In this document: positions 1 to 64,000 of the stretch, piece by piece
Position numbering within the stretch: the first letter of the stretch is position 1
Layout of the letters: the number at the start of each line of letters is the position of its first letter
Assembly: GCA_051859245.1 (NCBI GenBank)
Contig: JBHYGA010000005.1
Span: forward strand, 731,537-795,536
Direction: 5' to 3'
DNA from: Gemmatimonadaceae bacterium
Lineage (GTDB): Bacteria; Gemmatimonadota; Gemmatimonadetes; Gemmatimonadales; Gemmatimonadaceae
Length of the DNA: 64,000 nucleotides
Made by a program: the position numbers and the translations under genes
Notes under the pieces: model-generated
Told to the model about the DNA's origin: nothing
The model's database searches: none
The model's input: the letters and a program-made list of their open reading frames with translations, nothing else

Positions 1-164
1 GGGGGTTGTTACGCCACCCCACCAACCCCAACAAAAATATCATCCCCGGCGCGGCGGGGCGGCGCTCCCTGGGCGGGGGGGGGGGCGGCGGCCCCCCCCC
101 CCCCCCCCCCCCGCCTCTGCGTCTCTGCGTTAAATGCTTTCAAAGATGCTGACAATCCGAGGAG

Positions 165-2327
165 CTACGGAACGATCTCCACCCGCCGCTCACCCGTGGC
201 CGTGACTCCGCCCGGTTTCCGCATCTCCACGCGGAACACATATGTCCCTGGCTCGAGCGTGCGCACATCCACCGTGACCGCTCGGGCAACAGCGGGCCGC
301 ACGCCGGCAATCACGTGCGAGTTCCGCCCCCGGTCCGGCTCACGCCAGCCAATGCTCACGCTGTCGCGTCGTGCATCCGCAACACCGAAGAACCCGCCGA
401 TTGAACGCAGCGCGCTGCCGTCCTGACGCAAAATGCGCAGTTGCACATCCACCGTGTCGTCGGGCGCAAAACCGTAGCTCTCCCAATACAGCGCGAGTGG
501 TACGTTGCGCGGCAGATTAGTGGAGCCAGCGAGGCGAGCAATCGCCGAATCCGGATTGGTTATGGCAGGCGCGCCGAATGCCGGCAGCAGAATAAATGCC
601 GGGTCTGAGATCGCGACCGCGTTTGCGTCCATCTGCGAGAGCGACGGCGGCGGCCGTAGTCCGAACCGGCGACGGTGCGCGACTTCCTTCGCATTGCGAT
701 TCGGAACTTCAATGCTGACAACCGATGGCGTTGCGGGCAGCTGCGTTGCGATGCGCAGCGAGTGACCAATGGCGATTGATGCGTTCCGCACCAGGGGCTT
801 CTCCGAAGGCGAGGCGCTGGTGACAACGTATGCCCGCAAATCGCTGCGTTCGGCTCGATCAAGCCCACCAACCGGTTGATCGATCACATGTCCGTAGAGA
901 ACTGATGTGTCGCGCCGCAGCATCACGGACTGACCCTCGGGGAGATTGGCGAGCTGCGTGCTGAGCTGCATGTGTTCGCTCGGGAACCAGCGTTCAAACG
1001 CCACGTTCTCCGGTCGCTCCCATTGCCAGTGGCTGTTCACCGCGTCGAAGGGCTTGGCGATTGCGCGGAAGTCTGGAATCACTGCGACACGATCGGGGGA
1101 ATACTCCTTGACGGTATACGGATACTCGGCCTGCGAGCGGGCCTGTGTGTTGTCGGCCAGTTTGCCGTCAACGAAATAGCCGCCCCACCACGTGTGTGTG
1201 GGCCAGCCGTAACGCATAATGACTTCTTCGAGAGCGTCACCAGCAGCCGTGCGGCGCCAGATGTAGCGTTCGTCTTCTTCGAGGGCGGTGCGAAGCGTGA
1301 GCAGCGTGCGACGCGCGTGGTGTTCAACGAATCGTTCGTTTGCGTCGCTCGTCCACAACGGTTTGGCCAGCCACCACATGCGCTGCTCAATCGCTTGCCA
1401 CTCCTTGCAGGATGCCTCGCGCAGGCCGTTGCGTACATCAGCCGGAAGCAGTGGTCGCGCGGAGGTGTCTGCGCATGCACCGCTACGCGCCGGCTCCAGC
1501 GCGCGAACGCTGCGCAGGAACGCCGTCTCGGCGCCAACCATGTCGCCCGATTGCGAAAGCACCAACCCCTCGAGGGCTGAGCACCACGAGGCCGACGACT
1601 CACAGGATCGCGCGACGTCGAGCGCTTTGCTCAGATCTTCATTATCGAGCAGGAAGCGAACGCGCTGGCCGGTGATCCACTGGTCTCCCGGGAACTGTTC
1701 GGCGGCTTCGTCGAGACGCGCAATTAGCGCGCGTCGGAGTGCGCCAGCCTGCGCAGCGGCACGCGGTACCAGGGCACGATCAAGACGTACACCTTCTTCA
1801 GCAAAGCTGCCGAGTGTATACGGAATCCACTGCGGACACACACTATTGCGCTTGCTCTGTCCAGTGACGCGCATCGTGCCCGTGAGGAGAAGCGGGGCCG
1901 TTCCGCCGCCGCGAGTGGGAAAGCGCGTGGCGCGCCCTCCGAAGAGCATGCGCACCGGCAGGTCATCCACGTAGCAGTTGAGCGCATTCAGACGAAGCAG
2001 TTCGGGCGAAAAGAAACCATACTTCTCGTCGTAGGCGACCTGCTGCAGGTTCACCCATCCACCGCCGTTGGCAATGATCGACGTGAGCCAGAGATCCCGC
2101 CACTGCTCCTGAAAACGCGCGATCTCGATGGTCAGCGCTTCGCGCATTCGTACGGAATCGTTCGGAGCAATCGCGTTCGCATGCGTGGTTGCAGGGGTGA
2201 CCGCGACGACGGCGCCGAGCCCAAGCACTGCGATGGATTTCCGGACGGAGGCCAAACCAACGGCGCTGAATCGGAGCATGAAAAATCTCGAGGTGCGCGA
2301 GGGAGGGAAGGGCACACTGTGATGCAT
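165..2327 (-). CDS. Large hypothetical secreted protein (TPR-like middle, GWxTD-like motif, C-terminal Ig-like domain)
   Basis: 720-aa ORF. Signal-like segment IAVLGLGAVVAVTPATTHA, helical TPR-like region, motif EVIMRYGWP, beta-rich C-terminus (LALYWESYG...LEPGTYVFRVEM). True start may be ATG at 2279. Confidence 0.7.
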   Translation of the reverse strand: MHHSVPFPPSRTSRFFMLRFSAVGLASVRKSIAVLGLGAVVAVTPATTHANAIAPNDSVRMREALTIEIARFQEQWRDLWLTSIIANGGGWVNLQQVAYDEKYGFFSPELLRLNALNCYVDDLPVRMLFGGRATRFPTRGGGTAPLLLTGTMRVTGQSKRNSVCPQWIPYTLGSFAEEGVRLDRALVPRAAAQAGALRRALIARLDEAAEQFPGDQWITGQRVRFLLDNEDLSKALDVARSCESSASWCSALEGLVLSQSGDMVGAETAFLRSVRALEPARSGACADTSARPLLPADVRNGLREASCKEWQAIEQRMWWLAKPLWTSDANERFVEHHARRTLLTLRTALEEDERYIWRRTAAGDALEEVIMRYGWPTHTWWGGYFVDGKLADNTQARSQAEYPYTVKEYSPDRVAVIPDFRAIAKPFDAVNSHWQWERPENVAFERWFPSEHMQLSTQLANLPEGQSVMLRRDTSVLYGHVIDQPVGGLDRAERSDLRAYVVTSASPSEKPLVRNASIAIGHSLRIATQLPATPSVVSIEVPNRNAKEVAHRRRFGLRPPPSLSQMDANAVAISDPAFILLPAFGAPAITNPDSAIARLAGSTNLPRNVPLALYWESYGFAPDDTVDVQLRILRQDGSALRSIGGFFGVADARRDSVSIGWREPDRGRNSHVIAGVRPAVARAVTVDVRTLEPGTYVFRVEMRKPGGVTATGERRVEIVP

Positions 2328-2375
2328 GTTACACCAGGCGCAGCGAGAGGTTCCGGAAAAAGTGCAGCCCAGCGG

Positions 2376-3398
2376 CTAGCGGGCGAGCACGCGCCGCCTC
2401 CACGCGTCGTCACACGAGGAGACCACCTCGGCTACTGACGTGATGCGCGTAATCGTCTCCACACTCCGCCCCGCCTGCCAGTAGTCCTCTTTCCCGCCGG
2501 CGTCAGACGATTGCTTGAGCTGCCGCAACGACTTGAGCGCGTAGTACGTGCGAATCCAGTGCTTCGTTTTCCGGCCGCGAAACATGGCGCGCGCAATCGG
2601 TCCAACGGTGGTGCCGAGCTTTTCAACGTACGGTGTGCGCAACACTGCGACTGGCACACCAGTGAGTCGCTCCGTGAGCACAATGTCGCGCTCGCTGGCC
2701 TGCACAATCGCTTGCTTGTACCGCACATCGGCGTTGCACTCATGTGTGGCAATGAGGCGAGTACCCACTTGCACACCGGCGTAGCCGAGCCCCATGAGAT
2801 CGGCGAACGGTTCGGCGCTGCCCGCGCCGCCCGCAGCAACGAGTGGCAGGCCGAGATCCTGCACGCTTTCAAGCAATGCGTGTGCGGACAGTTTGCCGGT
2901 GTGTCCACCCGCGCGATCATTCACGCCGATGAGTCCATGCACACCACCGTCACGTCCTTTCAATGCCCATTTGCGTTCGGTGATGTCGTGATAGACCACG
3001 CCCCCTTCGCGCGAGACCCGATCCACGACCCAGCGCGGATTGCCGAGTGACGTGACAAAAAATCGAATGCCTTCTTCGAGTGCGATCTCCACCCATCGTA
3101 CCATGCGCTCGTGATACGTTTTTGACGACGCTTCAATGAGCGCGTTCAATCCCACCGGTGCGCCGTTTGCGAGTTTGATGATTTCGCGTACGCCCTCGCG
3201 AAAATCGCGTTTGTGTACGTACGTGAGTGAGATCGGCTGAATAATGCCAATGCCGCCGGCCGCTGACACAGCCGCGACCAGCTCCGGATTACTGCACGGA
3301 TACATCGCGCCACCAATAAATGGCACGCGGATTTTGGCATCACGCGTGAGCGCCGTCTGCAGGTCAGGAAGCGTCTGACCGTCCTCTGATGAACGCAC
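2376..3398 (-). CDS. Nitronate monooxygenase / 2-nitropropane dioxygenase family flavoprotein
   Basis: PFIGGAM, ELVAAVSAAGGIG, AGGH, PLVAAGG, GVQVGTRLIATHE are family motifs. Confidence 0.9.
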   Translation of the reverse strand: MRSSEDGQTLPDLQTALTRDAKIRVPFIGGAMYPCSNPELVAAVSAAGGIGIIQPISLTYVHKRDFREGVREIIKLANGAPVGLNALIEASSKTYHERMVRWVEIALEEGIRFFVTSLGNPRWVVDRVSREGGVVYHDITERKWALKGRDGGVHGLIGVNDRAGGHTGKLSAHALLESVQDLGLPLVAAGGAGSAEPFADLMGLGYAGVQVGTRLIATHECNADVRYKQAIVQASERDIVLTERLTGVPVAVLRTPYVEKLGTTVGPIARAMFRGRKTKHWIRTYYALKSLRQLKQSSDAGGKEDYWQAGRSVETITRITSVAEVVSSCDDAWRRRVLAR

Positions 3399-3502
3399 GG
3401 GAGTGTCGCTGGCGGTTGTGGAACGAGAGCACCCAGTTGCAAGCTTGATCTCGGGGCGACGCGGCGCCAGCCCTCCGCAGCACCAACCCTCACCTGGCTT
3501 CC

Positions 3503-4978
3503 ATGACCGTTCTCGTCACCGGCGCCTCAGGCTACATCGGCGGACGCCTCACGTCGCGGCTTGTCGAACGTGGCCTGCGCGTGCGTCTGCTGGTGCGCGA
3601 TCCGCGACGCCTGCGTGGCCGCTGGTGGGAGAACGATGTGGAAATGGTGCAGGGCGACCTCTTCGATTTTCCGTCGCTGGAGCGCGCCATGGAGGGCGTG
3701 CGCGAGGCGTACTACCTCGTGCACTCCATGGCCGCTGGTTCGGACTTCGAAGAACGCGACCGCATTGCCGCCCGTAACTTTGTGCATGCCGGCGCCGCGC
3801 TAAGACACTGCATTTACCTTGGCGGATTGGTGCCGCCTGCAAACGATGTCTCGCGGCACTTGCAGAGCCGAGCCGACACGGGCGCCATTCTGCGCGACGG
3901 ACTGCCGGTCACAGAGTTTCGTGCGGGACCAATTGTTGGATCGGGCTCCGCGTCGTTCGAAATGGTTCGCTATCTCACCGAGCGCCTGCCATTCATGCTC
4001 GCGCCGCGGTGGATCATTAACGAAGTGCAGCCGATTGCCGTGCGTGATGTGCTCACATATCTGCTTGAAGCGCGCGGCCGCGATCCTATGGGCATTGTTG
4101 ACATTGGCGGCGCCGACAAGCTGAGCTTCCGTGAAATGCTGCGGCAGTACGGGGAAGTGCGCGGACTCAAGCGCGTCATTATTGCCGCGCCGGTGCTCGC
4201 GCCGTCAATCGCCGCTCTTTGGATTGACAAGGTCACGCCCATTCCGCGCACGGTGGCGGAACCCCTGGTGGAAGGCATTGTGCACCCCGTCGTGGCCGAC
4301 ACCACACGCGCACGCGCGTTGTTTCCTGACATCGTGCCAATGGGCTATAAAACCGCCGTCGAACGCGCGGTCGCGCGCATGACGGAACGCGCCGTGGAAT
4401 CGCGCTGGAGCGATGCCCTTGGCGCGGGCGATTCCTACGAGCTCACCGATCGCGAAGGCGTGCTTGAAGAAACGCGTGCGCAGTATGTAGACGCCACCCC
4501 CGAACAGGTCTTTCGCGCCTTTTGCAAACTCGGCGGCGACCAGGGGTGGCTGGCCTGGAATTTCCTGTGGCGGGTGCGCGGATTTCTCGATCGACTCGTT
4601 GGCGGCCCGGGGCTGCGTCGTGGTCGACGGAATCCGGAGCAGCTGCTGCCGGGCGAGGCGGTCGACTTCTGGCGCGTGGAGATTGTCGAGCCGCCTCGGC
4701 TGTTGCGCCTGCGCGCCGAGATGCGCGTGCCGGGCAAGGCGTGGTTACAGTTCACGGCTATTCCCGAGGGGCAAGGGACCCGTCTCCTGCAAACGGCGCT
4801 GTTTGCGCCGCGGGGGCTCTTCGGACTGCTCTACTGGTATGCGATGTATCCGGCCCACCTGTTTATCTTTGGAGATATGGTCCGCGCTATTGCAAAACTC
4901 GCCCGTTCTGAACCGGCCACGGCCTTGCCCGTGCCGGTCGCACCAAGCGTGCGCGAGCTGGGAGCGTCGCTGCGATGA
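3503..4978 (+). CDS. YbjT-like atypical SDR oxidoreductase with C-terminal DUF2867 domain
   Basis: VLVTGASGYIGG Rossmann motif, AYYLVHSM, GSGSASFE, and C-terminal LGGDQGW / VDFWRVE / LRLRAEMRVPGKAWL. Confidence 0.9.
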   Translation: MTVLVTGASGYIGGRLTSRLVERGLRVRLLVRDPRRLRGRWWENDVEMVQGDLFDFPSLERAMEGVREAYYLVHSMAAGSDFEERDRIAARNFVHAGAALRHCIYLGGLVPPANDVSRHLQSRADTGAILRDGLPVTEFRAGPIVGSGSASFEMVRYLTERLPFMLAPRWIINEVQPIAVRDVLTYLLEARGRDPMGIVDIGGADKLSFREMLRQYGEVRGLKRVIIAAPVLAPSIAALWIDKVTPIPRTVAEPLVEGIVHPVVADTTRARALFPDIVPMGYKTAVERAVARMTERAVESRWSDALGAGDSYELTDREGVLEETRAQYVDATPEQVFRAFCKLGGDQGWLAWNFLWRVRGFLDRLVGGPGLRRGRRNPEQLLPGEAVDFWRVEIVEPPRLLRLRAEMRVPGKAWLQFTAIPEGQGTRLLQTALFAPRGLFGLLYWYAMYPAHLFIFGDMVRAIAKLARSEPATALPVPVAPSVRELGASLR

Positions 4979-6162
4979 GTTACGGCGAAGCATCACTGTG
5001 GACGCTGGCCGCGGTGCAGGGCCTGCTGCTCGGCGCCTTGCTCTGGCGCTTGCTGCCGGGGCGCACGCGTCGCCCACCCATTGAGCCACGCACCACACCG
5101 CGCACCGATACCTCGGTGTCGGTGATTGTGGCCACGCTCAACGAAGCGCATCGCATTGGGCCGTGTCTGGAAGGGTTGATGCAACAGCCGGCGCCGTTGC
5201 AGGAAATCCTGGTGGTCGACAGCCGTTCAACAGACGGCACACGCGAGCTGGTGGAAGCGGCGGCCACGCGTGATCCGCGCGTGCGCCTGATTACGGATGA
5301 CCCGCTGCCGCCGGGCTGGGTGGGCAAGGTGTGGGCGCTCGAAACGGGACTGCGCATCGCGAAGAGTGAATGGGTGCTCGGCATTGATGCCGACACCGAA
5401 CCGCAGCCGGGGCTGGTGCCGGCGGTGGTGGACGCCGCCGATGCGATTGGGTACGACGTGGTGTCATTCGGGCCGCGCTTTGCGGGGCAGTCAGACGCTG
5501 AGCGGTTCGTGCAGCCCGCGATGTTGCTCACGCTCGTGTACCGCTGTGGTGCGGCCGGCGCCGAGGACCCGCCGCCGGATCGCGTGATGGCGAACGGTCA
5601 GTGTTTTCTGGCGCGACGTGCGGTGCTTGAAGCGAACGGCGGGTATGAACCCGCACGTGCGTCGTTCTGTGATGACGTGTCACTGGCACGACATCTGGCG
5701 GCGCGCGGTGCACGGGTGGGTTTTCTGGATGGCTCGCAGATCATTCGTGTGCGCGCGTACTCGTCGCTGCGGGAAATGTGGCGTGAGTGGGGGCGTTCGT
5801 TCGATCTGAAAGACGCCACGCCGGTATGGCGCCGTTGGTTTGATGTGGCGCTCGTGTGGAGTGCACAGGCACTGCCGATTCCCATGATGATCGTGCTGGC
5901 ACTCACCGGTGCGATTGCATCGATCGGCGATCCGGCCGCATTTGGCGCTGGCGAGTGGGCGTTTGCGGTGAACGCGGTTGCACTGTTTGTGCGGTTGCTC
6001 ATGCTCGTGGCGCTGCGCAACTCGTACGTCACACGTGGCTGGTCGTTCTGGTTGTCGTTCCTGTCTGACATTCCGGCGGCGGTGCGACTCACGATCAGTA
6101 CGGCGCGTCAGCCAAAAGCGTGGCGCGGCCGCGCGTACGGTGAGCTGGAGCCGGCGACGTAA
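4975..6162 (+). CDS. cruG: GT2 glycosyltransferase, CruG-like carotenoid 2'-O-glycosyltransferase
   Basis: VVDSRSTDGT, DDPLPPGWVGK, WVLGIDADT, MANGQCFL, SFCDDVSLAR and WREWGRSFDLKDA resemble cyanobacterial CruG as recalled. N- and C-terminal TM segments. ATGA overlap with upstream gene. Confidence 0.75.
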   Translation: MSYGEASLWTLAAVQGLLLGALLWRLLPGRTRRPPIEPRTTPRTDTSVSVIVATLNEAHRIGPCLEGLMQQPAPLQEILVVDSRSTDGTRELVEAAATRDPRVRLITDDPLPPGWVGKVWALETGLRIAKSEWVLGIDADTEPQPGLVPAVVDAADAIGYDVVSFGPRFAGQSDAERFVQPAMLLTLVYRCGAAGAEDPPPDRVMANGQCFLARRAVLEANGGYEPARASFCDDVSLARHLAARGARVGFLDGSQIIRVRAYSSLREMWREWGRSFDLKDATPVWRRWFDVALVWSAQALPIPMMIVLALTGAIASIGDPAAFGAGEWAFAVNAVALFVRLLMLVALRNSYVTRGWSFWLSFLSDIPAAVRLTISTARQPKAWRGRAYGELEPAT

Positions 6163-6180
6163 GTCGGGAGCGTATCGCCG

Positions 6181-6375
6181 GCGTGCGCCTAATGCTGGGG
6201 GAACTGCGGCGGGAAGGGCACGAAAGCACGAAGGACACAAAGAAGAGCAACCGCAACGGATTTTGGGGAAACAGCAACAGCACTGGTTTTGCAACTCCTC
6301 AAACTTTTTGCTGTTTTCGTGTCCTTCGTGCTTTCGTGTCTTCCCGCCGCAGTTCCCCCAGCACTAGGCGCACGC
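6181..6375. repeat. Long intergenic inverted repeat (REP/MITE-like)
   Basis: Arms 6181-6238 and 6319-6375 are near-perfect reverse complements and lie between convergent genes. Confidence 0.9.
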
Positions 6376-6395
6376 TCGCCATACGCACCAGAGTC

Positions 6396-6914
6396 CTAGC
6401 CGTTCGCCTCAAGCCACTCAATCATCGCCGCACCAAACGCCGGCAGGTCTTTCGGCACCTGCGCCGAGATGATGTTGCCATCGCGCACGACCGGTTGATT
6501 GAGCCACGTCGCACCGGCGTTCATGACATCGTCCTTGATGCCAACGGTGCTGGTGAGCGTGCGACCACGCACGATGTTGGCGGAGATGAGTACCCACGGG
6601 CCGTGACAGATGGTGGCGACCAGTTTGCCCGCCGTGTTCACGCGTCGCACGCAGTCGAGCACTTCGGGAATACGTCGCATTTTGTCGGGCGCCCATCCGC
6701 CAGGCACCATCACGCCAGCGAGCGCGTCGATGTCGACATCGCGAATGTGCAGGTCGACGGCCGCGGGGTAACCCCACTTTCCGAAATAACGATCGTCGCC
6801 AATACCAACGATTGGTGCGTGATAGCCCGCTTCTTCGAGGCGGAGCTTCGGATACCAGAGCTCAAGGTCTTCATACTCCGGACCGGCGAGCACGAGTACG
6901 GTGCGAGCAGACAT
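6396..6914 (-). CDS. PfpI/DJ-1 family type 1 glutamine amidotransferase-like protease/deglycase
   Basis: YEDLELWYP, VPGGWAPD, ATICHGPWVL nucleophile elbow, VVRDGNIISAQVPKDL. Start taken at MSARTVLV. Confidence 0.92.
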   Translation of the reverse strand: MSARTVLVLAGPEYEDLELWYPKLRLEEAGYHAPIVGIGDDRYFGKWGYPAAVDLHIRDVDIDALAGVMVPGGWAPDKMRRIPEVLDCVRRVNTAGKLVATICHGPWVLISANIVRGRTLTSTVGIKDDVMNAGATWLNQPVVRDGNIISAQVPKDLPAFGAAMIEWLEANG

Positions 6915-7045
6915 GCGAGGGCGGGGCGGAAGTCGCGAACGAAACGCCGCAAGTGAAAATCGGGCGGGCGAAAATGCCAAGGTTGCAATATACTGTGCGC
7001 TTCCTCGCGCCCGACGTCGTCGCTCACCTCAACCCGACGTGCCTC

Positions 7046-7483
7046 ATGAAACTCATTACCGCGATCATCCGGCCGGAAAAACTACAGGATGTGAAGCTTG
7101 CGCTGTTTCGCATTGGCGTGAGTGGTATCACGCTCTCGCGCGTGAGCGGACACGGTGGTGAACGCGATGTCGTCACGCAGTACCGTGGCGACACCGTAGT
7201 GCTCGAGTTTCATGACAAAGTGCGCCTGGAAATGGCGTGCTCGGATGCGTTCGTGTCGGCGTGTATTGATGCTATTGCAAACTCTGCGCGCACTGGCAAC
7301 GTGGGCGACGGGAAAATCTTTGTGCAGCCGCTCGATGAAGTCGTGCGCATTCGCACGGGCGAACGTGATGTTGACGCGCTCACACCGATCAACGCCGACA
7401 TGATTCGTGATGCACACGGGGATCCGGTGGATATGTCGCGCACCGTGGAGTTGGGCGCGGTGTCACGCAAGCGTACGGAGTAG
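7046..7483 (+). CDS. glnK: P-II nitrogen regulatory protein with C-terminal extension
   Basis: MKLITAIIRPEKL, ARTGNVGDGKIFV, VRIRTGE. Directly upstream of amtB. Confidence 0.92.
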   Translation: MKLITAIIRPEKLQDVKLALFRIGVSGITLSRVSGHGGERDVVTQYRGDTVVLEFHDKVRLEMACSDAFVSACIDAIANSARTGNVGDGKIFVQPLDEVVRIRTGERDVDALTPINADMIRDAHGDPVDMSRTVELGAVSRKRTE

Positions 7484-7486
7484 CGC

Positions 7487-8839
7487 ATGCTTACGTCACA
7501 TGCAATGAGCGCGCTGATTCAGGAAGCGGTGGCCACATCACCGGGCGACACGGCGTGGGTGTTGATCTCGACGGCGCTTGTATTGGTGATGGTGCCAGGG
7601 CTTTCATTTTTTTACGGTGGACTGGTGCGCGGCAAGAGTGCGCTTAACACGATGCTCATGTGCATTGGTGCGCTGGCCGTGATCACTGTGCAGTGGGTAG
7701 TGTTTGGTTACTCGCTCGCGTTTGGTTCAGGTTCACGATGGCTTGGTGATTTGAGTTATCTCGGACTCACGGGCGTTGGCGCTGCCGGCGGACCGTATGC
7801 CGCGGGCATTCCGCACGTATTGTTTGCGGCGTTTCAGGGCATGTTCGCTGGCATAGCCGTGGCGCTCTTCTCTGGGGCCATTGTCGAACGCATGCGCTTT
7901 GGTGCGTTTCTCATTTTTGGGGTGTTGTGGAGCACGCTCATTTACGATCCGCTCGCGCATTGGGTGTGGGGCGAGGGTGGATGGTTGCGTGAACTTGGCG
8001 CGCTTGACTTTGCGGGTGGCACGGTGGTGCACATCAGTGCCGGTGTGACGGCGATTGTTCTCGCGCTTACGCTTGGACCGCGTCGCGATTTTGGTCGCGT
8101 GGCCACAGTGCCACACAACGTGCCGTTCACGTTGCTCGGCGCGGGACTGCTCTGGTTTGGATGGTTCGGTTTTAATGGCGGCTCGGCGCTCGCCGCGGAT
8201 GGCGTGGCATCCAATGCATTGCTCACGACACACGCTGGTGCTTCGGCTGGTGTGGTGGCATGGCTGGTGTGCGAGCTGTTGCGCTCAGGTCGAGCAACCG
8301 CCGTTGGTGCGGCCACCGGTGCTGTTGTTGGACTCGTGGCCATTACACCGGCTGCGGGCTTCGTGACACCAATGGGTGCACTCGCCATTGGTTTGCTGTC
8401 GGCACCGTTGTCGTTTGCCGCGTTGCACCTGCGTGCGCGGTCACGCGTTGACGACACACTCGATGTGTTTGCGTGTCACGGCGTGGCCGGTATTTCGGGC
8501 GCGCTGCTCACCGGCGTGTTTGCAACCACTACGGTGAACGCCGCCGGCGCCGACGGGGCACTCTCCGGCAACTGGTCGCTGCTCGGCGCACAAACGATCG
8601 CCGTTGTGGCAACGATGGCGTTTGTGGGTGTCGCATCATTCGCGCTGCTCTCGCTGCTCCGACTCGTGATGCCGGTCCGTGTAGATGTCGATGCAGAGTT
8701 GCGTGGTGTCGACATCAGCGAACATGGCGAAGAAGCGTATCATGGCAATGATCTGAGCGACTTCACCGGCCGACGTCTGGCGTTGAACGATCCAATCGTG
8801 ATTCCGGCGGCCGACGTGCAACTCGAAACGGCGCGCTAG
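7487..8839 (+). CDS. amtB: Ammonium transporter
   Basis: GDTAWVLISTALV, DFAGGTVVHISAG, WFGWFGFNGGS, DDTLDVFACHG, HGEEAY. Both channel His residues present. Confidence 0.97.
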   Translation: MLTSHAMSALIQEAVATSPGDTAWVLISTALVLVMVPGLSFFYGGLVRGKSALNTMLMCIGALAVITVQWVVFGYSLAFGSGSRWLGDLSYLGLTGVGAAGGPYAAGIPHVLFAAFQGMFAGIAVALFSGAIVERMRFGAFLIFGVLWSTLIYDPLAHWVWGEGGWLRELGALDFAGGTVVHISAGVTAIVLALTLGPRRDFGRVATVPHNVPFTLLGAGLLWFGWFGFNGGSALAADGVASNALLTTHAGASAGVVAWLVCELLRSGRATAVGAATGAVVGLVAITPAAGFVTPMGALAIGLLSAPLSFAALHLRARSRVDDTLDVFACHGVAGISGALLTGVFATTTVNAAGADGALSGNWSLLGAQTIAVVATMAFVGVASFALLSLLRLVMPVRVDVDAELRGVDISEHGEEAYHGNDLSDFTGRRLALNDPIVIPAADVQLETAR

Positions 8840-8897
8840 CACCGACTTCTAAACTCTTCGCTGGTTTCGCGAATGGCGCGAAGAAGTGCAGCCAAAG

Positions 8898-8932
8898 AAA
8901 AAAGCCCCGGCCAAAATGGTCGGGGCTTTTTT
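8898..8932. terminator. Bidirectional intrinsic terminator
   Basis: AAAAAAGCCCCGGCCA-AAA-TGGTCGGGGCTTTTTT hairpin with A and T tracts on either side, between convergent genes. Confidence 0.88.
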
Positions 8933-8949
8933 GCGATAGCACTGCGGAC

Positions 8950-9114
8950 TTATTTGGGCTGTCCGCCCTGACGGCTCTTGAGCCAGCTCAGCGGAATCAT
9001 GAACAGCGGCGACAGGAACAGTCCGAGCAGGATATTGATCCACGTCAGGGCCATGAAGTAGGCCGACATGCCGAGGGCTGCCCAGAGGGTGCCGAATGTG
9101 CCTGCTTCTTCCAC
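8950..9114 (-). CDS. Small hydrophobic membrane protein, 54 aa (not in ORF track)
   Basis: Hand translation MEEAGTFGTLWAALGMSAYFMALTWINILLGLFLSPLFMIPLSWLKSRQGGQPK. GTG start, GGAG RBS 8 nt upstream, strongly GC3-biased codons, terminator directly downstream. Confidence 0.75.
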   Translation of the reverse strand: MEEAGTFGTLWAALGMSAYFMALTWINILLGLFLSPLFMIPLSWLKSRQGGQPK

Positions 9115-9253
9115 GCTGGTATCTCCGGATCAGTAAAAGTTCAGCGCAAACGAGCGCGCCATTCCCGAGGGGATCGTAATGCCCTCGCCGCCGGTGAGTC
9201 AACCCACAGCAGTCACGAGATGGTTCCCGCGGAGCGCGGGCGAGCGTGTCGAC

Positions 9254-9292
9254 CGCGGAACACGAGCGCGGAACACAAGCGCGGAACACCAG
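9254..9292. repeat. 13-bp tandem repeat x3 (CGCGGAACACNAG)
   Basis: Copies at 9254, 9267 and 9280 differ at one position. Confidence 0.85.
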
Positions 9293-9329
9293 CGTCCGAT
9301 ATCAGGCGAGACATTGTGTATCATTGAAT

Positions 9330-10787
9330 ATGTCGGCCACGAACCTGTCCACGACACGCGAAACCGTCGGGCGTGATGCTGCCGCGGGTGAATCCGCTGG
9401 TGAAGCCGCTGGTGAAGCCGCGGAGCGCGATCGCACCGAACGTGACACGACGCAGGTTGATGCGCCTCTGCGCGACGCGCTGATGGCTACGGTGGACGCG
9501 TTGCCCGCCGCCGATCGACTGGTCCTCGCGGTCTCTGGCGGTAGCGATTCCATGGTGCTGCTGCACGCCATAGCGCGCTGGATGCCGAAGCGCGTGAGCA
9601 CGGTGGCCACCTTTGACCACGCCACCGGGCAGTACGCGCGCGACGCCGCATCGCTGGTGGCCGCCGAAGCGCGAAAGCTGCGTGTGCCGGTGATCCGGGA
9701 GCGTGCCATGCAATCGGGGCGCAGCGAACTGGAGTGGCGCGAGGCGCGATGGGCGTTTTTGCATCGGGTGGCGGGCGCGTACAAGGCGCGCGTGGCCACG
9801 GCGCATTCGGCCGACGACCAACTGGAGACGATCGTGCAGCGAATGCTGCGTGGAACGGGAGTGCGCGGGCTGGCCGCGCTGTTGGCGCCCGGGCCAGTGG
9901 TGCGTCCGTGGCTGCAACTCTCCCGCGCGCAGCTCGACGCCTATCGGGTGGCGCATAACGTGCCGTTTCTCGCCGATCCTGCCAACACCGACTGTCGCTA
10001 CCAGCGCGTGCGGGTTCGGCACGACCTGCTGCCGGCGCTGGCGAGTGTCGACCCGATGTTTGCACGCGACATGCACGCACTCGCTGAACGTGCGGCGCAG
10101 TGGCGCGCGGACGCGGATCGGCTGGTCGAGCGTCTGCCCTGGCAGAAAGTGAGCGATGGCGTCTGGCAGCTGGATCGGCGTGCTGTTGCCGGTTGGAATG
10201 CGGCGCAGCTCGGCGTGGTGTGGCCAACGATGATGTCGCAGGTTGGCGTGCGCCTGACAGCCGAAGGAACGCGTGCGTTGATTCGGTTTACTATCGGGCG
10301 TTCTGGAGCAGGTGAACTGCGATTGCATGACGGAAGTACCGTGGTGCGGCGCGGGCACGTGTTGGAAGTACGGTCGCCGGAGGTGTCACTGCACGAGCAG
10401 CAGGCGCGCGAGGCACCGGCCGGCGCGTTTCGAGTGGGCGAACCGTTCGCCTGGCCTGGTTGGCAGTTTGTGGCGGTAGAACCAGTGCCTGCAAAGGGCG
10501 ACCCGATCGGTCCGGAGTATGCTGGTTTTCCGGTGGGGCACGCGCTCGTCGTGCGCCATTGGAGAGACGGCGATCGAATTCGCACGTCGGGGGCACCGGC
10601 GGGACGGCGCATTTCGCGGTATCTTGCAGAAAGCGGCGTGCCGCGCCTTGACCGGCGGGGATGGCCGGTCGTCACGCTGGACGATGAAGTAGTCTGGGTT
10701 CCTGGGGTTTGCCGCGGCCTGGCCGCACCGCACCGATCCGGTCGATCGGACTTGATCTGGTATCGCAGTGAGCGCGAGTTCGATTGA
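9330..10787 (+). CDS. tilS: tRNA(Ile)-lysidine synthetase
   Basis: LAVSGGSDSMVL PP-loop, TAHSADDQLET, DPAN, RVRVRHDLLP, C-terminal TilS_C. Start uncertain. Confidence 0.92.
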   Translation: MSATNLSTTRETVGRDAAAGESAGEAAGEAAERDRTERDTTQVDAPLRDALMATVDALPAADRLVLAVSGGSDSMVLLHAIARWMPKRVSTVATFDHATGQYARDAASLVAAEARKLRVPVIRERAMQSGRSELEWREARWAFLHRVAGAYKARVATAHSADDQLETIVQRMLRGTGVRGLAALLAPGPVVRPWLQLSRAQLDAYRVAHNVPFLADPANTDCRYQRVRVRHDLLPALASVDPMFARDMHALAERAAQWRADADRLVERLPWQKVSDGVWQLDRRAVAGWNAAQLGVVWPTMMSQVGVRLTAEGTRALIRFTIGRSGAGELRLHDGSTVVRRGHVLEVRSPEVSLHEQQAREAPAGAFRVGEPFAWPGWQFVAVEPVPAKGDPIGPEYAGFPVGHALVVRHWRDGDRIRTSGAPAGRRISRYLAESGVPRLDRRGWPVVTLDDEVVWVPGVCRGLAAPHRSGRSDLIWYRSEREFD

Positions 10788-11319
10788 TCCGCGCCTCGAC
10801 GGCCGAGCCGTCAGGCGCATTGCGTATGATGAGGCGACCATCCAGAAACGGGTGGCCGAACTCGGTCGCGAGATTACGGCCGCCTATCCCGACGGCGAGT
10901 TGCTCGTGCTCGGTTTGCTCAAAGGGAGCTTCATCTTCTTGAGCGACCTGGTGCGGCACATTGAGCGTCCGCTGCAGGTCGATTTCCTTGTGGCGTCGAG
11001 CTACGGCGACGCCATGGAGAGCAGTGGCGTGGTACGTCTCCTCTATGATCCGGAAACGGAACTGGAGGGTAAACACATCTTGTTGGTGGAAGACATTGTC
11101 GACTCGGGACGCACCCTGGCGCGATTGATGGATCTCCTGTCGGCGCGGCAGCCCAAGTCGCTGGCGATTTGCGCGCTGTTACACAAGCACATTGCGGAAC
11201 ATCTTACGTCACCTGTGCAGTTTGTTGGGTTTGACGCACCTCATGAGTTTCTCGTCGGCTACGGATTGGATCATGCCGAGCATTTTCGGCACCTGCCGTA
11301 CGTCGCAAGCCTGGAATAA
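10768..11319 (+). CDS. hpt: Hypoxanthine phosphoribosyltransferase
   Basis: LLKGSFIFLSDL, ILLVEDIVDSGRTL PRPP motif, FLVGYGLD. Confidence 0.96.
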   Translation: MSASSIDPRLDGRAVRRIAYDEATIQKRVAELGREITAAYPDGELLVLGLLKGSFIFLSDLVRHIERPLQVDFLVASSYGDAMESSGVVRLLYDPETELEGKHILLVEDIVDSGRTLARLMDLLSARQPKSLAICALLHKHIAEHLTSPVQFVGFDAPHEFLVGYGLDHAEHFRHLPYVASLE

Positions 11320-11331
11320 GGTCAGTCACAC

Positions 11332-13320
11332 ATGCCCTCGCCAATGACCCCCCCGCCGAAGAAGCCGTTCAACTGGGGCCGCTTCTCGAAATCGCTGTCG
11401 TTCATCCTGCTGGTCATCTTGATACCGGTGGCGATTCTGTCGTACACGGGTGGCAAGGCTGACGCTGCGCCGCCGATCAAGTACAGCTTCTACATTGAGC
11501 AGCTCAAGGCGGGCAACATCAAAGACGTCTCCATTCAGGGCGGGAAGGTCGCCGTGGGTGCATTCCGTACGCCGATCAAGGCCAACGGAAAAGATGTCAA
11601 CCGCTTTACCATGCGCTTTCCGGTTGAGAACTCGGATGCCGAAGTTGAGTTGCTCAAGTCGTTCGGCGTAGAAATCGAAGCGCAGGAAGCGCGCGCGAAC
11701 CCAATGAGCATGCTCATTGGCTTCTTGCCGTGGCTGATCATTATTGGCTTCTGGATTTTCCTGTTCCGTCAGATGCAGTCGGGCGGCAACAAGGCGTTTT
11801 CGTTTGGCAAGAGCAAGGCCAAGTTGCTCAGCGGCGACACGCCCAAGATCACATTTGCCGATGTCGCGGGTGCCGACGAAGCCAAGGTTGAACTGCAGGA
11901 AATCATTGAGTTCCTGAAGGACCCGCAAAAGTTCACCAAGCTTGGTGGTCGTTTGCCCAAGGGTGCGTTGCTCGTGGGTCCGCCGGGTACGGGTAAAACG
12001 CTGCTCGCCAAGGCCGTGGCCGGTGAGGCCGGACGTCCGTTCTTCTCGATGTCGGGTTCCGACTTCGTGGAAATGTTCGTGGGCGTTGGCGCGTCACGCG
12101 TGCGTGATCTGTTTGAGCAGGGCAAGGCGCACGCGCCGTGCATCATCTTCATTGACGAAATCGATGCGGTCGGCCGTCATCGCGGCGCCGGTCTCGGTGG
12201 TGGACATGACGAACGCGAGCAGACGCTCAATCAGCTGCTCGTGGAAATGGACGGCTTTGAGTCGAACGAAGGCGTGATTCTCATTGCTGCCACCAACCGT
12301 CCCGACGTGCTCGATCCGGCGCTCCTGCGTCCGGGCCGTTTTGATCGACAGATTGTGGTCGACGCGCCGGACCTGCGTGGACGCGAAGGCATTCTGAAGG
12401 TGCATTTGCGCAACAAGCCAATCGCCGACGATGTCGAAATCACGTCACTGGCGCGTGGCACACCGGGCATGGCGGGTGCAGACCTGGCCAACCTGGTGAA
12501 CGAAGGTGCGTTGCTCGCCGCGCGTAAGGGTCACGACAAGATCTACATGAACGATCTTGAAGAGGCCAAGGACAAGGTGATGCTAGGTGCCGAGCGCAAG
12601 TCGCTGGTGATGCGCGAAGAGGAGCGTCGTCTCACGGCGTTCCACGAAGCAGGCCACGCGGTGTGCGCCATGATGGTCAAGGGCAACGATCCGTTGCACA
12701 AGGTGACCATTGTGCCACGCGGTCGTGCGCTCGGTGTGGCCTTCACATTGCCGGAAGACGATCGTGTGTCCGTCACGCGCGAGCAGCTTGAGGCGCGTTT
12801 GGTCATGGCGTACGGTGGTCGTGTGGCTGAAGAACTGGTGTTCGGACGCGATCGTGTGACCACGGGTGCGGCCAGCGACATTCAGCAAGCCACGTCACTG
12901 GCGCGTCGGTACGTGTCGCAGTGGGGTTTGAGCGACGCGGTCGGTCCGATCCTGGTGGGTGACAACGAGCACGAGGTCTTCCTTGGCCGCGAGTTGCAGA
13001 GCCGCCGCGAAGTGTCGGAAAAGACAGCGCAGCTGGTGGACGCTGAAGTGTCGCGCGTGATCAATGAAGCGTACTCGCGCGCTCGCACGGTGCTCACCGA
13101 ACACAAGGAACTGTTGCACGCGATGGCGACCAACCTGCTTGAGCGCGAAACGCTCACGCGTGAGGACTTTGTGATTCTGCGTGAAGGTGGCACGTTGCCG
13201 CCGCGTCAGCCGGAGCCCGGCTCGCTCGCCGCGCGTACGCCAACGCCGCCGGTCGTTCCGCAGACGGCGCGTCCGGTACCGCCTCCGCTGCTTGGTGGTC
13301 CTGAACCGTCTCCCGCGTGA
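11332..13320 (+). CDS. ftsH: ATP-dependent zinc metalloprotease FtsH
   Basis: Two TM segments, [39 protein letters not shown]. Confidence 0.99.
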
Positions 13321-13364
13321 TCTGATGCCACGGTAGTTGCAGCACACCTGGCACTGGGCTTTCG

Positions 13365-13405
13365 CCACGGGCGGCTTCGGGGTTATCTCCCCAAGCCGCC
13401 CGTGG
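13365..13405 (+). terminator. GC-rich stem-loop after ftsH (terminator or mRNA-stabilising hairpin)
   Basis: CCACGGGCGGCTT-C-GGGG-TTATCT-CCCC-AAGCCGCCCGTGG, with a weak U-tract. Confidence 0.55.
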
Positions 13406-13462
13406 TCTATTTAGGACGTTCGTACGTGCCGTTTTCTTCGCATCACACTCTCGCCCGCTTTC

Positions 13463-14257
13463 GTGCCCGATTTCACGTTGCTGCACCCACTGCGTGTCGA
13501 CTGGCGCGATCTCCTGGAGATTGCGCTGGTGTCCGTGCTGTTCTATCGGGTGCTGCTGCTTATTCGTGGTTCGCGCGCCCTGCAAATGCTGGGGGGAATT
13601 GTGGTGCTCACGCTCGCATACGTTGCGGCGTGGGTGCTGAAACTGAGCATGATCACGTACCTGCTTGGGCTGGTATTCACGTACGGTGCGTTCGCGCTGC
13701 TGGTGATCTTTCAACCTGAGCTGCGCTCGGCGCTGGCGCACATTGGGCCGTCGCGCATGACACGCGTGTTTCGCCGGCTCGAAGGTGGTGAAGTGCTCGA
13801 CGAAATTGTGGACGCGGTGGATCGGCTTTCACGCTCGGGTGTGGGCGCGATCATTGTGCTCGAGCGCGAGATGTCGCTCGATGATTTCGTGGATAGTGGT
13901 TCTGGCCTCGAAGCCAAGGTGTCCGCAGATCTGCTCACCACGATCTTTACGCCGTACTCGCCGCTGCACGATGGCGCGGTGGTCATTCGTGGCGACACGA
14001 TTGTTGGTGCGGGCTGCATTTTGCCGCTCTCGCAAACCGTGTCGCTCGATCGCACCATGGGCACGCGGCATCGAGCGGCGCTTGGTTTGTCTGAAGAGTC
14101 GGACGCGCTTGTCGTGGTGATCAGCGAGGAACGCGCGTCGATCAGCATTGCGCAGGGTGGGAAACTGCGCACGGATCTCTCGCCGTTGCAGGTTCGTGAC
14201 CTGCTGGCCGGCCGAGAGCCACGGGCCACCGCCGAACACGCGGTCATGTCGCTCTGA
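13463..14257 (+). CDS. cdaA: Diadenylate cyclase CdaA
   Basis: Three N-terminal TM helices, IFQPELRSAL, SPLHDGA, GTRHRAALG, VISEE. Confidence 0.95.
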   Translation: MPDFTLLHPLRVDWRDLLEIALVSVLFYRVLLLIRGSRALQMLGGIVVLTLAYVAAWVLKLSMITYLLGLVFTYGAFALLVIFQPELRSALAHIGPSRMTRVFRRLEGGEVLDEIVDAVDRLSRSGVGAIIVLEREMSLDDFVDSGSGLEAKVSADLLTTIFTPYSPLHDGAVVIRGDTIVGAGCILPLSQTVSLDRTMGTRHRAALGLSEESDALVVVISEERASISIAQGGKLRTDLSPLQVRDLLAGREPRATAEHAVMSL

Positions 14258-14366
14258 CACCTTGGTGTCACATAGACGCTAGCGCGTCCCTGCGTCACTT
14301 GTCCGGGCTCTGGCGCATATCTAACTTCATATGTTAGGCCATTTTCCGCCCTCCCATCGGTTTTCT

Positions 14367-15083
14367 GTGCCCGAACTCGCCTCGCCGCCCATTGCTTCGG
14401 CGTTTCTCGATGACGTTGCGCATCGTGTTCGCGACGCGCGAGCGCGCATTGCGGAAGCACGTGCTCGCGGCGGTCACGGGCAGGATGTCACGTTGATTGC
14501 CGTGACCAAGACACACGGCGTTGACGCGGTGTACGCAGCTCATGCGGCGGGCGTGCTTGATGTGGGCGAGAATCGTGTGCAGGAAGCGGAGCCCAAGCGC
14601 GCGCAGTGCACGGCGCCGGTGCGATGGCATTTGATCGGGCATGTGCAGCGCAACAAAGCGGTGTCGGCGGTGACGTTTGATCTGGTGCATTCGCTGGATT
14701 CTGATCGGCTCGCGGTCGCGCTCAACGATGCCGCGAGCAAGGCGGAGCGTCGCTGCGATGTGCTGTTGCAAGTGAACGTGAGTGGCGAGGAGAGCAAGTT
14801 CGGCGTGCCGGCGGCTGATGTCGCGGCGTTCGCAGATCGTTTGCAAGGACTCTCGTTTCTGCGTGTGTGCGGTGTGATGACGATGGCACCGTTCGATGCC
14901 GAAGAGCGCACGCTGCGCGAGGTGTTCTCCGGCGCTCGTGCGTGTCTGGCGCAGGTCAAGGCTGCTGGGCATGACGCCGTGGTGCTGTCGATGGGGATGT
15001 CGGGCGATTTTGAGATTGCAGTTGAAGAAGGCGCGACGCACGTGCGTCTGGGCACCATGCTTTTTGGCGCGCGTGAGGGTTAA
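14367..15083 (+). CDS. yggS: PLP homeostasis protein YggS/PLPBP
   Basis: LIAVTKT, GENRVQE, WHLIGHVQRNK, LSMGMSGDF, GATHVRLGT. Start at 14331 or 14367. Confidence 0.95.
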   Translation: MPELASPPIASAFLDDVAHRVRDARARIAEARARGGHGQDVTLIAVTKTHGVDAVYAAHAAGVLDVGENRVQEAEPKRAQCTAPVRWHLIGHVQRNKAVSAVTFDLVHSLDSDRLAVALNDAASKAERRCDVLLQVNVSGEESKFGVPAADVAAFADRLQGLSFLRVCGVMTMAPFDAEERTLREVFSGARACLAQVKAAGHDAVVLSMGMSGDFEIAVEEGATHVRLGTMLFGAREG

Positions 15084-15130
15084 GTCGTGATTTTGCGCAA
15101 CGGATATTCTTTCAGGACTCGGGGCATCGC

Positions 15131-15751
15131 ATGACGGATGATCGTTTTCGGCTAACGGCGCTCGACGCGCGTCGGTGGGATTTTGGCAACGCGCTGCGTG
15201 GCTATGATCGCGCGCGCGTTGATGAGTTCCGCGATCAGGTTGCCGACGAACTGGAACGCATGTCTCGCACCAATCAGGAACTTGAGACCAAGGTCAGCAA
15301 CTTCCTGGAGCAGTTGCGCGTGTTTCGCGATCGCGACAAGGCGCTCAACGAAGCACTCGTGTCCGCGCAGCAGCTGCGCGGTGAGATTCGGAGTCAGGCC
15401 GAACGCGAAGCGCAGTTGATCCTGCGCGAGGCGCAGAGCGAGGCGGAGCGCATTGTGGGATCGGTGCAGGGTGATCTCAAGCGCGCGGAAGAAGAGTTGC
15501 AGCAGTTGTGGCGTCAGCGAAAGGCGTTTCTCACGCAGATGCGCACACTGGTGGAACGTCAGTCATCGGAGATCGCAGCTGCAGAAAGTGCACCGGCGCC
15601 GGTGCTCGGCAGCACAGAGCGTAACGAACGGAATGAGCGCCACGAGCGTTCGGTGCGTGACGAGATGCCCGAACGGATTGAGCCGCCGGTTCGTCCCGCC
15701 ATGCCAACCCCGTCGTGGCTTGACGCCATGGGCAGTGAGGAGTCGTCATGA
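15131..15751 (+). CDS. divIVA: DivIVA domain protein
   Basis: LTALD...F...[13 protein letters not shown]-terminus followed by a long coiled coil. Conserved position after yggS. Confidence 0.88.
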
Positions 15752-16647
15752 CCACACCACACGGATTTCCGCAGCTCCAGTACACGCAGGAGCACACCGC
15801 GGTTGGCCTCGCGCATCCGGCGCTTGGGCTGCACGCCAGTGAACGCATTGGTGCGGCGGCACACGCTGTGCGACAGCGTTTTGCCAAACCCATTGATGCC
15901 GCGATCATTCTCGGCACCGGGCTCGGTGCGCTCGCGGACGACATCGATATTGAAGTGTCGATTGGTTATGAAGAGCTGCCAAACTTTCCGCTCTCCACGG
16001 TAGAGTCGCATCGCGGACGGTTGCTGTGCGGTACCCTCGGCGGGAAAACCGTGATTGCCATGCAGGGTCGCTTTCATCGCTACGAAGGCTACTCGCTGCA
16101 GCAAGTCACGTTTCCGGTGCGTGTGCTGCGCGCGCTTGGCGCCGAGACCTTGATTGTGTCGAACGCGTGCGGCGGCATGAACCCGCTGTGGCAGGCGGGT
16201 GATCTCATGTTGATCTCCGATCACATCAATCTGCTGGGCGACAATCCGCTCATTGGTCCGAACGACGAAACACTCGGCCCTCGTTTTCCGGATATGTCGG
16301 TGCCGTATGAACCGGCGCTTCGTGCACTGGCGCGCAAGGTGGCGGCCGAGGCCGGTATCACGTTGCGCGAAGGTGTGTATGTGGCGGTGCCAGGCCCGAA
16401 TCTTGAAACGCGCGCCGAGTATCGCTTTCTGCGCACCATTGGCGCGGACGTTGTGGGCATGAGCACTGTGCCGGAAGTGATCGTGGCTCGGCACGGCGGT
16501 ATGCGCGTGCTCGGGCTGTCGATCATTACCGATCTGTGTTTGCCGGATGCTCTGGAGCCAACAAATCTTGCGGACATCTTGCGCGTCGCGCGCGAGGCGG
16601 AGCCGCAGCTAACGAAGGTGGTCCGTGGCGTGGTGGAGCGTTTGTGA
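15748..16647 (+). CDS. punA: Purine nucleoside phosphorylase (trimeric PNP family)
   Basis: [45 protein letters not shown]. Confidence 0.93.
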
Positions 16648-19600
16648 GCGTAACTGAGCAATTGGTGTTGCCGTTTCCGATTCCTGACAGCGAGCAGAAG
16701 CCTGCCGAGCTGGAGCGGGCGATGCTTGATACGTGGCGCGAAGAGTCGCTCTTCGCGGCGGTTCAGGAGTCGCGCGCCTCGGCGCCGCCGTTCGTGTTTT
16801 TTGAGGGACCGCCAACGGCCAACGGTCGCCCGGGCATTCACCATGTATTTGCGCGCACCGTAAAGGATCTGTTCTGTCGCCACCGTGCAATGAGCGGATT
16901 TTTTGTGCCGCGCAAAGCGGGATGGGATACGCACGGACTGCCGGTTGAGATCGAAGTTGAGAAGGAGCTGCAGCGCGAGAAGGCAGCGCGCGAAGGGCAG
17001 GATCCCAACGAGGTGCGTAAGCTCACCGGCAAGCAACTGATTGAAGAAACCGGCGTGGCCGAGTTCAATCGTCGCTGTCGCGACAGCGTCTGGAAGTATC
17101 GTGGCGATTGGGAGTCCGTGTCGGAGCGCATGGCCTATTGGCTTGACTACAGCGATCCCTACGTCACGTATCACAACAACTACGTGGAGTCGGTGTGGTG
17201 GGCGTTGGCCACACTGCACGAGAAGTCGCTGCTCACCAAGGGCCACAAGATCCTGCCGTACTGCTCGCGCTGTGGCACGGCGTTGTCGAGCCATGAAGTG
17301 GCGCAGGGCTATCACGACGTGGAAGATCCGAGTGTGTATGTGTCGCTCGATCTCGCGCCGAGCGATGACGCACCGGGTATTCGCCGCCGCATCATTGTGT
17401 GGACGACGACGCCGTGGACGCTCGTGTCGAACACGGCGCTCGCCGTGCATCCCACGCTGGTGTACGCGGAGCTGCGCAAAAAGAATGTGAGTGACTGGAC
17501 GATCATTCTTGCCGAAGCGCGCGTACCGGCGGTGCTCGGTGGTGATTGGGCCGATCGCTGGGACGTTGTGCGCACACACGTGGGCCAGGATCTTGTGGGG
17601 CAGCGTTATACGCGTCCGCTCGACTGGGTGGAATACCCGGAAGAGGGCGCGCACGAGATCATTGTCGGCGAAGAGTTCGTGACCGCCGAAGATGGTAGCG
17701 GCGTGGTACATATGGCGCCGGCGTTTGGCGCTGACGACTACGCGGCCGGCAAGCGGCACGGCCTTGCGTTTGTGCAGCCCGTCACGTCGCGCGGTGAGTT
17801 TGCCGACGGCACGCCGCTTGTGGCGGGCATGTTCGTGAAATCAGCCGATCCGATCATTGTTGAAGAGCTCGAGCGCCGCGGTGTGTTGTGGAAGGCGCAG
17901 AAGTTCATGCATGCGTACCCGCATTGCTGGCGGTGCGACACGCCGCTGCTGTATTACGCGCGCGAGAGCTGGTTCATTCGCACCACCGCGGTGCGTGAAG
18001 CCATGATGTCGCGCAACGCCGATGTGAATTGGAATCCGCCCGAAATCGGCGCCGGTCGTTTTGGCGAGTGGTTGTCGAACAATGTGGACTGGGCGATTTC
18101 ACGCGATCGATACTGGGGTACGCCGCTCCCGGTGTGGGTGAACGATGCCGATGCGTCCGAGATTGAAGTGATCGGCAGTTTTGCGCAGCTGGCAGAACGT
18201 GTTGGTCGCACACTCGGCGACGATTTTGAGCCGCACAAGCCGTTTATCGACGAGTACACGTGGCCGGCACGCAGTGGCACGGGCACGATGCGTCGTGTGC
18301 CTGAAGTTATTGATACCTGGTTTGACTCCGGGTCCATGCCGTTTGCGCAGTGGCACTACCCGTTTGAGAATCGCGACGTGGTGGAGGCACAGTACCCGGC
18401 AGACTTTATCGCTGAGGGCGTCGATCAAACGCGCGGCTGGTTCTATTCGCTGCTCGCGATTGCCACGGGGCTCGGTGATGCGCTGCCGAACAACATGAAC
18501 GGTGCAGCGCCGTACAAAGCCGTGGTGGTGAATGATCTGGTGCTCGATGCCAATGGACAGAAGATGTCCAAGAGCAAGGGCAACGTGGTGGACCCGTGGC
18601 AGGTGATGGATCGCCACGGCGCCGATGCAGTACGTCTGTTCCTGGTGGCCTCGAGCCAGGTCTGGACGCCACGTCGCTTTGATGAAGACGGCATTCGCGA
18701 GTTGGCGGGTCGTTTCCTCCTCACGTTGCGCAATGTGTACGGCGGCATCTTTGCGCAGTACGCGAACTTCGGCTGGTCGCCGTCATCGAATGATCCGGCG
18801 GTGGCCGATCGACCGGCCCTTGATCGTTGGATTTTGTCGCGCCTCACGCGTGTGGAAACGGAAGTCAATGCGTTGCTCATGTCGTACGACGCAACGACCG
18901 CCGCGAAGCGCGTTATCCAGTTTGTTGATGACGACGTCTCCAAATGGTACGTGCGTCTGTCTCGTCCGCGTTTTTATGAGGTAGACGGTGCAGACAATCG
19001 CGCGGCCTTTGCCACACTGCACGAAGTGCTCACGGTCACATCGCGGTTGCTGGCGCCGTTCGCGCCGTTCTTCAGTGATTGGTTGCACCGCGCACTCACG
19101 GGTTCGTCGGTGCATTTAGCGTCATTCGTGCGCACCACAACGCACACCGATGCGGAGCTCGAGCAGAACATGGCGGCCATCCGTGCTTTGGCCGGTCTTG
19201 GTCATGCGGCGCGAGACGTGGCTGATGTGCGTGTGCGTCAGCCGCTGTCCATGCTGCAGTGCGTGGTGCCGGCGAACGCCGCGGGTGCCGCACACCTCGC
19301 GCCACTGCTCGCGTCTGAGCTCAATGTGAAGTCGGTACAGTTTGTGACCAGCACCGATGCATTGATCACACTCGAAGGCAAGCCCAACTTCCGAGTGCTT
19401 GGCAAGAAGTTCGGCGGCAGTACGCCGCAGGTGGCCGCGGCGGCGTCGGCGCTGAGCGATGAACAGTTGCGAGTGCTCGCGGGCGGGGGCTCGATCACGA
19501 TTGTGGTGGCGGATGAACCGCGCGAGATCACACCGGACGATGTGACGATTGTTCGCCGAGCATCGGGCGCGGCGGTGGTGCAGGAAGACGGTGGGTTTGG

Positions 19601-19934
19601 TGTGGCGTTGGATCCCACCATTTCGCCGGAGTTGAGAGCGGAAGGATTGTCGCGCGAAATTGTCAGCCGTGTACAGCGTTTGCGCAGGGATGCGTCACTG
19701 GCGGTGAGTGATCGTATCCAGCTTGCGATTGCTGGTGATGCAGAGATCGAATCGGTCGCTCGGGAGTATTCAGCACACATCGCCGGCGAAGTGCTGGCGA
19801 CAACGGTCCTGGTAGGGATTGACGCTGGTTCGCCGTTCCACGAGGGAACGGTCGACGACTCATGGTCCGCGAGGCAGGACGGCGATGTCGATGGACGCGC
19901 CGTACGAATCGCGCTCAGGAAGGATGGAAGCTGA
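16644..19934 (+). CDS. ileS: Isoleucine--tRNA ligase, type 2
   Basis: [64 protein letters not shown]. Long C-terminus without Zn finger. Start taken at GTG 16644. Confidence 0.97.
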
Positions 19935-20353
19935 TGGTTGCTCCGAATGCGCCTAAGAAGCCCAAGCCGATGTCCAAGAAGCACCTCGCACACTTCGAAG
20001 CGCGATTGCTCGAAGAACGCAAGCGTGTGATCAAGGAGCTCGGGCATCACGGTGATACGTTTGGCCCGAACGCCGAAAGCGATAGCGGTGACACCGCGGC
20101 GTACTCGTTCCACATGGCCGATCAGGGCACCGACGCCATGGAGCGTGAGAAGGCGTTCCTGTTCGCCAGTCAGGAAGGACGGTTCCTGTGGCACATCGAT
20201 CAGGCACTCCGTCGCTTGTACAAGTCGCCGGATACGTTCGGCAAGTGTCACCAGTGCGGCCAGGATATCGCCTTCGAACGACTGGATGCGTTGCCGCACG
20301 CGCGGTTCTGCATTGAGTGCAAGCAGCGCGAAGAAGACGCAAAAAAGGGATAA
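19934..20353 (+). CDS. TraR/DksA C4-type zinc finger protein
   Basis: Coiled coil with HMADQGTD, then CHQC...ERLDALPHARFCIEC. Confidence 0.9.
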   Translation: MVAPNAPKKPKPMSKKHLAHFEARLLEERKRVIKELGHHGDTFGPNAESDSGDTAAYSFHMADQGTDAMEREKAFLFASQEGRFLWHIDQALRRLYKSPDTFGKCHQCGQDIAFERLDALPHARFCIECKQREEDAKKG

Positions 20354-20354
20354 C

Positions 20355-20858
20355 GTGAACGCTTTGATTTATTGGCCGGTCATGATTGTGGTGGTGTTGT
20401 CGGACATCATCACCAAGCAGATTGCCGTGGCCACGCTGTCGCCGGCGGGCGTGCCGCGTCCGGTGTGGGGCGAGCTGCTGCGGTGGACACTGGTGTACAA
20501 CCCGGGCGCTGCGTTCGGGTTGTACCTGGGTTCGTATTCGCGATGGATTTTTCTCACGCTGAGCGTGGCCGCGCTGATCATTTTGTGGCGCATGTATCGC
20601 CAGTCGGTCTCGGGCGATACCACCCGCGTGCTGGCCGTGGCGCTGGTGTCGGCTGGCGCGCTGGGCAACCTGATTGATCGCGTGCGTCACGAGTATGGCG
20701 TGGTAGACTTTATCGACGTTGGTATTGGCACATCACGCTGGCCTACCTTCAACATTGCCGACATGGCCGTGAGCGCCGGTGCGTTTTTGCTGGCCTACGT
20801 GTTATGGAACGAAGATCCGGAACCTGCCGCACCGTCGGCCAGCAACAGCGCGGCCTGA
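20355..20858 (+). CDS. lspA: Lipoprotein signal peptidase II (copy 1)
   Basis: DIITK, NPGAAFG, GALGNLIDR, VVDFI, FNIAD. Confidence 0.95.
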   Translation: MNALIYWPVMIVVVLSDIITKQIAVATLSPAGVPRPVWGELLRWTLVYNPGAAFGLYLGSYSRWIFLTLSVAALIILWRMYRQSVSGDTTRVLAVALVSAGALGNLIDRVRHEYGVVDFIDVGIGTSRWPTFNIADMAVSAGAFLLAYVLWNEDPEPAAPSASNSAA

Positions 20859-20874
20859 TGTCGCGACTGGCGTG

Positions 20875-21405
20875 ATGTCGCGCGCAGCGCCCAGCGCACC
20901 GCTGCCCAGAGGCAGTGTGGGGTTCTGGGCGATTATACTGCTGGTGGTGGCAACAGATGCGGCCACCAAAACGTGGGCCGCGAGCACCTTGCTGCCGCGG
21001 CATACGCCGCATTCGGTGATTGGCACGGTGGTGCAGTTCACGCTCTCGTACAATCCCGGCGCTGCGTTTGGCATGTCGGTCGGCGCGTACTCGCGGTGGT
21101 TCTTCGCGATTCTGGCGCTGATCATTATTGGGGTGCTGTTGCACACCACGCGTGAGCTGGTCGACGAATCACGCATCGCATCGATTGGCCTGCCGCTGGT
21201 GATTGGCGGTGCCTTGGGAAATTTTCTGGATCGTCTGCGCTACCGTGATGGCGTGGTGGACTTCATCGACATCGGAGTGGGTAGCGTGCGGTTCTGGACG
21301 TTTAATGTGGCCGATACGGGCGTCACGCTTGGTGCCTGTTGCCTAATTGTGGCCTTGTGGCAAATCGAGCGTGCGCGCGCGAAACAGACGCGTGTGAACT
21401 CGTGA
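20875..21405 (+). CDS. lspA: Lipoprotein signal peptidase II (copy 2)
   Basis: DAATK, NPGAAFG, GALGNFLDR, VVDFI, FNVAD. Confidence 0.93.
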   Translation: MSRAAPSAPLPRGSVGFWAIILLVVATDAATKTWAASTLLPRHTPHSVIGTVVQFTLSYNPGAAFGMSVGAYSRWFFAILALIIIGVLLHTTRELVDESRIASIGLPLVIGGALGNFLDRLRYRDGVVDFIDIGVGSVRFWTFNVADTGVTLGACCLIVALWQIERARAKQTRVNS

Positions 21406-22406
21406 GTGCGCTGCCGGGACACGTTGAGTCGTCGCACACGGTTGGTGTGCACGCGGGTGAGCGCCTCGATTTGTATGTGGCCAGCCAGTGCAATCTCTCG
21501 CGCACGCAGGCCGCCACGCTGATTGCCAACGGTCATGTGCAGGTAAACGGCGGGCACGAAAAAGCGAGCTATCGCACGCTGTCGCGCGATGTGGTGCACG
21601 TGGTGATTCCACCGCCCCCCGGTCGCGAAGTGCTGCCGGAGAGTTTGCCGCTGCGCATTGCGTACGAAGACGACGACATGCTCGTGGTGGACAAGGACGC
21701 GGGCATGGTAGTGCATCCCGCGCCCGGCAACTGGAGCGGCACGCTTGTGAACGCCCTGGTTGGTCGCGGGAATCCTCTGGCCACCGGTGGTGGTGAAGAG
21801 CGACCGGGCCTGGTGCACCGTCTCGATAAGGAAACGAGTGGGCTGTTGGTGGTGGCCAAGACGGAATTCGCACACCGCACGTTGAGCGCGGCACTCGCTG
21901 CCCGCACGATCCGCCGACGCTACGCTGCGCTCTGTTGGGGACACCTGAAAGAAGAGCGCATTGGTGTGGATGCGCCGCTTGCGCGTGATCCGAAAGACCG
22001 CCAGCGCATGGCGATTGTCAGCACCGGCAAAAAAGCACGCACCACGTTTGTGCGTGTGGCACGCTTTGACAGTGTGGATCTCGTCCGCGCGCACCTGCAC
22101 ACGGGGCGCACGCATCAGATTCGTGTGCACTTGTCATCGATCGGACATCCGGTCGTGGGCGACGATACCTATGGAGGTGGTGGAGGGCGTCGGCTTGCGT
22201 CTTTGCCGCCCCGTCGTCATTTCCTGCATGCCGCGTGGTTGCTGCTTCCGCATCCGGTCACGGGCAAGCTCATTGAGTTGCGCAGTCCGTTGCCCGATGA
22301 CCTGCGCGCATCGCTCGTTGCCGTGGCGCGACTGCCTGAGTTGAATGATCACCCCGATCCCCTCGACGCCCTTGGCTTCTTTCACGTCGATCCCGACGAT
22401 CCCTGA
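21402..22406 (+). CDS. rluD: RluA-family (RluD-like) pseudouridine synthase
   Basis: S4 domain (ERLDLYV), VDKDAGMVVHP, VHRLDKETSG, TGRTHQIRVH, HPVVGD. Confidence 0.92.
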   Translation: MSALPGHVESSHTVGVHAGERLDLYVASQCNLSRTQAATLIANGHVQVNGGHEKASYRTLSRDVVHVVIPPPPGREVLPESLPLRIAYEDDDMLVVDKDAGMVVHPAPGNWSGTLVNALVGRGNPLATGGGEERPGLVHRLDKETSGLLVVAKTEFAHRTLSAALAARTIRRRYAALCWGHLKEERIGVDAPLARDPKDRQRMAIVSTGKKARTTFVRVARFDSVDLVRAHLHTGRTHQIRVHLSSIGHPVVGDDTYGGGGGRRLASLPPRRHFLHAAWLLLPHPVTGKLIELRSPLPDDLRASLVAVARLPELNDHPDPLDALGFFHVDPDDP

Positions 22407-22944
22407 AGAACAGCAGGACGAGCGCCCGCGGGTGCTCGTCGTGTCCGTCGTGGGACAACTCTGCGCCTTGCCGATTGAGCTGGTGCGCGAGGTGATCAGA
22501 CCAAAGAGCATTACGCCGATTCCTGGCGCACCCGCGGTGGCGAGCGGTTTGGTCAACGTGCGCGGCATGGTGGTCACGGTGCTCGATCTGGCCGCCGCCC
22601 TGCGCATGGACGGTGTGCCGTTGGCCGAGACGGTAACGGAACGCGCCAGCGGTGAACCGTTACTTCGTGCCGTCGTCCCGTCATCAATCGTCCTGCTTGA
22701 GCATGGCAGCCGCGTTGTCGGTGTGGCCGTTGATGCAGTGCACGATGTGCGGCCGCTTGACGCGGGTGTCGCATCTGCCGGGGAAGAGGCGTTGGCGGCG
22801 TCCGGAAGTGCCGGCCCTGACAACGCTGATGAACCACCACGAATCGCGCGTGGTGTTGCGAGTGCGGGTGACGACATCGTCATGCGTCTCGACCTGGGTG
22901 CGCTCCTCGCACGTGTAATGCTCTCTTCGGAGGAAGGACCGTGA
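22345..22944 (+). CDS. cheW: Chemotaxis coupling protein CheW (1)
   Basis: LPIELVREVI, ITPIPGAP..GLVNVRG..VTVLDL, VGVAVDAV. Start uncertain, overlaps rluD end. Confidence 0.85.
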   Translation: MITPIPSTPLASFTSIPTIPEEQQDERPRVLVVSVVGQLCALPIELVREVIRPKSITPIPGAPAVASGLVNVRGMVVTVLDLAAALRMDGVPLAETVTERASGEPLLRAVVPSSIVLLEHGSRVVGVAVDAVHDVRPLDAGVASAGEEALAASGSAGPDNADEPPRIARGVASAGDDIVMRLDLGALLARVMLSSEEGP

Positions 22945-23306
22945 GTCAGACCGTACTGATCTGCGACGACGCGATTTTCATGCGGACGATGGTCGGTGAC
23001 ATCTTGTCGCAGGCTGGCTTCGAAATCGTTGGCGAAGCAGAAACTGGCGTGCAGGCGGTGGAGAAATACCGTCAGCTCCAGCCGGATCTTGTGACGATGG
23101 ACATCGTGATGCCGGATATGGGTGGCATTGATGCCGTTCGTGAGATCACCAAAAACGATCCGAAAGCCCGCATCCTGATGTGCAGCGCCATGGGACAGCA
23201 GGCCCTCGTGGTCGAAGCCATTCAGGCTGGTGCCAAGGATTTTGTGGTGAAGCCGTTTCAGCCGAGTCGTGTGCTGGAAGCGGTGCAGCGCGTGCTCGCG
23301 GCGTAA
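22941..23306 (+). CDS. cheY: Single-domain response regulator CheY (Bacillus/DifD-like)
   Basis: DDAIFMR, DLVTMDIVMP, CSAMGQQ, AKDFVVKPF. Confidence 0.93.
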   Translation: MSQTVLICDDAIFMRTMVGDILSQAGFEIVGEAETGVQAVEKYRQLQPDLVTMDIVMPDMGGIDAVREITKNDPKARILMCSAMGQQALVVEAIQAGAKDFVVKPFQPSRVLEAVQRVLAA

Positions 23307-23342
23307 GCCGCCGCTCGAGTCAGGCACCGCAGGAGGCGCATC

Positions 23343-25292
23343 GTGGACATCGCGCGCTACGCCGAACTCTTTCGCACCGAAGCGCGCGAGCACCTCGCCA
23401 GCATAGACGCGGCGCTCGCCACGTTAGCGGATGATCGCGCGCCAGCCGAACAGAGCGACGCGATCGATTCGCTGTTTCGCTCAACGCACACGATCAAGGG
23501 CATGGCCGGCGCGATGGGCTACGCGTCGGTGGAACAACTCGCGCACGCCAGCGAAACACTGCTGGCCGCGGTGCGCGAAGCCGCTGTGCCCGCGGACAGT
23601 ACGCTCGTCACGCTGTGTTATGAAGCGGTCGACGCGCTGGCGCAGCACATTGATGATGCGGTGGACGGGCAGGAAGACCGACCCGTTGCCAAAGCGCTGC
23701 TCGAGCGGCTCGCGTCCATGGCGGACTCGATTGAAATGGATCGCGTGCAGCGTACGACCGCTACGTGGCGTGTACCGTCGCTGCAGGATCTTGCGGGCGC
23801 GGCCGAACCGATCGCTGTCGACGAACCGGCGGCGTCCACGATTGAGTGGGTCGTCGCGCCACGCGAAACGGCAGAAACAACGAGCACCACGCGACTGGTC
23901 GTCATCGCGCTCGCTCCCGACGCGCCACTCAAATCGGTGCGCGCCCAGCTGGTGGTGGCGAAGCTCGAAACACTCGGTAAGGTGCAGGGCACCGAACCGT
24001 CGGTACAGTCGCTGTCGGATACATTCGACGGGGCGTTCACGGTGTTGCTCGACACAAGCGCGAGCGACGAGAACATCGAACGGGCCGTGCGCAGCGCCGG
24101 TGACGTGGCGCGCGTGCAAGTGCGTGATCCCGTGGTGCGACGTGCGTCGCGCGATGTGTTGCGGCATGTGCGCATTGATCTCAAGCGGCTTGATTCACTG
24201 CTCGATCTGGTGGGTGAGTTGGTAATTACGCGCGACCGACTGTTGCGGGTGGCCGATGCGTCGGGTGATCGACAGGTCGCGGCTGCCGCGCACGATGCAT
24301 CGCGTCTGGTGAGTGCGCTGCAGGAGGAGATTCTTCAGGCGCGGATGGTACCGGTGGGTCAGGTGTTCGATCGCTTTCCGCGACTGGTGCGCGATGTGGC
24401 GCGCGAACTGGGCAAGGAGATCGCGTTCTCCATGGAGGGGCGCGACATCGCGCTCGATCGCTCCATGCTTGATGCCATTGGTGATCCGATTGTGCACCTG
24501 CTACGCAACGCGATTGATCATGGTATCGAGTCACCGGAACAGCGGGCGCAAACAAACAAGCAGCCGAATGGTCGTTTGATTCTGCGCGCACGGCGCGACC
24601 GCGCGGCCATCGTGATTGCCGTGGAAGACGATGGTCGTGGCATTGATCGCAGCAAAGTGCTGGACCGCGCCATGGCGGAAGGACGCGTGGAGCGCCATGT
24701 CAGCGCGTTGTCCGATGAAGACCTGGTCAAGTTGCTGGCGCAGCCCGGCTTCTCCACAGCCGCCACGGTGACGGCTGTGTCCGGTCGAGGTGTGGGGATT
24801 GATGTGGTCGCGAATCGCGTTCGCTCGCTCGGCGGGTCGCTGGAAATTGAGAGCGAGCCCGGTCGGGGCACAATTTTTTCCATGCGACTGCCCGTCACGC
24901 TGGCCATTGTGCGTGCGCTGCTTGTGCAGGTGGGCGATCACACCTACGCGGTGCCTGCGGCCCACGTGGTGGAAGCGGTGGAGTTCGACGACGTCGCACG
25001 CCTCACGCTGCGAGGGAAAGAGGCCGTGTCCATGCGCGACGAAGTGGTGCCGCTGGTACGACTTCGTCGTGTGTTCGGGGTACCGCCGGCAGACGACGCC
25101 GGTGCGCAGCTTCTGATCGTGGACACAGGCGGCCGGCGCATCGCCTGTAAGGTGGACGCCCTGCTCGGACAGCAGGATATCGTGGTCAAAGCCTTTGATG
25201 CCGTGACGGGATCCTCGTCTCTGTTCAGCGGCGCGACAATTCTCGGTGACGGGAGCCCTGCGCTCATCGTCGATGTAGGAAGCCTCGCCTGA
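23343..25292 (+). CDS. cheA: Chemotaxis histidine kinase CheA
   Basis: HPt FRSTHTIKGMA, P2-like domain, LDLVGELVI, HLLRNAIDHG, DDGRGI, GFSTA, SGRGVGIDVV, C-terminal CheW domain. Confidence 0.97.
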   Translation: MDIARYAELFRTEAREHLASIDAALATLADDRAPAEQSDAIDSLFRSTHTIKGMAGAMGYASVEQLAHASETLLAAVREAAVPADSTLVTLCYEAVDALAQHIDDAVDGQEDRPVAKALLERLASMADSIEMDRVQRTTATWRVPSLQDLAGAAEPIAVDEPAASTIEWVVAPRETAETTSTTRLVVIALAPDAPLKSVRAQLVVAKLETLGKVQGTEPSVQSLSDTFDGAFTVLLDTSASDENIERAVRSAGDVARVQVRDPVVRRASRDVLRHVRIDLKRLDSLLDLVGELVITRDRLLRVADASGDRQVAAAAHDASRLVSALQEEILQARMVPVGQVFDRFPRLVRDVARELGKEIAFSMEGRDIALDRSMLDAIGDPIVHLLRNAIDHGIESPEQRAQTNKQPNGRLILRARRDRAAIVIAVEDDGRGIDRSKVLDRAMAEGRVERHVSALSDEDLVKLLAQPGFSTAATVTAVSGRGVGIDVVANRVRSLGGSLEIESEPGRGTIFSMRLPVTLAIVRALLVQVGDHTYAVPAAHVVEAVEFDDVARLTLRGKEAVSMRDEVVPLVRLRRVFGVPPADDAGAQLLIVDTGGRRIACKVDALLGQQDIVVKAFDAVTGSSSLFSGATILGDGSPALIVDVGSLA

Positions 25293-25343
25293 CCGGCGCG
25301 TCGCCTGACCGGCGCGAGACTTCTGACTTCTTCGGAGTGCACC

Positions 25344-25964
25344 ATGGAGGCCATCAGGACCCTCAAGTCCATCCAGCTCGATGCGTTGCGGGAAACCGCG
25401 AATATCGGGGCGGGCCACGCAGCCACTGCGTTGTCACAGATGACGGGCAGCACCATCATGATCAAGGTGCCCGCCATCAACATTGTGCAGCTGGAAGCCA
25501 TTCCGGCGCAGTTTGGTGACGAGGAAGAGCCCGTTGCCGCCGTGATGATGCACATGCTCGGCGATCTAAGCGGACGCACGTTGCTGGTGTTTCCCAAACC
25601 GACCGTGATGCGACTGGCCGAGTTGATGCTGCGTCGTCCGGTGGGCTCGTCCGTCGCGCTCGGTGAGCTGGAAACGTCGGCCATCAAAGAGGCCGGTAAC
25701 ATTCTGAGCGGCGCGTACATGAATGCGCTGTCGGATTTTCTGGGCATGTTGTTGCTGCCGTCACCACCGTCGCTGGTGATTGACATGTCGGCCGCGGTGC
25801 TGAGCAGCGCCTACACACAGTTTGCGTCCGACCCGGATTCCGTGTTGTGCGTGGAAAGCGAGTTCATGCTCACGGATCTCGGACAATCGCTGCGCGGGTT
25901 CTTCCTGCTGCTGCCGGATCCGGCCTCGCTGCAGGTCATGCTGCGAGCGCTGCGGCTCGCCTGA
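25344..25964 (+). CDS. cheC: CheC phosphatase
   Basis: Two E-x-x-N motifs: DALRETANIGAGHAATALS and SAIKEAGNIL. Confidence 0.93.
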   Translation: MEAIRTLKSIQLDALRETANIGAGHAATALSQMTGSTIMIKVPAINIVQLEAIPAQFGDEEEPVAAVMMHMLGDLSGRTLLVFPKPTVMRLAELMLRRPVGSSVALGELETSAIKEAGNILSGAYMNALSDFLGMLLLPSPPSLVIDMSAAVLSSAYTQFASDPDSVLCVESEFMLTDLGQSLRGFFLLLPDPASLQVMLRALRLA

Positions 25965-25987
25965 CGGCGAGGACGTTGGGTCACCCG

Positions 25988-28807
25988 ATGTCTACGGAAC
26001 CGACGGCCGATCGCAACATCGCGCTGTTGCTGGCACTGGCCGGTCGCATTGACGCGACGGATCCCGGTGCCTGCAACAATCTTGGCGTGTTGTACTACTC
26101 CAAGGGGCTGCACGCAGAAGCGGTGCAGGCGTTCTTGCAGGCGCTCGCGATTGCACCGCGCATGCGCGTGGCGGCGCGCAACCTTGAAGTGGCCGCGGCG
26201 AACACCGGTGCATGCGATGCGTCCATCGCGGCACTCGAAGCGCGGCTGACCGGCGATTCAGCAGACCTGTCCGCTCGGCGGGAACTCGCGCGACTGTTCC
26301 GGTTCCTCGGTCGCGCGGCCGACGCCGCAGCACAGCTGGACGCACTTCTGGCCCAGGAGCCAGACGATGCGCTCGCACTCCGCGAATACGGCGTGCTTGA
26401 ACAGCAGGGTGGAGATCTTCGCAAAGCGCAGCGTTGGTTTGAGCGTGCGCTCGCGATTGAGCCGGACGATCCCACGACGCGCTTGCATCTCGCCGAAGTG
26501 CACTATCATCGTGGTGCCAACGAACAGTCGTTGCGCGAGTTGGATGCGCTGCTGCAACTCGATGATCGTGTTGCCGAAGCGCATCTGCTGCGCGGGTTCG
26601 TGCTCGGAGATATGGGCTACCACGAAGCGGCGGGTGAAGCCGCGCGTCGTGCGAATGCACTTGATCCGGCCATGGCCACGCTGGAGTCGGATCTCTCACT
26701 CGATCCGCGTCTCGCGCCCGCAAGCGGAGCGCCAGCCGGCAGTGTGCCCGCGATTCCAATTACGCGCGGACTGCTTGATACACCGGCTATGCTCGGCGTG
26801 GTGAGCAATCAGTCACTCGCGCGTCACAGCTTAGGTCTCGCATTCCGTCAACGCGGCTACTTTGCCGAAGCACGCCGCGAGTTTGAGCGCGCGGCCGCGC
26901 AGGGTGAAGACGCCATGATGGTGCGTCATGCGCTCGCCGAGCTGGATCTGGTGCAGGGGTTCCACGTTGACGCAAAGGCACGCTACGCCATGTTGCTCGA
27001 AGAGCGGGGCGACGACGCGCGGTTGTGGAATGAGCACGGTGTCGCGTTGCATCAGGCTGGTGATGTCGCTGCGGCCGCCGAGAGTTACCGTAAGGCGCTG
27101 CGTGTTGATCCGCGCTATGCGCTCGCGTACAACAACCTCGGTGTGGCGCTCGAAGATCTGGGCGACGGTGTGCCGGCGCGTGAAGCGTTGCAGCGTGCCA
27201 CAACACTCGATGCGACGCTCGTGCGTTCACGGTTGAATCTCGGCCGTTGGCACATGCGTCATCGCGATCCCATGGCGGCGCTGGCCATTCTGCGTGAACT
27301 GGTGGCGTTTCACCCCACGCTCTCAGACGCCTGGCACGAGATGGGACTGGCACTGCTCGCGTTGCACCGCGTAGACGAAGCACGCACGGCGGTGACCACG
27401 GCCATTGAGCACCGGCCCGATCACGCGGAAGCACGGTACACGCTGGCACAGGTACTCGGTTCGCTCGGCGATCATGATGGCGCACTGCGTGAAACACAGC
27501 ACGCGCTTGGTTTGGCGCCTGTCCGGTCAGCACCGCGTCTCACCGTGGAGATTGCGCTGCACGAGGAGTGCCCCGAGTCTGTTGGTCGACTCGATCTCTT
27601 GTCGGTGGCGGAGCCCGAGCCGCTGGTGGGGGCGGAGATTTCCGATGACGACGTGGCCGCGCTGTTGCCGGAACGCGCACCGGTGCCAGGCGCGCGCAAC
27701 GACGCTCCTGCGTTCACCCTGCAGCAGCGCCTTGAAGCGGCTGATGTGCTGCTGGGCAGCGGTCAACACGAGGCCGCGCAGCGCGAGGCTCAGGATGTGC
27801 TGGTGCAGTGCACTGCGGCGGTGCGAGAGGAGCAGCCTCTGCTGGAAGCACACGCCATTGCGTTGATTGCAGATTCGTTCGCCGCAGCCGGAGTGCATGG
27901 TGAAGCGTACGAACGCTACAGTCAGGTGCGTGCGTTGCTGAAGCGAGACTCCGGTGCGCGAAGCGCGATCGAGGGCATTGAGCGGCGTGCGTTGCTGGGT
28001 GAGATTCGCTCGGCCTGTTTGCTGGGTCGCGGCGCCGAAGTGATTGCGCTGGTGGAGCGATTTGGGTCGCACGACACGCAGGATGCCGATGTGCTCGCGT
28101 TGCTGGCTGCATCGCACGCTGCACTTGCGGATGCGTATGGTACACGTGTTGCGCGGGCCGCGATTGATCGGTTGTTGCGGCTTGATCCCAGGAGCGCCGC
28201 GCTGCTGCACTTTGTGGGTGACGCGGCGGTGCACATGGGAGAATCCACGTTGGCGGTCGTGTTGTATCGACGCGCCCTCACGATTGATCCAACGCGTCCG
28301 TCGCCGCGTGTGGCGATTGCCCAGTTGCTGCATGCGAGCGGCAATCATCTGGCGGCCCGACTTGAACTCGTAGCGGCGTTGGCGACGGCGCCGAACTTTC
28401 GCGAAGCACGACTTACGCTTGCACGCGTGCACCGCGACAGTCAGCGCCCGACCGAGGCAATTGCTGTACTGGCGTCGCATCTTGAACGCGAGCCCGCAGA
28501 CGTTGACGCGCTCGTGGCGCTCGCCGAGTCGCTGCGCGCGGCCAATCGTGCAGAAGATGCGCGCACGGCCGTGCAACGGGCACGTCGATTCGAACCCGAT
28601 CACCCGGAAGCATTGTGGATGGACGGCGTGTTGCTCGCCGATCAGGGACGTACGCGTGATGCACGCTCCCGGTGGGGTCGTCTGATTGCGATGGCGCCAG
28701 GGTCATCGGCAGCGACTCGTGCGCGCGATGCACTCGCCCTGGCGATCGAACGATTCACGCCCTCGTCCATGGCAACCGCAACGCCCGCACGTCGGGAGAC
28801 ACGATGA
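25988..28807 (+). CDS. Large cytoplasmic multi-TPR protein (~939 aa)
   Basis: Many TPR consensus units (ACNNLGVLYYSKG, AYNNLGVAL, AWHEMGLAL). No signal peptide. Confidence 0.88.
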   Translation: MSTEPTADRNIALLLALAGRIDATDPGACNNLGVLYYSKGLHAEAVQAFLQALAIAPRMRVAARNLEVAAANTGACDASIAALEARLTGDSADLSARRELARLFRFLGRAADAAAQLDALLAQEPDDALALREYGVLEQQGGDLRKAQRWFERALAIEPDDPTTRLHLAEVHYHRGANEQSLRELDALLQLDDRVAEAHLLRGFVLGDMGYHEAAGEAARRANALDPAMATLESDLSLDPRLAPASGAPAGSVPAIPITRGLLDTPAMLGVVSNQSLARHSLGLAFRQRGYFAEARREFERAAAQGEDAMMVRHALAELDLVQGFHVDAKARYAMLLEERGDDARLWNEHGVALHQAGDVAAAAESYRKALRVDPRYALAYNNLGVALEDLGDGVPAREALQRATTLDATLVRSRLNLGRWHMRHRDPMAALAILRELVAFHPTLSDAWHEMGLALLALHRVDEARTAVTTAIEHRPDHAEARYTLAQVLGSLGDHDGALRETQHALGLAPVRSAPRLTVEIALHEECPESVGRLDLLSVAEPEPLVGAEISDDDVAALLPERAPVPGARNDAPAFTLQQRLEAADVLLGSGQHEAAQREAQDVLVQCTAAVREEQPLLEAHAIALIADSFAAAGVHGEAYERYSQVRALLKRDSGARSAIEGIERRALLGEIRSACLLGRGAEVIALVERFGSHDTQDADVLALLAASHAALADAYGTRVARAAIDRLLRLDPRSAALLHFVGDAAVHMGESTLAVVLYRRALTIDPTRPSPRVAIAQLLHASGNHLAARLELVAALATAPNFREARLTLARVHRDSQRPTEAIAVLASHLEREPADVDALVALAESLRAANRAEDARTAVQRARRFEPDHPEALWMDGVLLADQGRTRDARSRWGRLIAMAPGSSAATRARDALALAIERFTPSSMATATPARRETR

Positions 28808-29901
28808 GTCTCGAAGGCACGATTCGCGATCTTGGATTGCACGAAGTGGGGCAGCTGCTTTCGTTGAGCCGCAAGAGCGGCGTGCTCAGCGTGTCGTCGC
28901 TGCTGCGCGGACGTCGCGCCTGGATTCGATTTGCTGAAGGTGCCATTGTCGACGCTGGCGCAGACGATCCACCGGGTGCCGGCGAGGCCACCAGCGACGC
29001 GGCGAGCGGATCGCGACCACACGTGGAAGAGCAGGTACTCGACGTGCTGGCGTGGCGCGAAGGGAGATTTGCGTTTGCGCCTGAACCCGTTGGTGCGGCG
29101 AGTGCAAGTCGCGTGCGCATTCCTACCGATGCGATGCTCGTGGAATCGGCGCGTCGCGACGATGCATGGCAGCAGTTGGCAGATCGTGTACCATCGGCCG
29201 ATGTCGTGCCTTCCTTTGTGGACGTTGAGCCCAAAGCGCTCCCCTTGCTGCGCCTTGTGCCGCAGGAGTGGGAAGTCCTCACGCGAGTGGACGGGGTACG
29301 CACGCTGCGCACGCTGGCGCAGCTCCTGCAGCGCGATGTGATCGAGGTGGCCGGCATCGTGCATCGCCTCGTCGGTACGGGGTTGCTCACCGTGCGCGAG
29401 GGTGGTGCGCCGCGTCGCGTCATCACGCCGGTAAGCGGGGACATCGTGGAATCCGAGCTTTGGATTCCGCCCACCGCTGAAATGGCCGTATTCGACGCGG
29501 ATGCTGATCCCGATGATCTGGTCTTTGATCCGCTGCGCGCCGGCCTGCTGACCCCGCATGGTTCGCCGCGAATTACGCCGCACACCTTGTCCACACGCGG
29601 CTCGGAAACCCCAGTGAGCACCGTCACGCCCCCGGCACGACCAGCGGTTGCGTTCGAGGGGGCCGAAACGTCCTTGTCGGGGAGCCCGACGCACGCGGGA
29701 ACCGATGTCAAACCGGATGCGAGTGGCCTGCGCGAGCTGGGTGACTCGGCCGCTCGACGCGGTGACTTCACGTTGGCGCTCACCCACTGGAGTGCGTATC
29801 TGCGCGTGGCCGATCACGACCGCGATGCGGACCGCGTTCGTGAAGCGATTGGACTCGCGGCGCGACTTCAGGCGTTACTGCATCCAGCGTCGACTGAGTG
29901 A
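28804..29901 (+). CDS. DUF4388 (PATAN) domain protein with winged-helix-like and C-terminal TPR-like segments
   Basis: MSLEGTIRDLGLHEVGQLLSLSRKSGVL...WREGRFAF...DAMLVESARRDD. ATGA overlap with TPR gene. Confidence 0.85.
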   Translation: MSLEGTIRDLGLHEVGQLLSLSRKSGVLSVSSLLRGRRAWIRFAEGAIVDAGADDPPGAGEATSDAASGSRPHVEEQVLDVLAWREGRFAFAPEPVGAASASRVRIPTDAMLVESARRDDAWQQLADRVPSADVVPSFVDVEPKALPLLRLVPQEWEVLTRVDGVRTLRTLAQLLQRDVIEVAGIVHRLVGTGLLTVREGGAPRRVITPVSGDIVESELWIPPTAEMAVFDADADPDDLVFDPLRAGLLTPHGSPRITPHTLSTRGSETPVSTVTPPARPAVAFEGAETSLSGSPTHAGTDVKPDASGLRELGDSAARRGDFTLALTHWSAYLRVADHDRDADRVREAIGLAARLQALLHPASTE

Positions 29902-29985
29902 AGCGCCCGTCACCCGACGGGATTTTCAGCACCACATTGCGTTTTCGTCCGACGTGTGCAACGCGCGTCACCGAGGAGCGAGCAC

Positions 29986-30732
29986 ATGCCCATCGTCGAT
30001 CACGCCACCCGACTGATCACCTGCAAGTTGGTGTTCTGTGGGCCAGGCCGATCGGGAAAGACCACGAATCTGTCCTATCTGCATTCCGCATTGCCGGGTG
30101 AGCAGGTGGGACATTTGACGTCGCTCGCCACACGTCGCGACCGCACGTTGTTCTTCGACTACATGCCGGTAGATCTCGGATCCGTTGGCGCGTACAAAGT
30201 GCGCTTTCAGCTCTACACGGTACCGGGACAGCCGTATTACAAGGCGATTCGACAACTGGTACTGCAGGGTGCCGACGGCGTGGCGTTTGTCGCCGACAGC
30301 CAGCGTCACCGCTGGGACGACAATCTGGAGAGCCTGCAGGACATGCACGTCAATCTCGCCGAACACGGTGTGGATGCGCGTAGCCTGCCCATCGTGATGC
30401 AGTACAACAAGCAGGATCTCCCGGAATCGCTGGTGGCGTCGGTCGCGGAGCTATCGTCGGCGCTGAACTTTCGCAGCGTACCGGAGTTTGCGGCGGACGC
30501 GTTGCGCGGGCAGGGTGTGTTCGACACGCTGCGCTCGCTCGGCGTGCAAGTGCTGCGACGTCTGGGTGCGGAGGACGGCACCACAGCGGGAGCTCGCGCG
30601 CGTCAGGCGCTGGCCACACCTGTCGCGACTCCGGCGCAGCGTGCGGCATCGCTGCCGGTGCATCATCCCGCCGCGCTTCCCGCGTCGCTTGATTCGCTCG
30701 AACTTGTCAGTAGCGGGAGTGACCTGCTGTGA
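29986..30732 (+). CDS. mglA: MglA-family small Ras-like GTPase
   Basis: CKLVFCGPGRSGKTTNL, DRTLFFD, FQLYTVPGQ, GADGVAFVADSQ, QYNKQD. GAGGAG RBS upstream. Confidence 0.92.
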   Translation: MPIVDHATRLITCKLVFCGPGRSGKTTNLSYLHSALPGEQVGHLTSLATRRDRTLFFDYMPVDLGSVGAYKVRFQLYTVPGQPYYKAIRQLVLQGADGVAFVADSQRHRWDDNLESLQDMHVNLAEHGVDARSLPIVMQYNKQDLPESLVASVAELSSALNFRSVPEFAADALRGQGVFDTLRSLGVQVLRRLGAEDGTTAGARARQALATPVATPAQRAASLPVHHPAALPASLDSLELVSSGSDLL

Positions 30733-32687
30733 GTGGCCGAGCGCTCGATGGCGGATACCGCTTCGAGAATTTTGTTGTCGGTGCGTCCAATCGTCTCGCG
30801 CACTCTGCTGCGCAGCGCGTGGCCGATGCGCCAGGCAGTGCCTATAACCCACTGTTCATTTACGGCGGGCCTGGATTAGGCAAAACGCATCTTGCCGCCG
30901 CCATCGCGTATCACGCGCGGCAGTCGCACCCGGCGCTGAGAGTTGAACTCACGAGCGCAGAAGACGTGGTGGAACGCCTGCATCGTGCGATCGCCTCGGG
31001 GCAGCGCGAACAGTACGCCACGCACTTTCAGCAGGTGGACCTGCTGTTGCTCGATGATGTGCAGTTTCTTACGGGTCAGCGTGAAACACAAACTGAACTG
31101 TTGCGACTGTTCAACCTGATGCAGAGCGGTGGGCGGCAGCTGGTGATGACCAGTGATCGTCCGCCGGCGGAAATCCCCGACGTTGACCAGCGCCTCGTGT
31201 CACGTCTGTCGGGCGGATTGGTGGTTGATGTTGGTGCGCCCGATTTTGAAATGCGTCTCGCGATTCTGCGCAACAGCGCCGAAGAACGCGAACTCGTCTT
31301 CGTGGACGGCGTGCTTGATGAAGTGGCGCGACTTGCGCTTGGCAATGTGCGCGAGCTCAAGGGTGCGCTCAATCGGCTGGCGGCGTATCAGCAGCTCGAA
31401 CCGGCGCCGATCAATGCCGCGGACGTTCGCGCGGTACTCGGCGAACGCTTGAGTGGCGTTTCGGGGGCCGTGCCTGTGGTTCCGGACACGACGCGCGCGA
31501 AACCCGCGGAATACGACGGCTTTCTCGCCGACGTCACGCAAGAAGTGGAAACACGCGTGGAGCGTTGGCGCGTCACGCTGGGCGAGGCGTGTGCGTTCTG
31601 GCGGAGCGAAGGCTTCGTCACGGTGGTGCTTGAACGCGCCATGCAGCTGCCTGCGGCGCCAGATGTGAACGGCCTGCTGGCCACGTTTGCGGCGGCGGTT
31701 GACCACTTGCGCGGTCTGGAGATGCAAGCGGTGACGCTGGATCCGGGTGTACGCGGGCATCCTGCATTTCGTAATCCCGAAATGGTCGCGGAAGCGCAGC
31801 GTTTGCTCGATCGCGCGCTGGCCTCTGCGTTGCCCCTGCCGGCGCCCAATCCGCAGTATACCCGCAGCGGGCTGGAAGCCGGCTTGTCAAATCAACTGGC
31901 ACTCAAGGCCGCCGACGCGGCGATTGAACATCCGGGTCAGCGCTACAATCCGCTGTTCATTCACGGGCCAAGCGGCACCGGCAAAACACATCTTGCACAC
32001 GCGATTGCGAGCGCGCTGCGCGACATGAAGCCGCGCACCGCCGTGGCCTGTGTTGACGCAACCACATTTGTCGAAGAGCTGGTCGCGGCCATGCAGGAAG
32101 GTGGCGTGGAGCGCTGGAGAGCACGTTATCGCGCCGCCGAAGTACTGGTCATTGATGATGTGCATCAACTCGCCGACAAAGAGCGCACGCAGGAAGAGCT
32201 CTTTCATCTGTTCAATGTGTTGCATGATCGTGGTGCGCAGATTGTGCTGACCAGTGATCGGGCGCCGCGCGAGTTGCGCGGTATGGCCGATCGCTTGCGC
32301 TCGCGATTTGAAGGCGGACTGGTAGTCGTGCTGCAGCCGCCTGATCGCGCGTTGCGCGAACGGCTGGTGCGTCGCCTGCTGATCGAAGCCGGCTACGCGG
32401 ACGACGCAACACTGGTGTCGTACCTGTCCGATCGTGAAGCGACCAGCGCGCGTGAACTCGAAGGTGTGATTACCCGCCTTGCTGCGGCCGCAGATTTGCT
32501 GGCGGTGCCGCTGGATTTACCCCTGGCGCGACGCGAGCTGGAAGGCGTGACGCGCATGGTCGCGGCCACACCGCGCGCTGGCGTTCCGCTTCGCGACGGT
32601 GCGCAAGACGCCTTCTTCCTTGATCACGAAAAAATTCTCTGGGATTGGCCCGATGCCGGTGATCGTTTGCTCGAGGACTTCCGATAA
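30729..32687 (+). CDS. Tandem DnaA/Hda-family AAA+ protein (two domain III modules, no domain I or IV)
   Basis: Module 1: YNPLFIYGGPGLGKTHL, LLLDD, TSDRPP, RLVSRL, NVRELKGAL. Module 2: YNPLFIHGPSGTGKTHL, LVIDD, TSDRAP, RLRSRF, SARELEG. Confidence 0.9.
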   Translation: MSGRALDGGYRFENFVVGASNRLAHSAAQRVADAPGSAYNPLFIYGGPGLGKTHLAAAIAYHARQSHPALRVELTSAEDVVERLHRAIASGQREQYATHFQQVDLLLLDDVQFLTGQRETQTELLRLFNLMQSGGRQLVMTSDRPPAEIPDVDQRLVSRLSGGLVVDVGAPDFEMRLAILRNSAEERELVFVDGVLDEVARLALGNVRELKGALNRLAAYQQLEPAPINAADVRAVLGERLSGVSGAVPVVPDTTRAKPAEYDGFLADVTQEVETRVERWRVTLGEACAFWRSEGFVTVVLERAMQLPAAPDVNGLLATFAAAVDHLRGLEMQAVTLDPGVRGHPAFRNPEMVAEAQRLLDRALASALPLPAPNPQYTRSGLEAGLSNQLALKAADAAIEHPGQRYNPLFIHGPSGTGKTHLAHAIASALRDMKPRTAVACVDATTFVEELVAAMQEGGVERWRARYRAAEVLVIDDVHQLADKERTQEELFHLFNVLHDRGAQIVLTSDRAPRELRGMADRLRSRFEGGLVVVLQPPDRALRERLVRRLLIEAGYADDATLVSYLSDREATSARELEGVITRLAAAADLLAVPLDLPLARRELEGVTRMVAATPRAGVPLRDGAQDAFFLDHEKILWDWPDAGDRLLEDFR

Positions 32688-34312
32688 TGGCGATTCGCGG
32701 AAGTCTTAGCGAAGCAAGTCTGGCGGATGTGCTGCAGCTGCTGGCACTCGGTCAGAAAACGGGTGTGCTCAGTCTGGCGCGCGAAGGCAGTTTCGGGGCG
32801 GTGCACTTTGACCGTGGTGCGATCTGGCACGCATCTTTGGTGAATCGACGGGACCGACTGGCCGACCGACTGCTGCGCGCCGGCGTTATTGAGGCCGACG
32901 CGTTAGCGCGCATTCAGGCCGAGCTGCCGGATGACGACGACCGACAGCTCGCCCGACTGTTGCTCGCGCGCGAACTCGTGCCTGGCGACATGATCGCGCG
33001 CGAGTGCCGCGCGTTGATCGAAGAAATTGTGTGTGTGTTGTTCACGTGGAATGCGGGTACGTTCGCGTTTGAAGCGCAGCAGTCGCCGGCGGATCCGCTG
33101 ATCGTGGCCGTACCAGCGGATTCGCTGCTCATGGAAGCCGCGCGTCGCGTGGATGAATGGACGCAGATTGAAAAGAAGATTCCGTCGCTCGATCTTATCT
33201 TTGAGATCGATGTGGTGAGGCTGCAGCAAAGTGGCGTAGCGCTCACGTCTGATCAGTCGATCGTAGCACCGTGGCTTGATGGCACGCATGATGTGGCATC
33301 AATCGTCGAGCGGTCAGGGCTTGGCGAGTTCGCGGTCGGTAAAGCGGTGTACGGCTTGGTCACGGCCGGATTTGCGCAGCGAGTGGGCCGCAGCTCGGCG
33401 CGCCGTCAGCCGGCGCCGGAAAGTCGTGTGGCCGAGCACCGCAATCTTGGCGTGGCGTTCTACCGCACGGGCATGTATGACGAGGCCTCGCGGGAGTTCC
33501 GCCGTGTGCTCGAGCTGCGTGCCGATGATCTGGGCGCGCGCTTTCATCTGGGTCTGGTACACGTGCGTCGTGAAGCCTGGGATGCGGCCATCGACATGCT
33601 GCGGCGTGCGGCTGAACAGCTCGATGCCAAACCTGCGGTGTTGCAGGCCCTCGCGTATGCCTACGAACGCAGTGGGCAGCTGGAGTTGGCGGAGAGCACG
33701 CTGGCGGAAGCGGCACGTCGCGGCGGTTCTGAAGATCCGCGCGTGGCGTTGTCACAGGCGGTGGTGGCTACGCTGCGCGGTGATCTGCCACGCGCTGAAG
33801 AACGTCTGTCCACCGCACGCTCGCTGTGGGGAGCGCGCCAGCCCAGTGCCGTGTGGTTTCATCATGCGGGGCTCGCGGCAGCGCTGCGTGGTGAGACGGA
33901 TCGAGCGGTGGCGCTGCTTGAAGAAGGCACCGCGCTGCATCCGCACGCCACGGTGTTGTTCAATGATCTGGCCGTGGTGCAGGAGCGTCGCGGCGCTCAC
34001 GAAGCCGCGGCTCGTACGCTTGAACATGCACTGCTCGAAGAAAGTGGTCTGCCGCAGCTGCACAAGAATCTCGGCGACTACAAGTATCGTGCGCAGCAGT
34101 ATGACGATGCGTGTGACTCGTACGAGCGGGTGGTGCGACTTGCACCTGACCACGGTGCCGATGTGTGGCTGAAGATCGGCAATATTCACTATCGCCGCGG
34201 CGATCAGTTTGCGGCGCGGGAAGCCTGGGAACGAGCGCTGGCGATTGATCCAGGCAACGCCATCGTGCGCGGGAACCTCGGCGTATCGCGCGGACAGGAG
34301 ACCGCCGCGTGA
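32687..34312 (+). CDS. DUF4388 (PATAN) plus TPR repeat protein
   Basis: MAIRGSLSEASLADVLQLLALGQKTG, WNAGTFAF, LLMEAARRVDEW, then TPRs (EHRNLGVAFYRTG, LHKNLGDY, VWLKIGNIHY). Confidence 0.88.
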   Translation: MAIRGSLSEASLADVLQLLALGQKTGVLSLAREGSFGAVHFDRGAIWHASLVNRRDRLADRLLRAGVIEADALARIQAELPDDDDRQLARLLLARELVPGDMIARECRALIEEIVCVLFTWNAGTFAFEAQQSPADPLIVAVPADSLLMEAARRVDEWTQIEKKIPSLDLIFEIDVVRLQQSGVALTSDQSIVAPWLDGTHDVASIVERSGLGEFAVGKAVYGLVTAGFAQRVGRSSARRQPAPESRVAEHRNLGVAFYRTGMYDEASREFRRVLELRADDLGARFHLGLVHVRREAWDAAIDMLRRAAEQLDAKPAVLQALAYAYERSGQLELAESTLAEAARRGGSEDPRVALSQAVVATLRGDLPRAEERLSTARSLWGARQPSAVWFHHAGLAAALRGETDRAVALLEEGTALHPHATVLFNDLAVVQERRGAHEAAARTLEHALLEESGLPQLHKNLGDYKYRAQQYDDACDSYERVVRLAPDHGADVWLKIGNIHYRRGDQFAAREAWERALAIDPGNAIVRGNLGVSRGQETAA

Positions 34313-35127
34313 GCACCGTCGACGAGCGTTCCGTTGCGAACCTCGACGATGGACTGGATCGCCTGCTCGCAAAGATTGCGAGTGAGCACGGTGTCCCGTG
34401 CCTCGGGTACAAGCCGTCGTGTTTGCGCCGTCGCGTAAGCGTGCGCCTTCGTGCTACAGGCACTCAGAACTTCGCCGCGTACGCGGCGCTGCTCGATGCG
34501 CAGCCAGAGGAGTGGCCACGCCTGCTTGATGCGCTCACGATCAACGTGACTGGCTTTTTCCGGGACCACAGCGTGTATCGCGTGCTGCGTGAGCAGGTGA
34601 TCCCATCACTCATGGGAGCGCACCCGAATACACTTCGCGCGTGGAGCGCGGGCTGCGCCAGCGGTGAAGAAGCGTGGAGCATCGCCATGCTGCTCGCTGA
34701 GTGCGCGGGCGTGACGCGTACACAGGTGCTCGCCACGGACATCGATACGCAGAGCCTCGCACGAGCCACGGCTGGCGCGTACCCCGCGATTATTGCGCGC
34801 GAAATGCCCGAGGAGTTGCAGCGGCAGTGGTGGTCGGGGCACGAACCAGTGGTCGTGAGCGACGCGTTGCGGCGTTGCGTAACATTTGGGCGGTTCAACC
34901 TGCTCACTGATCAGGCACCGCCGTCCGCGTACGATCTGATCACCTGCCGCAACGTGCTGATCTATTTTGCGCGTGACGCGCAAGAGTCGCTCTTCATGCG
35001 CTTCGCCGACGCGTTGCGCATTGGCGGTGTGCTCGTGCTCGGCAAGGTGGAAATTCTGTCAGGGCCAGCGCGTGCGCGATTTGCGGCTATTGACGCGCGT
35101 GAGCGTATTTATCGGCGCGTGGCATGA
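34309..35127 (+). CDS. cheR: Chemotaxis methyltransferase CheR
   Basis: LTINVTGFFRD, WSAGCASGEEAWS, ATDID, DLITCRNVLIYF. Confidence 0.95.
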   Translation: MSTVDERSVANLDDGLDRLLAKIASEHGVPCLGYKPSCLRRRVSVRLRATGTQNFAAYAALLDAQPEEWPRLLDALTINVTGFFRDHSVYRVLREQVIPSLMGAHPNTLRAWSAGCASGEEAWSIAMLLAECAGVTRTQVLATDIDTQSLARATAGAYPAIIAREMPEELQRQWWSGHEPVVVSDALRRCVTFGRFNLLTDQAPPSAYDLITCRNVLIYFARDAQESLFMRFADALRIGGVLVLGKVEILSGPARARFAAIDARERIYRRVA

Positions 35128-35603
35128 CGGAGATTCGCGTGTCGATTGCCGACTATGCGGTGGCGCGGGGCGGAACACGTCTGATCACGGTGGGCCTCGG
35201 CTCGTGCGTGGCGATTGCGTTGCATGCTAAAGCGCAGAACGCAGGCGCACTCGCGCATGTGATGCTACCGCACGAAGCGCTGTCGAGCGATCGTTCAAGT
35301 CCGGGCAAGTTCGCGTCGTCGGCCGTGCCGCATATGCTCACGCAACTGAAAGCGCTTGGTGTGGTGGACGGACTTGAGGCGCGGCTGGTTGGTGGAGCAT
35401 CCATGTTTGAGCAACTGCTGCCAACTGGTGCCGTGCCGCTCGGCACTCGCAATGTGGCGGCGGCGCGCGCGGCCTGCGCGGCCGCGGGAATTCCGATTGT
35501 CGCGGAAGACACCGGCGGTGGTTTTGGTCGCAGCGTGTTCTTTGATATCAACGAAGGACGTTTAACGGTGCGCTCCGTGGCGCGTGGCGATGTTGAGCTC
35601 TGA
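35124..35603 (+). CDS. cheD: Chemoreceptor glutamine deamidase CheD
   Basis: TVGLGSCVAI, AHVMLP, GGASMF, GTRN, EDTGGGFGRSV. Confidence 0.95.
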   Translation: MTEIRVSIADYAVARGGTRLITVGLGSCVAIALHAKAQNAGALAHVMLPHEALSSDRSSPGKFASSAVPHMLTQLKALGVVDGLEARLVGGASMFEQLLPTGAVPLGTRNVAAARAACAAAGIPIVAEDTGGGFGRSVFFDINEGRLTVRSVARGDVEL

Positions 35604-36702
35604 CGTGACACGCCGCCGCCGCGTGCTTGTGGTGGATGACAGCGCCTTCATGCGCCGTCTGATTCGCGATCTCATCACCGATAGTGGTGAGTTTGATGTG
35701 ATCGGTGTGGCGAAGGATGGGACCGAAGCCATTCGCATGGTGCACGAACTGGACCCGGAGATCGTCACGCTCGACATCGAGATGCCCGGACTCGACGGCC
35801 TTGAGGTCCTGGGCTACATCATGAGTGAAGTGCCGCGCGCCGTGGTCATGCTTAGTGCCGGCGGGGGCGATGGCGCGGCCGCGAGCACGTTGCGCGCGCT
35901 TGAACTGGGTGCGGTGGATTTTGTGCGCAAGCCATCGGGTCCGATCAGCATCGACTTTGCGCGCGTTGCTGATCGGTTGCTTGATGCACTGCGTGCCGCG
36001 GCAGAAATGCGTGTGGAGAAGGTGCACGTGCTCGCGCGCCCCCTTGGTGCATCGCACGCCTCACGCCGATTGCGAGCGGTATCCACGCCGGCCACGTGCG
36101 CGGTGGTGATCGCCGCATCAACCGGCGGACCGGCGGCGCTCACGCAGGTGATTCCGCGCCTGCCACGAGGGTTGGGCGCGGCGGTGCTGGTGGTGCAGCA
36201 CATGCCCAAGGGTTTTACCGCGAGTCTCGCACAACGTCTTGATGCCGCCAGTCAGTTGCGCGTGTGCGAAGCGACTGATGGTGATCTTGTGCAGCCCGAT
36301 ACCGTGTACATCGCGCCGGGCGGTTTGCACATGCGCGTGCTCTCCACGGTGGACGGTCCGCGCCTGTCACTCGAGCACGGTCCCACCATGTGGGGCGTGC
36401 GTCCCGCTGCGGACCCGCTGTTTTCATCGGCAGCCGAGACGTTCGGTGCGCAACTGGTGGGTGTCGTGCTCACCGGCATGGGACGCGACGGTGCCGATGG
36501 CTTGCGGCTGGTGCGTGCGGCTGGCGGAGCAGCACTGGTGCAGGATCCGGCGCACGCCGTGATTCCGGGCATGCCGAATGCCGCGCTGCGGCACGCTGGT
36601 GCCGATGCCATTGTGCCAATCGGTGAAATGGCGCACATGATTGAACAACAGCTCGCGCTGCTGCCGCCATACACGCCGCAGGCTCGCGGAGGTGTCGCGT
36701 GA
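35590..36702 (+). CDS. cheB: Chemotaxis methylesterase CheB (REC plus esterase)
   Basis: VVDDSAFMRR, TLDIEMP, ASTGGP, VQHMP, LTGMGRDG. Start uncertain (35584-35605). Confidence 0.96.
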   Translation: MLSSDVTRRRRVLVVDDSAFMRRLIRDLITDSGEFDVIGVAKDGTEAIRMVHELDPEIVTLDIEMPGLDGLEVLGYIMSEVPRAVVMLSAGGGDGAAASTLRALELGAVDFVRKPSGPISIDFARVADRLLDALRAAAEMRVEKVHVLARPLGASHASRRLRAVSTPATCAVVIAASTGGPAALTQVIPRLPRGLGAAVLVVQHMPKGFTASLAQRLDAASQLRVCEATDGDLVQPDTVYIAPGGLHMRVLSTVDGPRLSLEHGPTMWGVRPAADPLFSSAAETFGAQLVGVVLTGMGRDGADGLRLVRAAGGAALVQDPAHAVIPGMPNAALRHAGADAIVPIGEMAHMIEQQLALLPPYTPQARGGVA

Positions 36703-37157
36703 CCATCACACACGACCTGCTCCTGTTCGACGTGGGCGCCGAGCGATTTGCGGTGCCGTTGGCGGCGCTGCGATCTGTCGAGGACAGCGTGCGTGTGCAA
36801 CGCACACGCGTTCCGCACGAGCGGGGTGTTGGTGTGTGGCGTACAGATGATGCGTTCGTTACGGTGTACGAGCCGGCGCCGGTGCTGGGTGTGTCGCTGC
36901 ACAGCGCGGAACCGCTGCTCATGTTATTGAGCGGTGCGAGCGGGAACGTGGGATTGCTCGTCGATCATGCGGAGGCTGCAGTGGCGGTTGACACCGGCGC
37001 GTTGCGCGATCTCTCGGGGCTTGGCGCTGGCGACCGCGTGGTGCTGGGTGCCTTGCGCCACGAGGAACGGTGGGTGACTCTGCTCGATGCCGGTGCACTG
37101 GTCGATGCGTTGGCCACGCGCGTTGGGTTGTCCTCGCACCAGGAGATGTCGTCGTGA
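36699..37157 (+). CDS. cheW: Divergent CheW-like protein (2)
   Basis: LLFDVGAERFAVPL, VGLLVD, VTLLDAGAL. Weak but recognisable CheW pattern. Confidence 0.7.
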   Translation: MTITHDLLLFDVGAERFAVPLAALRSVEDSVRVQRTRVPHERGVGVWRTDDAFVTVYEPAPVLGVSLHSAEPLLMLLSGASGNVGLLVDHAEAAVAVDTGALRDLSGLGAGDRVVLGALRHEERWVTLLDAGALVDALATRVGLSSHQEMSS

Positions 37158-37669
37158 TTTCACGCACAGCTGCGGCCCAGGCGATTGTTGATCACGCCAC
37201 GCTCGTCACGTTTTCTGTTGGCACGCATTTGCTCGCGGCGCCGGTGGAACACGTGGAACGTGTCCTGCGGTGGACACAGCCCTCGCCCATGCCGCAGCTG
37301 CCAGACTGGCTGGACGGCGTGATTCCCCACGGCGGACGCATGGTTCCCGTGGTGGATCTGCGCAAGCGCTTTGGTCAGACGCGTGTTGAGTCCAACGCGT
37401 CCACGCGCATCGTGGTGTTCGCCGTTGGATCAGACTGGCTCGGTGCGGCGGTTGATGGTGTGCATGATGTCATCACCGTGGACGCGACCGGCATCACGCC
37501 GCCGCCCCCCGTGGTGCGCGGACTGTCCGGGCAGTACTTGTTGGGTCTCGCGTCGCGCAACGATCGGGTGGTCCTCGTGCTTGATGTGGGACGTTTGCTC
37601 ACCTCCACGGAACAGCTCGCGCTGCACGACGCCGAACTGAATCACGATTCACCAGCGCCCGACGCATGA
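37154..37669 (+). CDS. cheW: CheW (3)
   Basis: LVTFSVG, PMPQLPDWLDGVI..GRMVPVVDLRKRF, GAAVDGVHDV. AGGAG RBS at 37141. Confidence 0.9.
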   Translation: MISRTAAAQAIVDHATLVTFSVGTHLLAAPVEHVERVLRWTQPSPMPQLPDWLDGVIPHGGRMVPVVDLRKRFGQTRVESNASTRIVVFAVGSDWLGAAVDGVHDVITVDATGITPPPPVVRGLSGQYLLGLASRNDRVVLVLDVGRLLTSTEQLALHDAELNHDSPAPDA

Positions 37670-38556
37670 CGGAACAGCTGTTGCCGACAGACGCGAGTCC
37701 CAACGCCCACACAACACTCGCCGAGCTGGTGCTCGCCGAGCAGTTGTTGCGTGAACGGTTGGCCGGCACACACAACGCGTCGGAGCGCGCGGCGCTGAAA
37801 GATGAGATCATTGCGCTGTTCCGCGCTGTTGAAGCCACGGAAGCGCGCGTGTCTGCGCTCAAGCAGTCAGTGAAGTCGCTCGCAGAAGAGTGGAAAAAAT
37901 CAGATGGTCGCGCGGCCAGTGGCTCGTCGCGCGGTGCGCAATCGCAGCGCGTGGATCATCTCGGCGCGTCCACATTTGTCGAGAAGGGCTGGTCGCGATT
38001 GGCGCTCGGAGACGCGCCGGCCGCGGAGGCCGCGCTGCACCGTGCATTGGCCCTGGCGCCCGGCAGCAATGAAGCCGAAGCGCTGCTCGGCTGGGCGCAG
38101 ATGATGCAGGAACAGTACGATGTCGCTCTGCTCACCTTTCACAATGTGTTGTTGCGCGAACCGCAGAACGCACTGGCGCGCACGAATGTGGGCTACATCT
38201 GTCTGCGCAAAAAGATCTATGGCGAGGCGATTGAGCACCTGACCAAAGCCATTCGCCTCGATAACGACCCCAAGGCCACGTTGTACGCGCACCTCTATCT
38301 CGGTTTGGTGTATTTCGATCGCGAGATGTACGACGACGCGCGAATGTTCTTTGCGAAGACGCTCGCGCTCGGCCCGAACATGCTGCAGGCGTATTTTGAA
38401 CTCGGTCGTGCGCATTGGTTTGCCGGCGATAAAGTGGCAGCGCGCGAGGCGTGGCGAGATGGCGCGGCGGCGAACAAGTTCAACCCATGGGGCAAGCGGT
38501 GCGCAGAGGTGCTGGCGGCGATCGAACAAGGGGAGCAACCTCCGCGCGAGGTGTAG
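37666..38556 (+). CDS. Coiled-coil plus TPR protein
   Basis: N-terminal heptads (LKDEIIALFRAVE), then TPRs (ARTNVGYI, AHLYLGLVY, AYFELGRAHW). Confidence 0.85.
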   Translation: MTEQLLPTDASPNAHTTLAELVLAEQLLRERLAGTHNASERAALKDEIIALFRAVEATEARVSALKQSVKSLAEEWKKSDGRAASGSSRGAQSQRVDHLGASTFVEKGWSRLALGDAPAAEAALHRALALAPGSNEAEALLGWAQMMQEQYDVALLTFHNVLLREPQNALARTNVGYICLRKKIYGEAIEHLTKAIRLDNDPKATLYAHLYLGLVYFDREMYDDARMFFAKTLALGPNMLQAYFELGRAHWFAGDKVAAREAWRDGAAANKFNPWGKRCAEVLAAIEQGEQPPREV

Positions 38557-39644
38557 TCAGCCGCGCGCTGCTGTGCCTGGCGCTGTTGTTAGCGGTGCCC
38601 ACTGCGGTTCACGCGCAGCGCGACGTGGTGCGCGCGCCCTCCGTGCCCGGCGCCGTGAATACCACGGATTCCCTCGCTGAACAAATGCGTGCTGGCGTGC
38701 CGAGCGGCGCGCAGCGCTTTGATCAAGGCCGCTTCACGGTCGTCGCTTACGCCTCCGACACGAAGTTGGCGCGCACAATGCTGTCCGCGGCGCTTCGGAA
38801 TGACACGTTTCCCGGCATTCGCCGACCGCGCGCCAGAGTGCTGATCGCAATCGCACCTGATGAAGCCCGGTTCCGCGCCTGGGCCGGTCCTTCGGCGCCG
38901 GAGTGGGGCGCGGCGGTGGCGTTCCCGTCGCTCCAGCGTGTGATCATGCAGGGCGCGCGCGCGGGCAGTGACGCCGGTGACCCCACCGCAGTGCTGCGGC
39001 ATGAGCTGGCGCATCTGGCGTTGTATGAGGCCATGGGTGACCTGCCTACGCGGTGGTTCGACGAAGGCTACGCCAGTGTGGCGGCAGGCGAGTGGGGGCG
39101 GGAAGAGGCGCTGGCGGCCAGCGTGGGGCTCGCGATCCGGGGCGTGCCCACGTTGGAGCAGTTGGAGCTGCTCTTTTATCGCGGCGCGAGTGATGCGCAG
39201 ATGGCGTATGCACTGGCGCATCGGGCCGTGGCCGATTTGCAGGCGAGAGATCCGTCCAATGGACTGCGTGTGTTCCTCGACACCTGGCGGTCGACCGGCT
39301 CGTTTGAGCAGGGGGTGCGCCGCGCGTACGGAATGACGTCAGCCGATTTCGAGAAGGACTGGCAGCGCGTGACGAGACGTCGCTATGGGACCCTGGCGCT
39401 TCTGGCCAATCTGTCGCTCGCGTTTGGCGTGTTCGCGCTGGTGCTTGGGCCGCTGGTGTACCAGCGCCGCAAGCGCGACAAGGCGCGCCTCGAGGCCATG
39501 CGTGTGGCGGACGCGGCGCAGGAGGCCGCGTTGAGGCAGAGCATGCTCGAGGCGATGCTGGCGGCGGACGTTTCGGCGGAGCCGCAGAGCGATGCGACAA
39601 TGTCCAGTACAGACGAAACATTACACTCTGATGAAGTCCGTTGA
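38487..39644 (+). CDS. Peptidase MA-like zinc metalloprotease, secreted with C-terminal TM anchor
   Basis: Signal-like LLCLALLLAVPTAVHA, LRHELAHL (HExxH), PTRWFDEG third ligand, C-terminal TM followed by RRKR. Start ambiguous. Confidence 0.75.
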   Translation: MGQAVRRGAGGDRTRGATSARGVVSRALLCLALLLAVPTAVHAQRDVVRAPSVPGAVNTTDSLAEQMRAGVPSGAQRFDQGRFTVVAYASDTKLARTMLSAALRNDTFPGIRRPRARVLIAIAPDEARFRAWAGPSAPEWGAAVAFPSLQRVIMQGARAGSDAGDPTAVLRHELAHLALYEAMGDLPTRWFDEGYASVAAGEWGREEALAASVGLAIRGVPTLEQLELLFYRGASDAQMAYALAHRAVADLQARDPSNGLRVFLDTWRSTGSFEQGVRRAYGMTSADFEKDWQRVTRRRYGTLALLANLSLAFGVFALVLGPLVYQRRKRDKARLEAMRVADAAQEAALRQSMLEAMLAADVSAEPQSDATMSSTDETLHSDEVR

Positions 39645-39669
39645 CAGCTACTTCATGCGAGTCTAGGGT
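39641..39669 (+). promoter_or_regulatory. Putative sigma70 promoter for small ORF and tRNA-Val
   Basis: TTGACA (39641-46), 17-nt spacer, TAGGGT (39664-69). Confidence 0.55.
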
Positions 39670-39675
39670 TCCGCG

Positions 39676-39855
39676 ATGATTGTTGCGTCACCGACACATC
39701 GACCGCGTCGCACCGTGCTGTGGTGGGGGCTGGTTTTCGCCGCGCTGGCCGTTGGGTATGGTGATTTGTGGCGTGGTGGCATCACAATCGGGCCGATTAT
39801 GCTGGTCCTCGCCTATTGTGTGCTGGTCCCGATCGCCATCGTTCGGCGTTCGTAG
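39676..39855 (+). CDS. Small two-TM membrane protein, 59 aa (DUF3098-like; not in ORF track)
   Basis: Hand translation MIVASPTHRPRRTVLWWGLVFAALAVGYGDLWRGGITIGPIMLVLAYCVLVPIAIVRRS. Confidence 0.7.
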   Translation: MIVASPTHRPRRTVLWWGLVFAALAVGYGDLWRGGITIGPIMLVLAYCVLVPIAIVRRS

Positions 39856-39913
39856 GGAACTGCTGGTCCCGTTCAACGGTATAGCGAGGTAGACCGTAAA
39901 GGCGGAGTTCGTT

Positions 39914-39987
39914 GGGCGAATAGCTCAGTTGGTTAGAGCGCCTGCCTTACACGCAGGATGTCGGGGGTTCGAGTCCCTCTTCGCCCA
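39914..39987 (+). tRNA. tRNA-Val (TAC)
   Basis: Acceptor GGGCGAA/TTCGCCC, D arm TAGCTCAGTTGGTTAGAGC, anticodon arm CCTGC-CTTACAC-GCAGG, T loop GGTTCGAGTCC. CCA not encoded. Confidence 0.97.
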
Positions 39988-40195
39988 TGCAGTGCCGGTC
40001 TCATGTGCTGACCGGTGAATGCTGTTCTACGTCACGATACGGTCAGCAGGTTGCCATGTCAGTCGTGCAGCAGCAACTTTTGCAGCTATTCCAGAACGGC
40101 GGTCTGTCCGTCGATCAGCGCTCCGAGTTGGTCTTGCGGCGCAATGCGCGTCGTCGAGGGTTGCTTCGGATTCACGGTGCGGAGGTACGACTTTG

Positions 40196-41914
40196 ATGGC
40201 ACGCTCTTTCCACTCGCTGCTTGTTGGCGCCGGTACGCTGGCGCTGTTTGGTGCCTCGGCTTCGGCGTCGGCTCAGCCGCAGCGCCGTCCGCCCGAGCCG
40301 AACGCCAAGTTCGTGCTCGTTGAGGTGTTTCGTGCGGCCGGTCTCCCGGAAAAGAACATCGGGGAGAAGGCGGCTGACGAAATGCGCAAGCGCGTGGAGC
40401 GCGAGTTCTCGCGCAAGGATGTCTATCTCGTCCCCAAGGAAGAGATGTCTGGCATTCTCGAGGCGTCGGGCTTCCCGGCCGACGTCCCGCTTGAGCCGCA
40501 CGACGCACGTGCGCTGGCCGCACAGCTGCGTGCCGATGAGTACATCACCGGCACGGTCACCAAGATCGACACCGGCTACACGGTCGAAGCGCACCTTGTG
40601 CTCACGCGCGACAACTCGCTCGTGCAGCCTCTTGGCGAAGCCTCTGCGAAAAAGCTCGGCGATGCTATGACTGCACTCGGCGCTGAGCTCAAGCTGGCGC
40701 GAGCGCAACTCGCGCACGAGCTGCGCTGTGTCAATGCGGCCCGCGATGGCAAGCTTGACGAAGCCGCCGCCGCGGCGCGCGAGGGCATTGCCGCGTACGA
40801 CAAGGCAGTGCTGGCGCGCGTTTGCCTCGCGAACGTTATGGTGAGCCAGAAGGCGAGCGATGCTGATCTGCTCAAGATTGCGCAGGAGATTGTGGCGCTG
40901 AGCCCCACCAGCCGGAACGGTCTGGCGCTCAAGGCGCAGGCGTTCCGCGCGCTCAATGAGCCGGATTCCGCCATTACCACGCTCACCAAGCTGCTGGCTA
41001 CCAATCCGAACGACGCGAAGTTGCAGAAGGACGTGATCGACGCGATCACTGCATTTGGTAACCCGCGCATTGCTCGTCCGATTGTAGAAGAAGCGGTTGC
41101 GAAGAACCCGGGCGATGCCGATCTGCTGCGTCTGCGGTGGCTCATTCTCTTCGCGGTACGTGACTACAAGGAAGCGTTCGAAGCGGGTGAAGACCTGGTG
41201 CGTCTCGACACGGCGTTTGCCGACACCACGTACTTCCTGAAGACGGCGGCAGCGTACGCGGCTGACAGCCAGCCGCAGAAGGCCGCCGAGTTCGCGGCGC
41301 GTGGTGTGGCGAAGTTCGCGGATCATCCGGGCTTGAACCGCGACCTTGTGGTGAACCTGCGCGCGTCTGGTCAGAATCAGCAGGCGCTTGAAGTGTTGAC
41401 CAAGGCCACGGCGGCGGGGATTGCTGTTGAGCAGGCGGGAATTATTCGCGTGCTGCTGACACGTGATCTGTCCGGCGATGTCGCGGCATGGGATGTCGCG
41501 CGGGGCATTGTCGCCAAGGGAGATTCCAGTGTCGCACCGCTGGTGCTTCAGATTGCCAAGTCGCGAATGGACTCTGCGGTGGTGAAGGCCGGAGTGAGCA
41601 AGGATCCAGCGGAGTTCGATCTTGTCATCCCAGCGCTGGCGTACGCCGACTCGCTTTCGACGGGTGAGACAAAGGCACAGGCCAAGTTCTTCTTCGGTGC
41701 GGCCAACCTGTACGCGGGACAGTATTCGGTCATCGCAGCCGCCGATCGCAAGAGCTGTGAGCTGGCCAAGACGGCCAAGAACATGTTGGTTGAAGCACAG
41801 ATCAACCTTCCTGCTGGTGGTGCGTTTGCCCCGGATCAGGTACCGAAGTTGATGGCCGGCGTCATGCAGTTCGACCAGAACGCCGATCAGATTATCGCCG
41901 CGTACTGCAAGTAA
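40196..41914 (+). CDS. Secreted TPR-like protein with possible N-terminal CsgG/TolB_N-like domain
   Basis: GGAGG RBS, signal peptide ending ASASA-Q, LAAQLRADEYITGTV alpha/beta segment, helical repeats, strongly biased codons. Confidence 0.75.
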   Translation: MARSFHSLLVGAGTLALFGASASASAQPQRRPPEPNAKFVLVEVFRAAGLPEKNIGEKAADEMRKRVEREFSRKDVYLVPKEEMSGILEASGFPADVPLEPHDARALAAQLRADEYITGTVTKIDTGYTVEAHLVLTRDNSLVQPLGEASAKKLGDAMTALGAELKLARAQLAHELRCVNAARDGKLDEAAAAAREGIAAYDKAVLARVCLANVMVSQKASDADLLKIAQEIVALSPTSRNGLALKAQAFRALNEPDSAITTLTKLLATNPNDAKLQKDVIDAITAFGNPRIARPIVEEAVAKNPGDADLLRLRWLILFAVRDYKEAFEAGEDLVRLDTAFADTTYFLKTAAAYAADSQPQKAAEFAARGVAKFADHPGLNRDLVVNLRASGQNQQALEVLTKATAAGIAVEQAGIIRVLLTRDLSGDVAAWDVARGIVAKGDSSVAPLVLQIAKSRMDSAVVKAGVSKDPAEFDLVIPALAYADSLSTGETKAQAKFFFGAANLYAGQYSVIAAADRKSCELAKTAKNMLVEAQINLPAGGAFAPDQVPKLMAGVMQFDQNADQIIAAYCK

Positions 41915-41933
41915 CGGCTTACAGTTTCAGTTT

Positions 41934-41969
41934 TACGGGCCCGCCGTCGCTTTCGACGGCGGGCCCGTA
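41934..41969 (+). terminator. Intrinsic terminator hairpin
   Basis: Perfect 16-bp stem TACGGGCCCGCCGTCG-CTTT-CGACGGCGGGCCCGTA just after the stop codon. Confidence 0.8.
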
Positions 41970-42071
41970 CATCTTTCAGGGATACGGCCAGCGCTGAAAC
42001 AGCCGCTGGCGACATCTGTTTCTCGTCCGTGTGCTCTTCCCGGGCTCGTTTCCCTCGCTACTGCTGCTTAC

Positions 42072-43022
42072 GTGACTCCGGTTCGTTCTGCGCCCGCTGG
42101 TCGTACTGGCGTCTATCATGTGCCAGTGCTGCTCGACCCCGTCCTCGTGCTGCTCGGGAATGCCCACACGGTGCTCGATTGCACGCTCGGCGGTGGTGGC
42201 CACTCGGCAGCGCTTGTAGACCAGGGCGCGCGCGTGACTGGCATTGATCGTGATCCGCGCGCCCTGGCCGCGGCACGCGAACGGCTCGCCGACGCCGAGC
42301 GAGCTGGTCGTTTTCGCGCGCTGCTCGGCAATTATGCCGATCTTGAACGTGCGGGTCTCGCCAACGCCGAAAAGTTTGACGGTATTCTGCTCGATCTCGG
42401 CGTGTCCTCGCACCAGTTCGATGATCCCGGTCGCGGCTTCACGTTTCGCGAGGGGGCACCGCTCGATATGCGCATGGGCGATGATGCGTCGGTCGATGCC
42501 GCTGGCCTGTTGAACACGATTGACGAGATCGATCTGTCTGCTCTGTTGCGCAACTTCGCGGATGAACCGCGGGCCGCGCGATTGGCGCGCGAGATCGTGC
42601 GGCGGCGTGAACGGCGGGCCTTTGCAACGGCCGATGATCTGGTGGACGCGATCCGTGCCGTGCTCGGACCGCGCAGCGGTGCGCCCGATTTCGCACGGAT
42701 CTTTCAGGCCGTGCGCATCGCGGTGAATGACGAACTCGTTGGGCTCGAGCGCGCACTGCCAGTGCTGCGTGACCGATTGCTCCCCGACGGTGTGCTGGCC
42801 ATCATCAGCTATCACTCCGGAGAAGATCGCCTGGTGAAACATGCGTTTCGGAGTTGGAGCACCGCCTGTACGTGTCCACCCCGACTCCCCATGTGCACGT
42901 GCGACAACCTGGCTCTTGGTGAGACGCTCACACGTCGGGCCATTGTGGCGGACGACACAGAAGTGGCCACGAATCCTCGTGCGCGCAGTGCCAAACTGCG
43001 TGCCTGGCGGCGCGCGTCGTAA
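42072..43022 (+). CDS. rsmH: 16S rRNA m4C1402 methyltransferase
   Basis: HVPVLL, DCTLGGGGHS, DLGVSSHQFD, RIFQAVRIAVNDEL, SYHSGEDR, NPRARSAKLR. Confidence 0.97.
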   Translation: MTPVRSAPAGRTGVYHVPVLLDPVLVLLGNAHTVLDCTLGGGGHSAALVDQGARVTGIDRDPRALAAARERLADAERAGRFRALLGNYADLERAGLANAEKFDGILLDLGVSSHQFDDPGRGFTFREGAPLDMRMGDDASVDAAGLLNTIDEIDLSALLRNFADEPRAARLAREIVRRRERRAFATADDLVDAIRAVLGPRSGAPDFARIFQAVRIAVNDELVGLERALPVLRDRLLPDGVLAIISYHSGEDRLVKHAFRSWSTACTCPPRLPMCTCDNLALGETLTRRAIVADDTEVATNPRARSAKLRAWRRAS

Positions 43023-43351
43023 TGGCCACGCGCAAGACGAAGCGCACGCCCTTTCGCGGACGGACGCTGGTGATGTTCGGATTACTTGCGTTCATGGGCA
43101 CGGCCGTTATCGTGGTGTGGCGTCGTTCGCGCGGAGTGGCCGAAGAAAACGCAATTGCAGAGCTTGATGCGCAACTGCGTGATCTGGAGGCACAGCGAGC
43201 GCTGCTGGAACGTGACCTGCGCGACGCCATGAGTTCGTCGCGCATCATGCCGGTGGCGGAGCGTCGTTTGGGTTTGCGTGTTGCGACCGATTCGCAGTTG
43301 ATCACTTTGCCGCGCCGCACACCCGCGAGTGTGCTGCCGGATTCCCTCTGA
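43022..43351 (+). CDS. ftsL: Cell division protein FtsL
   Basis: Single TM plus leucine-zipper coiled coil, located between rsmH and ftsI. Confidence 0.75.
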   Translation: MATRKTKRTPFRGRTLVMFGLLAFMGTAVIVVWRRSRGVAEENAIAELDAQLRDLEAQRALLERDLRDAMSSSRIMPVAERRLGLRVATDSQLITLPRRTPASVLPDSL

Positions 43352-43370
43352 ACACGCGCGCTGCTGATCT

Positions 43371-45533
43371 GTGAACGAACCGTCGTCCACCGCCACACCT
43401 GAAGTTGTTCGTCCGACACGCGCGCGCGCGGTGCTTTTGCATCTCTCGCTGGTGGTCTTTGCGGTGGCCCTGCTGGCCAAGGCGGCGCACGTGCAGCTAG
43501 TGCAGCGGGACATCTGGGCCCAGGAAGCGGAACGTCAGCACGTCACCGTGTCCTCACTTCCGGCACCTCGCGGCGTGATCACCGATGAGCGCGGTGAGCC
43601 GCTGGCCGTGAGCAGTGAACGTGTGCGCATTACGATCGCACCCAATCAGGTACGAGGCGCCACAAAAACCCGCAATGATCGCGATTCACTCGCGGCGCGC
43701 CTGGCGGAACTTGGTGTGTCGCGCGCGATTGTGCGCAAAGCGCTCGATAGCACGCGCAAGCATGTAGAAATTCCCGGCTTGTTTTTGCCCAGTGACGCAA
43801 GCCGGCTCATGGCGATCAGCGGTGTGCGCGGCGCGCGCACCATGGAGCGACTGCCGTCGGGGACACCAGGAATTCGTCGATTGATTGGTGCCATTGATCC
43901 GAAAGGCAAGGCGCAGAGCGGGTTGGAACTCGCACTCGATTCCATGCTCACCGGTACACAGGGCGAGCGCCGAGCGTTGCGTGATCGTCGCGGGCGGTCG
44001 TGGGATTCGCCCGTGGGATTCCGCGTGAATGCCAAGCCCGGTCACACGGTACGCCTTACGATCAATCGACCGCTGCAGGAAATCATTGAGCGCGAGTTAT
44101 TGGCCGCGATGGAGCGCACGGGTGCCAGCGGTGGTGATCTGGTGGTGCTTGATCCGAATGACGGTGCGATTCTCGCACTGGCCGGAGCGCGTGATGGTCG
44201 CATTGCGCCGTCGGTTACGCCGCTCACGCAAGCGTATCAGCCGGGCTCCGTGCTCAAGCCGATTTTTGTAGCGCGTTTGATCGAGCAGGGACGCACGACC
44301 TCCAATGCCTTGGTGAATACCGAGAACGGTCGCTGGGTCGTAGGGCCGCGCACATTCACTGACGAACACAAAGCGCCGTACATGTCGGTGTTTGATGTGG
44401 TGCGTTGGTCGAGCAACATTGGTACGGTCAAGCTGGTGCTCGAGAACATGACACCCGCGCAAGAATACGAACTGCTGCGCGACTACGGCTTTGGTGTGCC
44501 CTCCGGCTTGCCGTATCCATCGGAGTCGCGCGGCGTACTGCGTGATCCGTCGCAGTGGACGGTGCCGTCCGCGGCGTCACACGCGATTGGCTACGAACTG
44601 TCTGTCACGCCGGTGCAGCTGGCGGTGGCGTACGCGGCGCTCGCAAACGGTGGAGAGTTGCTGGAGCCGGCGATTGTGCGGGAGATTCGGAGCAGCGACG
44701 GCGCCCTCGTATTTCGTCATGATCGTCGTGTGCTGCGACGCGTCGCCACGGAGGAAGGCACGGCGGTCGTGCGCGAGATGCTCAAGGCGGTGGTGGACAG
44801 CGGAACGGGGCGTGCGGCCGGATTGGCCGCGTTTGATGTGGGTGGCAAGAGCGGAACCGCACGGCGCGTGGGAGCGCCATCCGACCGACAGTACGACGCA
44901 ACGTTCGCTGGCATGTTTCCCATGTCTGATCCGCAGCTTGTGGTTGTCGCGCGGCTGATCGAACCCAAGTCGGCGATTTTTGGTGGTGTGGTGGCTGGTC
45001 CGATGGTGCGCGGTGTGTTGCGCGGCGCGGTGGCAGCGCGCGATGCGGCGCTCGATCGCGCCGTGTTGGCCAAGGTCGCGCGAGCGGTGCCGGTGCAACC
45101 TGAGCGCGAGGCGGCAGCGGTATTGGCCTCGAGCGATCGCTCCGCAACGTTTACCGATGCAAAAGCGAGCGTGGCGATTACCAGCGCGAACGACGCGTCG
45201 GATGAAGACAGCGCGCTCACCGAACTACCGGTTGTCTCCGCGCCACGCGCGATCGAACCGGCGCCGGCGCGTGTCGTGGTCTCGTTGCCACTCGTCTCGG
45301 AGAACGCCGTCAACAACTCGGCCGCGAAAGCCAAAACGGCCAGTGCACCTGCTCGTGATGTACGCACGGTGCCAAGTGTGCGTGGACTCACGATGCGAGA
45401 GGCGGTGCGTACGTTGCACGACGCCGGATTCCGTGTGCGCACCGTGCGCGGTGTTGACGGTCGTACACGCCCGTCTGCTGGTGCGAATACGCGTGCCGGT
45501 ACAGTGGTTGTGCTTGAAACCGGGAATCCATGA
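43371..45533 (+). CDS. ftsI: Peptidoglycan D,D-transpeptidase FtsI/PBP3 with PASTA domain
   Basis: PRGVITDERG, SVLK, SSN and KSG catalytic motifs, C-terminal VPSVRGLTMREA PASTA. Confidence 0.92.
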   Translation: MNEPSSTATPEVVRPTRARAVLLHLSLVVFAVALLAKAAHVQLVQRDIWAQEAERQHVTVSSLPAPRGVITDERGEPLAVSSERVRITIAPNQVRGATKTRNDRDSLAARLAELGVSRAIVRKALDSTRKHVEIPGLFLPSDASRLMAISGVRGARTMERLPSGTPGIRRLIGAIDPKGKAQSGLELALDSMLTGTQGERRALRDRRGRSWDSPVGFRVNAKPGHTVRLTINRPLQEIIERELLAAMERTGASGGDLVVLDPNDGAILALAGARDGRIAPSVTPLTQAYQPGSVLKPIFVARLIEQGRTTSNALVNTENGRWVVGPRTFTDEHKAPYMSVFDVVRWSSNIGTVKLVLENMTPAQEYELLRDYGFGVPSGLPYPSESRGVLRDPSQWTVPSAASHAIGYELSVTPVQLAVAYAALANGGELLEPAIVREIRSSDGALVFRHDRRVLRRVATEEGTAVVREMLKAVVDSGTGRAAGLAAFDVGGKSGTARRVGAPSDRQYDATFAGMFPMSDPQLVVVARLIEPKSAIFGGVVAGPMVRGVLRGAVAARDAALDRAVLAKVARAVPVQPEREAAAVLASSDRSATFTDAKASVAITSANDASDEDSALTELPVVSAPRAIEPAPARVVVSLPLVSENAVNNSAAKAKTASAPARDVRTVPSVRGLTMREAVRTLHDAGFRVRTVRGVDGRTRPSAGANTRAGTVVVLETGNP

Positions 45534-47110
45534 CGCAGCGGAACGTGGTGCCGGGCAGCAGGATCCTCGACGCGTTGCGTGCGGCGCACCTCGTAGTGGG
45601 TGACGCGCCGCGCATGCCCGATGATGTGTTCGGTGTGACCGACGACAGTCGAGCGGTGGTCGCAGGCGGCGTGTTTGTGGCCGTGCGTGGCCATGCGAGT
45701 GACGGGCACACCTTTGTGGATCGTGCCATTGAGAGCGGCGCGTCGCTGCTGATCGTGGAAGACAGCGCCACGTATTCCGTACCAACGCTGCGTGTGAGCG
45801 ACTCGCGGCGTGCGGCGGCTGTTGCGGCGGCGGCGTTGTATGGTCGCCCGTCAGACGAGCTCCGCTTGATTGGCGTGACCGGCACCAACGGCAAGACCAC
45901 CACCGTGCATCTGGTGCGCGCACTTTTGTGTGATGTGGGCATACATGCGGCGTCTATCGGGACGCTGGGTGTGCTTGTGGGGCGCGAAGGTTCACCGCTT
46001 GAGGGCGGACAGGGACTCACGACGCCGGGCCCGGTGGAAATGCAGCGCGTCCTGCGCGCGCTGGTAGACGCAGGTGTACGCGCCGTGGCGCTCGAAGTGT
46101 CGTCGCACGCGCTTGATCAGTCGCGTGTGGAAGGACTCGCGTTTGATGTGGCGGTGTTCACCAGTTTCTCGCGTGATCATCTGGATTATCACGGTACGAT
46201 GTCGGCATACTTTGCTGCCAAAGCAAAACTCGTGGCGTTGCTCAAACCAGACGGTGTAGCGGTCGTGAACGCGATGGAGCCGGCGTGGGGTGCGTTACCG
46301 GCGGCGCCGCGACTGTTGCCGTTCGAAACGCATATGCAGGAAATCCGCGATGCCTCAGGCAAGCACACGCCAAGTTCATCACGCGCGATTGACGAGATCG
46401 TGTTGCGTGCCGAACACGTGGCGTTTGATGCGGCGGGCAGTCGTTTTGAGTTGCAGGCGCGCGATGGCTCCGCAGCCGGACTTCGTTTGCCAGCGCAGCT
46501 CCCGCTGCTGGGCGATTTCAACGTGACCAATGCAACGGGCGCGCTGGCGGCAGCGTGGGCACTGGGTGCGCCGTTTGATGCGTTGGTGGCTGCACTCAGT
46601 CACATGCCGCAGGTGCCTGGCCGACTGGAACGCTTGTTCACGGCGCCCACGGTGCTTCGTGATTATGCGCACACACCCGACGCGCTTGATCGTGCACTGC
46701 GAGCCGTCCGTCCCTTCGCGTGTACGCCAACCGGCGACGCAACGCGCGTGCTGGTTGTATTCGGATGCGGCGGTGATCGCGACCGTGGCAAGCGGCCAGA
46801 GATGGGCGCGATTGCAGAACGTCTGGCCGATGTGGTGATTCTCACCAGCGACAATCCGCGAACCGAAGACCCGGAGCGCATTCTTGATGACATCGAAGCC
46901 GGCATGACGCGCGAGAGCGCGGCGCGTGTTCGTATTGAGGATCGCCGCGCGGCGATTGCGCACGCACTGGATATCGCGGCCCCGCACGATGTGATTCTTC
47001 TCGCCGGCAAGGGCCACGAAACGTATCAGATTCGCGGAACGGAGAAACTGCATTTTGATGAAGCCGAGATTGTGGCCGAGCTTACGGCACCCATGAGAGC
47101 GCGCGAATGA
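45530..47110 (+). CDS. murE: UDP-MurNAc-dipeptide--meso-DAP ligase
   Basis: GVTGTNGKTT, LEVSSHAL, DYAHTPD, GCGGDRD, DNPR (DAP-type), LAGKGHE. Confidence 0.97.
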   Translation: MTQRNVVPGSRILDALRAAHLVVGDAPRMPDDVFGVTDDSRAVVAGGVFVAVRGHASDGHTFVDRAIESGASLLIVEDSATYSVPTLRVSDSRRAAAVAAAALYGRPSDELRLIGVTGTNGKTTTVHLVRALLCDVGIHAASIGTLGVLVGREGSPLEGGQGLTTPGPVEMQRVLRALVDAGVRAVALEVSSHALDQSRVEGLAFDVAVFTSFSRDHLDYHGTMSAYFAAKAKLVALLKPDGVAVVNAMEPAWGALPAAPRLLPFETHMQEIRDASGKHTPSSSRAIDEIVLRAEHVAFDAAGSRFELQARDGSAAGLRLPAQLPLLGDFNVTNATGALAAAWALGAPFDALVAALSHMPQVPGRLERLFTAPTVLRDYAHTPDALDRALRAVRPFACTPTGDATRVLVVFGCGGDRDRGKRPEMGAIAERLADVVILTSDNPRTEDPERILDDIEAGMTRESAARVRIEDRRAAIAHALDIAAPHDVILLAGKGHETYQIRGTEKLHFDEAEIVAELTAPMRARE

Positions 47111-48528
47111 AATCCGTACGCGCTGGCATTGCATTTGAGGCCACGGACGTTGTGCGCCCAACAACACCGCACGCGTTCTGGACGCTGCGCCGCGTGGCGG
47201 GCGCGCTTGGTGAGCAGCTGGTAACTGGACCACGCCTCGATGATCGGGCGCTGTCGGGTGTGTCCACCGACACGCGCACCATGTCGCAGGGTGCACTGTT
47301 TGTTGCGCTGCACGGCGAGCATCATGACGCGCACACCATGTTGACCGTGGCGCGTGATGCGGGCGCTGCGGCGGTGCTGGTTGAGCGGGCGGAGGCTGCG
47401 GTCGGGCTTGGCATCCCGGCGTTTGTGGTGCGTGATTCCCTCGTTGCACTCGGTTTGCTGGCGAGAGCGTGGCGCCGCACCTGGGGTGGTACCGTGGTCG
47501 CGGTTGGCGGGTCGAATGGAAAAACGTCCACCAAGGAGTTGTTGCGTTCCGCGATCGGCGCGGGATTGCGTGTGCATGCCACGGCTGGAAACCAGAACAA
47601 TCTGGTGGGTGTGCCGCTCACGTTGCTCGCCCTGCCGCCGCACTGCGATGTCGCAGTGGTGGAAGTGGGCACCAACGCGCCCGGCGAGATTGCGCAGTTA
47701 CGCGCCATCTGCGAACCGGACATTGCGGTGGTGACATCCATTGGTGAAGAGCACCTTGAAGGACTCGGCGATCTCGCGGGTGTGTTGCGCGAAGAGGCCG
47801 CCATCTTTCCCGGTGTACCGATTGCGGTAGTGCCCGCCGGCGAAGCCGATCTGGTCGCGCACGCGCGCACACACGCGACGCATGTCATCCGTGTGGGTCT
47901 TGATGCTGGCGATGTTGTGCCGGATGCCTGGTCGTTGGACGAGGAGGGACGGGTACGTTTGCTGGTCGGTGAGCATGCGATGCACCTGCCCGTGCGCGGT
48001 GCGCATCAGGCGGCCAATACAATGCTCGCCATTGCCGTGGCACAGTCGCTTGGTGTGTCCATGGATCGCGTGGGAGCGGCGTTGGCGCAGATGCCCATTC
48101 CGGCCATGCGCGGCGGCTGGGAGCGCATGGGCGAACTCACGTTGATCAATGACGCGTACAACGCCAATCCGCCGTCCATGCGTGCGGCGCTCACCCTGCT
48201 GTCGCAGCTCGGGCAGGGCCGGCAGCGCGTGGCGGTGCTCGGGACGATGCGAGAGTTGGGCGCGGCGTCGGACGCGCAGCATGACGCGGTGGCGCGGGAT
48301 GCCATCGCGGCCGGACTGGATATCATTGTGGCCGTGGGCGAGTTTGCACCAGCGTTCCAGCGCGTCGCGCCTGGTGATGCACGTGTGCGTTCGGCCACGG
48401 ACGTGGAGGAAGCGTGGTCGCAGCTTGCACCGGTGCTGTCGCGCAATGCGCTGTTGTTGCTCAAGGGTTCACGCGGCGTTCGCCTTGAACGTTTGCTGCC
48501 TTCTCTCACCACCTGGGCGACGTCCTGA
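47107..48528 (+). CDS. murF: UDP-MurNAc-tripeptide--D-Ala-D-Ala ligase
   Basis: GSNGKTSTKE, NNLVGVPLT, INDAYNANP, LLKGSRG. Confidence 0.96.
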   Translation: MKSVRAGIAFEATDVVRPTTPHAFWTLRRVAGALGEQLVTGPRLDDRALSGVSTDTRTMSQGALFVALHGEHHDAHTMLTVARDAGAAAVLVERAEAAVGLGIPAFVVRDSLVALGLLARAWRRTWGGTVVAVGGSNGKTSTKELLRSAIGAGLRVHATAGNQNNLVGVPLTLLALPPHCDVAVVEVGTNAPGEIAQLRAICEPDIAVVTSIGEEHLEGLGDLAGVLREEAAIFPGVPIAVVPAGEADLVAHARTHATHVIRVGLDAGDVVPDAWSLDEEGRVRLLVGEHAMHLPVRGAHQAANTMLAIAVAQSLGVSMDRVGAALAQMPIPAMRGGWERMGELTLINDAYNANPPSMRAALTLLSQLGQGRQRVAVLGTMRELGAASDAQHDAVARDAIAAGLDIIVAVGEFAPAFQRVAPGDARVRSATDVEEAWSQLAPVLSRNALLLLKGSRGVRLERLLPSLTTWATS

Positions 48529-49671
48529 GTGCTCTACCATCTGCTGCAGCCGCTGGCGCGTGAGTTCCAGCTCTTTAATCTGCTCAACTACATCACGTTC
48601 CGGTCAGCGGCGGCGTTCGTCACGTCGTTGGTTGTGACATTTGTGATCGGTCCGCTTATTCTCGCGCGACTGCGTCGCATGGCGGTGCATCAGGTGGTGC
48701 GCGAAGGCACCCCGGATACGCATCTGGGCAAAGGCACCACGCCAACGATGGGTGGCTTGATCCTGATTACATCGGCCCTCGTGCCGGCGCTGTTGTGGGC
48801 GCGACTCGACAATCGGTATCTGTTGCTCGCCATGGCGGTCACGGTGTGGATGGGCGCGATTGGGTTTCTCGATGACTATCTCAAGCTGAAGCAGAAGCGC
48901 GAAGGAAAGAAGAACGAAGGCCTGGTGGAACGCTACAAGCTCGCCGGGCAGATCATGTGCGGTATCGCGCTCGGCTTGTACGTATGGCTGCAGCCGCTCT
49001 CGGCGTTGCCGGGCGCGTCGACTACGGTGCCGTTCTTCAAGTATCTGCTGATTGTGCCGGTCGCGTCGTGGGCCGCGTGGTTATACGTGCCGTTCGTGAC
49101 GTTCATTGTGACGGGTACCAGCAACGCGGTGAACTTCACCGATGGGCTCGATGGCCTTGCCACCGGGTTGGTCGCGATCGCGCTGCTCACCTTCGGTCTC
49201 TTTGCCTACGTGCACGGACGCGTGGATACGAGCGCCTATCTGCAACTCTTCTATCTGCCTGGAGCCGGTGAGCTCACCGTGTACTGCGCGGCACTTGTTG
49301 GCGCGTGTATTGGCTTCCTGTGGTACAATGCGCATCCCGCTCAGGTGTTCATGGGTGACACCGGTTCGCTGGCGCTGGGGGGTGCGCTGGGTGCGATTCC
49401 GATTCTCCTCAAGTCGGAGTTCCTGCTGGCGATCGTGGGTGCGGTGTTTGTGGCCGAAATGGTGTCAGTCATTCTGCAGCGCTCCGTGTTCAAGTACCGG
49501 CGCAAGCGGTACGGCCTGGAGTATGCACAGAAAAATCGCGTCTTTCGTCGCGCCCCGTTGCATCATCATTTTGAGATGTTAGGGTGGCCCGAAACGCAGG
49601 TCGTGATTCGCTTCTGGATCATGGGTATTCTGTGCGCGATTGTCGGACTCGGCACACTGAAGCTGCGCTAA
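48529..49671 (+). CDS. mraY: Phospho-MurNAc-pentapeptide transferase
   Basis: TPTMGG, GFLDDY, SNAVNFTDGLDGL, FMGDTGS, APLHHHFE. Confidence 0.98.
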   Translation: MLYHLLQPLAREFQLFNLLNYITFRSAAAFVTSLVVTFVIGPLILARLRRMAVHQVVREGTPDTHLGKGTTPTMGGLILITSALVPALLWARLDNRYLLLAMAVTVWMGAIGFLDDYLKLKQKREGKKNEGLVERYKLAGQIMCGIALGLYVWLQPLSALPGASTTVPFFKYLLIVPVASWAAWLYVPFVTFIVTGTSNAVNFTDGLDGLATGLVAIALLTFGLFAYVHGRVDTSAYLQLFYLPGAGELTVYCAALVGACIGFLWYNAHPAQVFMGDTGSLALGGALGAIPILLKSEFLLAIVGAVFVAEMVSVILQRSVFKYRRKRYGLEYAQKNRVFRRAPLHHHFEMLGWPETQVVIRFWIMGILCAIVGLGTLKLR

Positions 49672-49675
49672 CACC

Positions 49676-51223
49676 ATGAGCGATCTCGTTTCTTCGCCGG
49701 TGGCACCCAGCGATCTCTACACGATCAACCCCACCCGTGATCGCGAAGTGGCCGCGCAGGTCGCGCGATTGATTGCGCTCCGACAGGGCGAAGTCGCGGT
49801 GCTGGGGCTTGGGTCGAGTGGGCGAGCGGCAGCGCAGTTACTGCGTGAGATCGGTTTTGCGGTGTACGCGTCTGACCGATCAACATCAGAGGCAACTCAG
49901 GGCAGCGCGAGCGTGCTGGCGGCGGCCGGCGTGACGGTCGATGTGGGTTCGCACGATCTGGATCGCATTGCGCGCGCCGCGTTTGTTGTGGTGAGCCCTG
50001 GCATTCCGCCCGAAGCCGCGCCGGTTGCTGCGGCGCGTGGAGCGAACGTGCCGGTGGTCAGCGAGGTGGAGATCGGGCTGCGCGTGATGCCCGCGCTGCG
50101 CACCATTGCCATTACCGGCACCAATGGCAAAACCACCACCACCGCGCTCGTGGGCCATCTGCTGCGCGCGCTCGGTCTGAACGCCGTGGAGATCGGCAAC
50201 ATCGGCTTGCCGGTGTGCGACGTGGCTCGGCGCGCGGATCGGCCTGATTGGGCGGCCATTGAGCTCTCGTCGTTTCAGCTGCACGATACGCCGGGATTGC
50301 GCTGTGATGTCGGAGTGCTCACCACGCTGAGCGCCGATCATCTGGATCGCTACCCATCGGTCAACGCGTACTACGACGACAAACGTCGACTATTCGCCAA
50401 CGCCGATGCGAGTTCACGCTGGGTGGTGAGCGCGGACTCCGCAGACATTGCCGCGATGATGCACTCCGTACCGGGTTCGATTTCTCGTTTCTCCGTGCAG
50501 CACACCAGTGGTGACGCGTGGTATGATCGAGATAGCGGATGGCTCATGATTGACGGCGTGCGCTTCATTGCGCGCGCTGAGATTCCGCTGCTTGGTGATC
50601 ACAACGTGGCCAATGTGCTGGCGGCGGTGACGGCGGTCATGCGCGCGTCGCCCGCGCATGCGGATGCGCGTGCGCGTGAGCTGTTGGCGCAGGGTGTGCG
50701 CACGTTTGCCGCGTTGCCGCATCGACTGGAGCCGGTGGCTGATCGCGACGGGGTGCTCTGGATCAATGATTCCAAGGCCACCAACGTCGCGTCTACGCTG
50801 GTTGCCGTGGAGGGCATGGTGCGCCCCACAATTCTTTTGCTCGGTGGGCGACACAAAGGGGAGTCGTACACGGCACTGGCCGAACCGCTCAAGCGAACGA
50901 CCAAGGCGGTGTTGTGCTTTGGGGAAGCGGGTGAGCAAGCGTCCACTGAGTTGCTCGGAGCGTTTCGCGCGGTACCGGAGCCGGCGGGTCTCTCGCCGAC
51001 TGATTCAGCGAGCGCGTCCGCGCTCAGCGTGGACAAGGGCGCCGGTGTGCAGATTGAATGGATGCGCGACGCCGGATTTGATGCCGTGGTTGCGCGCGCC
51101 CGCGAAATCGCCCGCGCGGGCGATGCGGTGCTGTTGTCTCCGGCGTGTTCCAGCTACGACATGTTCAACAACTACGTGGAACGTGGGCAGCGCTTTGCCG
51201 CCCTCGCTCGGGGGAACGCGTGA
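49676..51223 (+). CDS. murD: UDP-MurNAc-L-Ala--D-Glu ligase
   Basis: GLGSSG, VSPGIP, ITGTNGKTT, ELSSFQL, NDSKATN, LSPACSSYD. Confidence 0.97.
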   Translation: MSDLVSSPVAPSDLYTINPTRDREVAAQVARLIALRQGEVAVLGLGSSGRAAAQLLREIGFAVYASDRSTSEATQGSASVLAAAGVTVDVGSHDLDRIARAAFVVVSPGIPPEAAPVAAARGANVPVVSEVEIGLRVMPALRTIAITGTNGKTTTTALVGHLLRALGLNAVEIGNIGLPVCDVARRADRPDWAAIELSSFQLHDTPGLRCDVGVLTTLSADHLDRYPSVNAYYDDKRRLFANADASSRWVVSADSADIAAMMHSVPGSISRFSVQHTSGDAWYDRDSGWLMIDGVRFIARAEIPLLGDHNVANVLAAVTAVMRASPAHADARARELLAQGVRTFAALPHRLEPVADRDGVLWINDSKATNVASTLVAVEGMVRPTILLLGGRHKGESYTALAEPLKRTTKAVLCFGEAGEQASTELLGAFRAVPEPAGLSPTDSASASALSVDKGAGVQIEWMRDAGFDAVVARAREIARAGDAVLLSPACSSYDMFNNYVERGQRFAALARGNA

Positions 51224-52464
51224 CAACGTCTGCGTTTGACGGATTCGGTCCCGCCACGTCCAGTGCCACGCCGTCCAAGTCGACGGCGCCAGCCGGTGCA
51301 CGTGATCGCTGGCGCATGAGCATTGAAGGACGCGCGTTGGTGCTGGTGACGGCGTGTTTGATTGCGCTGGGGCTCGTGGTGCTGTACAGCGCCAGTGCGC
51401 TGTCTGCATTGGATGCCGGTCGTGAACCGCACGCGTACCTCGTGCGACAAGCGCAAGGTGTGCTGGTGGGACTCGTGGCGTTTGCGATCGCGGCCAAGGT
51501 GGATGCGGAGCGATGGCGCGCCTGGGCCTGGCCGCTCATGGGATTGAGTCTGCTCGCGATGCTCGTCACGGTGTTGCCATTCACACACAGTATTGCACCA
51601 AAAATCGGCGGTTCGCGTCGCTTTCTGCTCGGCGGATCCATTCAGCCCTCGGAGTTCGCAAAACTTGCCGTGATTCTGTGGACGCCGATGCTGCTGGTAA
51701 AAAAAGGACCGGCCATGCGTCGGCTCGGCAAAGGTCTTGGTCCGTTTCTCGTTGTGATCGGTGTGCTGAGCCTGATTGCGATGGCGCAGCCCGATCTCTC
51801 CATGGCTATGACGTTCTGTTTGCTCATGGCGGTGATTCTGTTTGCCGGCGGCGCTCGCACTGCGCACTTTGTGTTTCTCGCGCTACTCGCCGTGCCGTTG
51901 TTGATTCAGCAGGTTGGCAGAATGGACTACGTGCGCACGCGTGTGGAAAGCTTCTTCTCCGACGGAGCGAACGCTGACAGTACGAATACCCGAGTGGAGT
52001 ACCAGCAACAACAGTCGTTGATCGCGGTGGGCAGCGGTGGACTGCTGGGCGTGGGCTTCGGCGAAGGCAATCAGCAGCGCGGTTGGACACCACTCGCCTA
52101 CAACGACTTCATTGCCAGCGTGGTCGGTGAAGAGTTCGGGTTTATTGGCATGAGCGTGCTGGTGCTGGCCTTTGCCGCGTACGCATGGCTCGGCTTTCGA
52201 ATAGCGCGGTCGGCTCGCACGCCTTTTCAGTCGCTCGTGGCCATCGGGCTCACGTACGCCACCGTGATCACGGCGTTTGTGCATCTGGGTGTGACCATTA
52301 ATCTGTTGCCGAATACCGGACTCACACTGCCGTTCGTTTCGTTCGGACGATCCAATCTTGTGCTCACCATGCTCATGACGGGAATCCTCGTGAACATCGG
52401 CAGCGTGCGCGAGCGAACGTACGGAACGGGTGCCACCGATCCATTCGCCAGCGCTGATCGTTAG
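51220..52464 (+). CDS. ftsW: SEDS peptidoglycan polymerase FtsW
   Basis: QPSEFAK, QPDL, AVGSGG, DFIASVVGEEFG, TGLTLPFVSFG. Confidence 0.95.
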   Translation: MTTSAFDGFGPATSSATPSKSTAPAGARDRWRMSIEGRALVLVTACLIALGLVVLYSASALSALDAGREPHAYLVRQAQGVLVGLVAFAIAAKVDAERWRAWAWPLMGLSLLAMLVTVLPFTHSIAPKIGGSRRFLLGGSIQPSEFAKLAVILWTPMLLVKKGPAMRRLGKGLGPFLVVIGVLSLIAMAQPDLSMAMTFCLLMAVILFAGGARTAHFVFLALLAVPLLIQQVGRMDYVRTRVESFFSDGANADSTNTRVEYQQQQSLIAVGSGGLLGVGFGEGNQQRGWTPLAYNDFIASVVGEEFGFIGMSVLVLAFAAYAWLGFRIARSARTPFQSLVAIGLTYATVITAFVHLGVTINLLPNTGLTLPFVSFGRSNLVLTMLMTGILVNIGSVRERTYGTGATDPFASADR

Positions 52465-52470
52465 GCCAGC

Positions 52471-53565
52471 ATGCGCGTGTTCTTTTCCGGTGGCGGCACC
52501 GGTGGGCATTTGTATCCGGGACTCGCGATTGCACGCGCGCTGGTTGCGCGCGATCCGAATATCCGTCCGCACTTTATTGGCGCGCTGCGTGGCATTGAGC
52601 GTGATGTGCTGCCAACCACCGAGTTTCCGCACACGCTGCTCGATCTGCATCCGCTGTATCGCAGCGCGCCGCTCCGCAACTGGCGCACGTTCACCGGTGG
52701 ATTGTCAGCGTGGCGCACGATCGGGCGATTGGCGCGCGAAGAACGTCCCGCATGCGTTGTCGGAACGGGAGGGTACGCGGCCGCTGCGGCGCTCGCGTGG
52801 GGGCGCTGGAACCGTGTGCCACTCGTCTTGCACGAGTGTGACAGCTTTCCCGGCAAGGTCACCAGACTCTTTGCGCCGCGCGCAACGCTGGTTTCGCTCG
52901 GCTTTCCCGAGGCGGAAGCACGGCTGACCGTTGGTGCGCGAACCGGTGTGGCCGACTTTGGTAATCCGATAGTTCCGCCAGACAACTCACCGGAGCGTCG
53001 CGCCGCGGCGCGTGTGCGATGGTCGCTCGACGACAGCACGTTTACCGTGCTTGTGGTTGGCGGCAGTCAGGGCAGTGCGGCGCTCAATCGCGGTGTGGCG
53101 GAATGGTGCGAGCACGGGATTCCGGATTCCATTTCGGTGATCTGGGCTACCGGTCGTTCACACTATGACACGTACGCGCATTTGCGCTCGCCGCGCGTTC
53201 GCGTGGAGCCGTATCTTTCGCCGATTGCAGATGCGTATGCCGCGGCTGACCTGGCCGTCACACGCGCCGGTGCCATGACGATTGCTGAACTGTGTGCGTG
53301 GGGCATTCCATCGGTGCTGGTGCCGCTGCCTACGGCCGCGCAGGATCATCAGGCGCACAACGCGCGGACACTCGCTGCGGCCGGCGCGTCTATCCATTTG
53401 CCTGAGCGCGAGTACGACGGCGCGGCGCTCAACGAAACGGTGAGTGAGTTGCAGCGGCAGCCGGGTGTGCGTGACACGATGGCGCGAGCAGCCCGTGTGC
53501 GTGGGCGACCAGACGCGTCGGCGCGCATTGCCGAAGCGATCGCTACGCTGGTGTTGCATCGCTGA
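52471..53565 (+). CDS. murG: MurG GlcNAc transferase
   Basis: GGGTGGHLYPG, GTGGY, GGSQGS, RAGAMT, DHQAHNA. Confidence 0.97.
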   Translation: MRVFFSGGGTGGHLYPGLAIARALVARDPNIRPHFIGALRGIERDVLPTTEFPHTLLDLHPLYRSAPLRNWRTFTGGLSAWRTIGRLAREERPACVVGTGGYAAAAALAWGRWNRVPLVLHECDSFPGKVTRLFAPRATLVSLGFPEAEARLTVGARTGVADFGNPIVPPDNSPERRAAARVRWSLDDSTFTVLVVGGSQGSAALNRGVAEWCEHGIPDSISVIWATGRSHYDTYAHLRSPRVRVEPYLSPIADAYAAADLAVTRAGAMTIAELCAWGIPSVLVPLPTAAQDHQAHNARTLAAAGASIHLPEREYDGAALNETVSELQRQPGVRDTMARAARVRGRPDASARIAEAIATLVLHR

Positions 53566-53620
53566 TGCGCTACGATTCATTCCTGCCGCCGCCATCCCAT
53601 TTGCGCTACACTTCCGCATC

Positions 53621-55054
53621 ATGACTGTGTTGCTTGATCTCTCAGACTCACGCCCGGTGCACATGGTGGGCATTGCCGGTGCTGGCATGACCGGCCTGGC
53701 CGAACTGTTTGTGCGTCGCGGGATTGCGGTGCAGGGCACGGACAGCAACCCGGGGGGAGCACCAGACCTCGTGCGTCTCGGTGTTGCGGTGCACGCGCAC
53801 AATGCCGATCTCGTGAATGGAGCGCGCGCGGTTGTGTATTCGTCGGCGGTGCCGCAATCACACGCCGAGCTTGTGCGTGCGCGTGAACTTGGATTGCCGG
53901 TCATCCGTCGCGCAGAGGCGTTGGGTGAAGCGGTGCAGGGTGGCGTGCTCATTGCGGTAGCCGGTACGCACGGCAAAACAACGACAACGGTCATGACCAC
54001 GGAAGCGCTCGCTGCAGCGGGCTTTGATCCCACCGGTGTGGCGGGTGGTCGTGTGGGTTCATGGGGCAGCAACCTGCGCGCGGGCAGCAACACAACGTTC
54101 GTGGTGGAAGCCGACGAGTATGACCGTTCGTTTCTGGCGCTCACGCCAACCGTCGCGGCCGTGCTCAATATGGAAGCGGATCATCTCGACATTTACCGCG
54201 ACCTGCAGGACATTCGCGACACGTTTGTGCAGTACATGACGCCGGCGCGCGCCGTGGTGGTGTGCAACGATGATGCGGGCGCCGCCGAGTTGCCGGCGCA
54301 ACTGGTGCCGCAGAGTGCGCGCGAGGTGGTGCGGTATGCAGCGGTGGTTCGCGGCGAAAGTAGTACTGCCGACACGACGGTGAGCGGCGTGCAATCTGCG
54401 CGGCTCGTTGCTCGCGATGTGCACCTCGATGCGTTCGGTTCGCGTGCCCGCATTGAATACGACGGCGAGTTCATGGGCGAGCTCGTACTGCAGGTGCCGG
54501 GCATACACAACGTGCGCAATGCACTCGCGGCGCTCGGCGCCGGCCTGATGATTGGTGCGACGGTTCCGCACATGCTTCCCGGACTCGCCGCGTTTGCTGG
54601 TGTTGAGCGCCGCTTTCAGCGCATCGGTGAAGCGAAGGGTGTGCTCGTCGTTGACGACTACGCGCATCATCCAACAGAGGTGGCCGCTACCATCGCCGCG
54701 GCGCGTGCATCACATGCTCACCGGCGATTAGTCGTAGCGTTTCAGCCGCATCTGTTTTCACGCACGCGTGATTTTGCGCGCGAGTTCGGCGAAGCGTTGG
54801 CGATGGCCGACGCATGCTTTTTGTGCGACATCTATCCGGCGCGCGAACAACCGATGGCAGGTGTCACGTCGACACTCGTCGCCCACGTCATGGCAGGCGC
54901 TGGCCGCCCGCCGGTGTGGCAGGGCGCAAAATCCGCATGTGCGGATGCACTGCATGCGTTTGCGAAGGACGGTGATCTCGTGATCACGATGGGCGCGGGT
55001 GATATCACGCTCGTGGGTCCCGCGCTGCTGCAACAGCTCGGCGCGACCGCATAA
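53621..55054 (+). CDS. murC: UDP-MurNAc--L-Ala ligase
   Basis: GIAGAGM, AGTHGKTTT, VEADEYD, DDYAHHPTE, FQPH, TMGAGD. Confidence 0.97.
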   Translation: MTVLLDLSDSRPVHMVGIAGAGMTGLAELFVRRGIAVQGTDSNPGGAPDLVRLGVAVHAHNADLVNGARAVVYSSAVPQSHAELVRARELGLPVIRRAEALGEAVQGGVLIAVAGTHGKTTTTVMTTEALAAAGFDPTGVAGGRVGSWGSNLRAGSNTTFVVEADEYDRSFLALTPTVAAVLNMEADHLDIYRDLQDIRDTFVQYMTPARAVVVCNDDAGAAELPAQLVPQSAREVVRYAAVVRGESSTADTTVSGVQSARLVARDVHLDAFGSRARIEYDGEFMGELVLQVPGIHNVRNALAALGAGLMIGATVPHMLPGLAAFAGVERRFQRIGEAKGVLVVDDYAHHPTEVAATIAAARASHAHRRLVVAFQPHLFSRTRDFAREFGEALAMADACFLCDIYPAREQPMAGVTSTLVAHVMAGAGRPPVWQGAKSACADALHAFAKDGDLVITMGAGDITLVGPALLQQLGATA

Positions 55055-55072
55055 TCCAGTGAAGCGCAACGC

Positions 55073-55792
55073 GTGAAGCCCGAACCGGAAGTCGTCGCTC
55101 TGCCACCCCGTTGGAAGTTGTGGGTCAAGCGTGTGTCAATTGGCGCGCTCGCACTTGCCGCGGTCGCCGTTCCGTGGTGGGGACCGCGCGCGCTGTCGCA
55201 ACTCGACTTTTTCCATGTGCGCACGGTGGAGTTCGATGGCGTGCGTTACTCCGACGCGCGCGAACTGGTGTCGCTGCTGGCACTCGACACCATGGCCTCG
55301 GTGTGGATGCCGCTCGAACCGCTGGGCGAAAAAGTGGCGCAGCATCCCATGGTGGTTCGCGCAATTGTGTCCCGCCGTCTGCCCGGCACGCTGCTGGTGA
55401 CAGTGTCCGAACGCACGCCAGTGGCGCTTATTCCGTCGTCCGGCGGCCTGACGCCCGTGGACGCTGACGGCCAGACGCTTCCCATTGACCCTTCTCGCGC
55501 GCCGGTCGATGTGCCCGTGTTAGCCAAGCGCGATTCGGCCCTGTTACAGCTGCTCGATCGCATCCGCGCTGGCTCGCCGGTGCTCTGGTCGCGACTATCG
55601 GCCGCCTCGCGCGATGGCGTGCAGGATATCCGGCTTGACCTGGGCGGGTTGGATCTTCGCGCCCGGGATAACGTGACCGTGGCGCGTCTATCAGACATAT
55701 TACCAGTCGAGGCGGATCTGGCGCAGCGACGACTGCGCGCGGTGGAGTTGGATCTGCGCTTCCGAGACCAGGTAATCGCCAGACTTCCATGA
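55073..55792 (+). CDS. ftsQ: Cell division protein FtsQ
   Basis: TM, POTRA (RRLPGTLLVTVSERTPVA), C-terminal LDLRFRDQV. Confidence 0.88.
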   Translation: MKPEPEVVALPPRWKLWVKRVSIGALALAAVAVPWWGPRALSQLDFFHVRTVEFDGVRYSDARELVSLLALDTMASVWMPLEPLGEKVAQHPMVVRAIVSRRLPGTLLVTVSERTPVALIPSSGGLTPVDADGQTLPIDPSRAPVDVPVLAKRDSALLQLLDRIRAGSPVLWSRLSAASRDGVQDIRLDLGGLDLRARDNVTVARLSDILPVEADLAQRRLRAVELDLRFRDQVIARLP

Positions 55793-57042
55793 CCACTGAT
55801 CCGATCGTAGCTGCACTGGATATTGGGACCGCTCACACCACGGCACTTGTCGCATCGGTTGGCGGCGATCTGCCGCGCACACCCATGCTGCGCATTCTTG
55901 GTGTGGGACGCGCGCGTACGCAGGGGCTGCGTCGTGGTGTGGTCTCCAATATTGAAGAAGCCACGCACTCCATTCGCGAAGCGCTCAGTGAGGCCACACG
56001 TCACGCGGGTGTGAATGCCGAGTCACTGTACGTTGGCATTGCCGGTGAGCACGTGCGTGCGATGTGCAGCACGGGCGTTGTTGCAATCAGTGGCGACGAA
56101 ATTGTGCGCGCTGATGTCGATCGTGCGAATGAAGTGGCGCGTGCACTTGCCATTCCGCAGGACCGCGAGCTGTTGCACGCCATTCCGCAGGAGTATCGCG
56201 TGGATCAGGCGCTCGGTATTCGCGATCCGGTTGGTATGGTGGGTATGCGTCTTGAAACCGAGATGTATCTTGTCACCATCGGCAGTGCGCCGGCCATGAA
56301 TCTTCGGCGCAGCATTGAAAAGGCTGGCTACAAGGTGAAGGAGTTGGTGCTTGAGCCGCTGGCGAGTGCGCTCGCTGTGCTCAGTGAAGAGCAGAAGGAA
56401 GCAGGCGTTGCACTCGTGGAGTTGGGGGCGGGTACCACCGATGTCGCGATTTTTCACGAAGGAAAAATTCGGCACATTGGTTCACTCGCGTTTGGTGGCA
56501 ACAACGTCACCGCTGACATTGTGCACGGACTGAGCGTCACGCAGAACGATGCGGAAGCGCTCAAGGAAGCGTACGGTTGCGCGTATGAGCCGTTGCTTGC
56601 GGGTGATGAAGTGATCGCGGTGCCCGCGTCGGCCACGCATCCGGAGCGTCATCTGTCACGCGAGTTGATGGCGCACATCATTCATCAGCGCATGGACGAG
56701 ATTTTTAATCTCGTGCAGCGTGAGATCGAGACCGCGGGATACGCTGGCAAGCTGAACGCCGGAGTGGTGCTCACGGGTGGCGGCGCGTCACTCGAAGGAG
56801 TCGCCGAGCTGGCCGCGGATGTATTCGGTATGCGCGTGAGTGTTGGGGTGCCGGCGGGTCGTTTGAGTGGCCTGCGTGAGCTCATTGATGAACCGCGCTT
56901 TGCCACGGTGACCGGGCTCGCGTTGTACGGTGCGCATCGCATGGCGCTGGGCGGTGCCGTGGTGCGTCGCGCGGGGTTGTCAGGCACGAGCGTGGACAAG
57001 CTTGCGCAGCGCGTGAAAGACTGGCTGCAGGACTTCTTCTAA
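55789..57042 (+). CDS. ftsA: Cell division protein FtsA
   Basis: ALDIGT, DPVGMVG, VELGAGTTD, GVVLTGGG, C-terminal amphipathic helix VKDWLQDFF. Confidence 0.96.
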   Translation: MTTDPIVAALDIGTAHTTALVASVGGDLPRTPMLRILGVGRARTQGLRRGVVSNIEEATHSIREALSEATRHAGVNAESLYVGIAGEHVRAMCSTGVVAISGDEIVRADVDRANEVARALAIPQDRELLHAIPQEYRVDQALGIRDPVGMVGMRLETEMYLVTIGSAPAMNLRRSIEKAGYKVKELVLEPLASALAVLSEEQKEAGVALVELGAGTTDVAIFHEGKIRHIGSLAFGGNNVTADIVHGLSVTQNDAEALKEAYGCAYEPLLAGDEVIAVPASATHPERHLSRELMAHIIHQRMDEIFNLVQREIETAGYAGKLNAGVVLTGGGASLEGVAELAADVFGMRVSVGVPAGRLSGLRELIDEPRFATVTGLALYGAHRMALGGAVVRRAGLSGTSVDKLAQRVKDWLQDFF

Positions 57043-57328
57043 ACGCCCACACACTGTGACAGCGCACCATCGCCCCGTGCGCCGAATCACCCTCACACAT
57101 CACATCGTTGCAACGCCCGCAAGTCGTGTGGACAAAAGGGCTTGACAGTGATCGTACTTTGGGGCGTTGAGCAGAAACTTCTGCACGTGTGGTCGCATGT
57201 TCGCGGCCACCGGCGTATATTCTGGTCGCTAGTACGACGCCCACCTTTGATGCATTGCAGCGCCGCTCGCTGCCTTGCGCCAACCGTGTCCCCTTTGCGC
57301 CTCGATTGCCCCGATGGAGCTACCCCGC

Positions 57329-58576
57329 ATGCCGTTTGAGTTGGAGGAGAGCGCTTCGCAGAACGCCCGGATGAAGGTTGTCGGCGTTGGCGGAGGCGGT
57401 GGGAACGCAGTCAATCGCATGATCGAGGAGCATCTGGAAGGCGTGGAGTTCATTTCGGTGAACACCGACGCTCAGGCGCTGATGCACTCCAAGGCCGACG
57501 TCAAAATCCAGATCGGCAAGAAGCTCACCCGCGGCCTCGGTGCCGGCGCTCGTCCTGACATTGGGCGCCAGGCCATGGACGAGAGCAAGGACGAAATGTC
57601 CCGCGTTGTGCAGCATACCGACCTCGTGTTTGTCACGTGCGGCATGGGCGGCGGCACCGGAACCGGTGCGGCACCAGTCATCTGTCAGCTGGCCCGTGAA
57701 GCCGGTGCGCTCACGGTTGGCATAGTCACCCGCCCGTTCCTCTTCGAGGGACGCAAGCGCATGCGGCAGGCCGAAGAAGGCATTGCCGAAATGCGAAAGC
57801 ACGTGGACACGATGATCATCGTGCCCAACGAGCGGCTGCTAGCGGTGGTGGGCAAGGGCATTCCGTTCCACGAAGCGCTCAAGAAGGCCGACGAAGTCCT
57901 GCTGCACGCGACGCAGGGCATCTCGGTGCTGATCAGTGAGACGGGCCTCGTGAACGTGGACTTTGCCGACGTCCGCACGGTCATGGAAAACGGCGGCTCG
58001 GCGCTCATGGGCACCGGCGTCGGCCGCGGCGAGTCCCGCGCGACGGAGGCGGCCCAGCAGGCCATCGCGTCGCCGCTGCTTGACAATGTCTCCATCGCGG
58101 GCGCCACCGGCGTGCTGGTCAATATCACGGGCGGTGAAGACCTCACGCTCGGTGAAGTGCACCAGATCAATGAGATCGTGCACGACGCGGTGGGCGACGA
58201 CGCCGAAATCATCTTTGGCGCGGTGCACGAGCCGGCCATGAATGGTGAGATTCGCGTGACAGTGATCGCCACGGGCTTCGACCGCCTGCTGCAGGGTGGG
58301 TTTGGCAACGGGGCGCTCGGACATGGCTTCGGCGCCCAGCCGCAGCCGCAGCACTCGGCGACCACCAGCCAGCGTAACCCGGCCGTGCTCCCGTTCCCGG
58401 CCCAGCGTGAGCGTGGCGTGCAGGGAGTGAGACCACCGGCCGCCCCCGTTCGTCAAGTAACGCAAGCCGCACCGCCGCCGAACACTCGTCCAATCCGGCC
58501 GAACGTTCCGCCGCCGAGCAGCGTAGAACTCGACGACATGGAAATCCCGACGTTCATTCGGAGGCAAATGGATTGA
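57329..58576 (+). CDS. ftsZ: Cell division protein FtsZ
   Basis: [16 protein letters not shown] tubulin signature, NVDFAD, C-terminal [18 protein letters not shown] at 57316. Confidence 0.99.
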
Positions 58577-59892
58577 GCAAGGCGCTCACGAAGGCACTGG
58601 TAGTTGGAGGACTCGTTGTCCTCGCGGCCGGTGCATTGACGATCGGGCGCCCTGTCCCGCAGCGTTCCGCTGGTCACGTGTTCACCGACACGCTGCCCGC
58701 TGCGCCGGTTATTGCCCTCCGCACCGACACGCTGCACAGCGGCGAGCCATTGCTGGCCGTGCTGCAGCGTGCCGGTCTTGGCATCGACGAAGCCAATCGT
58801 GCCATTGCCGGGCTTGAAGTGCTCGACGCGCGTCGTGTTCGCGCCGGTACCGAAGTTGTGGCGCAGGTGCACCCGGATTCCGGTGTGCAGAACGTCACCT
58901 TTCAGTTGGCGATCGATCGTGTCGTGAAACTCGCGCGCACGGCCACTGGCTGGACTGAAACTGAAGAACGCCTGCCTTGGACAATCGATACGGTTGCTGT
59001 GGCGGGCGTTGTTGCATCCACGCTCACGGGCGCGATCGTCACCGCGGCCACCGAGTTTCCGGAGCGTGTGCGCACTGAACTTGCGTACGGCATTGCAGAC
59101 GTGCTCGAGTATCGCATTGACCTCAGTCGCGATCTGCGCGTTGGTGATTCCATCAGTGTGCTGGTGGAGCGCGAAACCGCGCCCAATGGTTATGTGCGTC
59201 CGGGTCGCATTCTGGCCACGCGGTCACGTGTGGCGGGCACGACGCTCGAAGCCACGCGTTACGACGATGCCGAAGGTCGCGCACAGTTCTACGACGCTGA
59301 AGGCAAGAGTTTGCGCGCGGCGTTCTTGCGCGCGCCGCTGGAGTTCCGTCGCATCTCAAGTGTGTTCGGTTCGCGGAAACATCCGGTGCTCAAAACATGG
59401 CGCAAGCACAACGGTCTTGATTACGCGGCGTCCACTGGCACACCGGTTCGTGCGATCGGCAACGGCAAGGTGATCTTCGCCGGTTGGAAGGGCGGATATG
59501 GCCGCACTGTGGAAATCCGCCACAACAATGGCATGGTCACACGGTACGGACATCTGAACTCGATTGCGCGTGGCATTCGTAGTGGTGCGTCCGTGAGCAT
59601 TGCGAGCACCATTGGTACCGTTGGCATGACGGGGTTGGCCACGGGTCCTCATCTGCATTTCGAAACGCTGATCAACGGCGTGCATCGCGATCCACGTACG
59701 GCGCTGCGCAACGTTGGTGGCGAGCCGCTGCCGTCCAAGGATAAAGCCGCGTTTGCACTGCGCCGCAGCGCACTCTTCGCCGATCTGTCCGCGCGTGTCT
59801 ACGCCATGCAGGATCGCAACGCGCCGATTACGGTGCCAGGCGCCGCGGGTATTCGCCGCGTCGAAACTCGCGCTGCTGGCGCTGGCAACTGA
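58573..59892 (+). CDS. M23 family peptidoglycan endopeptidase (MepM-like)
   Basis: N-terminal TM, HNGLD (HxxxD), GYG, TRYGHL, TGPHLHF. Confidence 0.92.
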
Positions 59893-59985
59893 ACACACAC
59901 GTCGCGCTGCGCGTCTCAGCAGCGCCGCGTGCGGTTCTGTCCCTTCGGTCGTGACCACCACGCGCGCGACGTCTAGGGTATTGCG

Positions 59986-61875
59986 GTGATGGTCTGGCTG
60001 CTGGCGACCTTGATCGCCCTGATCGGCGCGTGGATCGCGTACGGCCCACTGTGGCGCGCACCGTCGTCGGCACGCGGATCTCTCGCCGACGAACTCTCGC
60101 GCCCCGTCACCCCCACGCGTTCGTCGTCACTCGCGCTCGGTGCGTTGCGTGCCGGCGCATATCTGTGTCTGATCGCCATGTTGCTCGGTGCGCCGTCTGG
60201 CGCGCGCGAGCCGCTCGCGCCGCTCGCCGTACTCGATGTATCGCAGAGTTGGTTGCGCGGCGGCAGCAACGCGCAGTGGCGTGCGGCGCTCGATTCGATG
60301 CGCGCCGTTGGTGGCGATAGCGTCCTGCTCTTTGGTGACTCGGCGCGCATTGTATCGCGCGGTGATGTGGATGAGAGCTTCGCGCGCGATCAGCGATCAC
60401 TGTTGCAGCCCGTGATCGATCAGGCCACCGCATTGGGTCGAGCTGTTGCGGTGATCACAGATGCAGAGCTCGATGATCCCGCCGCGATGTTGCGTTTGCC
60501 GGCGGGATCACGCGTAGTGCGGATGGCGCATGCGCGTGCGGTCGACGCGGCGGTGGCGCAGCTCGACGTGCCAACGTTTGCCACCGGTGGTGACTCTATC
60601 GTCGTGTCCGCAACGATTGTGGCCGGCAACGATAGTGTGCGCAGTGCGGCGTTCGTGGTACTGCTCGACAATGCCGAGCTCGCACGTACGCCGGTTCGTG
60701 TGCTTGAACCGTTTGCGTCGCAGCAGCAGGAGTTGCGAGTCGCGTTGCCGCGCGGCGCTGGCGAGCGCGAACTCTCGGCCGTTGTGATTGCAACCGGTGA
60801 CAATGTTTCGCACAACGACACGCTGTCGAGCATCATCGAGGTGAGTGATCGTCCGCGCGTGGTGTTTGTCTCAACGAGCCCGGATCTAGACGTGCGCGAA
60901 GCACTGCGCGTATTGCGCGGTTCGGTGAGGCTGCCGGTTCGCGGATACCTGCGCGTTGCGCCTGGCATCTGGCGTGAAGAGGGCACGCTTGCCGCGGTCA
61001 GCGAAACCGATGTGCAGTCGCGCGCGGCCGCCGCTGGTTTGCTCGTGCTGCATGGTGACTCGCTCTGGAATGGCGTGGTAGCCGCCAGACGCGGACCGGT
61101 TGTGGTGTGGTCGCCGGCGCCAGCGCCCGTTGCGGCACGACCCGGCGAAATCAATCGACAGGTCGAATGGTACGTCTCGCGCATTCCGGCGTCGCCACTT
61201 ACAAGCGCGCTTGCGGCGTTGCCACTGGATTCACTGCCGCCGTTGGATGTTGGTGGCGCGACTATCGGTGGTATTCCGGTGCTTGAAGCCCGCGCGGGTC
61301 GTGCCGGAGACCCGCGAGTGATTGCGGCCGTGGGTAGCGACGCAGGGCCGAGACGCCTTCGCGTGTCTGGGTCGGGCTACGCGGCGTGGGCGTTGCGAGG
61401 CGGCCGATCGGCAGACGCCTTCACCGCACTCTGGGGGGCGATGTTCGACTGGATGGCCGCGTCGCAAACCGATGGCGCCAGCGCGTCACTGGCCGCGAAC
61501 GTTGTGCGCGCTGGTGACCCGCTGCGTTGGCGACGCGGTGGTACCGATAGCGTGGTGACCGCCGAGATCACGAGTGCGACAGGCGGCGTAGACTCGGTCG
61601 TACTGCGCTTTTCTGCAACGCAGGATCTGGTGGAAACGGCGTCGCTCACCGAAGGCCGATACAGTGTACGAACCGGTGAGACAACACGACGCCTGGTGGT
61701 GAACCCGTCTCGTGAATGGGTGCCGCGCGCACCAACGCCCGCGCCAGACGTATCGGCCGCCGGCGCGCCATTGATGGCCGCACGTCCGCTGATCGAGCGC
61801 ACGTGGCCGTTTGTGCTGGCACTGCTCCTGTTGAGCGGCGAGTGGTTACTGCGCCGCCGCGTGGGCCTGCGCTAA
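59986..61875 (+). CDS. Hypothetical membrane protein (partial vWA-like and Ig-like domains)
   Basis: N-terminal TMs, VLDVSQS and VITDAE degenerate MIDAS-like motifs, C-terminal TM with EWLLRRRVGL. Confidence 0.65.
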   Translation: MMVWLLATLIALIGAWIAYGPLWRAPSSARGSLADELSRPVTPTRSSSLALGALRAGAYLCLIAMLLGAPSGAREPLAPLAVLDVSQSWLRGGSNAQWRAALDSMRAVGGDSVLLFGDSARIVSRGDVDESFARDQRSLLQPVIDQATALGRAVAVITDAELDDPAAMLRLPAGSRVVRMAHARAVDAAVAQLDVPTFATGGDSIVVSATIVAGNDSVRSAAFVVLLDNAELARTPVRVLEPFASQQQELRVALPRGAGERELSAVVIATGDNVSHNDTLSSIIEVSDRPRVVFVSTSPDLDVREALRVLRGSVRLPVRGYLRVAPGIWREEGTLAAVSETDVQSRAAAAGLLVLHGDSLWNGVVAARRGPVVVWSPAPAPVAARPGEINRQVEWYVSRIPASPLTSALAALPLDSLPPLDVGGATIGGIPVLEARAGRAGDPRVIAAVGSDAGPRRLRVSGSGYAAWALRGGRSADAFTALWGAMFDWMAASQTDGASASLAANVVRAGDPLRWRRGGTDSVVTAEITSATGGVDSVVLRFSATQDLVETASLTEGRYSVRTGETTRRLVVNPSREWVPRAPTPAPDVSAAGAPLMAARPLIERTWPFVLALLLLSGEWLLRRRVGLR

Positions 61876-61904
61876 GTTTCAGGGATACTCGTCACAGGTA
61901 CGAC

Positions 61905-62837
61905 ATGGCTCGATTATTCAAACGCGAGGGCGACACGCCCAAGCGTTCGCTCTGGCAAAAAGTCAAAGACCTCGCGCGCACCGACTTTGGTGTGCTGCTG
62001 CGTGGTGGCGTTGATCCGGGTTCGCTCGAAGCACTCGAGACGATGTTGCTCGAGTCGGATTTTGGCGTGCCCACAACGCTGCGACTGGTCGAAGAGGTTG
62101 AGCGCCTGGCCAAGCGCGGCGCGATCGAAACCGAAGACGAATTCCGTGAGGCGCTTCGCGTTGGTATTCGTGATGCACTCACCGCGGGTGAAAGCAATCC
62201 AGCGCTTCGCTACTCGGCCACTGCACCGACTGTCTTGCTGGTGATCGGTGTAAACGGTGCCGGCAAGACCACGTTCATTGGCAAGCTGGCCACTCGACTG
62301 CGCGGTGAAGGAAAGCGCGTGCTGGTTGGTGCCGCTGATACGTTTCGCGCTGGCGCGATTGATCAGCTCCGTGTGTGGGCCGAACGTGCCGGTGCCGACT
62401 TTGTGGGTGCACAGGCGGGTGCGGATCCGGCTGCGGTGGCATTCGACGCGATCGATGCCGCGGCAAAGCGCGGCTGCGATGTGGTGATTGTTGACACCGC
62501 TGGTCGTTTGCATACCAGCAGCGACCTCATGACCGAGCTCAAGAAAATTCATCGTGTGCTCGGCAAACGACTTGACGATGCGCCGCACGAAGTGCTGCTG
62601 GTGCTCGACGGTACGATTGGTCAGAATGCACTCGCGCAGGCGCGCACGTTCAGCGCGGCGGTGCCGGTGACGGGATTGGTTGTCACCAAGCTTGACGGTA
62701 CCGCGAAGGGCGGCGTTGTCGTGGCTGTACACGAAGCATTGAACGTGCCGATCAAGTTTGTCGGCATGGGCGAAAAGGCGCAGGATCTTGAGGCCTTTGA
62801 TGCCGATCGTTTTGCCACGGAGCTCGTCTCGTCGTGA
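61905..62837 (+). CDS. ftsY: SRP receptor FtsY
   Basis: GVNGAGKTT, DTFRAGA, DTAGR, TKLDGTAKGG. Confidence 0.97.
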   Translation: MARLFKREGDTPKRSLWQKVKDLARTDFGVLLRGGVDPGSLEALETMLLESDFGVPTTLRLVEEVERLAKRGAIETEDEFREALRVGIRDALTAGESNPALRYSATAPTVLLVIGVNGAGKTTFIGKLATRLRGEGKRVLVGAADTFRAGAIDQLRVWAERAGADFVGAQAGADPAAVAFDAIDAAAKRGCDVVIVDTAGRLHTSSDLMTELKKIHRVLGKRLDDAPHEVLLVLDGTIGQNALAQARTFSAAVPVTGLVVTKLDGTAKGGVVVAVHEALNVPIKFVGMGEKAQDLEAFDADRFATELVSS

Positions 62838-64000
62838 GTGCGGCGGAGGATTCGGCTCGGCGGCGACGCCGCACCGGGCCGCCTCCGCGACTCACGCTCG
62901 ATACGCCGGTCACGTATCTCAAAGGCGTTGGTCCAGCGCGCGCGGAATCGCTGCAGCGACTCGGCATACGTGTGGCTGGTGATCTGCTGCGCCACGTACC
63001 GCATCGCTACGAAGACGCGAGCACCGTCACGCCAATTGCCAAAGCAGCCGTTGGTGCCGATGTCACGGTGCTTGGTCAGGTCGTGGCCACCGGCGTGCTG
63101 CCCACGCGCAAAGGCTTGCGTGTGTTTCAGGCGGTGATCAAGGATTCATCCGGCTTGCTTGAGCTCGCCTGGCCTGGTCAACCGTTTCTTGAGCGCACCA
63201 TCAACAAAGGTGACTGGTTGTTGTGCACGGGCGAGGTGCGCTTTCATCACGGTCGGCGTTTGCAGCCTCGCGAGTTTGTGAATCTCGGCGCCGGTGATGA
63301 GAGTTCACTCGAAGGTCGCGTGCTGGCGGTGTATCCGGCCACGGAAGGATTAAGCGTACGGTGGTTGCGCACATTGGTCGATGCGCATCTCGACGCGCTG
63401 CTGCCGCAGATCAAGGAGCCGTTGCCGGCCGAGCTCTTGAAGGAGGCGGGTGTGCTGCCGCTGCCCGATGCGCTCCGGCGCATGCATCGACCGGCGTCCG
63501 TGGCCGACGCGCGGCTGGGACGCGAACGTCTCGCGTGGGAAGAGTTGTTGTGCGTGCACCTATTGCACAAACGTGCGAACATTCTTTCGCGCGAAACCCG
63601 TGTTGGTGTGCAGTTCGAAAATCGCAAAGTACTCACGCGCCAGTTGCGTGAGGCGCTGCCGTTTACGCTCACTGGCGCACAGATCCGAGCGGTGCGCGAG
63701 ATCGTCGGTGATCTGTGCAGCCCGAAGCGCATGCATCGGCTGTTGCAGGGAGACGTAGGCAGCGGCAAAACTGTCGTCGCACTGTTCTCCGCGCTGCTGG
63801 TCATGGAGAATGGATTTCAGGCGGCGATCATGGCGCCCACGGAGTTGCTCGCCGAGCAGCATGCGCGCACGGCGGAACGGCTGCTCGCACCGCTCGGTAT
63901 TTCCCCGGTACTGCTTACGGGTCGGTTGGGCGCGAAAGAGCGACGGGCAGCGCTCACGCGTATTGCGTCTGTGGAACCGGTGCTTGCGATCGGTACACAC
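62834..64000 (+). CDS. recG: ATP-dependent DNA helicase RecG (runs off window end; not in ORF track)
   Basis: Hand translation gives YLKGVGPARA, VPHRYED, LPFTLTGAQ, MHRLLQGDVGSGKT, MAPTELLAEQH. Confidence 0.95.
   Translation, partial: MSAAEDSARRRRRTGPPPRLTLDTPVTYLKGVGPARAESLQRLGIRVAGDLLRHVPHRYEDASTVTPIAKAAVGADVTVLGQVVATGVLPTRKGLRVFQAVIKDSSGLLELAWPGQPFLERTINKGDWLLCTGEVRFHHGRRLQPREFVNLGAGDESSLEGRVLAVYPATEGLSVRWLRTLVDAHLDALLPQIKEPLPAELLKEAGVLPLPDALRRMHRPASVADARLGRERLAWEELLCVHLLHKRANILSRETRVGVQFENRKVLTRQLREALPFTLTGAQIRAVREIVGDLCSPKRMHRLLQGDVGSGKTVVALFSALLVMENGFQAAIMAPTELLAEQHARTAERLLAPLGISPVLLTGRLGAKERRAALTRIASVEPVLAIGTH

Follow-up and report, generated by a model that had tools for sequence, protein, structure and literature searches.

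Several described systems share parts with the locus considered here, which lies in a 64,000-nucleotide stretch of DNA (the window, to which all positions refer) from a member of the Gemmatimonadota, a bacterial group of soil and freshwater. The Frz pathway of Myxococcus xanthus, with MglA/MglB/RomR and SgmX, likewise combines a chemosensory pathway with an MglA whose catalytic residues are intact; TPR proteins, genomic type IVa pili and Roadblock proteins are also shared, the last with the ancestral form of the present operon. Unlike the M. xanthus genes, those considered here all lie in a single operon, their pathway is F1-like with CheC and CheD rather than built on a CheA-CheY hybrid, and two PATAN proteins and a tandem ATPase of DnaA type are encoded among them. 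According to a 2015 survey, the mglA genes of Myxococcus and Bdellovibrio lie apart from those of their partners. MglA-SgmX is reported to place PilB in M. xanthus, and PATAN is reported to bind PilB1/PilC in Synechocystis. The cyanobacterial PatA-type regulators PixE, PixG and PilG share with this locus a PATAN domain with a two-repeat helical insert and co-encoding with chemosensory genes; however, the PATAN proteins here bear TPRs instead of a receiver, and CheY is separate.

The MglA-Bd2492(TPR)-RomR-CdgA hub of Bdellovibrio bacteriovorus, as outlined in PMC3983030, resembles the locus in having MglA without mglB, a TPR partner and a tie to pili at one pole. That outline names no che operon, ATPase or PATAN protein; moreover, the genome studied here has a second mglB-mglA pair, and its c-di-GMP inserts, instead of being used, are in decay. 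Class F1 chemosensory systems (Thermotoga, Bacillus, haloarchaea; 44H receptors) share a CheA with P2, CheC and CheD, and the best profile and PDB matches and the 44H-length orphan receptors also agree. Unlike class F1 systems, the present operon occurs mostly in genomes without flagella, carries an inner module, and has lost cheR, cheD and cheB piecemeal among relatives. The nearest published entry is a 2015 table row, 'PATAN>MglA>-PATAN>' (PMC4316618 supplement), for the neighbourhood of Gemmatimonas aurantiaca GAU_1409, where the same core likewise lacks mglB and an MglB>MglA pair lies apart (GAU_1115); the che genes, ATPase and TPR proteins are unnamed in that row. A literature search found no description of the operon itself and no paper on the combination, in keeping with an earlier remark that no characterised system is known to have it. 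New here are the double DnaA-type ATPase without a DNA-binding domain and the predicted docking of its tail on a TPR protein.

Organization and conservation of the operon

A first-pass annotation of the letters alone had proposed 15 co-directional genes, and Pfam/NCBIfam domain profiles bear out both the number and the order: cheW-cheY-cheA-cheC-TPR-DUF4388-mglA-tandem DnaA AAA+-DUF4388/TPR-cheR-cheD-cheB-cheW-cheW-TPR. Its description of mostly overlapping start and stop codons also holds, as 10 of the 14 junctions overlap with the chosen starts (-1, -4 or -14 nt) and the other four are gaps of 23-84 nt. The features are as follows.

22345..22944, + strand: cheW (PF01584, E 2.5e-19); start probably further downstream, e.g. 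22372 or 22432
22941..23306, + strand: cheY; one receiver domain (PF00072), D54 and K104 intact, best NCBIfam match CheY_Halo
23343..25292, + strand: cheA, F1-like; Hpt-P2-dimerisation-HATPase-CheW, H49 and ATP boxes intact
25344..25964, + strand: cheC phosphatase; two ExxN motifs
25988..28807, + strand: large TPR protein, 939 aa; TPR profiles, generic TPR matches only in PDB
28804..29901, + strand: PATAN (DUF4388) protein A with C-terminal TPR (PF14332); relatives' MshEN insert deleted
29986..30732, + strand: MglA small GTPase (M. xanthus MglA match, E 5e-61); no adjacent mglB
30729..32687, + strand: tandem DnaA-type AAA+ ATPase; AAA1 6-237, helical linker about 258-367, AAA2 374-605, tail 624-652
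32598..32687, + strand: region coding for the ATPase C-terminal tail, F-x3-EK-x2-W-x-WP-x4-R-x2-EE; predicted TPR ligand
32687..34312, + strand: PATAN (DUF4388)-TPR protein B (PF14332); MshEN insert degenerate, TPR groove 282-493 the predicted tail site
34309..35127, + strand: cheR methyltransferase (profile match); gone from the operon in most close relatives
35124..35603, + strand: cheD deamidase (profile match)
35590..36702, + strand: cheB methylesterase with receiver; S-H-D triad intact
36699..37157, + strand: divergent cheW (PF01584, E 6e-12)
37154..37669, + strand: cheW, last of three (PF01584, E 1e-30)
37666..38556, + strand: coiled-coil and TPR protein (profile match); retained in most loci
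38586..39644, + strand: HEXXH peptidase-MA-like membrane protein; usual downstream neighbour

The start of the first cheW at 22345 is probably too early, since it overlaps rluA by 62 nt and the CheW proteins of relatives are about 110-160 aa long. The operon probably extends past 38556 into the HEXXH peptidase gene. It is flanked by divIVA-ileS-lspA-rluA on one side and the rsmH/dcw cluster on the other. A sequence scan of positions 14000-33999 returned four promoter-like sites (3.1 expected) and 13 terminator-like sites (16.8 expected), neither of which indicates transcript ends.

In the Gemmatimonadota, the gene string is conserved and near single-copy. The ATPase linker was found in 135 of 201 genomes and had no match in the remaining 66. 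Gene order is fixed: no rearrangement was seen in 70 related loci, which argues against chance, and cheY-cheA-cheC and the ATPase-PATAN/TPR pair lie within one stretch in 45 of them, the others being interrupted by contig ends or gene loss. Across at least six families, almost every locus has the inner genes nested between cheC and cheR, with codons that overlap. Thus, of the proposal that the inner module is wired into the Che pathway, co-inheritance in a fixed order stands; dependence on Che does not, as genus g52 has the inner module but neither che genes nor an MCP. The two halves are not obligately coupled, since each persists alone: the inner module without che genes in G110, G174 and G042, and che genes without MglA in the locus in G072 and G182. 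In two further genomes (G114, G157), the ATPase-PATAN/TPR pair is the last remaining piece.

The HEXXH peptidase is no more than a candidate ATPase partner. Its gene is present in 169 of 201 genomes and is missing from five that have the linker (G054, G067, G095, G126, G153); both are missing from nine family-f1 genomes (g5, g10, g18, g22).

The chemosensory half and its receptors

The chemosensory half appears F1-like, a class assigned by likeness: profiles find a CheA of Hpt-P2-dimer-HATPase-CheW architecture together with CheC and CheD, and the best PDB match of CheA is the 3ja6/1b3q CheA. The cheC is the only one found in the genome by blastp. Frz/Tfp-class systems are defined by a CheA fused to a receiver domain and by a receptor in the operon; profile searches found no receiver on this CheA and no MCP domain in the 15 operon proteins.

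The operon had been described as receptor-less, which is true of the operon alone. The genome encodes nine MCPs and three CheA, and two of the nine MCPs have the 44-heptad length that fits an F1-like CheA. One of these, C6:290791, aligns without gaps along the C-arm to 2ch7, which we take to be a 44H receptor structure, and its arm ends at +152, as opposed to +124 and +131 in other MCP types (MCP tree, a quick tree). 44H receptors are reported to pair with F1 systems. Furthermore, in eight FliG-negative genomes with a single CheA, 19 of 23 MCP loci were measurable and all 19 are of 44H length; three of the other four lack the tip motif and one is truncated. The nine linker-positive genomes without an MCP all lack a CheA dimerisation-domain match as well; against this pattern, G112 has one MCP and no CheA match. 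A receptor-less pathway was rejected on these two grounds, the nine chemoreceptors and the absence of a CheA match from receptor-free ATPase genomes. The evidence supports orphan 44-heptad MCPs that accompany the operon and are lost jointly with CheA.

The inner module

The operon's MglA aligns with M. xanthus MglA at the motifs GPGRSGKTT, DRTLFF, TVPGQ and NKQD, with equivalents of G21, R53, T54 and Q82 intact; it thus has the G1 loop, intrinsic Arg53, Thr54, Gln82 and G4 motif of the MglA family (Group 1). Substitutions in switch I and beta-2 and a C-terminal extension are clade-specific. The cognate mglB, which adjoins mglA in the ancestral operon form, is missing: there is no Roadblock gene in the operon and two are found elsewhere in the genome, which has a second mglB-mglA pair. 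The large TPR protein has generic TPR matches, with no specific MglA-effector match in NCBIfam or PDB.

Both PATAN proteins score above the cut-off for PF14332 (family name PatA_N), and neither has a C-terminal receiver domain. Neither matches NF053729, the MshEN profile, and in protein B the RLG of the MshEN motif reads RLA and QLA. MshEN c-di-GMP receptors have two RLGxx(L/V/I)(L/V/I)xxG...LxxxLxxQ motifs; relatives outside the clade have both, and all nine insert-bearing proteins tested there score 36-57 bits on NF053729. This locus is a trimmed, Gemmatimonas-like version of a longer ancestral operon, which had Roadblock/MglB genes, three of them lost here, and c-di-GMP-binding inserts.

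The first-pass annotation had also inferred a repurposed replication-initiator ATPase, and the tandem ATPase is indeed not a replication initiator. Both AAA domains have the DnaA fold (42% identity, rmsd 1.8 A to B. subtilis DnaA domain III), sharing with DnaA and Hda the AAA+ domain III fold, Walker A/B, sensor and arginine-finger motifs. Unlike DnaA and Hda, the protein joins two such domains in series by a novel helical linker and ends in a conserved tail; it has no domain I, domain IV or clamp motif and is dispensable in some lineages. The TIGR00362 match covers only positions 103-339 of 437; PF08299 and PF11638 appear in none of the Pfam lists for 120 homologues; the canonical dnaA encoded elsewhere in this genome carries both. 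In a quick tree, AAA1 and AAA2 form clades far from that DnaA. Hda has a single AAA+ domain and an N-terminal clamp-binding motif; a clamp-binding-like motif, searched as a pattern, occurs in 0 of 75 N-termini. The arginine-finger motif of AAA2 is present in 75 of 75 sequences, and AAA2 retains much of the face conserved in canonical DnaA (KERTQEE.FH). Judged by residues, AAA1 would keep the ATP pocket and AAA2 the arginine finger. AAA2 is missing from three loci (L129, L131, L140).

In structure comparison the linker's best match (Z 5.5) is no more than a common helical arrangement, with no usable Atlas match. In Thermoplasmata proteins the same linker is found in repeated form, and some of these proteins have it next to a DnaA domain that lacks domain IV. 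This archaeal fusion was not accepted as proof of an ATPase-PATAN association, because the likeness of its N-terminal domain to PATAN/DUF2226 is weak (hhalign E 0.049; Pfam E 0.041 in one of three; Atlas 0.88, 0.84) and its AAA+ domains cluster with canonical DnaA, not with the tandem domains, in a quick tree. Two metagenome scans for the archaeal gene neighbourhood returned nothing, or DnaA-domain matches without linker, tail or PATAN.

Structure prediction places the conserved ATPase tail in the TPR groove of protein B. The model scores 0.76, as opposed to 0.00 for the best control, with contact agreement of at least 73% and partner pLDDT of at least 75. Among solved complexes, 116 of 157 reach this mark, as do 2 of 215 mismatched pairs. 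Because C-terminal peptides are common ligands of TPR grooves, the model may have passed through mere resemblance. The tail-bearing gene is directly upstream of the PATAN-TPR gene in all 68 loci in which the latter was found (61 by profile, seven by smaller search or eye). Additionally, six loci that have lost both ATPase domains retain the tail as a mini-protein of 60-76 residues; in these remnants it is the MshEN insert that has gone, and the PATAN half is still there. Conservation of the interface residues exceeds that of the remaining TPR residues only slightly (p 0.14 for all residues, 0.02 for polar ones).

Output and competing readings

The likeliest target of the output would be type IVa pili. 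The genome encodes PilB, PilT, PilC, PilM and PilQ, and none of the operon's genes is a pilus gene. PilM was set aside as evidence: present in 195 of 201 genomes, including those of operon-free families, it is nearly universal in the phylum and does not discriminate. The reading favoured here, held with just over even confidence, is that a single operon encodes both an F1-like chemosensory pathway and a polarity module centred on MglA, which together control where or when type IVa pili work. CheA activity would be set, via the CheW proteins, by orphan 44-heptad receptors whose genes lie elsewhere, a step that class match and co-loss support. CheY-P, reset by CheC, would pass its signal to the inner module and not to a flagellar motor. 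PATAN-TPR protein B would hold the tandem ATPase by its C-terminal tail, a predicted contact backed by conservation, and the two AAA+ domains would probably form a nucleotide switch of AAA1 ATP pocket and AAA2 arginine finger. On the model of SgmX and PixE, the complex may be put at a pole by MglA-GTP together with the TPR proteins, and the PATAN domains may act on PilB/PilC. Loss of the operon's Roadblock/MglB genes and c-di-GMP input suggests a fixed rather than a switching pole in this clade, or use of the separate mglB.

A flagellar chemotaxis system, as F1 is in Bacillus and Thermotoga, is very improbable. The components are F1-class and this genome has FliG; however, FliG is not matched in 98 of the 135 linker-positive genomes, a distribution that indicates a non-flagellar output and by which a flagellar one was largely ruled out, while in f10 all 11 genomes have FliG and lack the linker, and another che cluster of this genome adjoins flagellin-like genes (read by eye). 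That independence from flagella would also suit control of exopolysaccharide, adhesion or another surface trait, with PATAN-MshEN reading c-di-GMP and pili serving as input only. Such an arrangement would resemble Myxococcus Dif, itself an F1-class pathway with CheC, and the F1-like CheA, CheC, 44H receptors and MshEN inserts outside the clade fit it. It is nonetheless unlikely: the operon has no polysaccharide gene (a GDP-mannose dehydratase gene follows it in L139 only), the clade retains the operon with MshEN lost or decayed, and it is control of pili for which MglA and PATAN have precedent. Two separate systems on one transcript, with no direct wiring between a standard che pathway and the module of MglA, ATPase and PATAN proteins, would explain why each half can survive alone, yet this is quite improbable, as nesting of the inner genes between cheC and cheR across families is unlikely to persist without shared function.

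Cell-cycle or budding polarity, in which the ATPase contacts DnaA in an Hda-like manner or ssDNA and so links replication, or the choice of division site, to MglA and chemosensing, is likewise unlikely. The DnaA fold of both domains, the invariant AAA2 arginine finger and the retained DnaA face favour it, as do the position between divIVA and the dcw cluster and the persistence of the ATPase-PATAN/TPR pair beyond the other genes. Against it, domains I and IV and the clamp-binding-like motif are absent, the AAA clades are far from the genome's DnaA, AAA2 or both domains can be lost and the linker is unmatched in about a third of genomes, and the flanking order is ordinary housekeeping synteny. 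In a related and doubtful form, the tandem protein may be a fused DnaA/Hda-like switch, tail-tethered to the PATAN-TPR scaffold at an MglA-marked pole and contacting the replication initiator or ssDNA. If so, the chemosensory pathway would set replication or budding polarity directly, and the Thermoplasmata linker repeats would point to a cross-domain class of signalling ATPases.

In Myxococcus, the route from the chemosensory pathway to MglA is still indirect. Here, the candidates lie in one operon of a lineage with cultured members, which makes a chemosensory-MglA link directly testable, and natural deletions of che genes, MglB, ATPase domains and c-di-GMP inserts mark which parts depend on which. 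In the favoured reading, an ATPase derived from the replication initiator would have taken on a signalling role, for which a concrete interface is predicted; that reading would also supply a core motility or polarity circuit of an abundant, poorly studied soil phylum.

Operon conservation and distribution

The operon comprises 15 genes, all on the plus strand, in the order cheW-cheY-cheA-cheC-TPR-PATAN-A-mglA-tandem ATPase-protein B-cheR-cheD-cheB-cheW-cheW-TPR, where PATAN-A is a PATAN (DUF4388) protein, the ATPase a tandem DnaA-type AAA+ protein, and protein B a PATAN-TPR protein. The first-pass annotation had claimed this co-directional order, and both the order and the families it assigned are borne out. 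The mostly overlapping start and stop codons it reported are likewise evident: with the start codons chosen in this analysis, on which such counts depend, there is overlap at 10 of the 14 junctions and a gap of 23-84 nt at each of the other four. CheA, CheY, CheB, CheC, CheD and CheR all carry their catalytic motifs. The nearest relatives of the source genome are Gemmatimonadaceae, and the surroundings are housekeeping DNA, with ftsH-cdaA-divIVA-ileS-lspA-rluA upstream and rsmH plus a division cluster downstream. Upstream, cdaA (diadenylate cyclase) and a DivIVA-domain gene (window 13463-15751) lie 6-9 kb from the operon, and two lspA genes (lipoprotein signal peptidase) stand side by side between dksA and rluA (window 20340-21405). 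The peptidase-like gene that usually follows the operon is without a match in nine genomes of four genera (g5, g10, g18 and g22) in which the ATPase linker is missing too, and elsewhere is common in genomes without the operon.

Window 38586-39644: HEXXH peptidase-MA-like membrane protein, after the operon in most loci

Gene order is kept in relatives: 70 related loci, spread over no fewer than seven families, show no rearrangement. In 45 of these, cheY-cheA-cheC and the ATPase-PATAN/TPR pair lie in one stretch; the remainder are interrupted by contig ends or by gene loss. The ATPase linker profile matched 135 of 201 sampled Gemmatimonadota genomes (one of them, G155, is an unpublished genome that is counted only in such tallies), nearly always in single copy; because related genomes are not independent, these counts are distributions, not statistics.

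Linker-positive genomes by family in the 201-genome sample
f1: 27/38
f2: 95/97
f3: 3/3
f4: 3/4
f5: 1/1
f8: 3/3
f7: 2/24
f6, f9, f10, f11, f12: no matches

A literature search, largely outside subscription journals, found no description of the operon or the tandem ATPase. PMC4316618 records MglA near PATAN genes, and its supplementary table gives G. aurantiaca GAU_1409 as 'PATAN>MglA>-PATAN>' and GAU_1115 as 'MglB>MglA>'. The operon is a real, conserved arrangement, undescribed in the literature searched, in keeping with the earlier statement that no characterised system with this combination is known.

The tandem ATPase and its predicted partner

The predicted model of the ATPase (mean pLDDT 89, pTM 0.55) consists of AAA1, a helical linker, AAA2 and a tail, and its closest fold match is DnaA domain III. 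DnaA domains I and IV are absent from the protein, and a full-length dnaA adjoins dnaN elsewhere in the source genome. Across 75 sequences, both AAA domains conserve their Walker A, Walker B and arginine-finger residues. Among 87 columns near-invariant in 23 canonical DnaA domains, AAA1 retains 51 and AAA2 40, in complementary fashion: AAA1 keeps the nucleotide pocket and lid, and AAA2 the KERTQEE.FH face, which in DnaA binds ssDNA. AAA1 and AAA2 form one clade each, both away from canonical DnaA. Three loci (L129, L131 and L140) have no AAA2, and several others have an AAA2 with a truncated lid.

The PATAN-TPR gene was found in 68 of the 70 loci, and in all 68 the gene immediately before it ends in the tail motif. 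Of these tails, 61 were assigned by profile and one (L130) with a smaller search; the other six are at mini-protein loci and were judged partly by eye. At those six loci an in-frame deletion has removed both AAA domains, and what remains of the protein is the first linker helix and the tail; as few as one or two events may account for all six. The MshEN insert is lost in five of them and kept in L255. Proteins this short are easily overlooked in annotation.

Mini-protein loci (60-76 residues): L137, L138, L139, L261, L262, L255

Modelled as a complex, the ATPase and protein B passed: ATPase residues 255-652 with protein B scored 0.76 against 0.00 for the best control, contact agreement was at least 73%, and the pLDDT of the partner was 75 or higher. 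Of 157 solved complexes 116 reach this mark, as do 2 of 215 mismatched pairs; these counts are only roughly valid for the alignments used here. ATPase residues 624-652 are placed in the TPR groove of protein B (282-493), and at the interface centre E634, K635 and W640, which are the best-conserved residues of the tail, stand opposite N461 and D464. Complexes of a TPR domain with a peptide are common, and likeness to them may account for part of the pass. The ATPase tail is predicted to dock in the TPR groove of protein B, as a new ATPase-scaffold pair.

Beyond the phylum, the linker profile found 441 representatives (E up to 0.001; shuffled and reversed controls at most 5.4 bits), mostly of the same build as the ATPase. 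The other matches are long proteins in which the linker unit occurs 4 to more than 11 times, and those with a taxon name are Thermoplasmata. The repeat (W-x-x-E-G-Y...F...DP), for which there is no covering Pfam family, forms long tandem arrays in P0126, P0127, P0128, P0146, P0190, P0207 and P0121; such arrays are fused to DUF835, KaiC-like, zinc-ribbon or single DnaA AAA+ domains. Four linker-repeat proteins carry a C-terminal single DnaA domain without domain IV. These domains cluster with canonical DnaA, and the linker-DnaA pairing may therefore have arisen twice.

A trimmed form of a longer operon

The window operon is a trimmed version of a longer form carried by most relatives, in which three extra genes (TPR-Roadblock, Roadblock and MglB) lie between PATAN-A and mglA. 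PATAN-A is directly followed by mglA in 24 loci and the window; 23 of the 24 entered the protein B tree, where they and the window group in a single clade on a long branch (26 rows, support 100), within which cheR, cheD and cheB are lost piecemeal. G092 has lost the Roadblock genes although it lies outside this clade. The source genome has two Roadblock genes, one within a separate mglB-mglA pair near recR, whose MglA has a 33-residue insertion ahead of the G5 region. A lone Roadblock gene (C5:915662-916015) immediately precedes a gene for a single-domain response regulator.

C5:415044-416222: separate mglB-mglA pair, after dnaX-ybaB-recR

Within the clade of trimmed operons, PATAN-A has had its MshEN insert deleted and protein B carries a decayed one. 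NF053729 (cut-off 38 bits) matched neither window PATAN protein; four clade relatives score 13-19 bits, and nine proteins outside the clade 36-57 bits. According to PMC5013675, c-di-GMP binding by MshEN requires the RLG glycine, which is alanine in both MshEN motifs of window protein B. The window MglA retains G21, R53, T54 and Q82 (residues from PMC3199381) and has ATRRDRTLFFDY in place of ATQTDRTLFFDF, plus a tail extension. Bdellovibrio is a precedent for MglB-less MglA working at one pole (PMC3983030).

Receptors and output

The system had been called receptor-less, which does not hold: the source genome encodes three CheA and nine MCPs, two of them of 44H length. From the hairpin tip, receptor arms end at about +124 in five, about +131 in two and +152 in two; the last are read as the 44-heptad class, to which PDB 2ch7 belongs.

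C6:290791-292506: 44H-length receptor, arm end +152, methylation motifs at +116, +123 and +130
C4:325553-327289: second 44H-length receptor, several transmembrane helices, consensus methylation site absent

The alignment of the C6 receptor to the C-arm of 2ch7 is gap-free. A periplasmic binding protein gene precedes its gene, translationally close (C6:289835-292506), and its product is a candidate sensory input of the operon pathway. In eight FliG-negative, single-CheA genomes, 19 of 23 MCP loci were measurable (three of the others have no tip motif and one is truncated), and all 19 are of 44H length; both 44H receptors of the source genome cluster with them in a quick tree (support 91 and 92). 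An MCP match is present in 126 of the 135 genomes with the linker, and none of the other nine (G037, G042, G107, G110, G147, G174, G157, G165 and G186) has a CheA dimerisation-domain match. Despite this, G037 retains a shortened cheA-like gene; G112 is the opposite exception, with one MCP and no CheA match. Given the 44H length, the grouping, and the joint absence of MCP and CheA, the operon pathway is served by orphan receptors encoded elsewhere in the genome. According to 10.1101/2022.05.07.491037, 44H receptors pair with F1 systems. Apart from the three che clusters, an orphan cheR (C1:68575-69450) adjoins a large HAMP-type sensor gene.

The ATPase and protein B are the sole operon remnant in G114 and G157. 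The inner module, the five genes between cheC and cheR, is kept without any che gene or MCP in G110 and G174, and che genes, mini-protein and protein B are kept without mglA at the locus in G072 and G182. Because each half survives alone, the wiring of CheY to the inner module is one that we infer from the nesting of the inner genes among the che genes.

As to output, 53 of the 201 genomes have FliG, including only 37 of the 135 that are linker-positive. The source genome encodes PilB with an MshEN domain, PilT, a PilC-like protein, PilM and a PilQ-like secretin; PilM occurs in 195 of 201 genomes and thus has no discriminating value. The pilus reading comes from precedent: Synechocystis PATAN domains bind PilB1 and PilC (10.1101/2021.06.11.447907), and in M. 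xanthus PilB is placed by MglA-GTP and the TPR protein SgmX (PMC7519303). By analogy, the operon most likely acts like the Frz-MglA control of pili, but from different parts, including the predicted new ATPase-scaffold pair.

Follow-up and report, generated by a model that had tools for sequence, protein, structure and literature searches.

The locus analyzed here raises the question of what a protein built from two DnaA-type AAA+ modules, and lacking a DNA-binding domain, does beside a Ras-like GTPase in a chemotaxis-type operon. To our knowledge, nearly all described DnaA-type AAA+ modules belong to replication initiation or to its direct regulators. The gene, which we name dDnaA for its tandem DnaA-type AAA+ organization, occupies positions 30729–32687 of the window (the whole 64,000-nucleotide stretch of Gemmatimonadaceae DNA that was analyzed). 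According to the list of open reading frames and its translation, it starts with GTG and encodes 652 amino acids. This gene and all other features described below are on the + strand.

The dDnaA protein contains two complete DnaA domain-III AAA+ modules, whose domain envelopes are residues 1–238 (module 1, positions 30729–31442) and 366–609 (module 2, positions 31824–32555), with an insert of 127 residues between them. The whole protein matches Pfam Bac_DnaA (PF00308) in two stretches (E 2.5e-105), and each module matches this family when analyzed alone (module 1 over residues 7–167, E 2.7e-53; module 2 over residues 375–533, E 4.1e-51). All of the motif strings listed by a first-pass annotation of this DNA are present in the translation, including those for Walker A (GGPGLGKT, residues 46–53; GPSGTGKT, residues 413–420), Walker B (LLLDD, residues 106–110; LVIDD, residues 473–477), sensor I (TSDR, residues 141–144 and 508–511), the arginine-finger box (RLVSR, residues 155–159; RLRSR, residues 522–526), and sensor II (NVREL, residues 206–210; SAREL, residues 573–577). 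The annotation had also proposed an initiator-specific helical insert in each module, and the structure model indeed places a helical hairpin between strands 2 and 3 of both (residues 77–89/93–101 in module 1 and 444–456/460–468 in module 2), aligned with the matching region of DnaA. The full-length model has a pLDDT of 89.5 and a pTM of only 0.55, which makes the relative placement of the two modules uncertain and the packing as a covalent DnaA pseudo-dimer, proposed by the annotation, a tentative reading.

Profile searches agreed with the annotation that these two modules come without DnaA domain I or domain IV. The start of dDnaA is only 5 residues N-terminal of domain III, and neither DnaA_N (PF11638) nor Bac_DnaA_C was listed at E ≤ 1 when four pieces of the protein were scanned separately (for the module-2 piece, among the best 25 of 49 families). 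PF08299 and PF11638 were listed for 0 of 120 dDnaA relatives in precomputed Pfam lists; among the listed canonical DnaAs, PF08299 was found in nearly all and PF11638 in most. Profile-profile comparison of the middle region and the tail of dDnaA with alignments of DnaA domain IV or domain I gave hhalign probabilities below 1%. These scans and a fold search with the middle region revealed no domain for binding DNA or for contacting DnaB or the clamp. The idea that the tail is a remnant of domain IV, which came from a MAFFT alignment that set the tail opposite a domain IV helix of E. coli DnaA, is not supported, as hhalign gave 0.2% over 20 columns, and serves as a lead only. Against the NCBIfam DnaA model TIGR00362, dDnaA scored 494.5 bits, exceeding the cut-off of 343.9 only by summing two stretches, the better of which covers profile positions 103–339 of 437; its scores for the other two DnaA equivalog models were below the cut-offs (324.1 versus 410 and 241 versus 657).

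The two modules differ in how they have been conserved among 128 family members. Module 1 matches domain III of Bacillus subtilis DnaA (PDB 8bv3, E 2.2e-55, Foldseek TM 0.94) and is 41% identical to E. coli DnaA and 22% identical to E. coli Hda. Its ATP site is nearly invariant, with K52 present in 127/128 members, D109 in 128/128, and Walker A and B both intact in 125/128. Module 2, which matches Aquifex DnaA (PDB 1l8q, E 5.2e-38), has a looser ATP site, in which Walker A and B are intact in 102/128 members and degenerate in the other 26/128, and its lid, including sensor II, is deleted in a Gemmatimonas subgroup. The arginine finger is found in just 107/128 members for module 1 and 108/128 for module 2, compared with 187/187 canonical DnaAs. 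Finger-dependent assembly may thus not be family-wide, although misalignment of distant members can give the appearance of a lost finger. The joint loss of fingers and ATP sites across the family was examined to infer which finger serves which site, and it gave no clear direction.

The modules also differ at positions that contact single-stranded DNA (ssDNA) in DnaA. In E. coli DnaA, V211 and R245 are the ssDNA-binding H/B motifs (PMC9198467). In module 2, V452, R486, and R468 are the retained equivalents of E. coli V211, R245, and R227, and across the family the first position is I or V in 94/128 members, the second R in 98/128, and the third R in 102/128; the corresponding values for 187 canonical DnaAs are 178 (I, V, or L), 129 (R or K), and 183 (R). 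Module 2 also retains equivalents of L290, R281, and R285 of E. coli DnaA. In module 1, H85, E119, and Q101 stand at the V211, R245, and R227 positions, so these residues are lost; at the same three positions, E. coli Hda shows L, L, and a gap.

Between the modules, the first-pass annotation had described an unexplained linker of ∼130 amino acids. The sequence strings that it quoted (WRVTLGEA..WRSEGF) are present, at residues 279–296, but a plain linker is not what this region contains. Only residues 241–261 (positions 31449–31511) form a variable, probably disordered linker, with low conservation, pLDDT below 50, and dN/dS of 0.4–1.1. Residues 262–367 (positions 31512–31829) form a conserved, family-specific helical domain that is confidently folded: its pLDDT exceeds 90 within the full-length model and is 86 when the domain is modeled alone. 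This middle domain matched no Pfam family at E ≤ 0.01, with two chance-level matches (E 0.069 and 0.26) at E ≤ 1; its best match among PDB folds had an E value of 5, with 0 at E ≤ 0.001, and the ESM Atlas gave no usable match. At the C terminus, a variable stretch (residues 606–626) precedes a conserved tail motif, FFLDxEKxxWxWPDxxxRLxEExR (residues 627–652, positions 32607–32684), which contains at residues 629–642 the string FFLDHEKILWDWPD that the annotation had left unexplained. Within the family, W640 is found in 117/128 members, K635 in 112/128, and E634 in 111/128, and the tail persists even in members without a module-2 lid and in P0252, a relative with a single module.

More than 100 full-length relatives of dDnaA (∼650 amino acids, identity down to 32%) were found, and all of those with a taxon name are from Gemmatimonadota. 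The annotation had named a domain IV or a misassembly as grounds for dismissing the tandem; no domain IV was found, and a misassembly is ruled out by tandem relatives on megabase-sized contigs. Compared with five relatives, dDnaA has a dN/dS of 0.06–0.16 overall, with dS saturated. For the two modules and the middle domain the values are 0.02–0.19, and purifying selection acts on all three of these parts and on the tail. Some database relatives are truncated or have Arg/Ala-rich, out-of-frame tails (P0225, P0231, P0238, P0221, and P0216), and in the family member P0230 a C-terminal REC domain replaces the lid and tail.

The mirrored trees of module 1 and module 2 point to a single, ancient fusion. 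Module 1 is nested among canonical DnaAs, and in the more careful tree module 2, together with Hda on a long branch, is split from DnaA and module 1 with support of 97/92. A single clade of both modules was not rejected by the AU test (delta lnL 14.08, p = 0.145), so the tree fits both an internal duplication and a fusion of two lineages. These trees sampled few DnaAs (13 sequences in the first, 25 in the second) and a single Hda, whose position is unstable because of its long branch; P0215 was left out since its module 1 is split into two pieces.

The genes that surround dDnaA give circumstantial evidence on its function. Immediately upstream is a gene for a true MglA homolog (positions 29956–30732, 258 amino acids with a C-terminal extension of ∼50 amino acids) that matches Myxococcus xanthus MglA (PDB 5ymx) over residues 12–205 (E 5.5e-61). 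Immediately downstream is a gene for a 541-amino acid protein with PATAN (DUF4388) and TPR domains (positions 32687–34312; Pfam DUF4388 E 8e-28 plus TPR families). The overlaps with both neighbors that the annotation reported are present, the mglA stop with the dDnaA start in GTGA (30729–30732) and the dDnaA stop with the PATAN/TPR start in TAATG (32685–32689). Further upstream are genes for a second PATAN (DUF4388) protein (28672–29901, 409 amino acids as the longest ORF, E 1.1e-17) and a large TPR protein (25847–28807, 986 amino acids as the longest ORF, many TPR families), both of which are syntenic in related loci. These are preceded by a che block (22345–25964) that contains cheW-like (22345–22944) and cheY (22941–23306) genes, both named from their translations only, and cheA (23343–25292) and cheC (25344–25964), identified by NCBIfam models. 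A second che block with a TPR gene (34309–38556) follows the PATAN/TPR gene and consists of cheR (34309–35127, Pfam), cheD (35124–35603) and cheB (35584–36702, both NCBIfam), two cheW genes (36699–37157 and 37070–37669, both Pfam/NCBIfam), and the TPR gene (37666–38556). Both here and in relatives, the cluster is followed directly by the dcw (division and cell-wall) genes.

The order mglA, dDnaA, PATAN/TPR is invariant in related genomes, within a cheW-cheY-cheA-cheC ... cheR-cheD-cheB-cheW operon. Among related loci with sufficient flank, mglA is upstream of dDnaA in 29/29, the PATAN/TPR gene is downstream in 30/30, which supports the annotated link to these two genes, and cheA is present in 22/22. 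The dDnaA stop and the PATAN/TPR start are coupled in 27/27 loci (24 overlapping, 2 adjacent, and 1 with a one-base spacer). Several relatives have no downstream cheR, cheD, and cheW genes, and the core triad of mglA, dDnaA, and PATAN/TPR remains in them. Two deep-branching loci (L027 and L034) have a TPR-plus-Roadblock gene and a stand-alone Roadblock/LC7 (MglB-like) gene directly upstream of mglA; in the window cluster (22345–39644) there is no room for a Roadblock/LC7 (MglB-type) gene, and none was recognized. The conserved neighborhood of dDnaA contains no replication genes.

Several known systems share parts of this arrangement. Like DnaA, each dDnaA module has Walker A and B, sensor I, box VII arginines, sensor II, and the helical insert; unlike DnaA, dDnaA has two modules per chain, lacks domains I and II and the domain IV helix-turn-helix, adds a family-specific helical middle domain and a tail motif that DnaA lacks, and is encoded in an mglA/PATAN/che operon instead of beside dnaN. 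Hda is likewise a DnaA-related AAA+ protein without DNA-binding domains and acts via an AAA+-to-AAA+ contact with DnaA, which makes it the template for a reading of dDnaA as a replication regulator, but it is a single module of ∼230–250 amino acids. In keeping with the annotation, which saw no Hda-type features, dDnaA scored below the cut-offs of the Hda model TIGR03420 (175.5 versus 194.8 bits) and of the HdaA models (74.9 versus 297 and 61.3 versus 300). The PDB entries for Hda match dDnaA only at E values of 1e-7 to 5e-6, and no β-clamp–binding motif was recognized by eye in the first residues or the tail of dDnaA. DnaC, DnaI, and IstB are initiator-type AAA+ ATP switches that assemble into open spirals and, like dDnaA, lack a duplex-DNA–binding domain, but they are not tandem and have other gene contexts, and dDnaA scored below the cut-offs of the helper ATPase models (IS21 helper NF038214, 120.9 versus 200; DnaC, 37.8 versus 357). 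Type II double-ring AAA+ proteins (p97, NSF, and Rix7) also carry two AAA+ modules per polypeptide, but their Foldseek TM scores with dDnaA are only 0.24–0.37 (rmsd 15–25 Å), and the dDnaA modules are of the initiator clade (DnaA, DnaC, Orc, and Cdc6 type), in which the helical insert should disfavor closed rings.

A parallel in gene content is the MglA/MglB module of Myxococcus and Thermus, with the TPR effector SgmX and PATAN proteins, given the MglA homolog and the TPR and PATAN proteins encoded in the dDnaA cluster and the Roadblock/LC7 genes of the deep-branching relatives; the difference is that the dDnaA cluster is embedded in a che operon. We know of no AAA+ or DnaA-type component described for MglA/MglB polarity modules, and our literature search, whose coverage did not extend to subscription journals, found no published tandem DnaA AAA+ protein or DnaA-type MglA partner. 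PMC4316618 reports that genes for MglA and PATAN proteins are occasionally co-located and contains the word DnaA 0 times. SgmX, an all-TPR protein, binds MglA-GTP (PMC7668184), and PATAN is an output domain that binds proteins in regulators derived from chemosensory systems (bioRxiv 10.1101/2021.06.11.447907).

The fusion of two modules without a DNA-binding domain, together with its fixed place beside a Ras-like GTPase in a chemotaxis-type operon, suggests that an ATP switch of the replication type has been co-opted for cell signaling. The first-pass annotation had offered two possibilities, capping or poisoning of DnaA filaments and an ATP-dependent scaffold, and the gene context favors a signaling scaffold over filament capping. 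Specifically, dDnaA may be an ATP-gated switch or adaptor subunit of an MglA, PATAN, and TPR polarity module wired to the Che pathway in Gemmatimonadota, a proposal that we hold tentatively and at somewhat less than even confidence. Module 1, with its almost invariant ATP site, would be the nucleotide switch. By analogy with other initiator-clade AAA+ proteins, ATP would probably drive an arginine finger–mediated, head-to-tail association within the chain, between chains, or both, which would be undone by ATP hydrolysis. Flexible stretches set off both the middle domain and the WxWP tail, and these two elements could dock the products of neighboring genes. The first candidate is the PATAN/TPR protein, since peptide binding is a property of TPR domains, and the second is MglA. 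Module 2 would then serve as the effector face of dDnaA. In this family, the DnaA-type module is duplicated, devoid of a DNA-binding domain, and fixed phylum-wide inside a small-GTPase/chemosensory operon. If dDnaA is such a scaffold, it would represent an ATP-driven addition to bacterial polarity modules, which have so far been described as GTPase/GAP/GEF systems.

A pure protein scaffold would not be expected to keep ssDNA-contact residues and the AID-1 arginine in module 2 when these are lost in module 1 and in E. coli Hda, and these residues would keep a link to replication alive. They are among the reasons to consider that dDnaA might instead regulate replication initiation, with module 2 co-assembling with unwound DNA at the origin or with true DnaA through its AAA+ domain, and capping, poisoning, or stimulating hydrolysis in the DnaA filament so as to relay the state of MglA and the Che pathway. 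The helical insert in both modules, the nesting of module 1 among canonical DnaAs, and the position of the cluster directly upstream of the dcw genes are consistent with such a regulator. We nevertheless regard it as rather unlikely, since dDnaA lacks domain I as well as a domain IV that could contact oriC, shows no recognized clamp-binding motif, its conserved neighborhood is devoid of replication genes, the lid and sensor II of module 2 are gone in the Gemmatimonas subgroup and its ATP site is degenerate in 26/128 members, and the retained module-2 residues may be merely ancestral. A bolder version of this idea, to which we give slightly less credence still, is that a Ras-like GTPase polarity module under chemosensory control could speak directly to replication, with module 2, which keeps DnaA's residues for filament and ssDNA contacts, entering or capping the DnaA-ssDNA filament at the origin while MglA and the PATAN/TPR protein hold module 1, the middle domain, and the tail. 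If this were true, initiation would be gated by cell polarity or by a sensed signal, as might apply to Gemmatimonas, for which a budding cell cycle has been reported. Any remaining contact of dDnaA with DnaA or unwound DNA would directly connect polarity or chemosensing with the control of replication, a coupling long sought in bacteria with asymmetric cell cycles.

The surrounding che genes (three of cheW type, cheA, cheY, cheC, cheR, cheD, and cheB) also allow an explanation by analogy with the ParA-like ATPases that other bacteria encode in their che operons, namely that dDnaA could position or segregate the chemosensory array of its own operon. No receptor gene was recognized among the ORFs scanned between positions 23343 and 41914, so the array could be cytoplasmic. 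We consider this role improbable, given that the invariant partners of dDnaA are mglA and PATAN/TPR and not the che genes, that dDnaA lacks a duplex-DNA–binding domain, and that we know of no DnaA-type AAA+ protein that acts as a positioning ATPase. The truncated relatives and those with out-of-frame tails could be taken as signs that dDnaA is a decaying or accidental dnaA duplication, or an assembly artifact, without a function of its own. This explanation has next to no likelihood and is refuted by the conservation data, that is, by the more than 100 full-length relatives, the purifying selection on every domain, the mirrored module trees, and the conserved synteny. An assignment of dDnaA to anti-phage defense was also rejected, as PADLOC gave only short local matches near the P-loop regions.

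As for canonical DnaA in this phylum, P0484, from a Gemmatimonadota MAG, has the full DnaA_N, AAA+, and DnaA_C architecture and was found among the relatives of P0236, a protein with few close relatives. P0219, a candidate for the canonical Gemmatimonadota DnaA, proved to be of myxobacterial or deltaproteobacterial type. Since the summed modules of dDnaA pass the NCBIfam DnaA equivalog cut-off, Gemmatimonadota genomes can appear to have two dnaA genes, and JGI labels dDnaA copies “chromosomal replication initiator protein DnaA.”

The tandem DnaA-type gene dDnaA occupies positions 30729..32687 of the + strand and encodes a protein of 652 aa from a GTG start. The first-pass annotation had described two fused DnaA AAA+ modules, and all of the motif strings that it quoted were found in the translation, each at the place reported. 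Pfam Bac_DnaA matches the whole protein twice (E = 2.5e-105), and when the two halves were scanned separately it matched residues 7-167 (E = 2.7e-53) and residues 375-533 (E = 4.1e-51). Among solved structures, module 1 (residues 1-238) matches domain III of Bacillus subtilis DnaA (8bv3, E = 2.2e-55) and module 2 (residues 366-609) matches Aquifex DnaA (1l8q, E = 5.2e-38), whereas Hda entries match dDnaA at only about 1e-7. An AlphaFold2 model built from 128 family sequences has a mean pLDDT of 89.5 and is placed on DnaA domain III by Foldseek with a TM of 0.94 and an rmsd of 1.5 Å; the full-length model has a pTM of 0.55 and does not fix the mutual arrangement of the modules. As the annotation had proposed, each modeled module carries the initiator-specific insert: strands 2 and 3 are joined by a helical hairpin, a mark of initiator-type AAA+ proteins.

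The reported lack of DnaA domains I and IV also held. Neither Bac_DnaA_C nor DnaA_N was listed for pieces of dDnaA at E <= 1 (for the module-2 piece, among the best 25 of 49 families), and in profile-profile comparisons the middle region and tail matched the alignments of domains IV and I with a probability below 1%. In precomputed domain lists, PF08299 and PF11638 occur in 0 of 120 listed dDnaA relatives, whereas among listed canonical DnaA proteins the former is present in nearly all and the latter in most. Against the NCBIfam Hda model the protein scores 175.5, below the cut-off of 194.8. It clears the cut-off of the NCBIfam model TIGR00362, a DnaA equivalog (494.5 bits against 343.9), but only as the sum of two partial matches, the best stretch of which covers profile positions 103-339 of 437. 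Because these two partial matches sum, some sources, JGI among them, label relatives "chromosomal replication initiator protein DnaA". This label is likely a systematic misannotation, and databases catalogue the family under generic or misleading names only. A literature search, whose coverage excluded subscription journals, found no description of the dDnaA family.

The two modules are unequal when residues are counted in 128 family members and compared with those of 187 canonical DnaAs and Escherichia coli Hda. Walker A and B are both intact in 125/128 copies of module 1 and in 102/128 copies of module 2 (these motifs were counted in the dDnaA family only). The sensor II arginine is present in 119/128 and 96/128 copies, respectively, and the arginine finger (E. 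coli R285) in 107/128 and 108/128; both residues occur in 187/187 DnaAs and are arginine in Hda. At the position of E. coli R227, a residue needed for unwinding, module 1 has Q101 (54/128 copies have Q and 17/128 have R) and module 2 has R468 (R in 102/128), compared with R in 183/187 canonical DnaAs and a gap in Hda. E. coli V211 and R245 are the residues that grip unwound origin DNA (PMC9198467). The V211 position is H85 in module 1 (H in 69/128) and V452 in module 2 (I or V in 94/128), with I, V, or L in 178/187 canonical DnaAs and L in Hda; the R245 position is E119 in module 1 (E in 94/128) and R486 in module 2 (R in 98/128), with R or K in 129/187 canonical DnaAs and L in Hda. Overall, module 1 is closer to DnaA (it shares 41% identity with E. 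coli DnaA and 36% with module 2), and module 2 is more diverged. Module 1 looks like a pure nucleotide switch, and module 2 has retained the DnaA-specific working surface.

The stretch between the modules had been described as an unexplained linker. It is 127 residues long, and alignments of 121 relatives, and a wider one with 128, divide it into two distinct parts. Residues 241-261 are variable, are modeled with a pLDDT below 50, and evolve near neutrally (dN/dS 0.4-1.1). Residues 262-367, the middle domain, equal the ATPase modules in conservation (dN/dS 0.04-0.11) and are confidently modeled as a five- or six-helix bundle (pLDDT > 90 within the full model and 86 for the domain on its own). 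No Pfam family matched this domain at E <= 0.01 and two chance-level matches appeared at E <= 1, ESM Atlas gave no usable neighbor, and a Foldseek comparison with PDB folds returned a best E of 5, with 0 matches at E <= 0.001.

A second variable stretch (residues 606-626) follows module 2 and leads into a conserved C-terminal tail at residues 627-652. Of 128 sequences, 117 retain W640, 112 retain K635, and 111 retain E634. The tail is retained in P0107, P0117, and P0120, relatives in a subgroup that takes in cultured Gemmatimonas and in which the module-2 lid (roughly residues 550-622) is wholly deleted. In a single-module relative (P0252, 355 aa), only a short spacer lies between module 1 and this tail motif; the tail is found there without module 2 and therefore travels with module 1. 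Docking motifs usually take the form of a conserved peptide beyond a flexible spacer, and the tail seems to have this form.

dDnaA lies in one long operon-like array on the + strand. The array includes a cheW-like gene (22345-22944) and cheY (22941-23306), both named from translation only, followed by cheA (23343-25292) and cheC (25344-25964). After cheC come genes for a 986-aa TPR protein, a PATAN (DUF4388) protein, an MglA homolog (E = 5.5e-61 to Myxococcus xanthus MglA), and dDnaA; then PATAN+TPR, cheR, cheD, cheB, and two cheW genes; and then genes for a TPR protein, an MA-type peptidase-like protein, and a further TPR protein, with a division and cell-wall cluster running from rsmH to ftsZ at the end, all on the + strand. 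Both previously noted overlaps of dDnaA were confirmed, the four-base GTGA shared with mglA and the TAATG shared with the PATAN+TPR gene.

Gene order was compared at 32 related loci. The mglA gene is directly upstream of the dDnaA homolog in 29/29 loci with an upstream flank, a PATAN+TPR gene is directly downstream in 30/30 loci with a downstream flank, and cheA occurs in each of the 22 loci with a flank long enough; cheR, cheD, and cheW are missing at several loci. With three partial loci excluded, the PATAN+TPR start overlaps the stop of the dDnaA homolog (TAATG, TGATG, or TAGTG) at 24 of 27 loci, abuts it at 2, and is one base away at 1. At two deep-branching loci, two extra genes (7770-8926 in L027 and 7749-8920 in L034) separate mglA from the PATAN gene; they encode a TPR+Roadblock/LC7 fusion and a stand-alone, MglB-like Roadblock/LC7 protein. 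Roadblock/LC7 is the family of MglB, the MglA GAP. Neither extra gene is present between the PATAN gene and mglA in the window.

At least 120 dDnaA relatives, with 58-98% identity and nearly all of ∼650 aa, were listed by a word-index search, and an exhaustive search of 50%-identity representatives gave many more matches that were full length and ran in one stretch, with identities as low as 32%. Misassembly, which had been raised as an explanation for the tandem form, is excluded because some tandem relatives sit on megabase-size contigs, such as those of P0086 (5.3 Mb) and P0117 (5.2 Mb). All 15 tandem-type proteins with a taxon in the source name are from Gemmatimonadota, and the nearest six ESM Atlas clusters (593-663 aa) all have Gemmatimonadota as their commonest taxon. 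A genome scan, which was built on query patterns and is biased toward close relatives, gave 32 tandem loci, each from a Gemmatimonadota MAG, and 48 Chloroflexota loci at which the match covers a single AAA+ module; four of the latter, with ORFs of 458-467 aa, served as canonical DnaA in trees.

When 82 module sequences were placed in a maximum-likelihood tree, those of module 1 grouped as a clade (100/99) nested within canonical DnaAs, and 33/34 module 2 sequences formed another (100/99), across a 97/92 branch. The branching order is similar inside the two clades, and therefore the tree indicates that one old fusion was followed by co-divergence of the modules. An AU test did not reject the modules as each other's closest relatives (p = 0.145), so it is also possible that they arose by internal duplication, with module 2 changing faster. 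A quick tree of 25 DnaAs placed module 1 with planctomycete-type and unnamed DnaAs, apart from P0484, the one Gemmatimonadota DnaA in this thinly sampled set, in which the single Hda forms a long, unstable branch. The dDnaA architecture is phylum-wide and maintained by selection; it arranges a known module in a new way, and its signaling context is unexpected.

Initiator-type AAA+ proteins are ATP-dependent assembly switches, not motors. Because of its anatomy combined with its gene context, we tentatively read dDnaA, at a little short of an even chance, as a subunit that gives an MglA/PATAN/TPR polarity module under Che control its ATP-gated switch or adaptor. In such a subunit, module 1 would do the switching, the neighbor-encoded proteins would dock on the middle domain and tail, and module 2 would provide the output face. 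The signaling context, but not the DnaA part, has support in published work: MglA genes occasionally adjoin PATAN genes (PMC4316618, which never mentions DnaA); SgmX, an all-TPR protein, binds MglA-GTP via its C-terminal TPRs (PMC7668184); and in regulators of chemosensory origin PATAN is the output domain, which binds proteins (bioRxiv 10.1101/2021.06.11.447907).

In the main rival to the switch or adaptor reading, module 2 would have kept its contact with DnaA or unwound DNA, and the polarity module would report to replication initiation. The equivalents of V211, R245, and R227 retained in module 2 speak for this role, but with domain IV missing, the module-2 lid lost in Gemmatimonas, and a neighborhood free of replication genes, we regard it as rather unlikely. 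It is improbable that dDnaA instead positions the chemosensory array, and the conservation data refute the idea of a functionless duplicate, to which we attach almost no weight. Of the first-pass annotation, which had proposed a DnaA pseudo-dimer coupling signaling to replication or an ATP-dependent scaffold for the polarity module, the observation is confirmed and sharpened, and the interpretation is partly supported.

Several other proteins with DnaA modules depart from the common form. P0230 (738 aa, from a 15-kb contig) is a family member whose collinearity with the others takes in module 1, the middle domain, and also module 2, although Walker A and B are degenerate there, and it has a REC domain (residues 613-728) where the module-2 lid and tail would be. 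In P0184 (673 aa, encoded on a 2.6-kb contig), a true domain IV (Bac_DnaA_C) follows a pair of DnaA AAA+ modules of canonical appearance, and there is no middle domain; it is either another kind of tandem DnaA or an assembly artifact. P0199 and P0201, giant proteins of 1876 and 1990 aa, respectively, combine two widely spaced DnaA-type AAA+ modules with an N-terminal MshEN domain, which is known from pilus and secretion ATPases. In P0225, P0231, P0238, P0221, and P0216, module 1 is followed by Arg/Ala-rich sequence, and these are most likely frameshifted calls in high-GC DNA, not true single-module forms.

Within the window, the MglA homolog (29956-30732) has an Ala/Pro-rich C-terminal extension of ∼50 residues beyond the part aligned with solved MglA (residues 12-205); this extension is apparently variable, because tblastn matches in relatives mostly end before it. 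Between 22345 and 41914 the che genes comprise three cheW genes, cheY, cheA, cheC, cheR, cheD, and cheB, and no chemoreceptor (MCP) gene was recognized among the scanned ORFs of this interval. The genes for the MA-superfamily peptidase-like protein (38451-39644) and the TPR protein (40019-41914) that lie between the che/mglA array and rsmH are syntenic at most related loci. Two adjacent ORFs (20052-20858 and 20779-21405) both score above the TIGR00077 cut-off for lipoprotein signal peptidase LspA, which looks like a tandem duplication of lspA.
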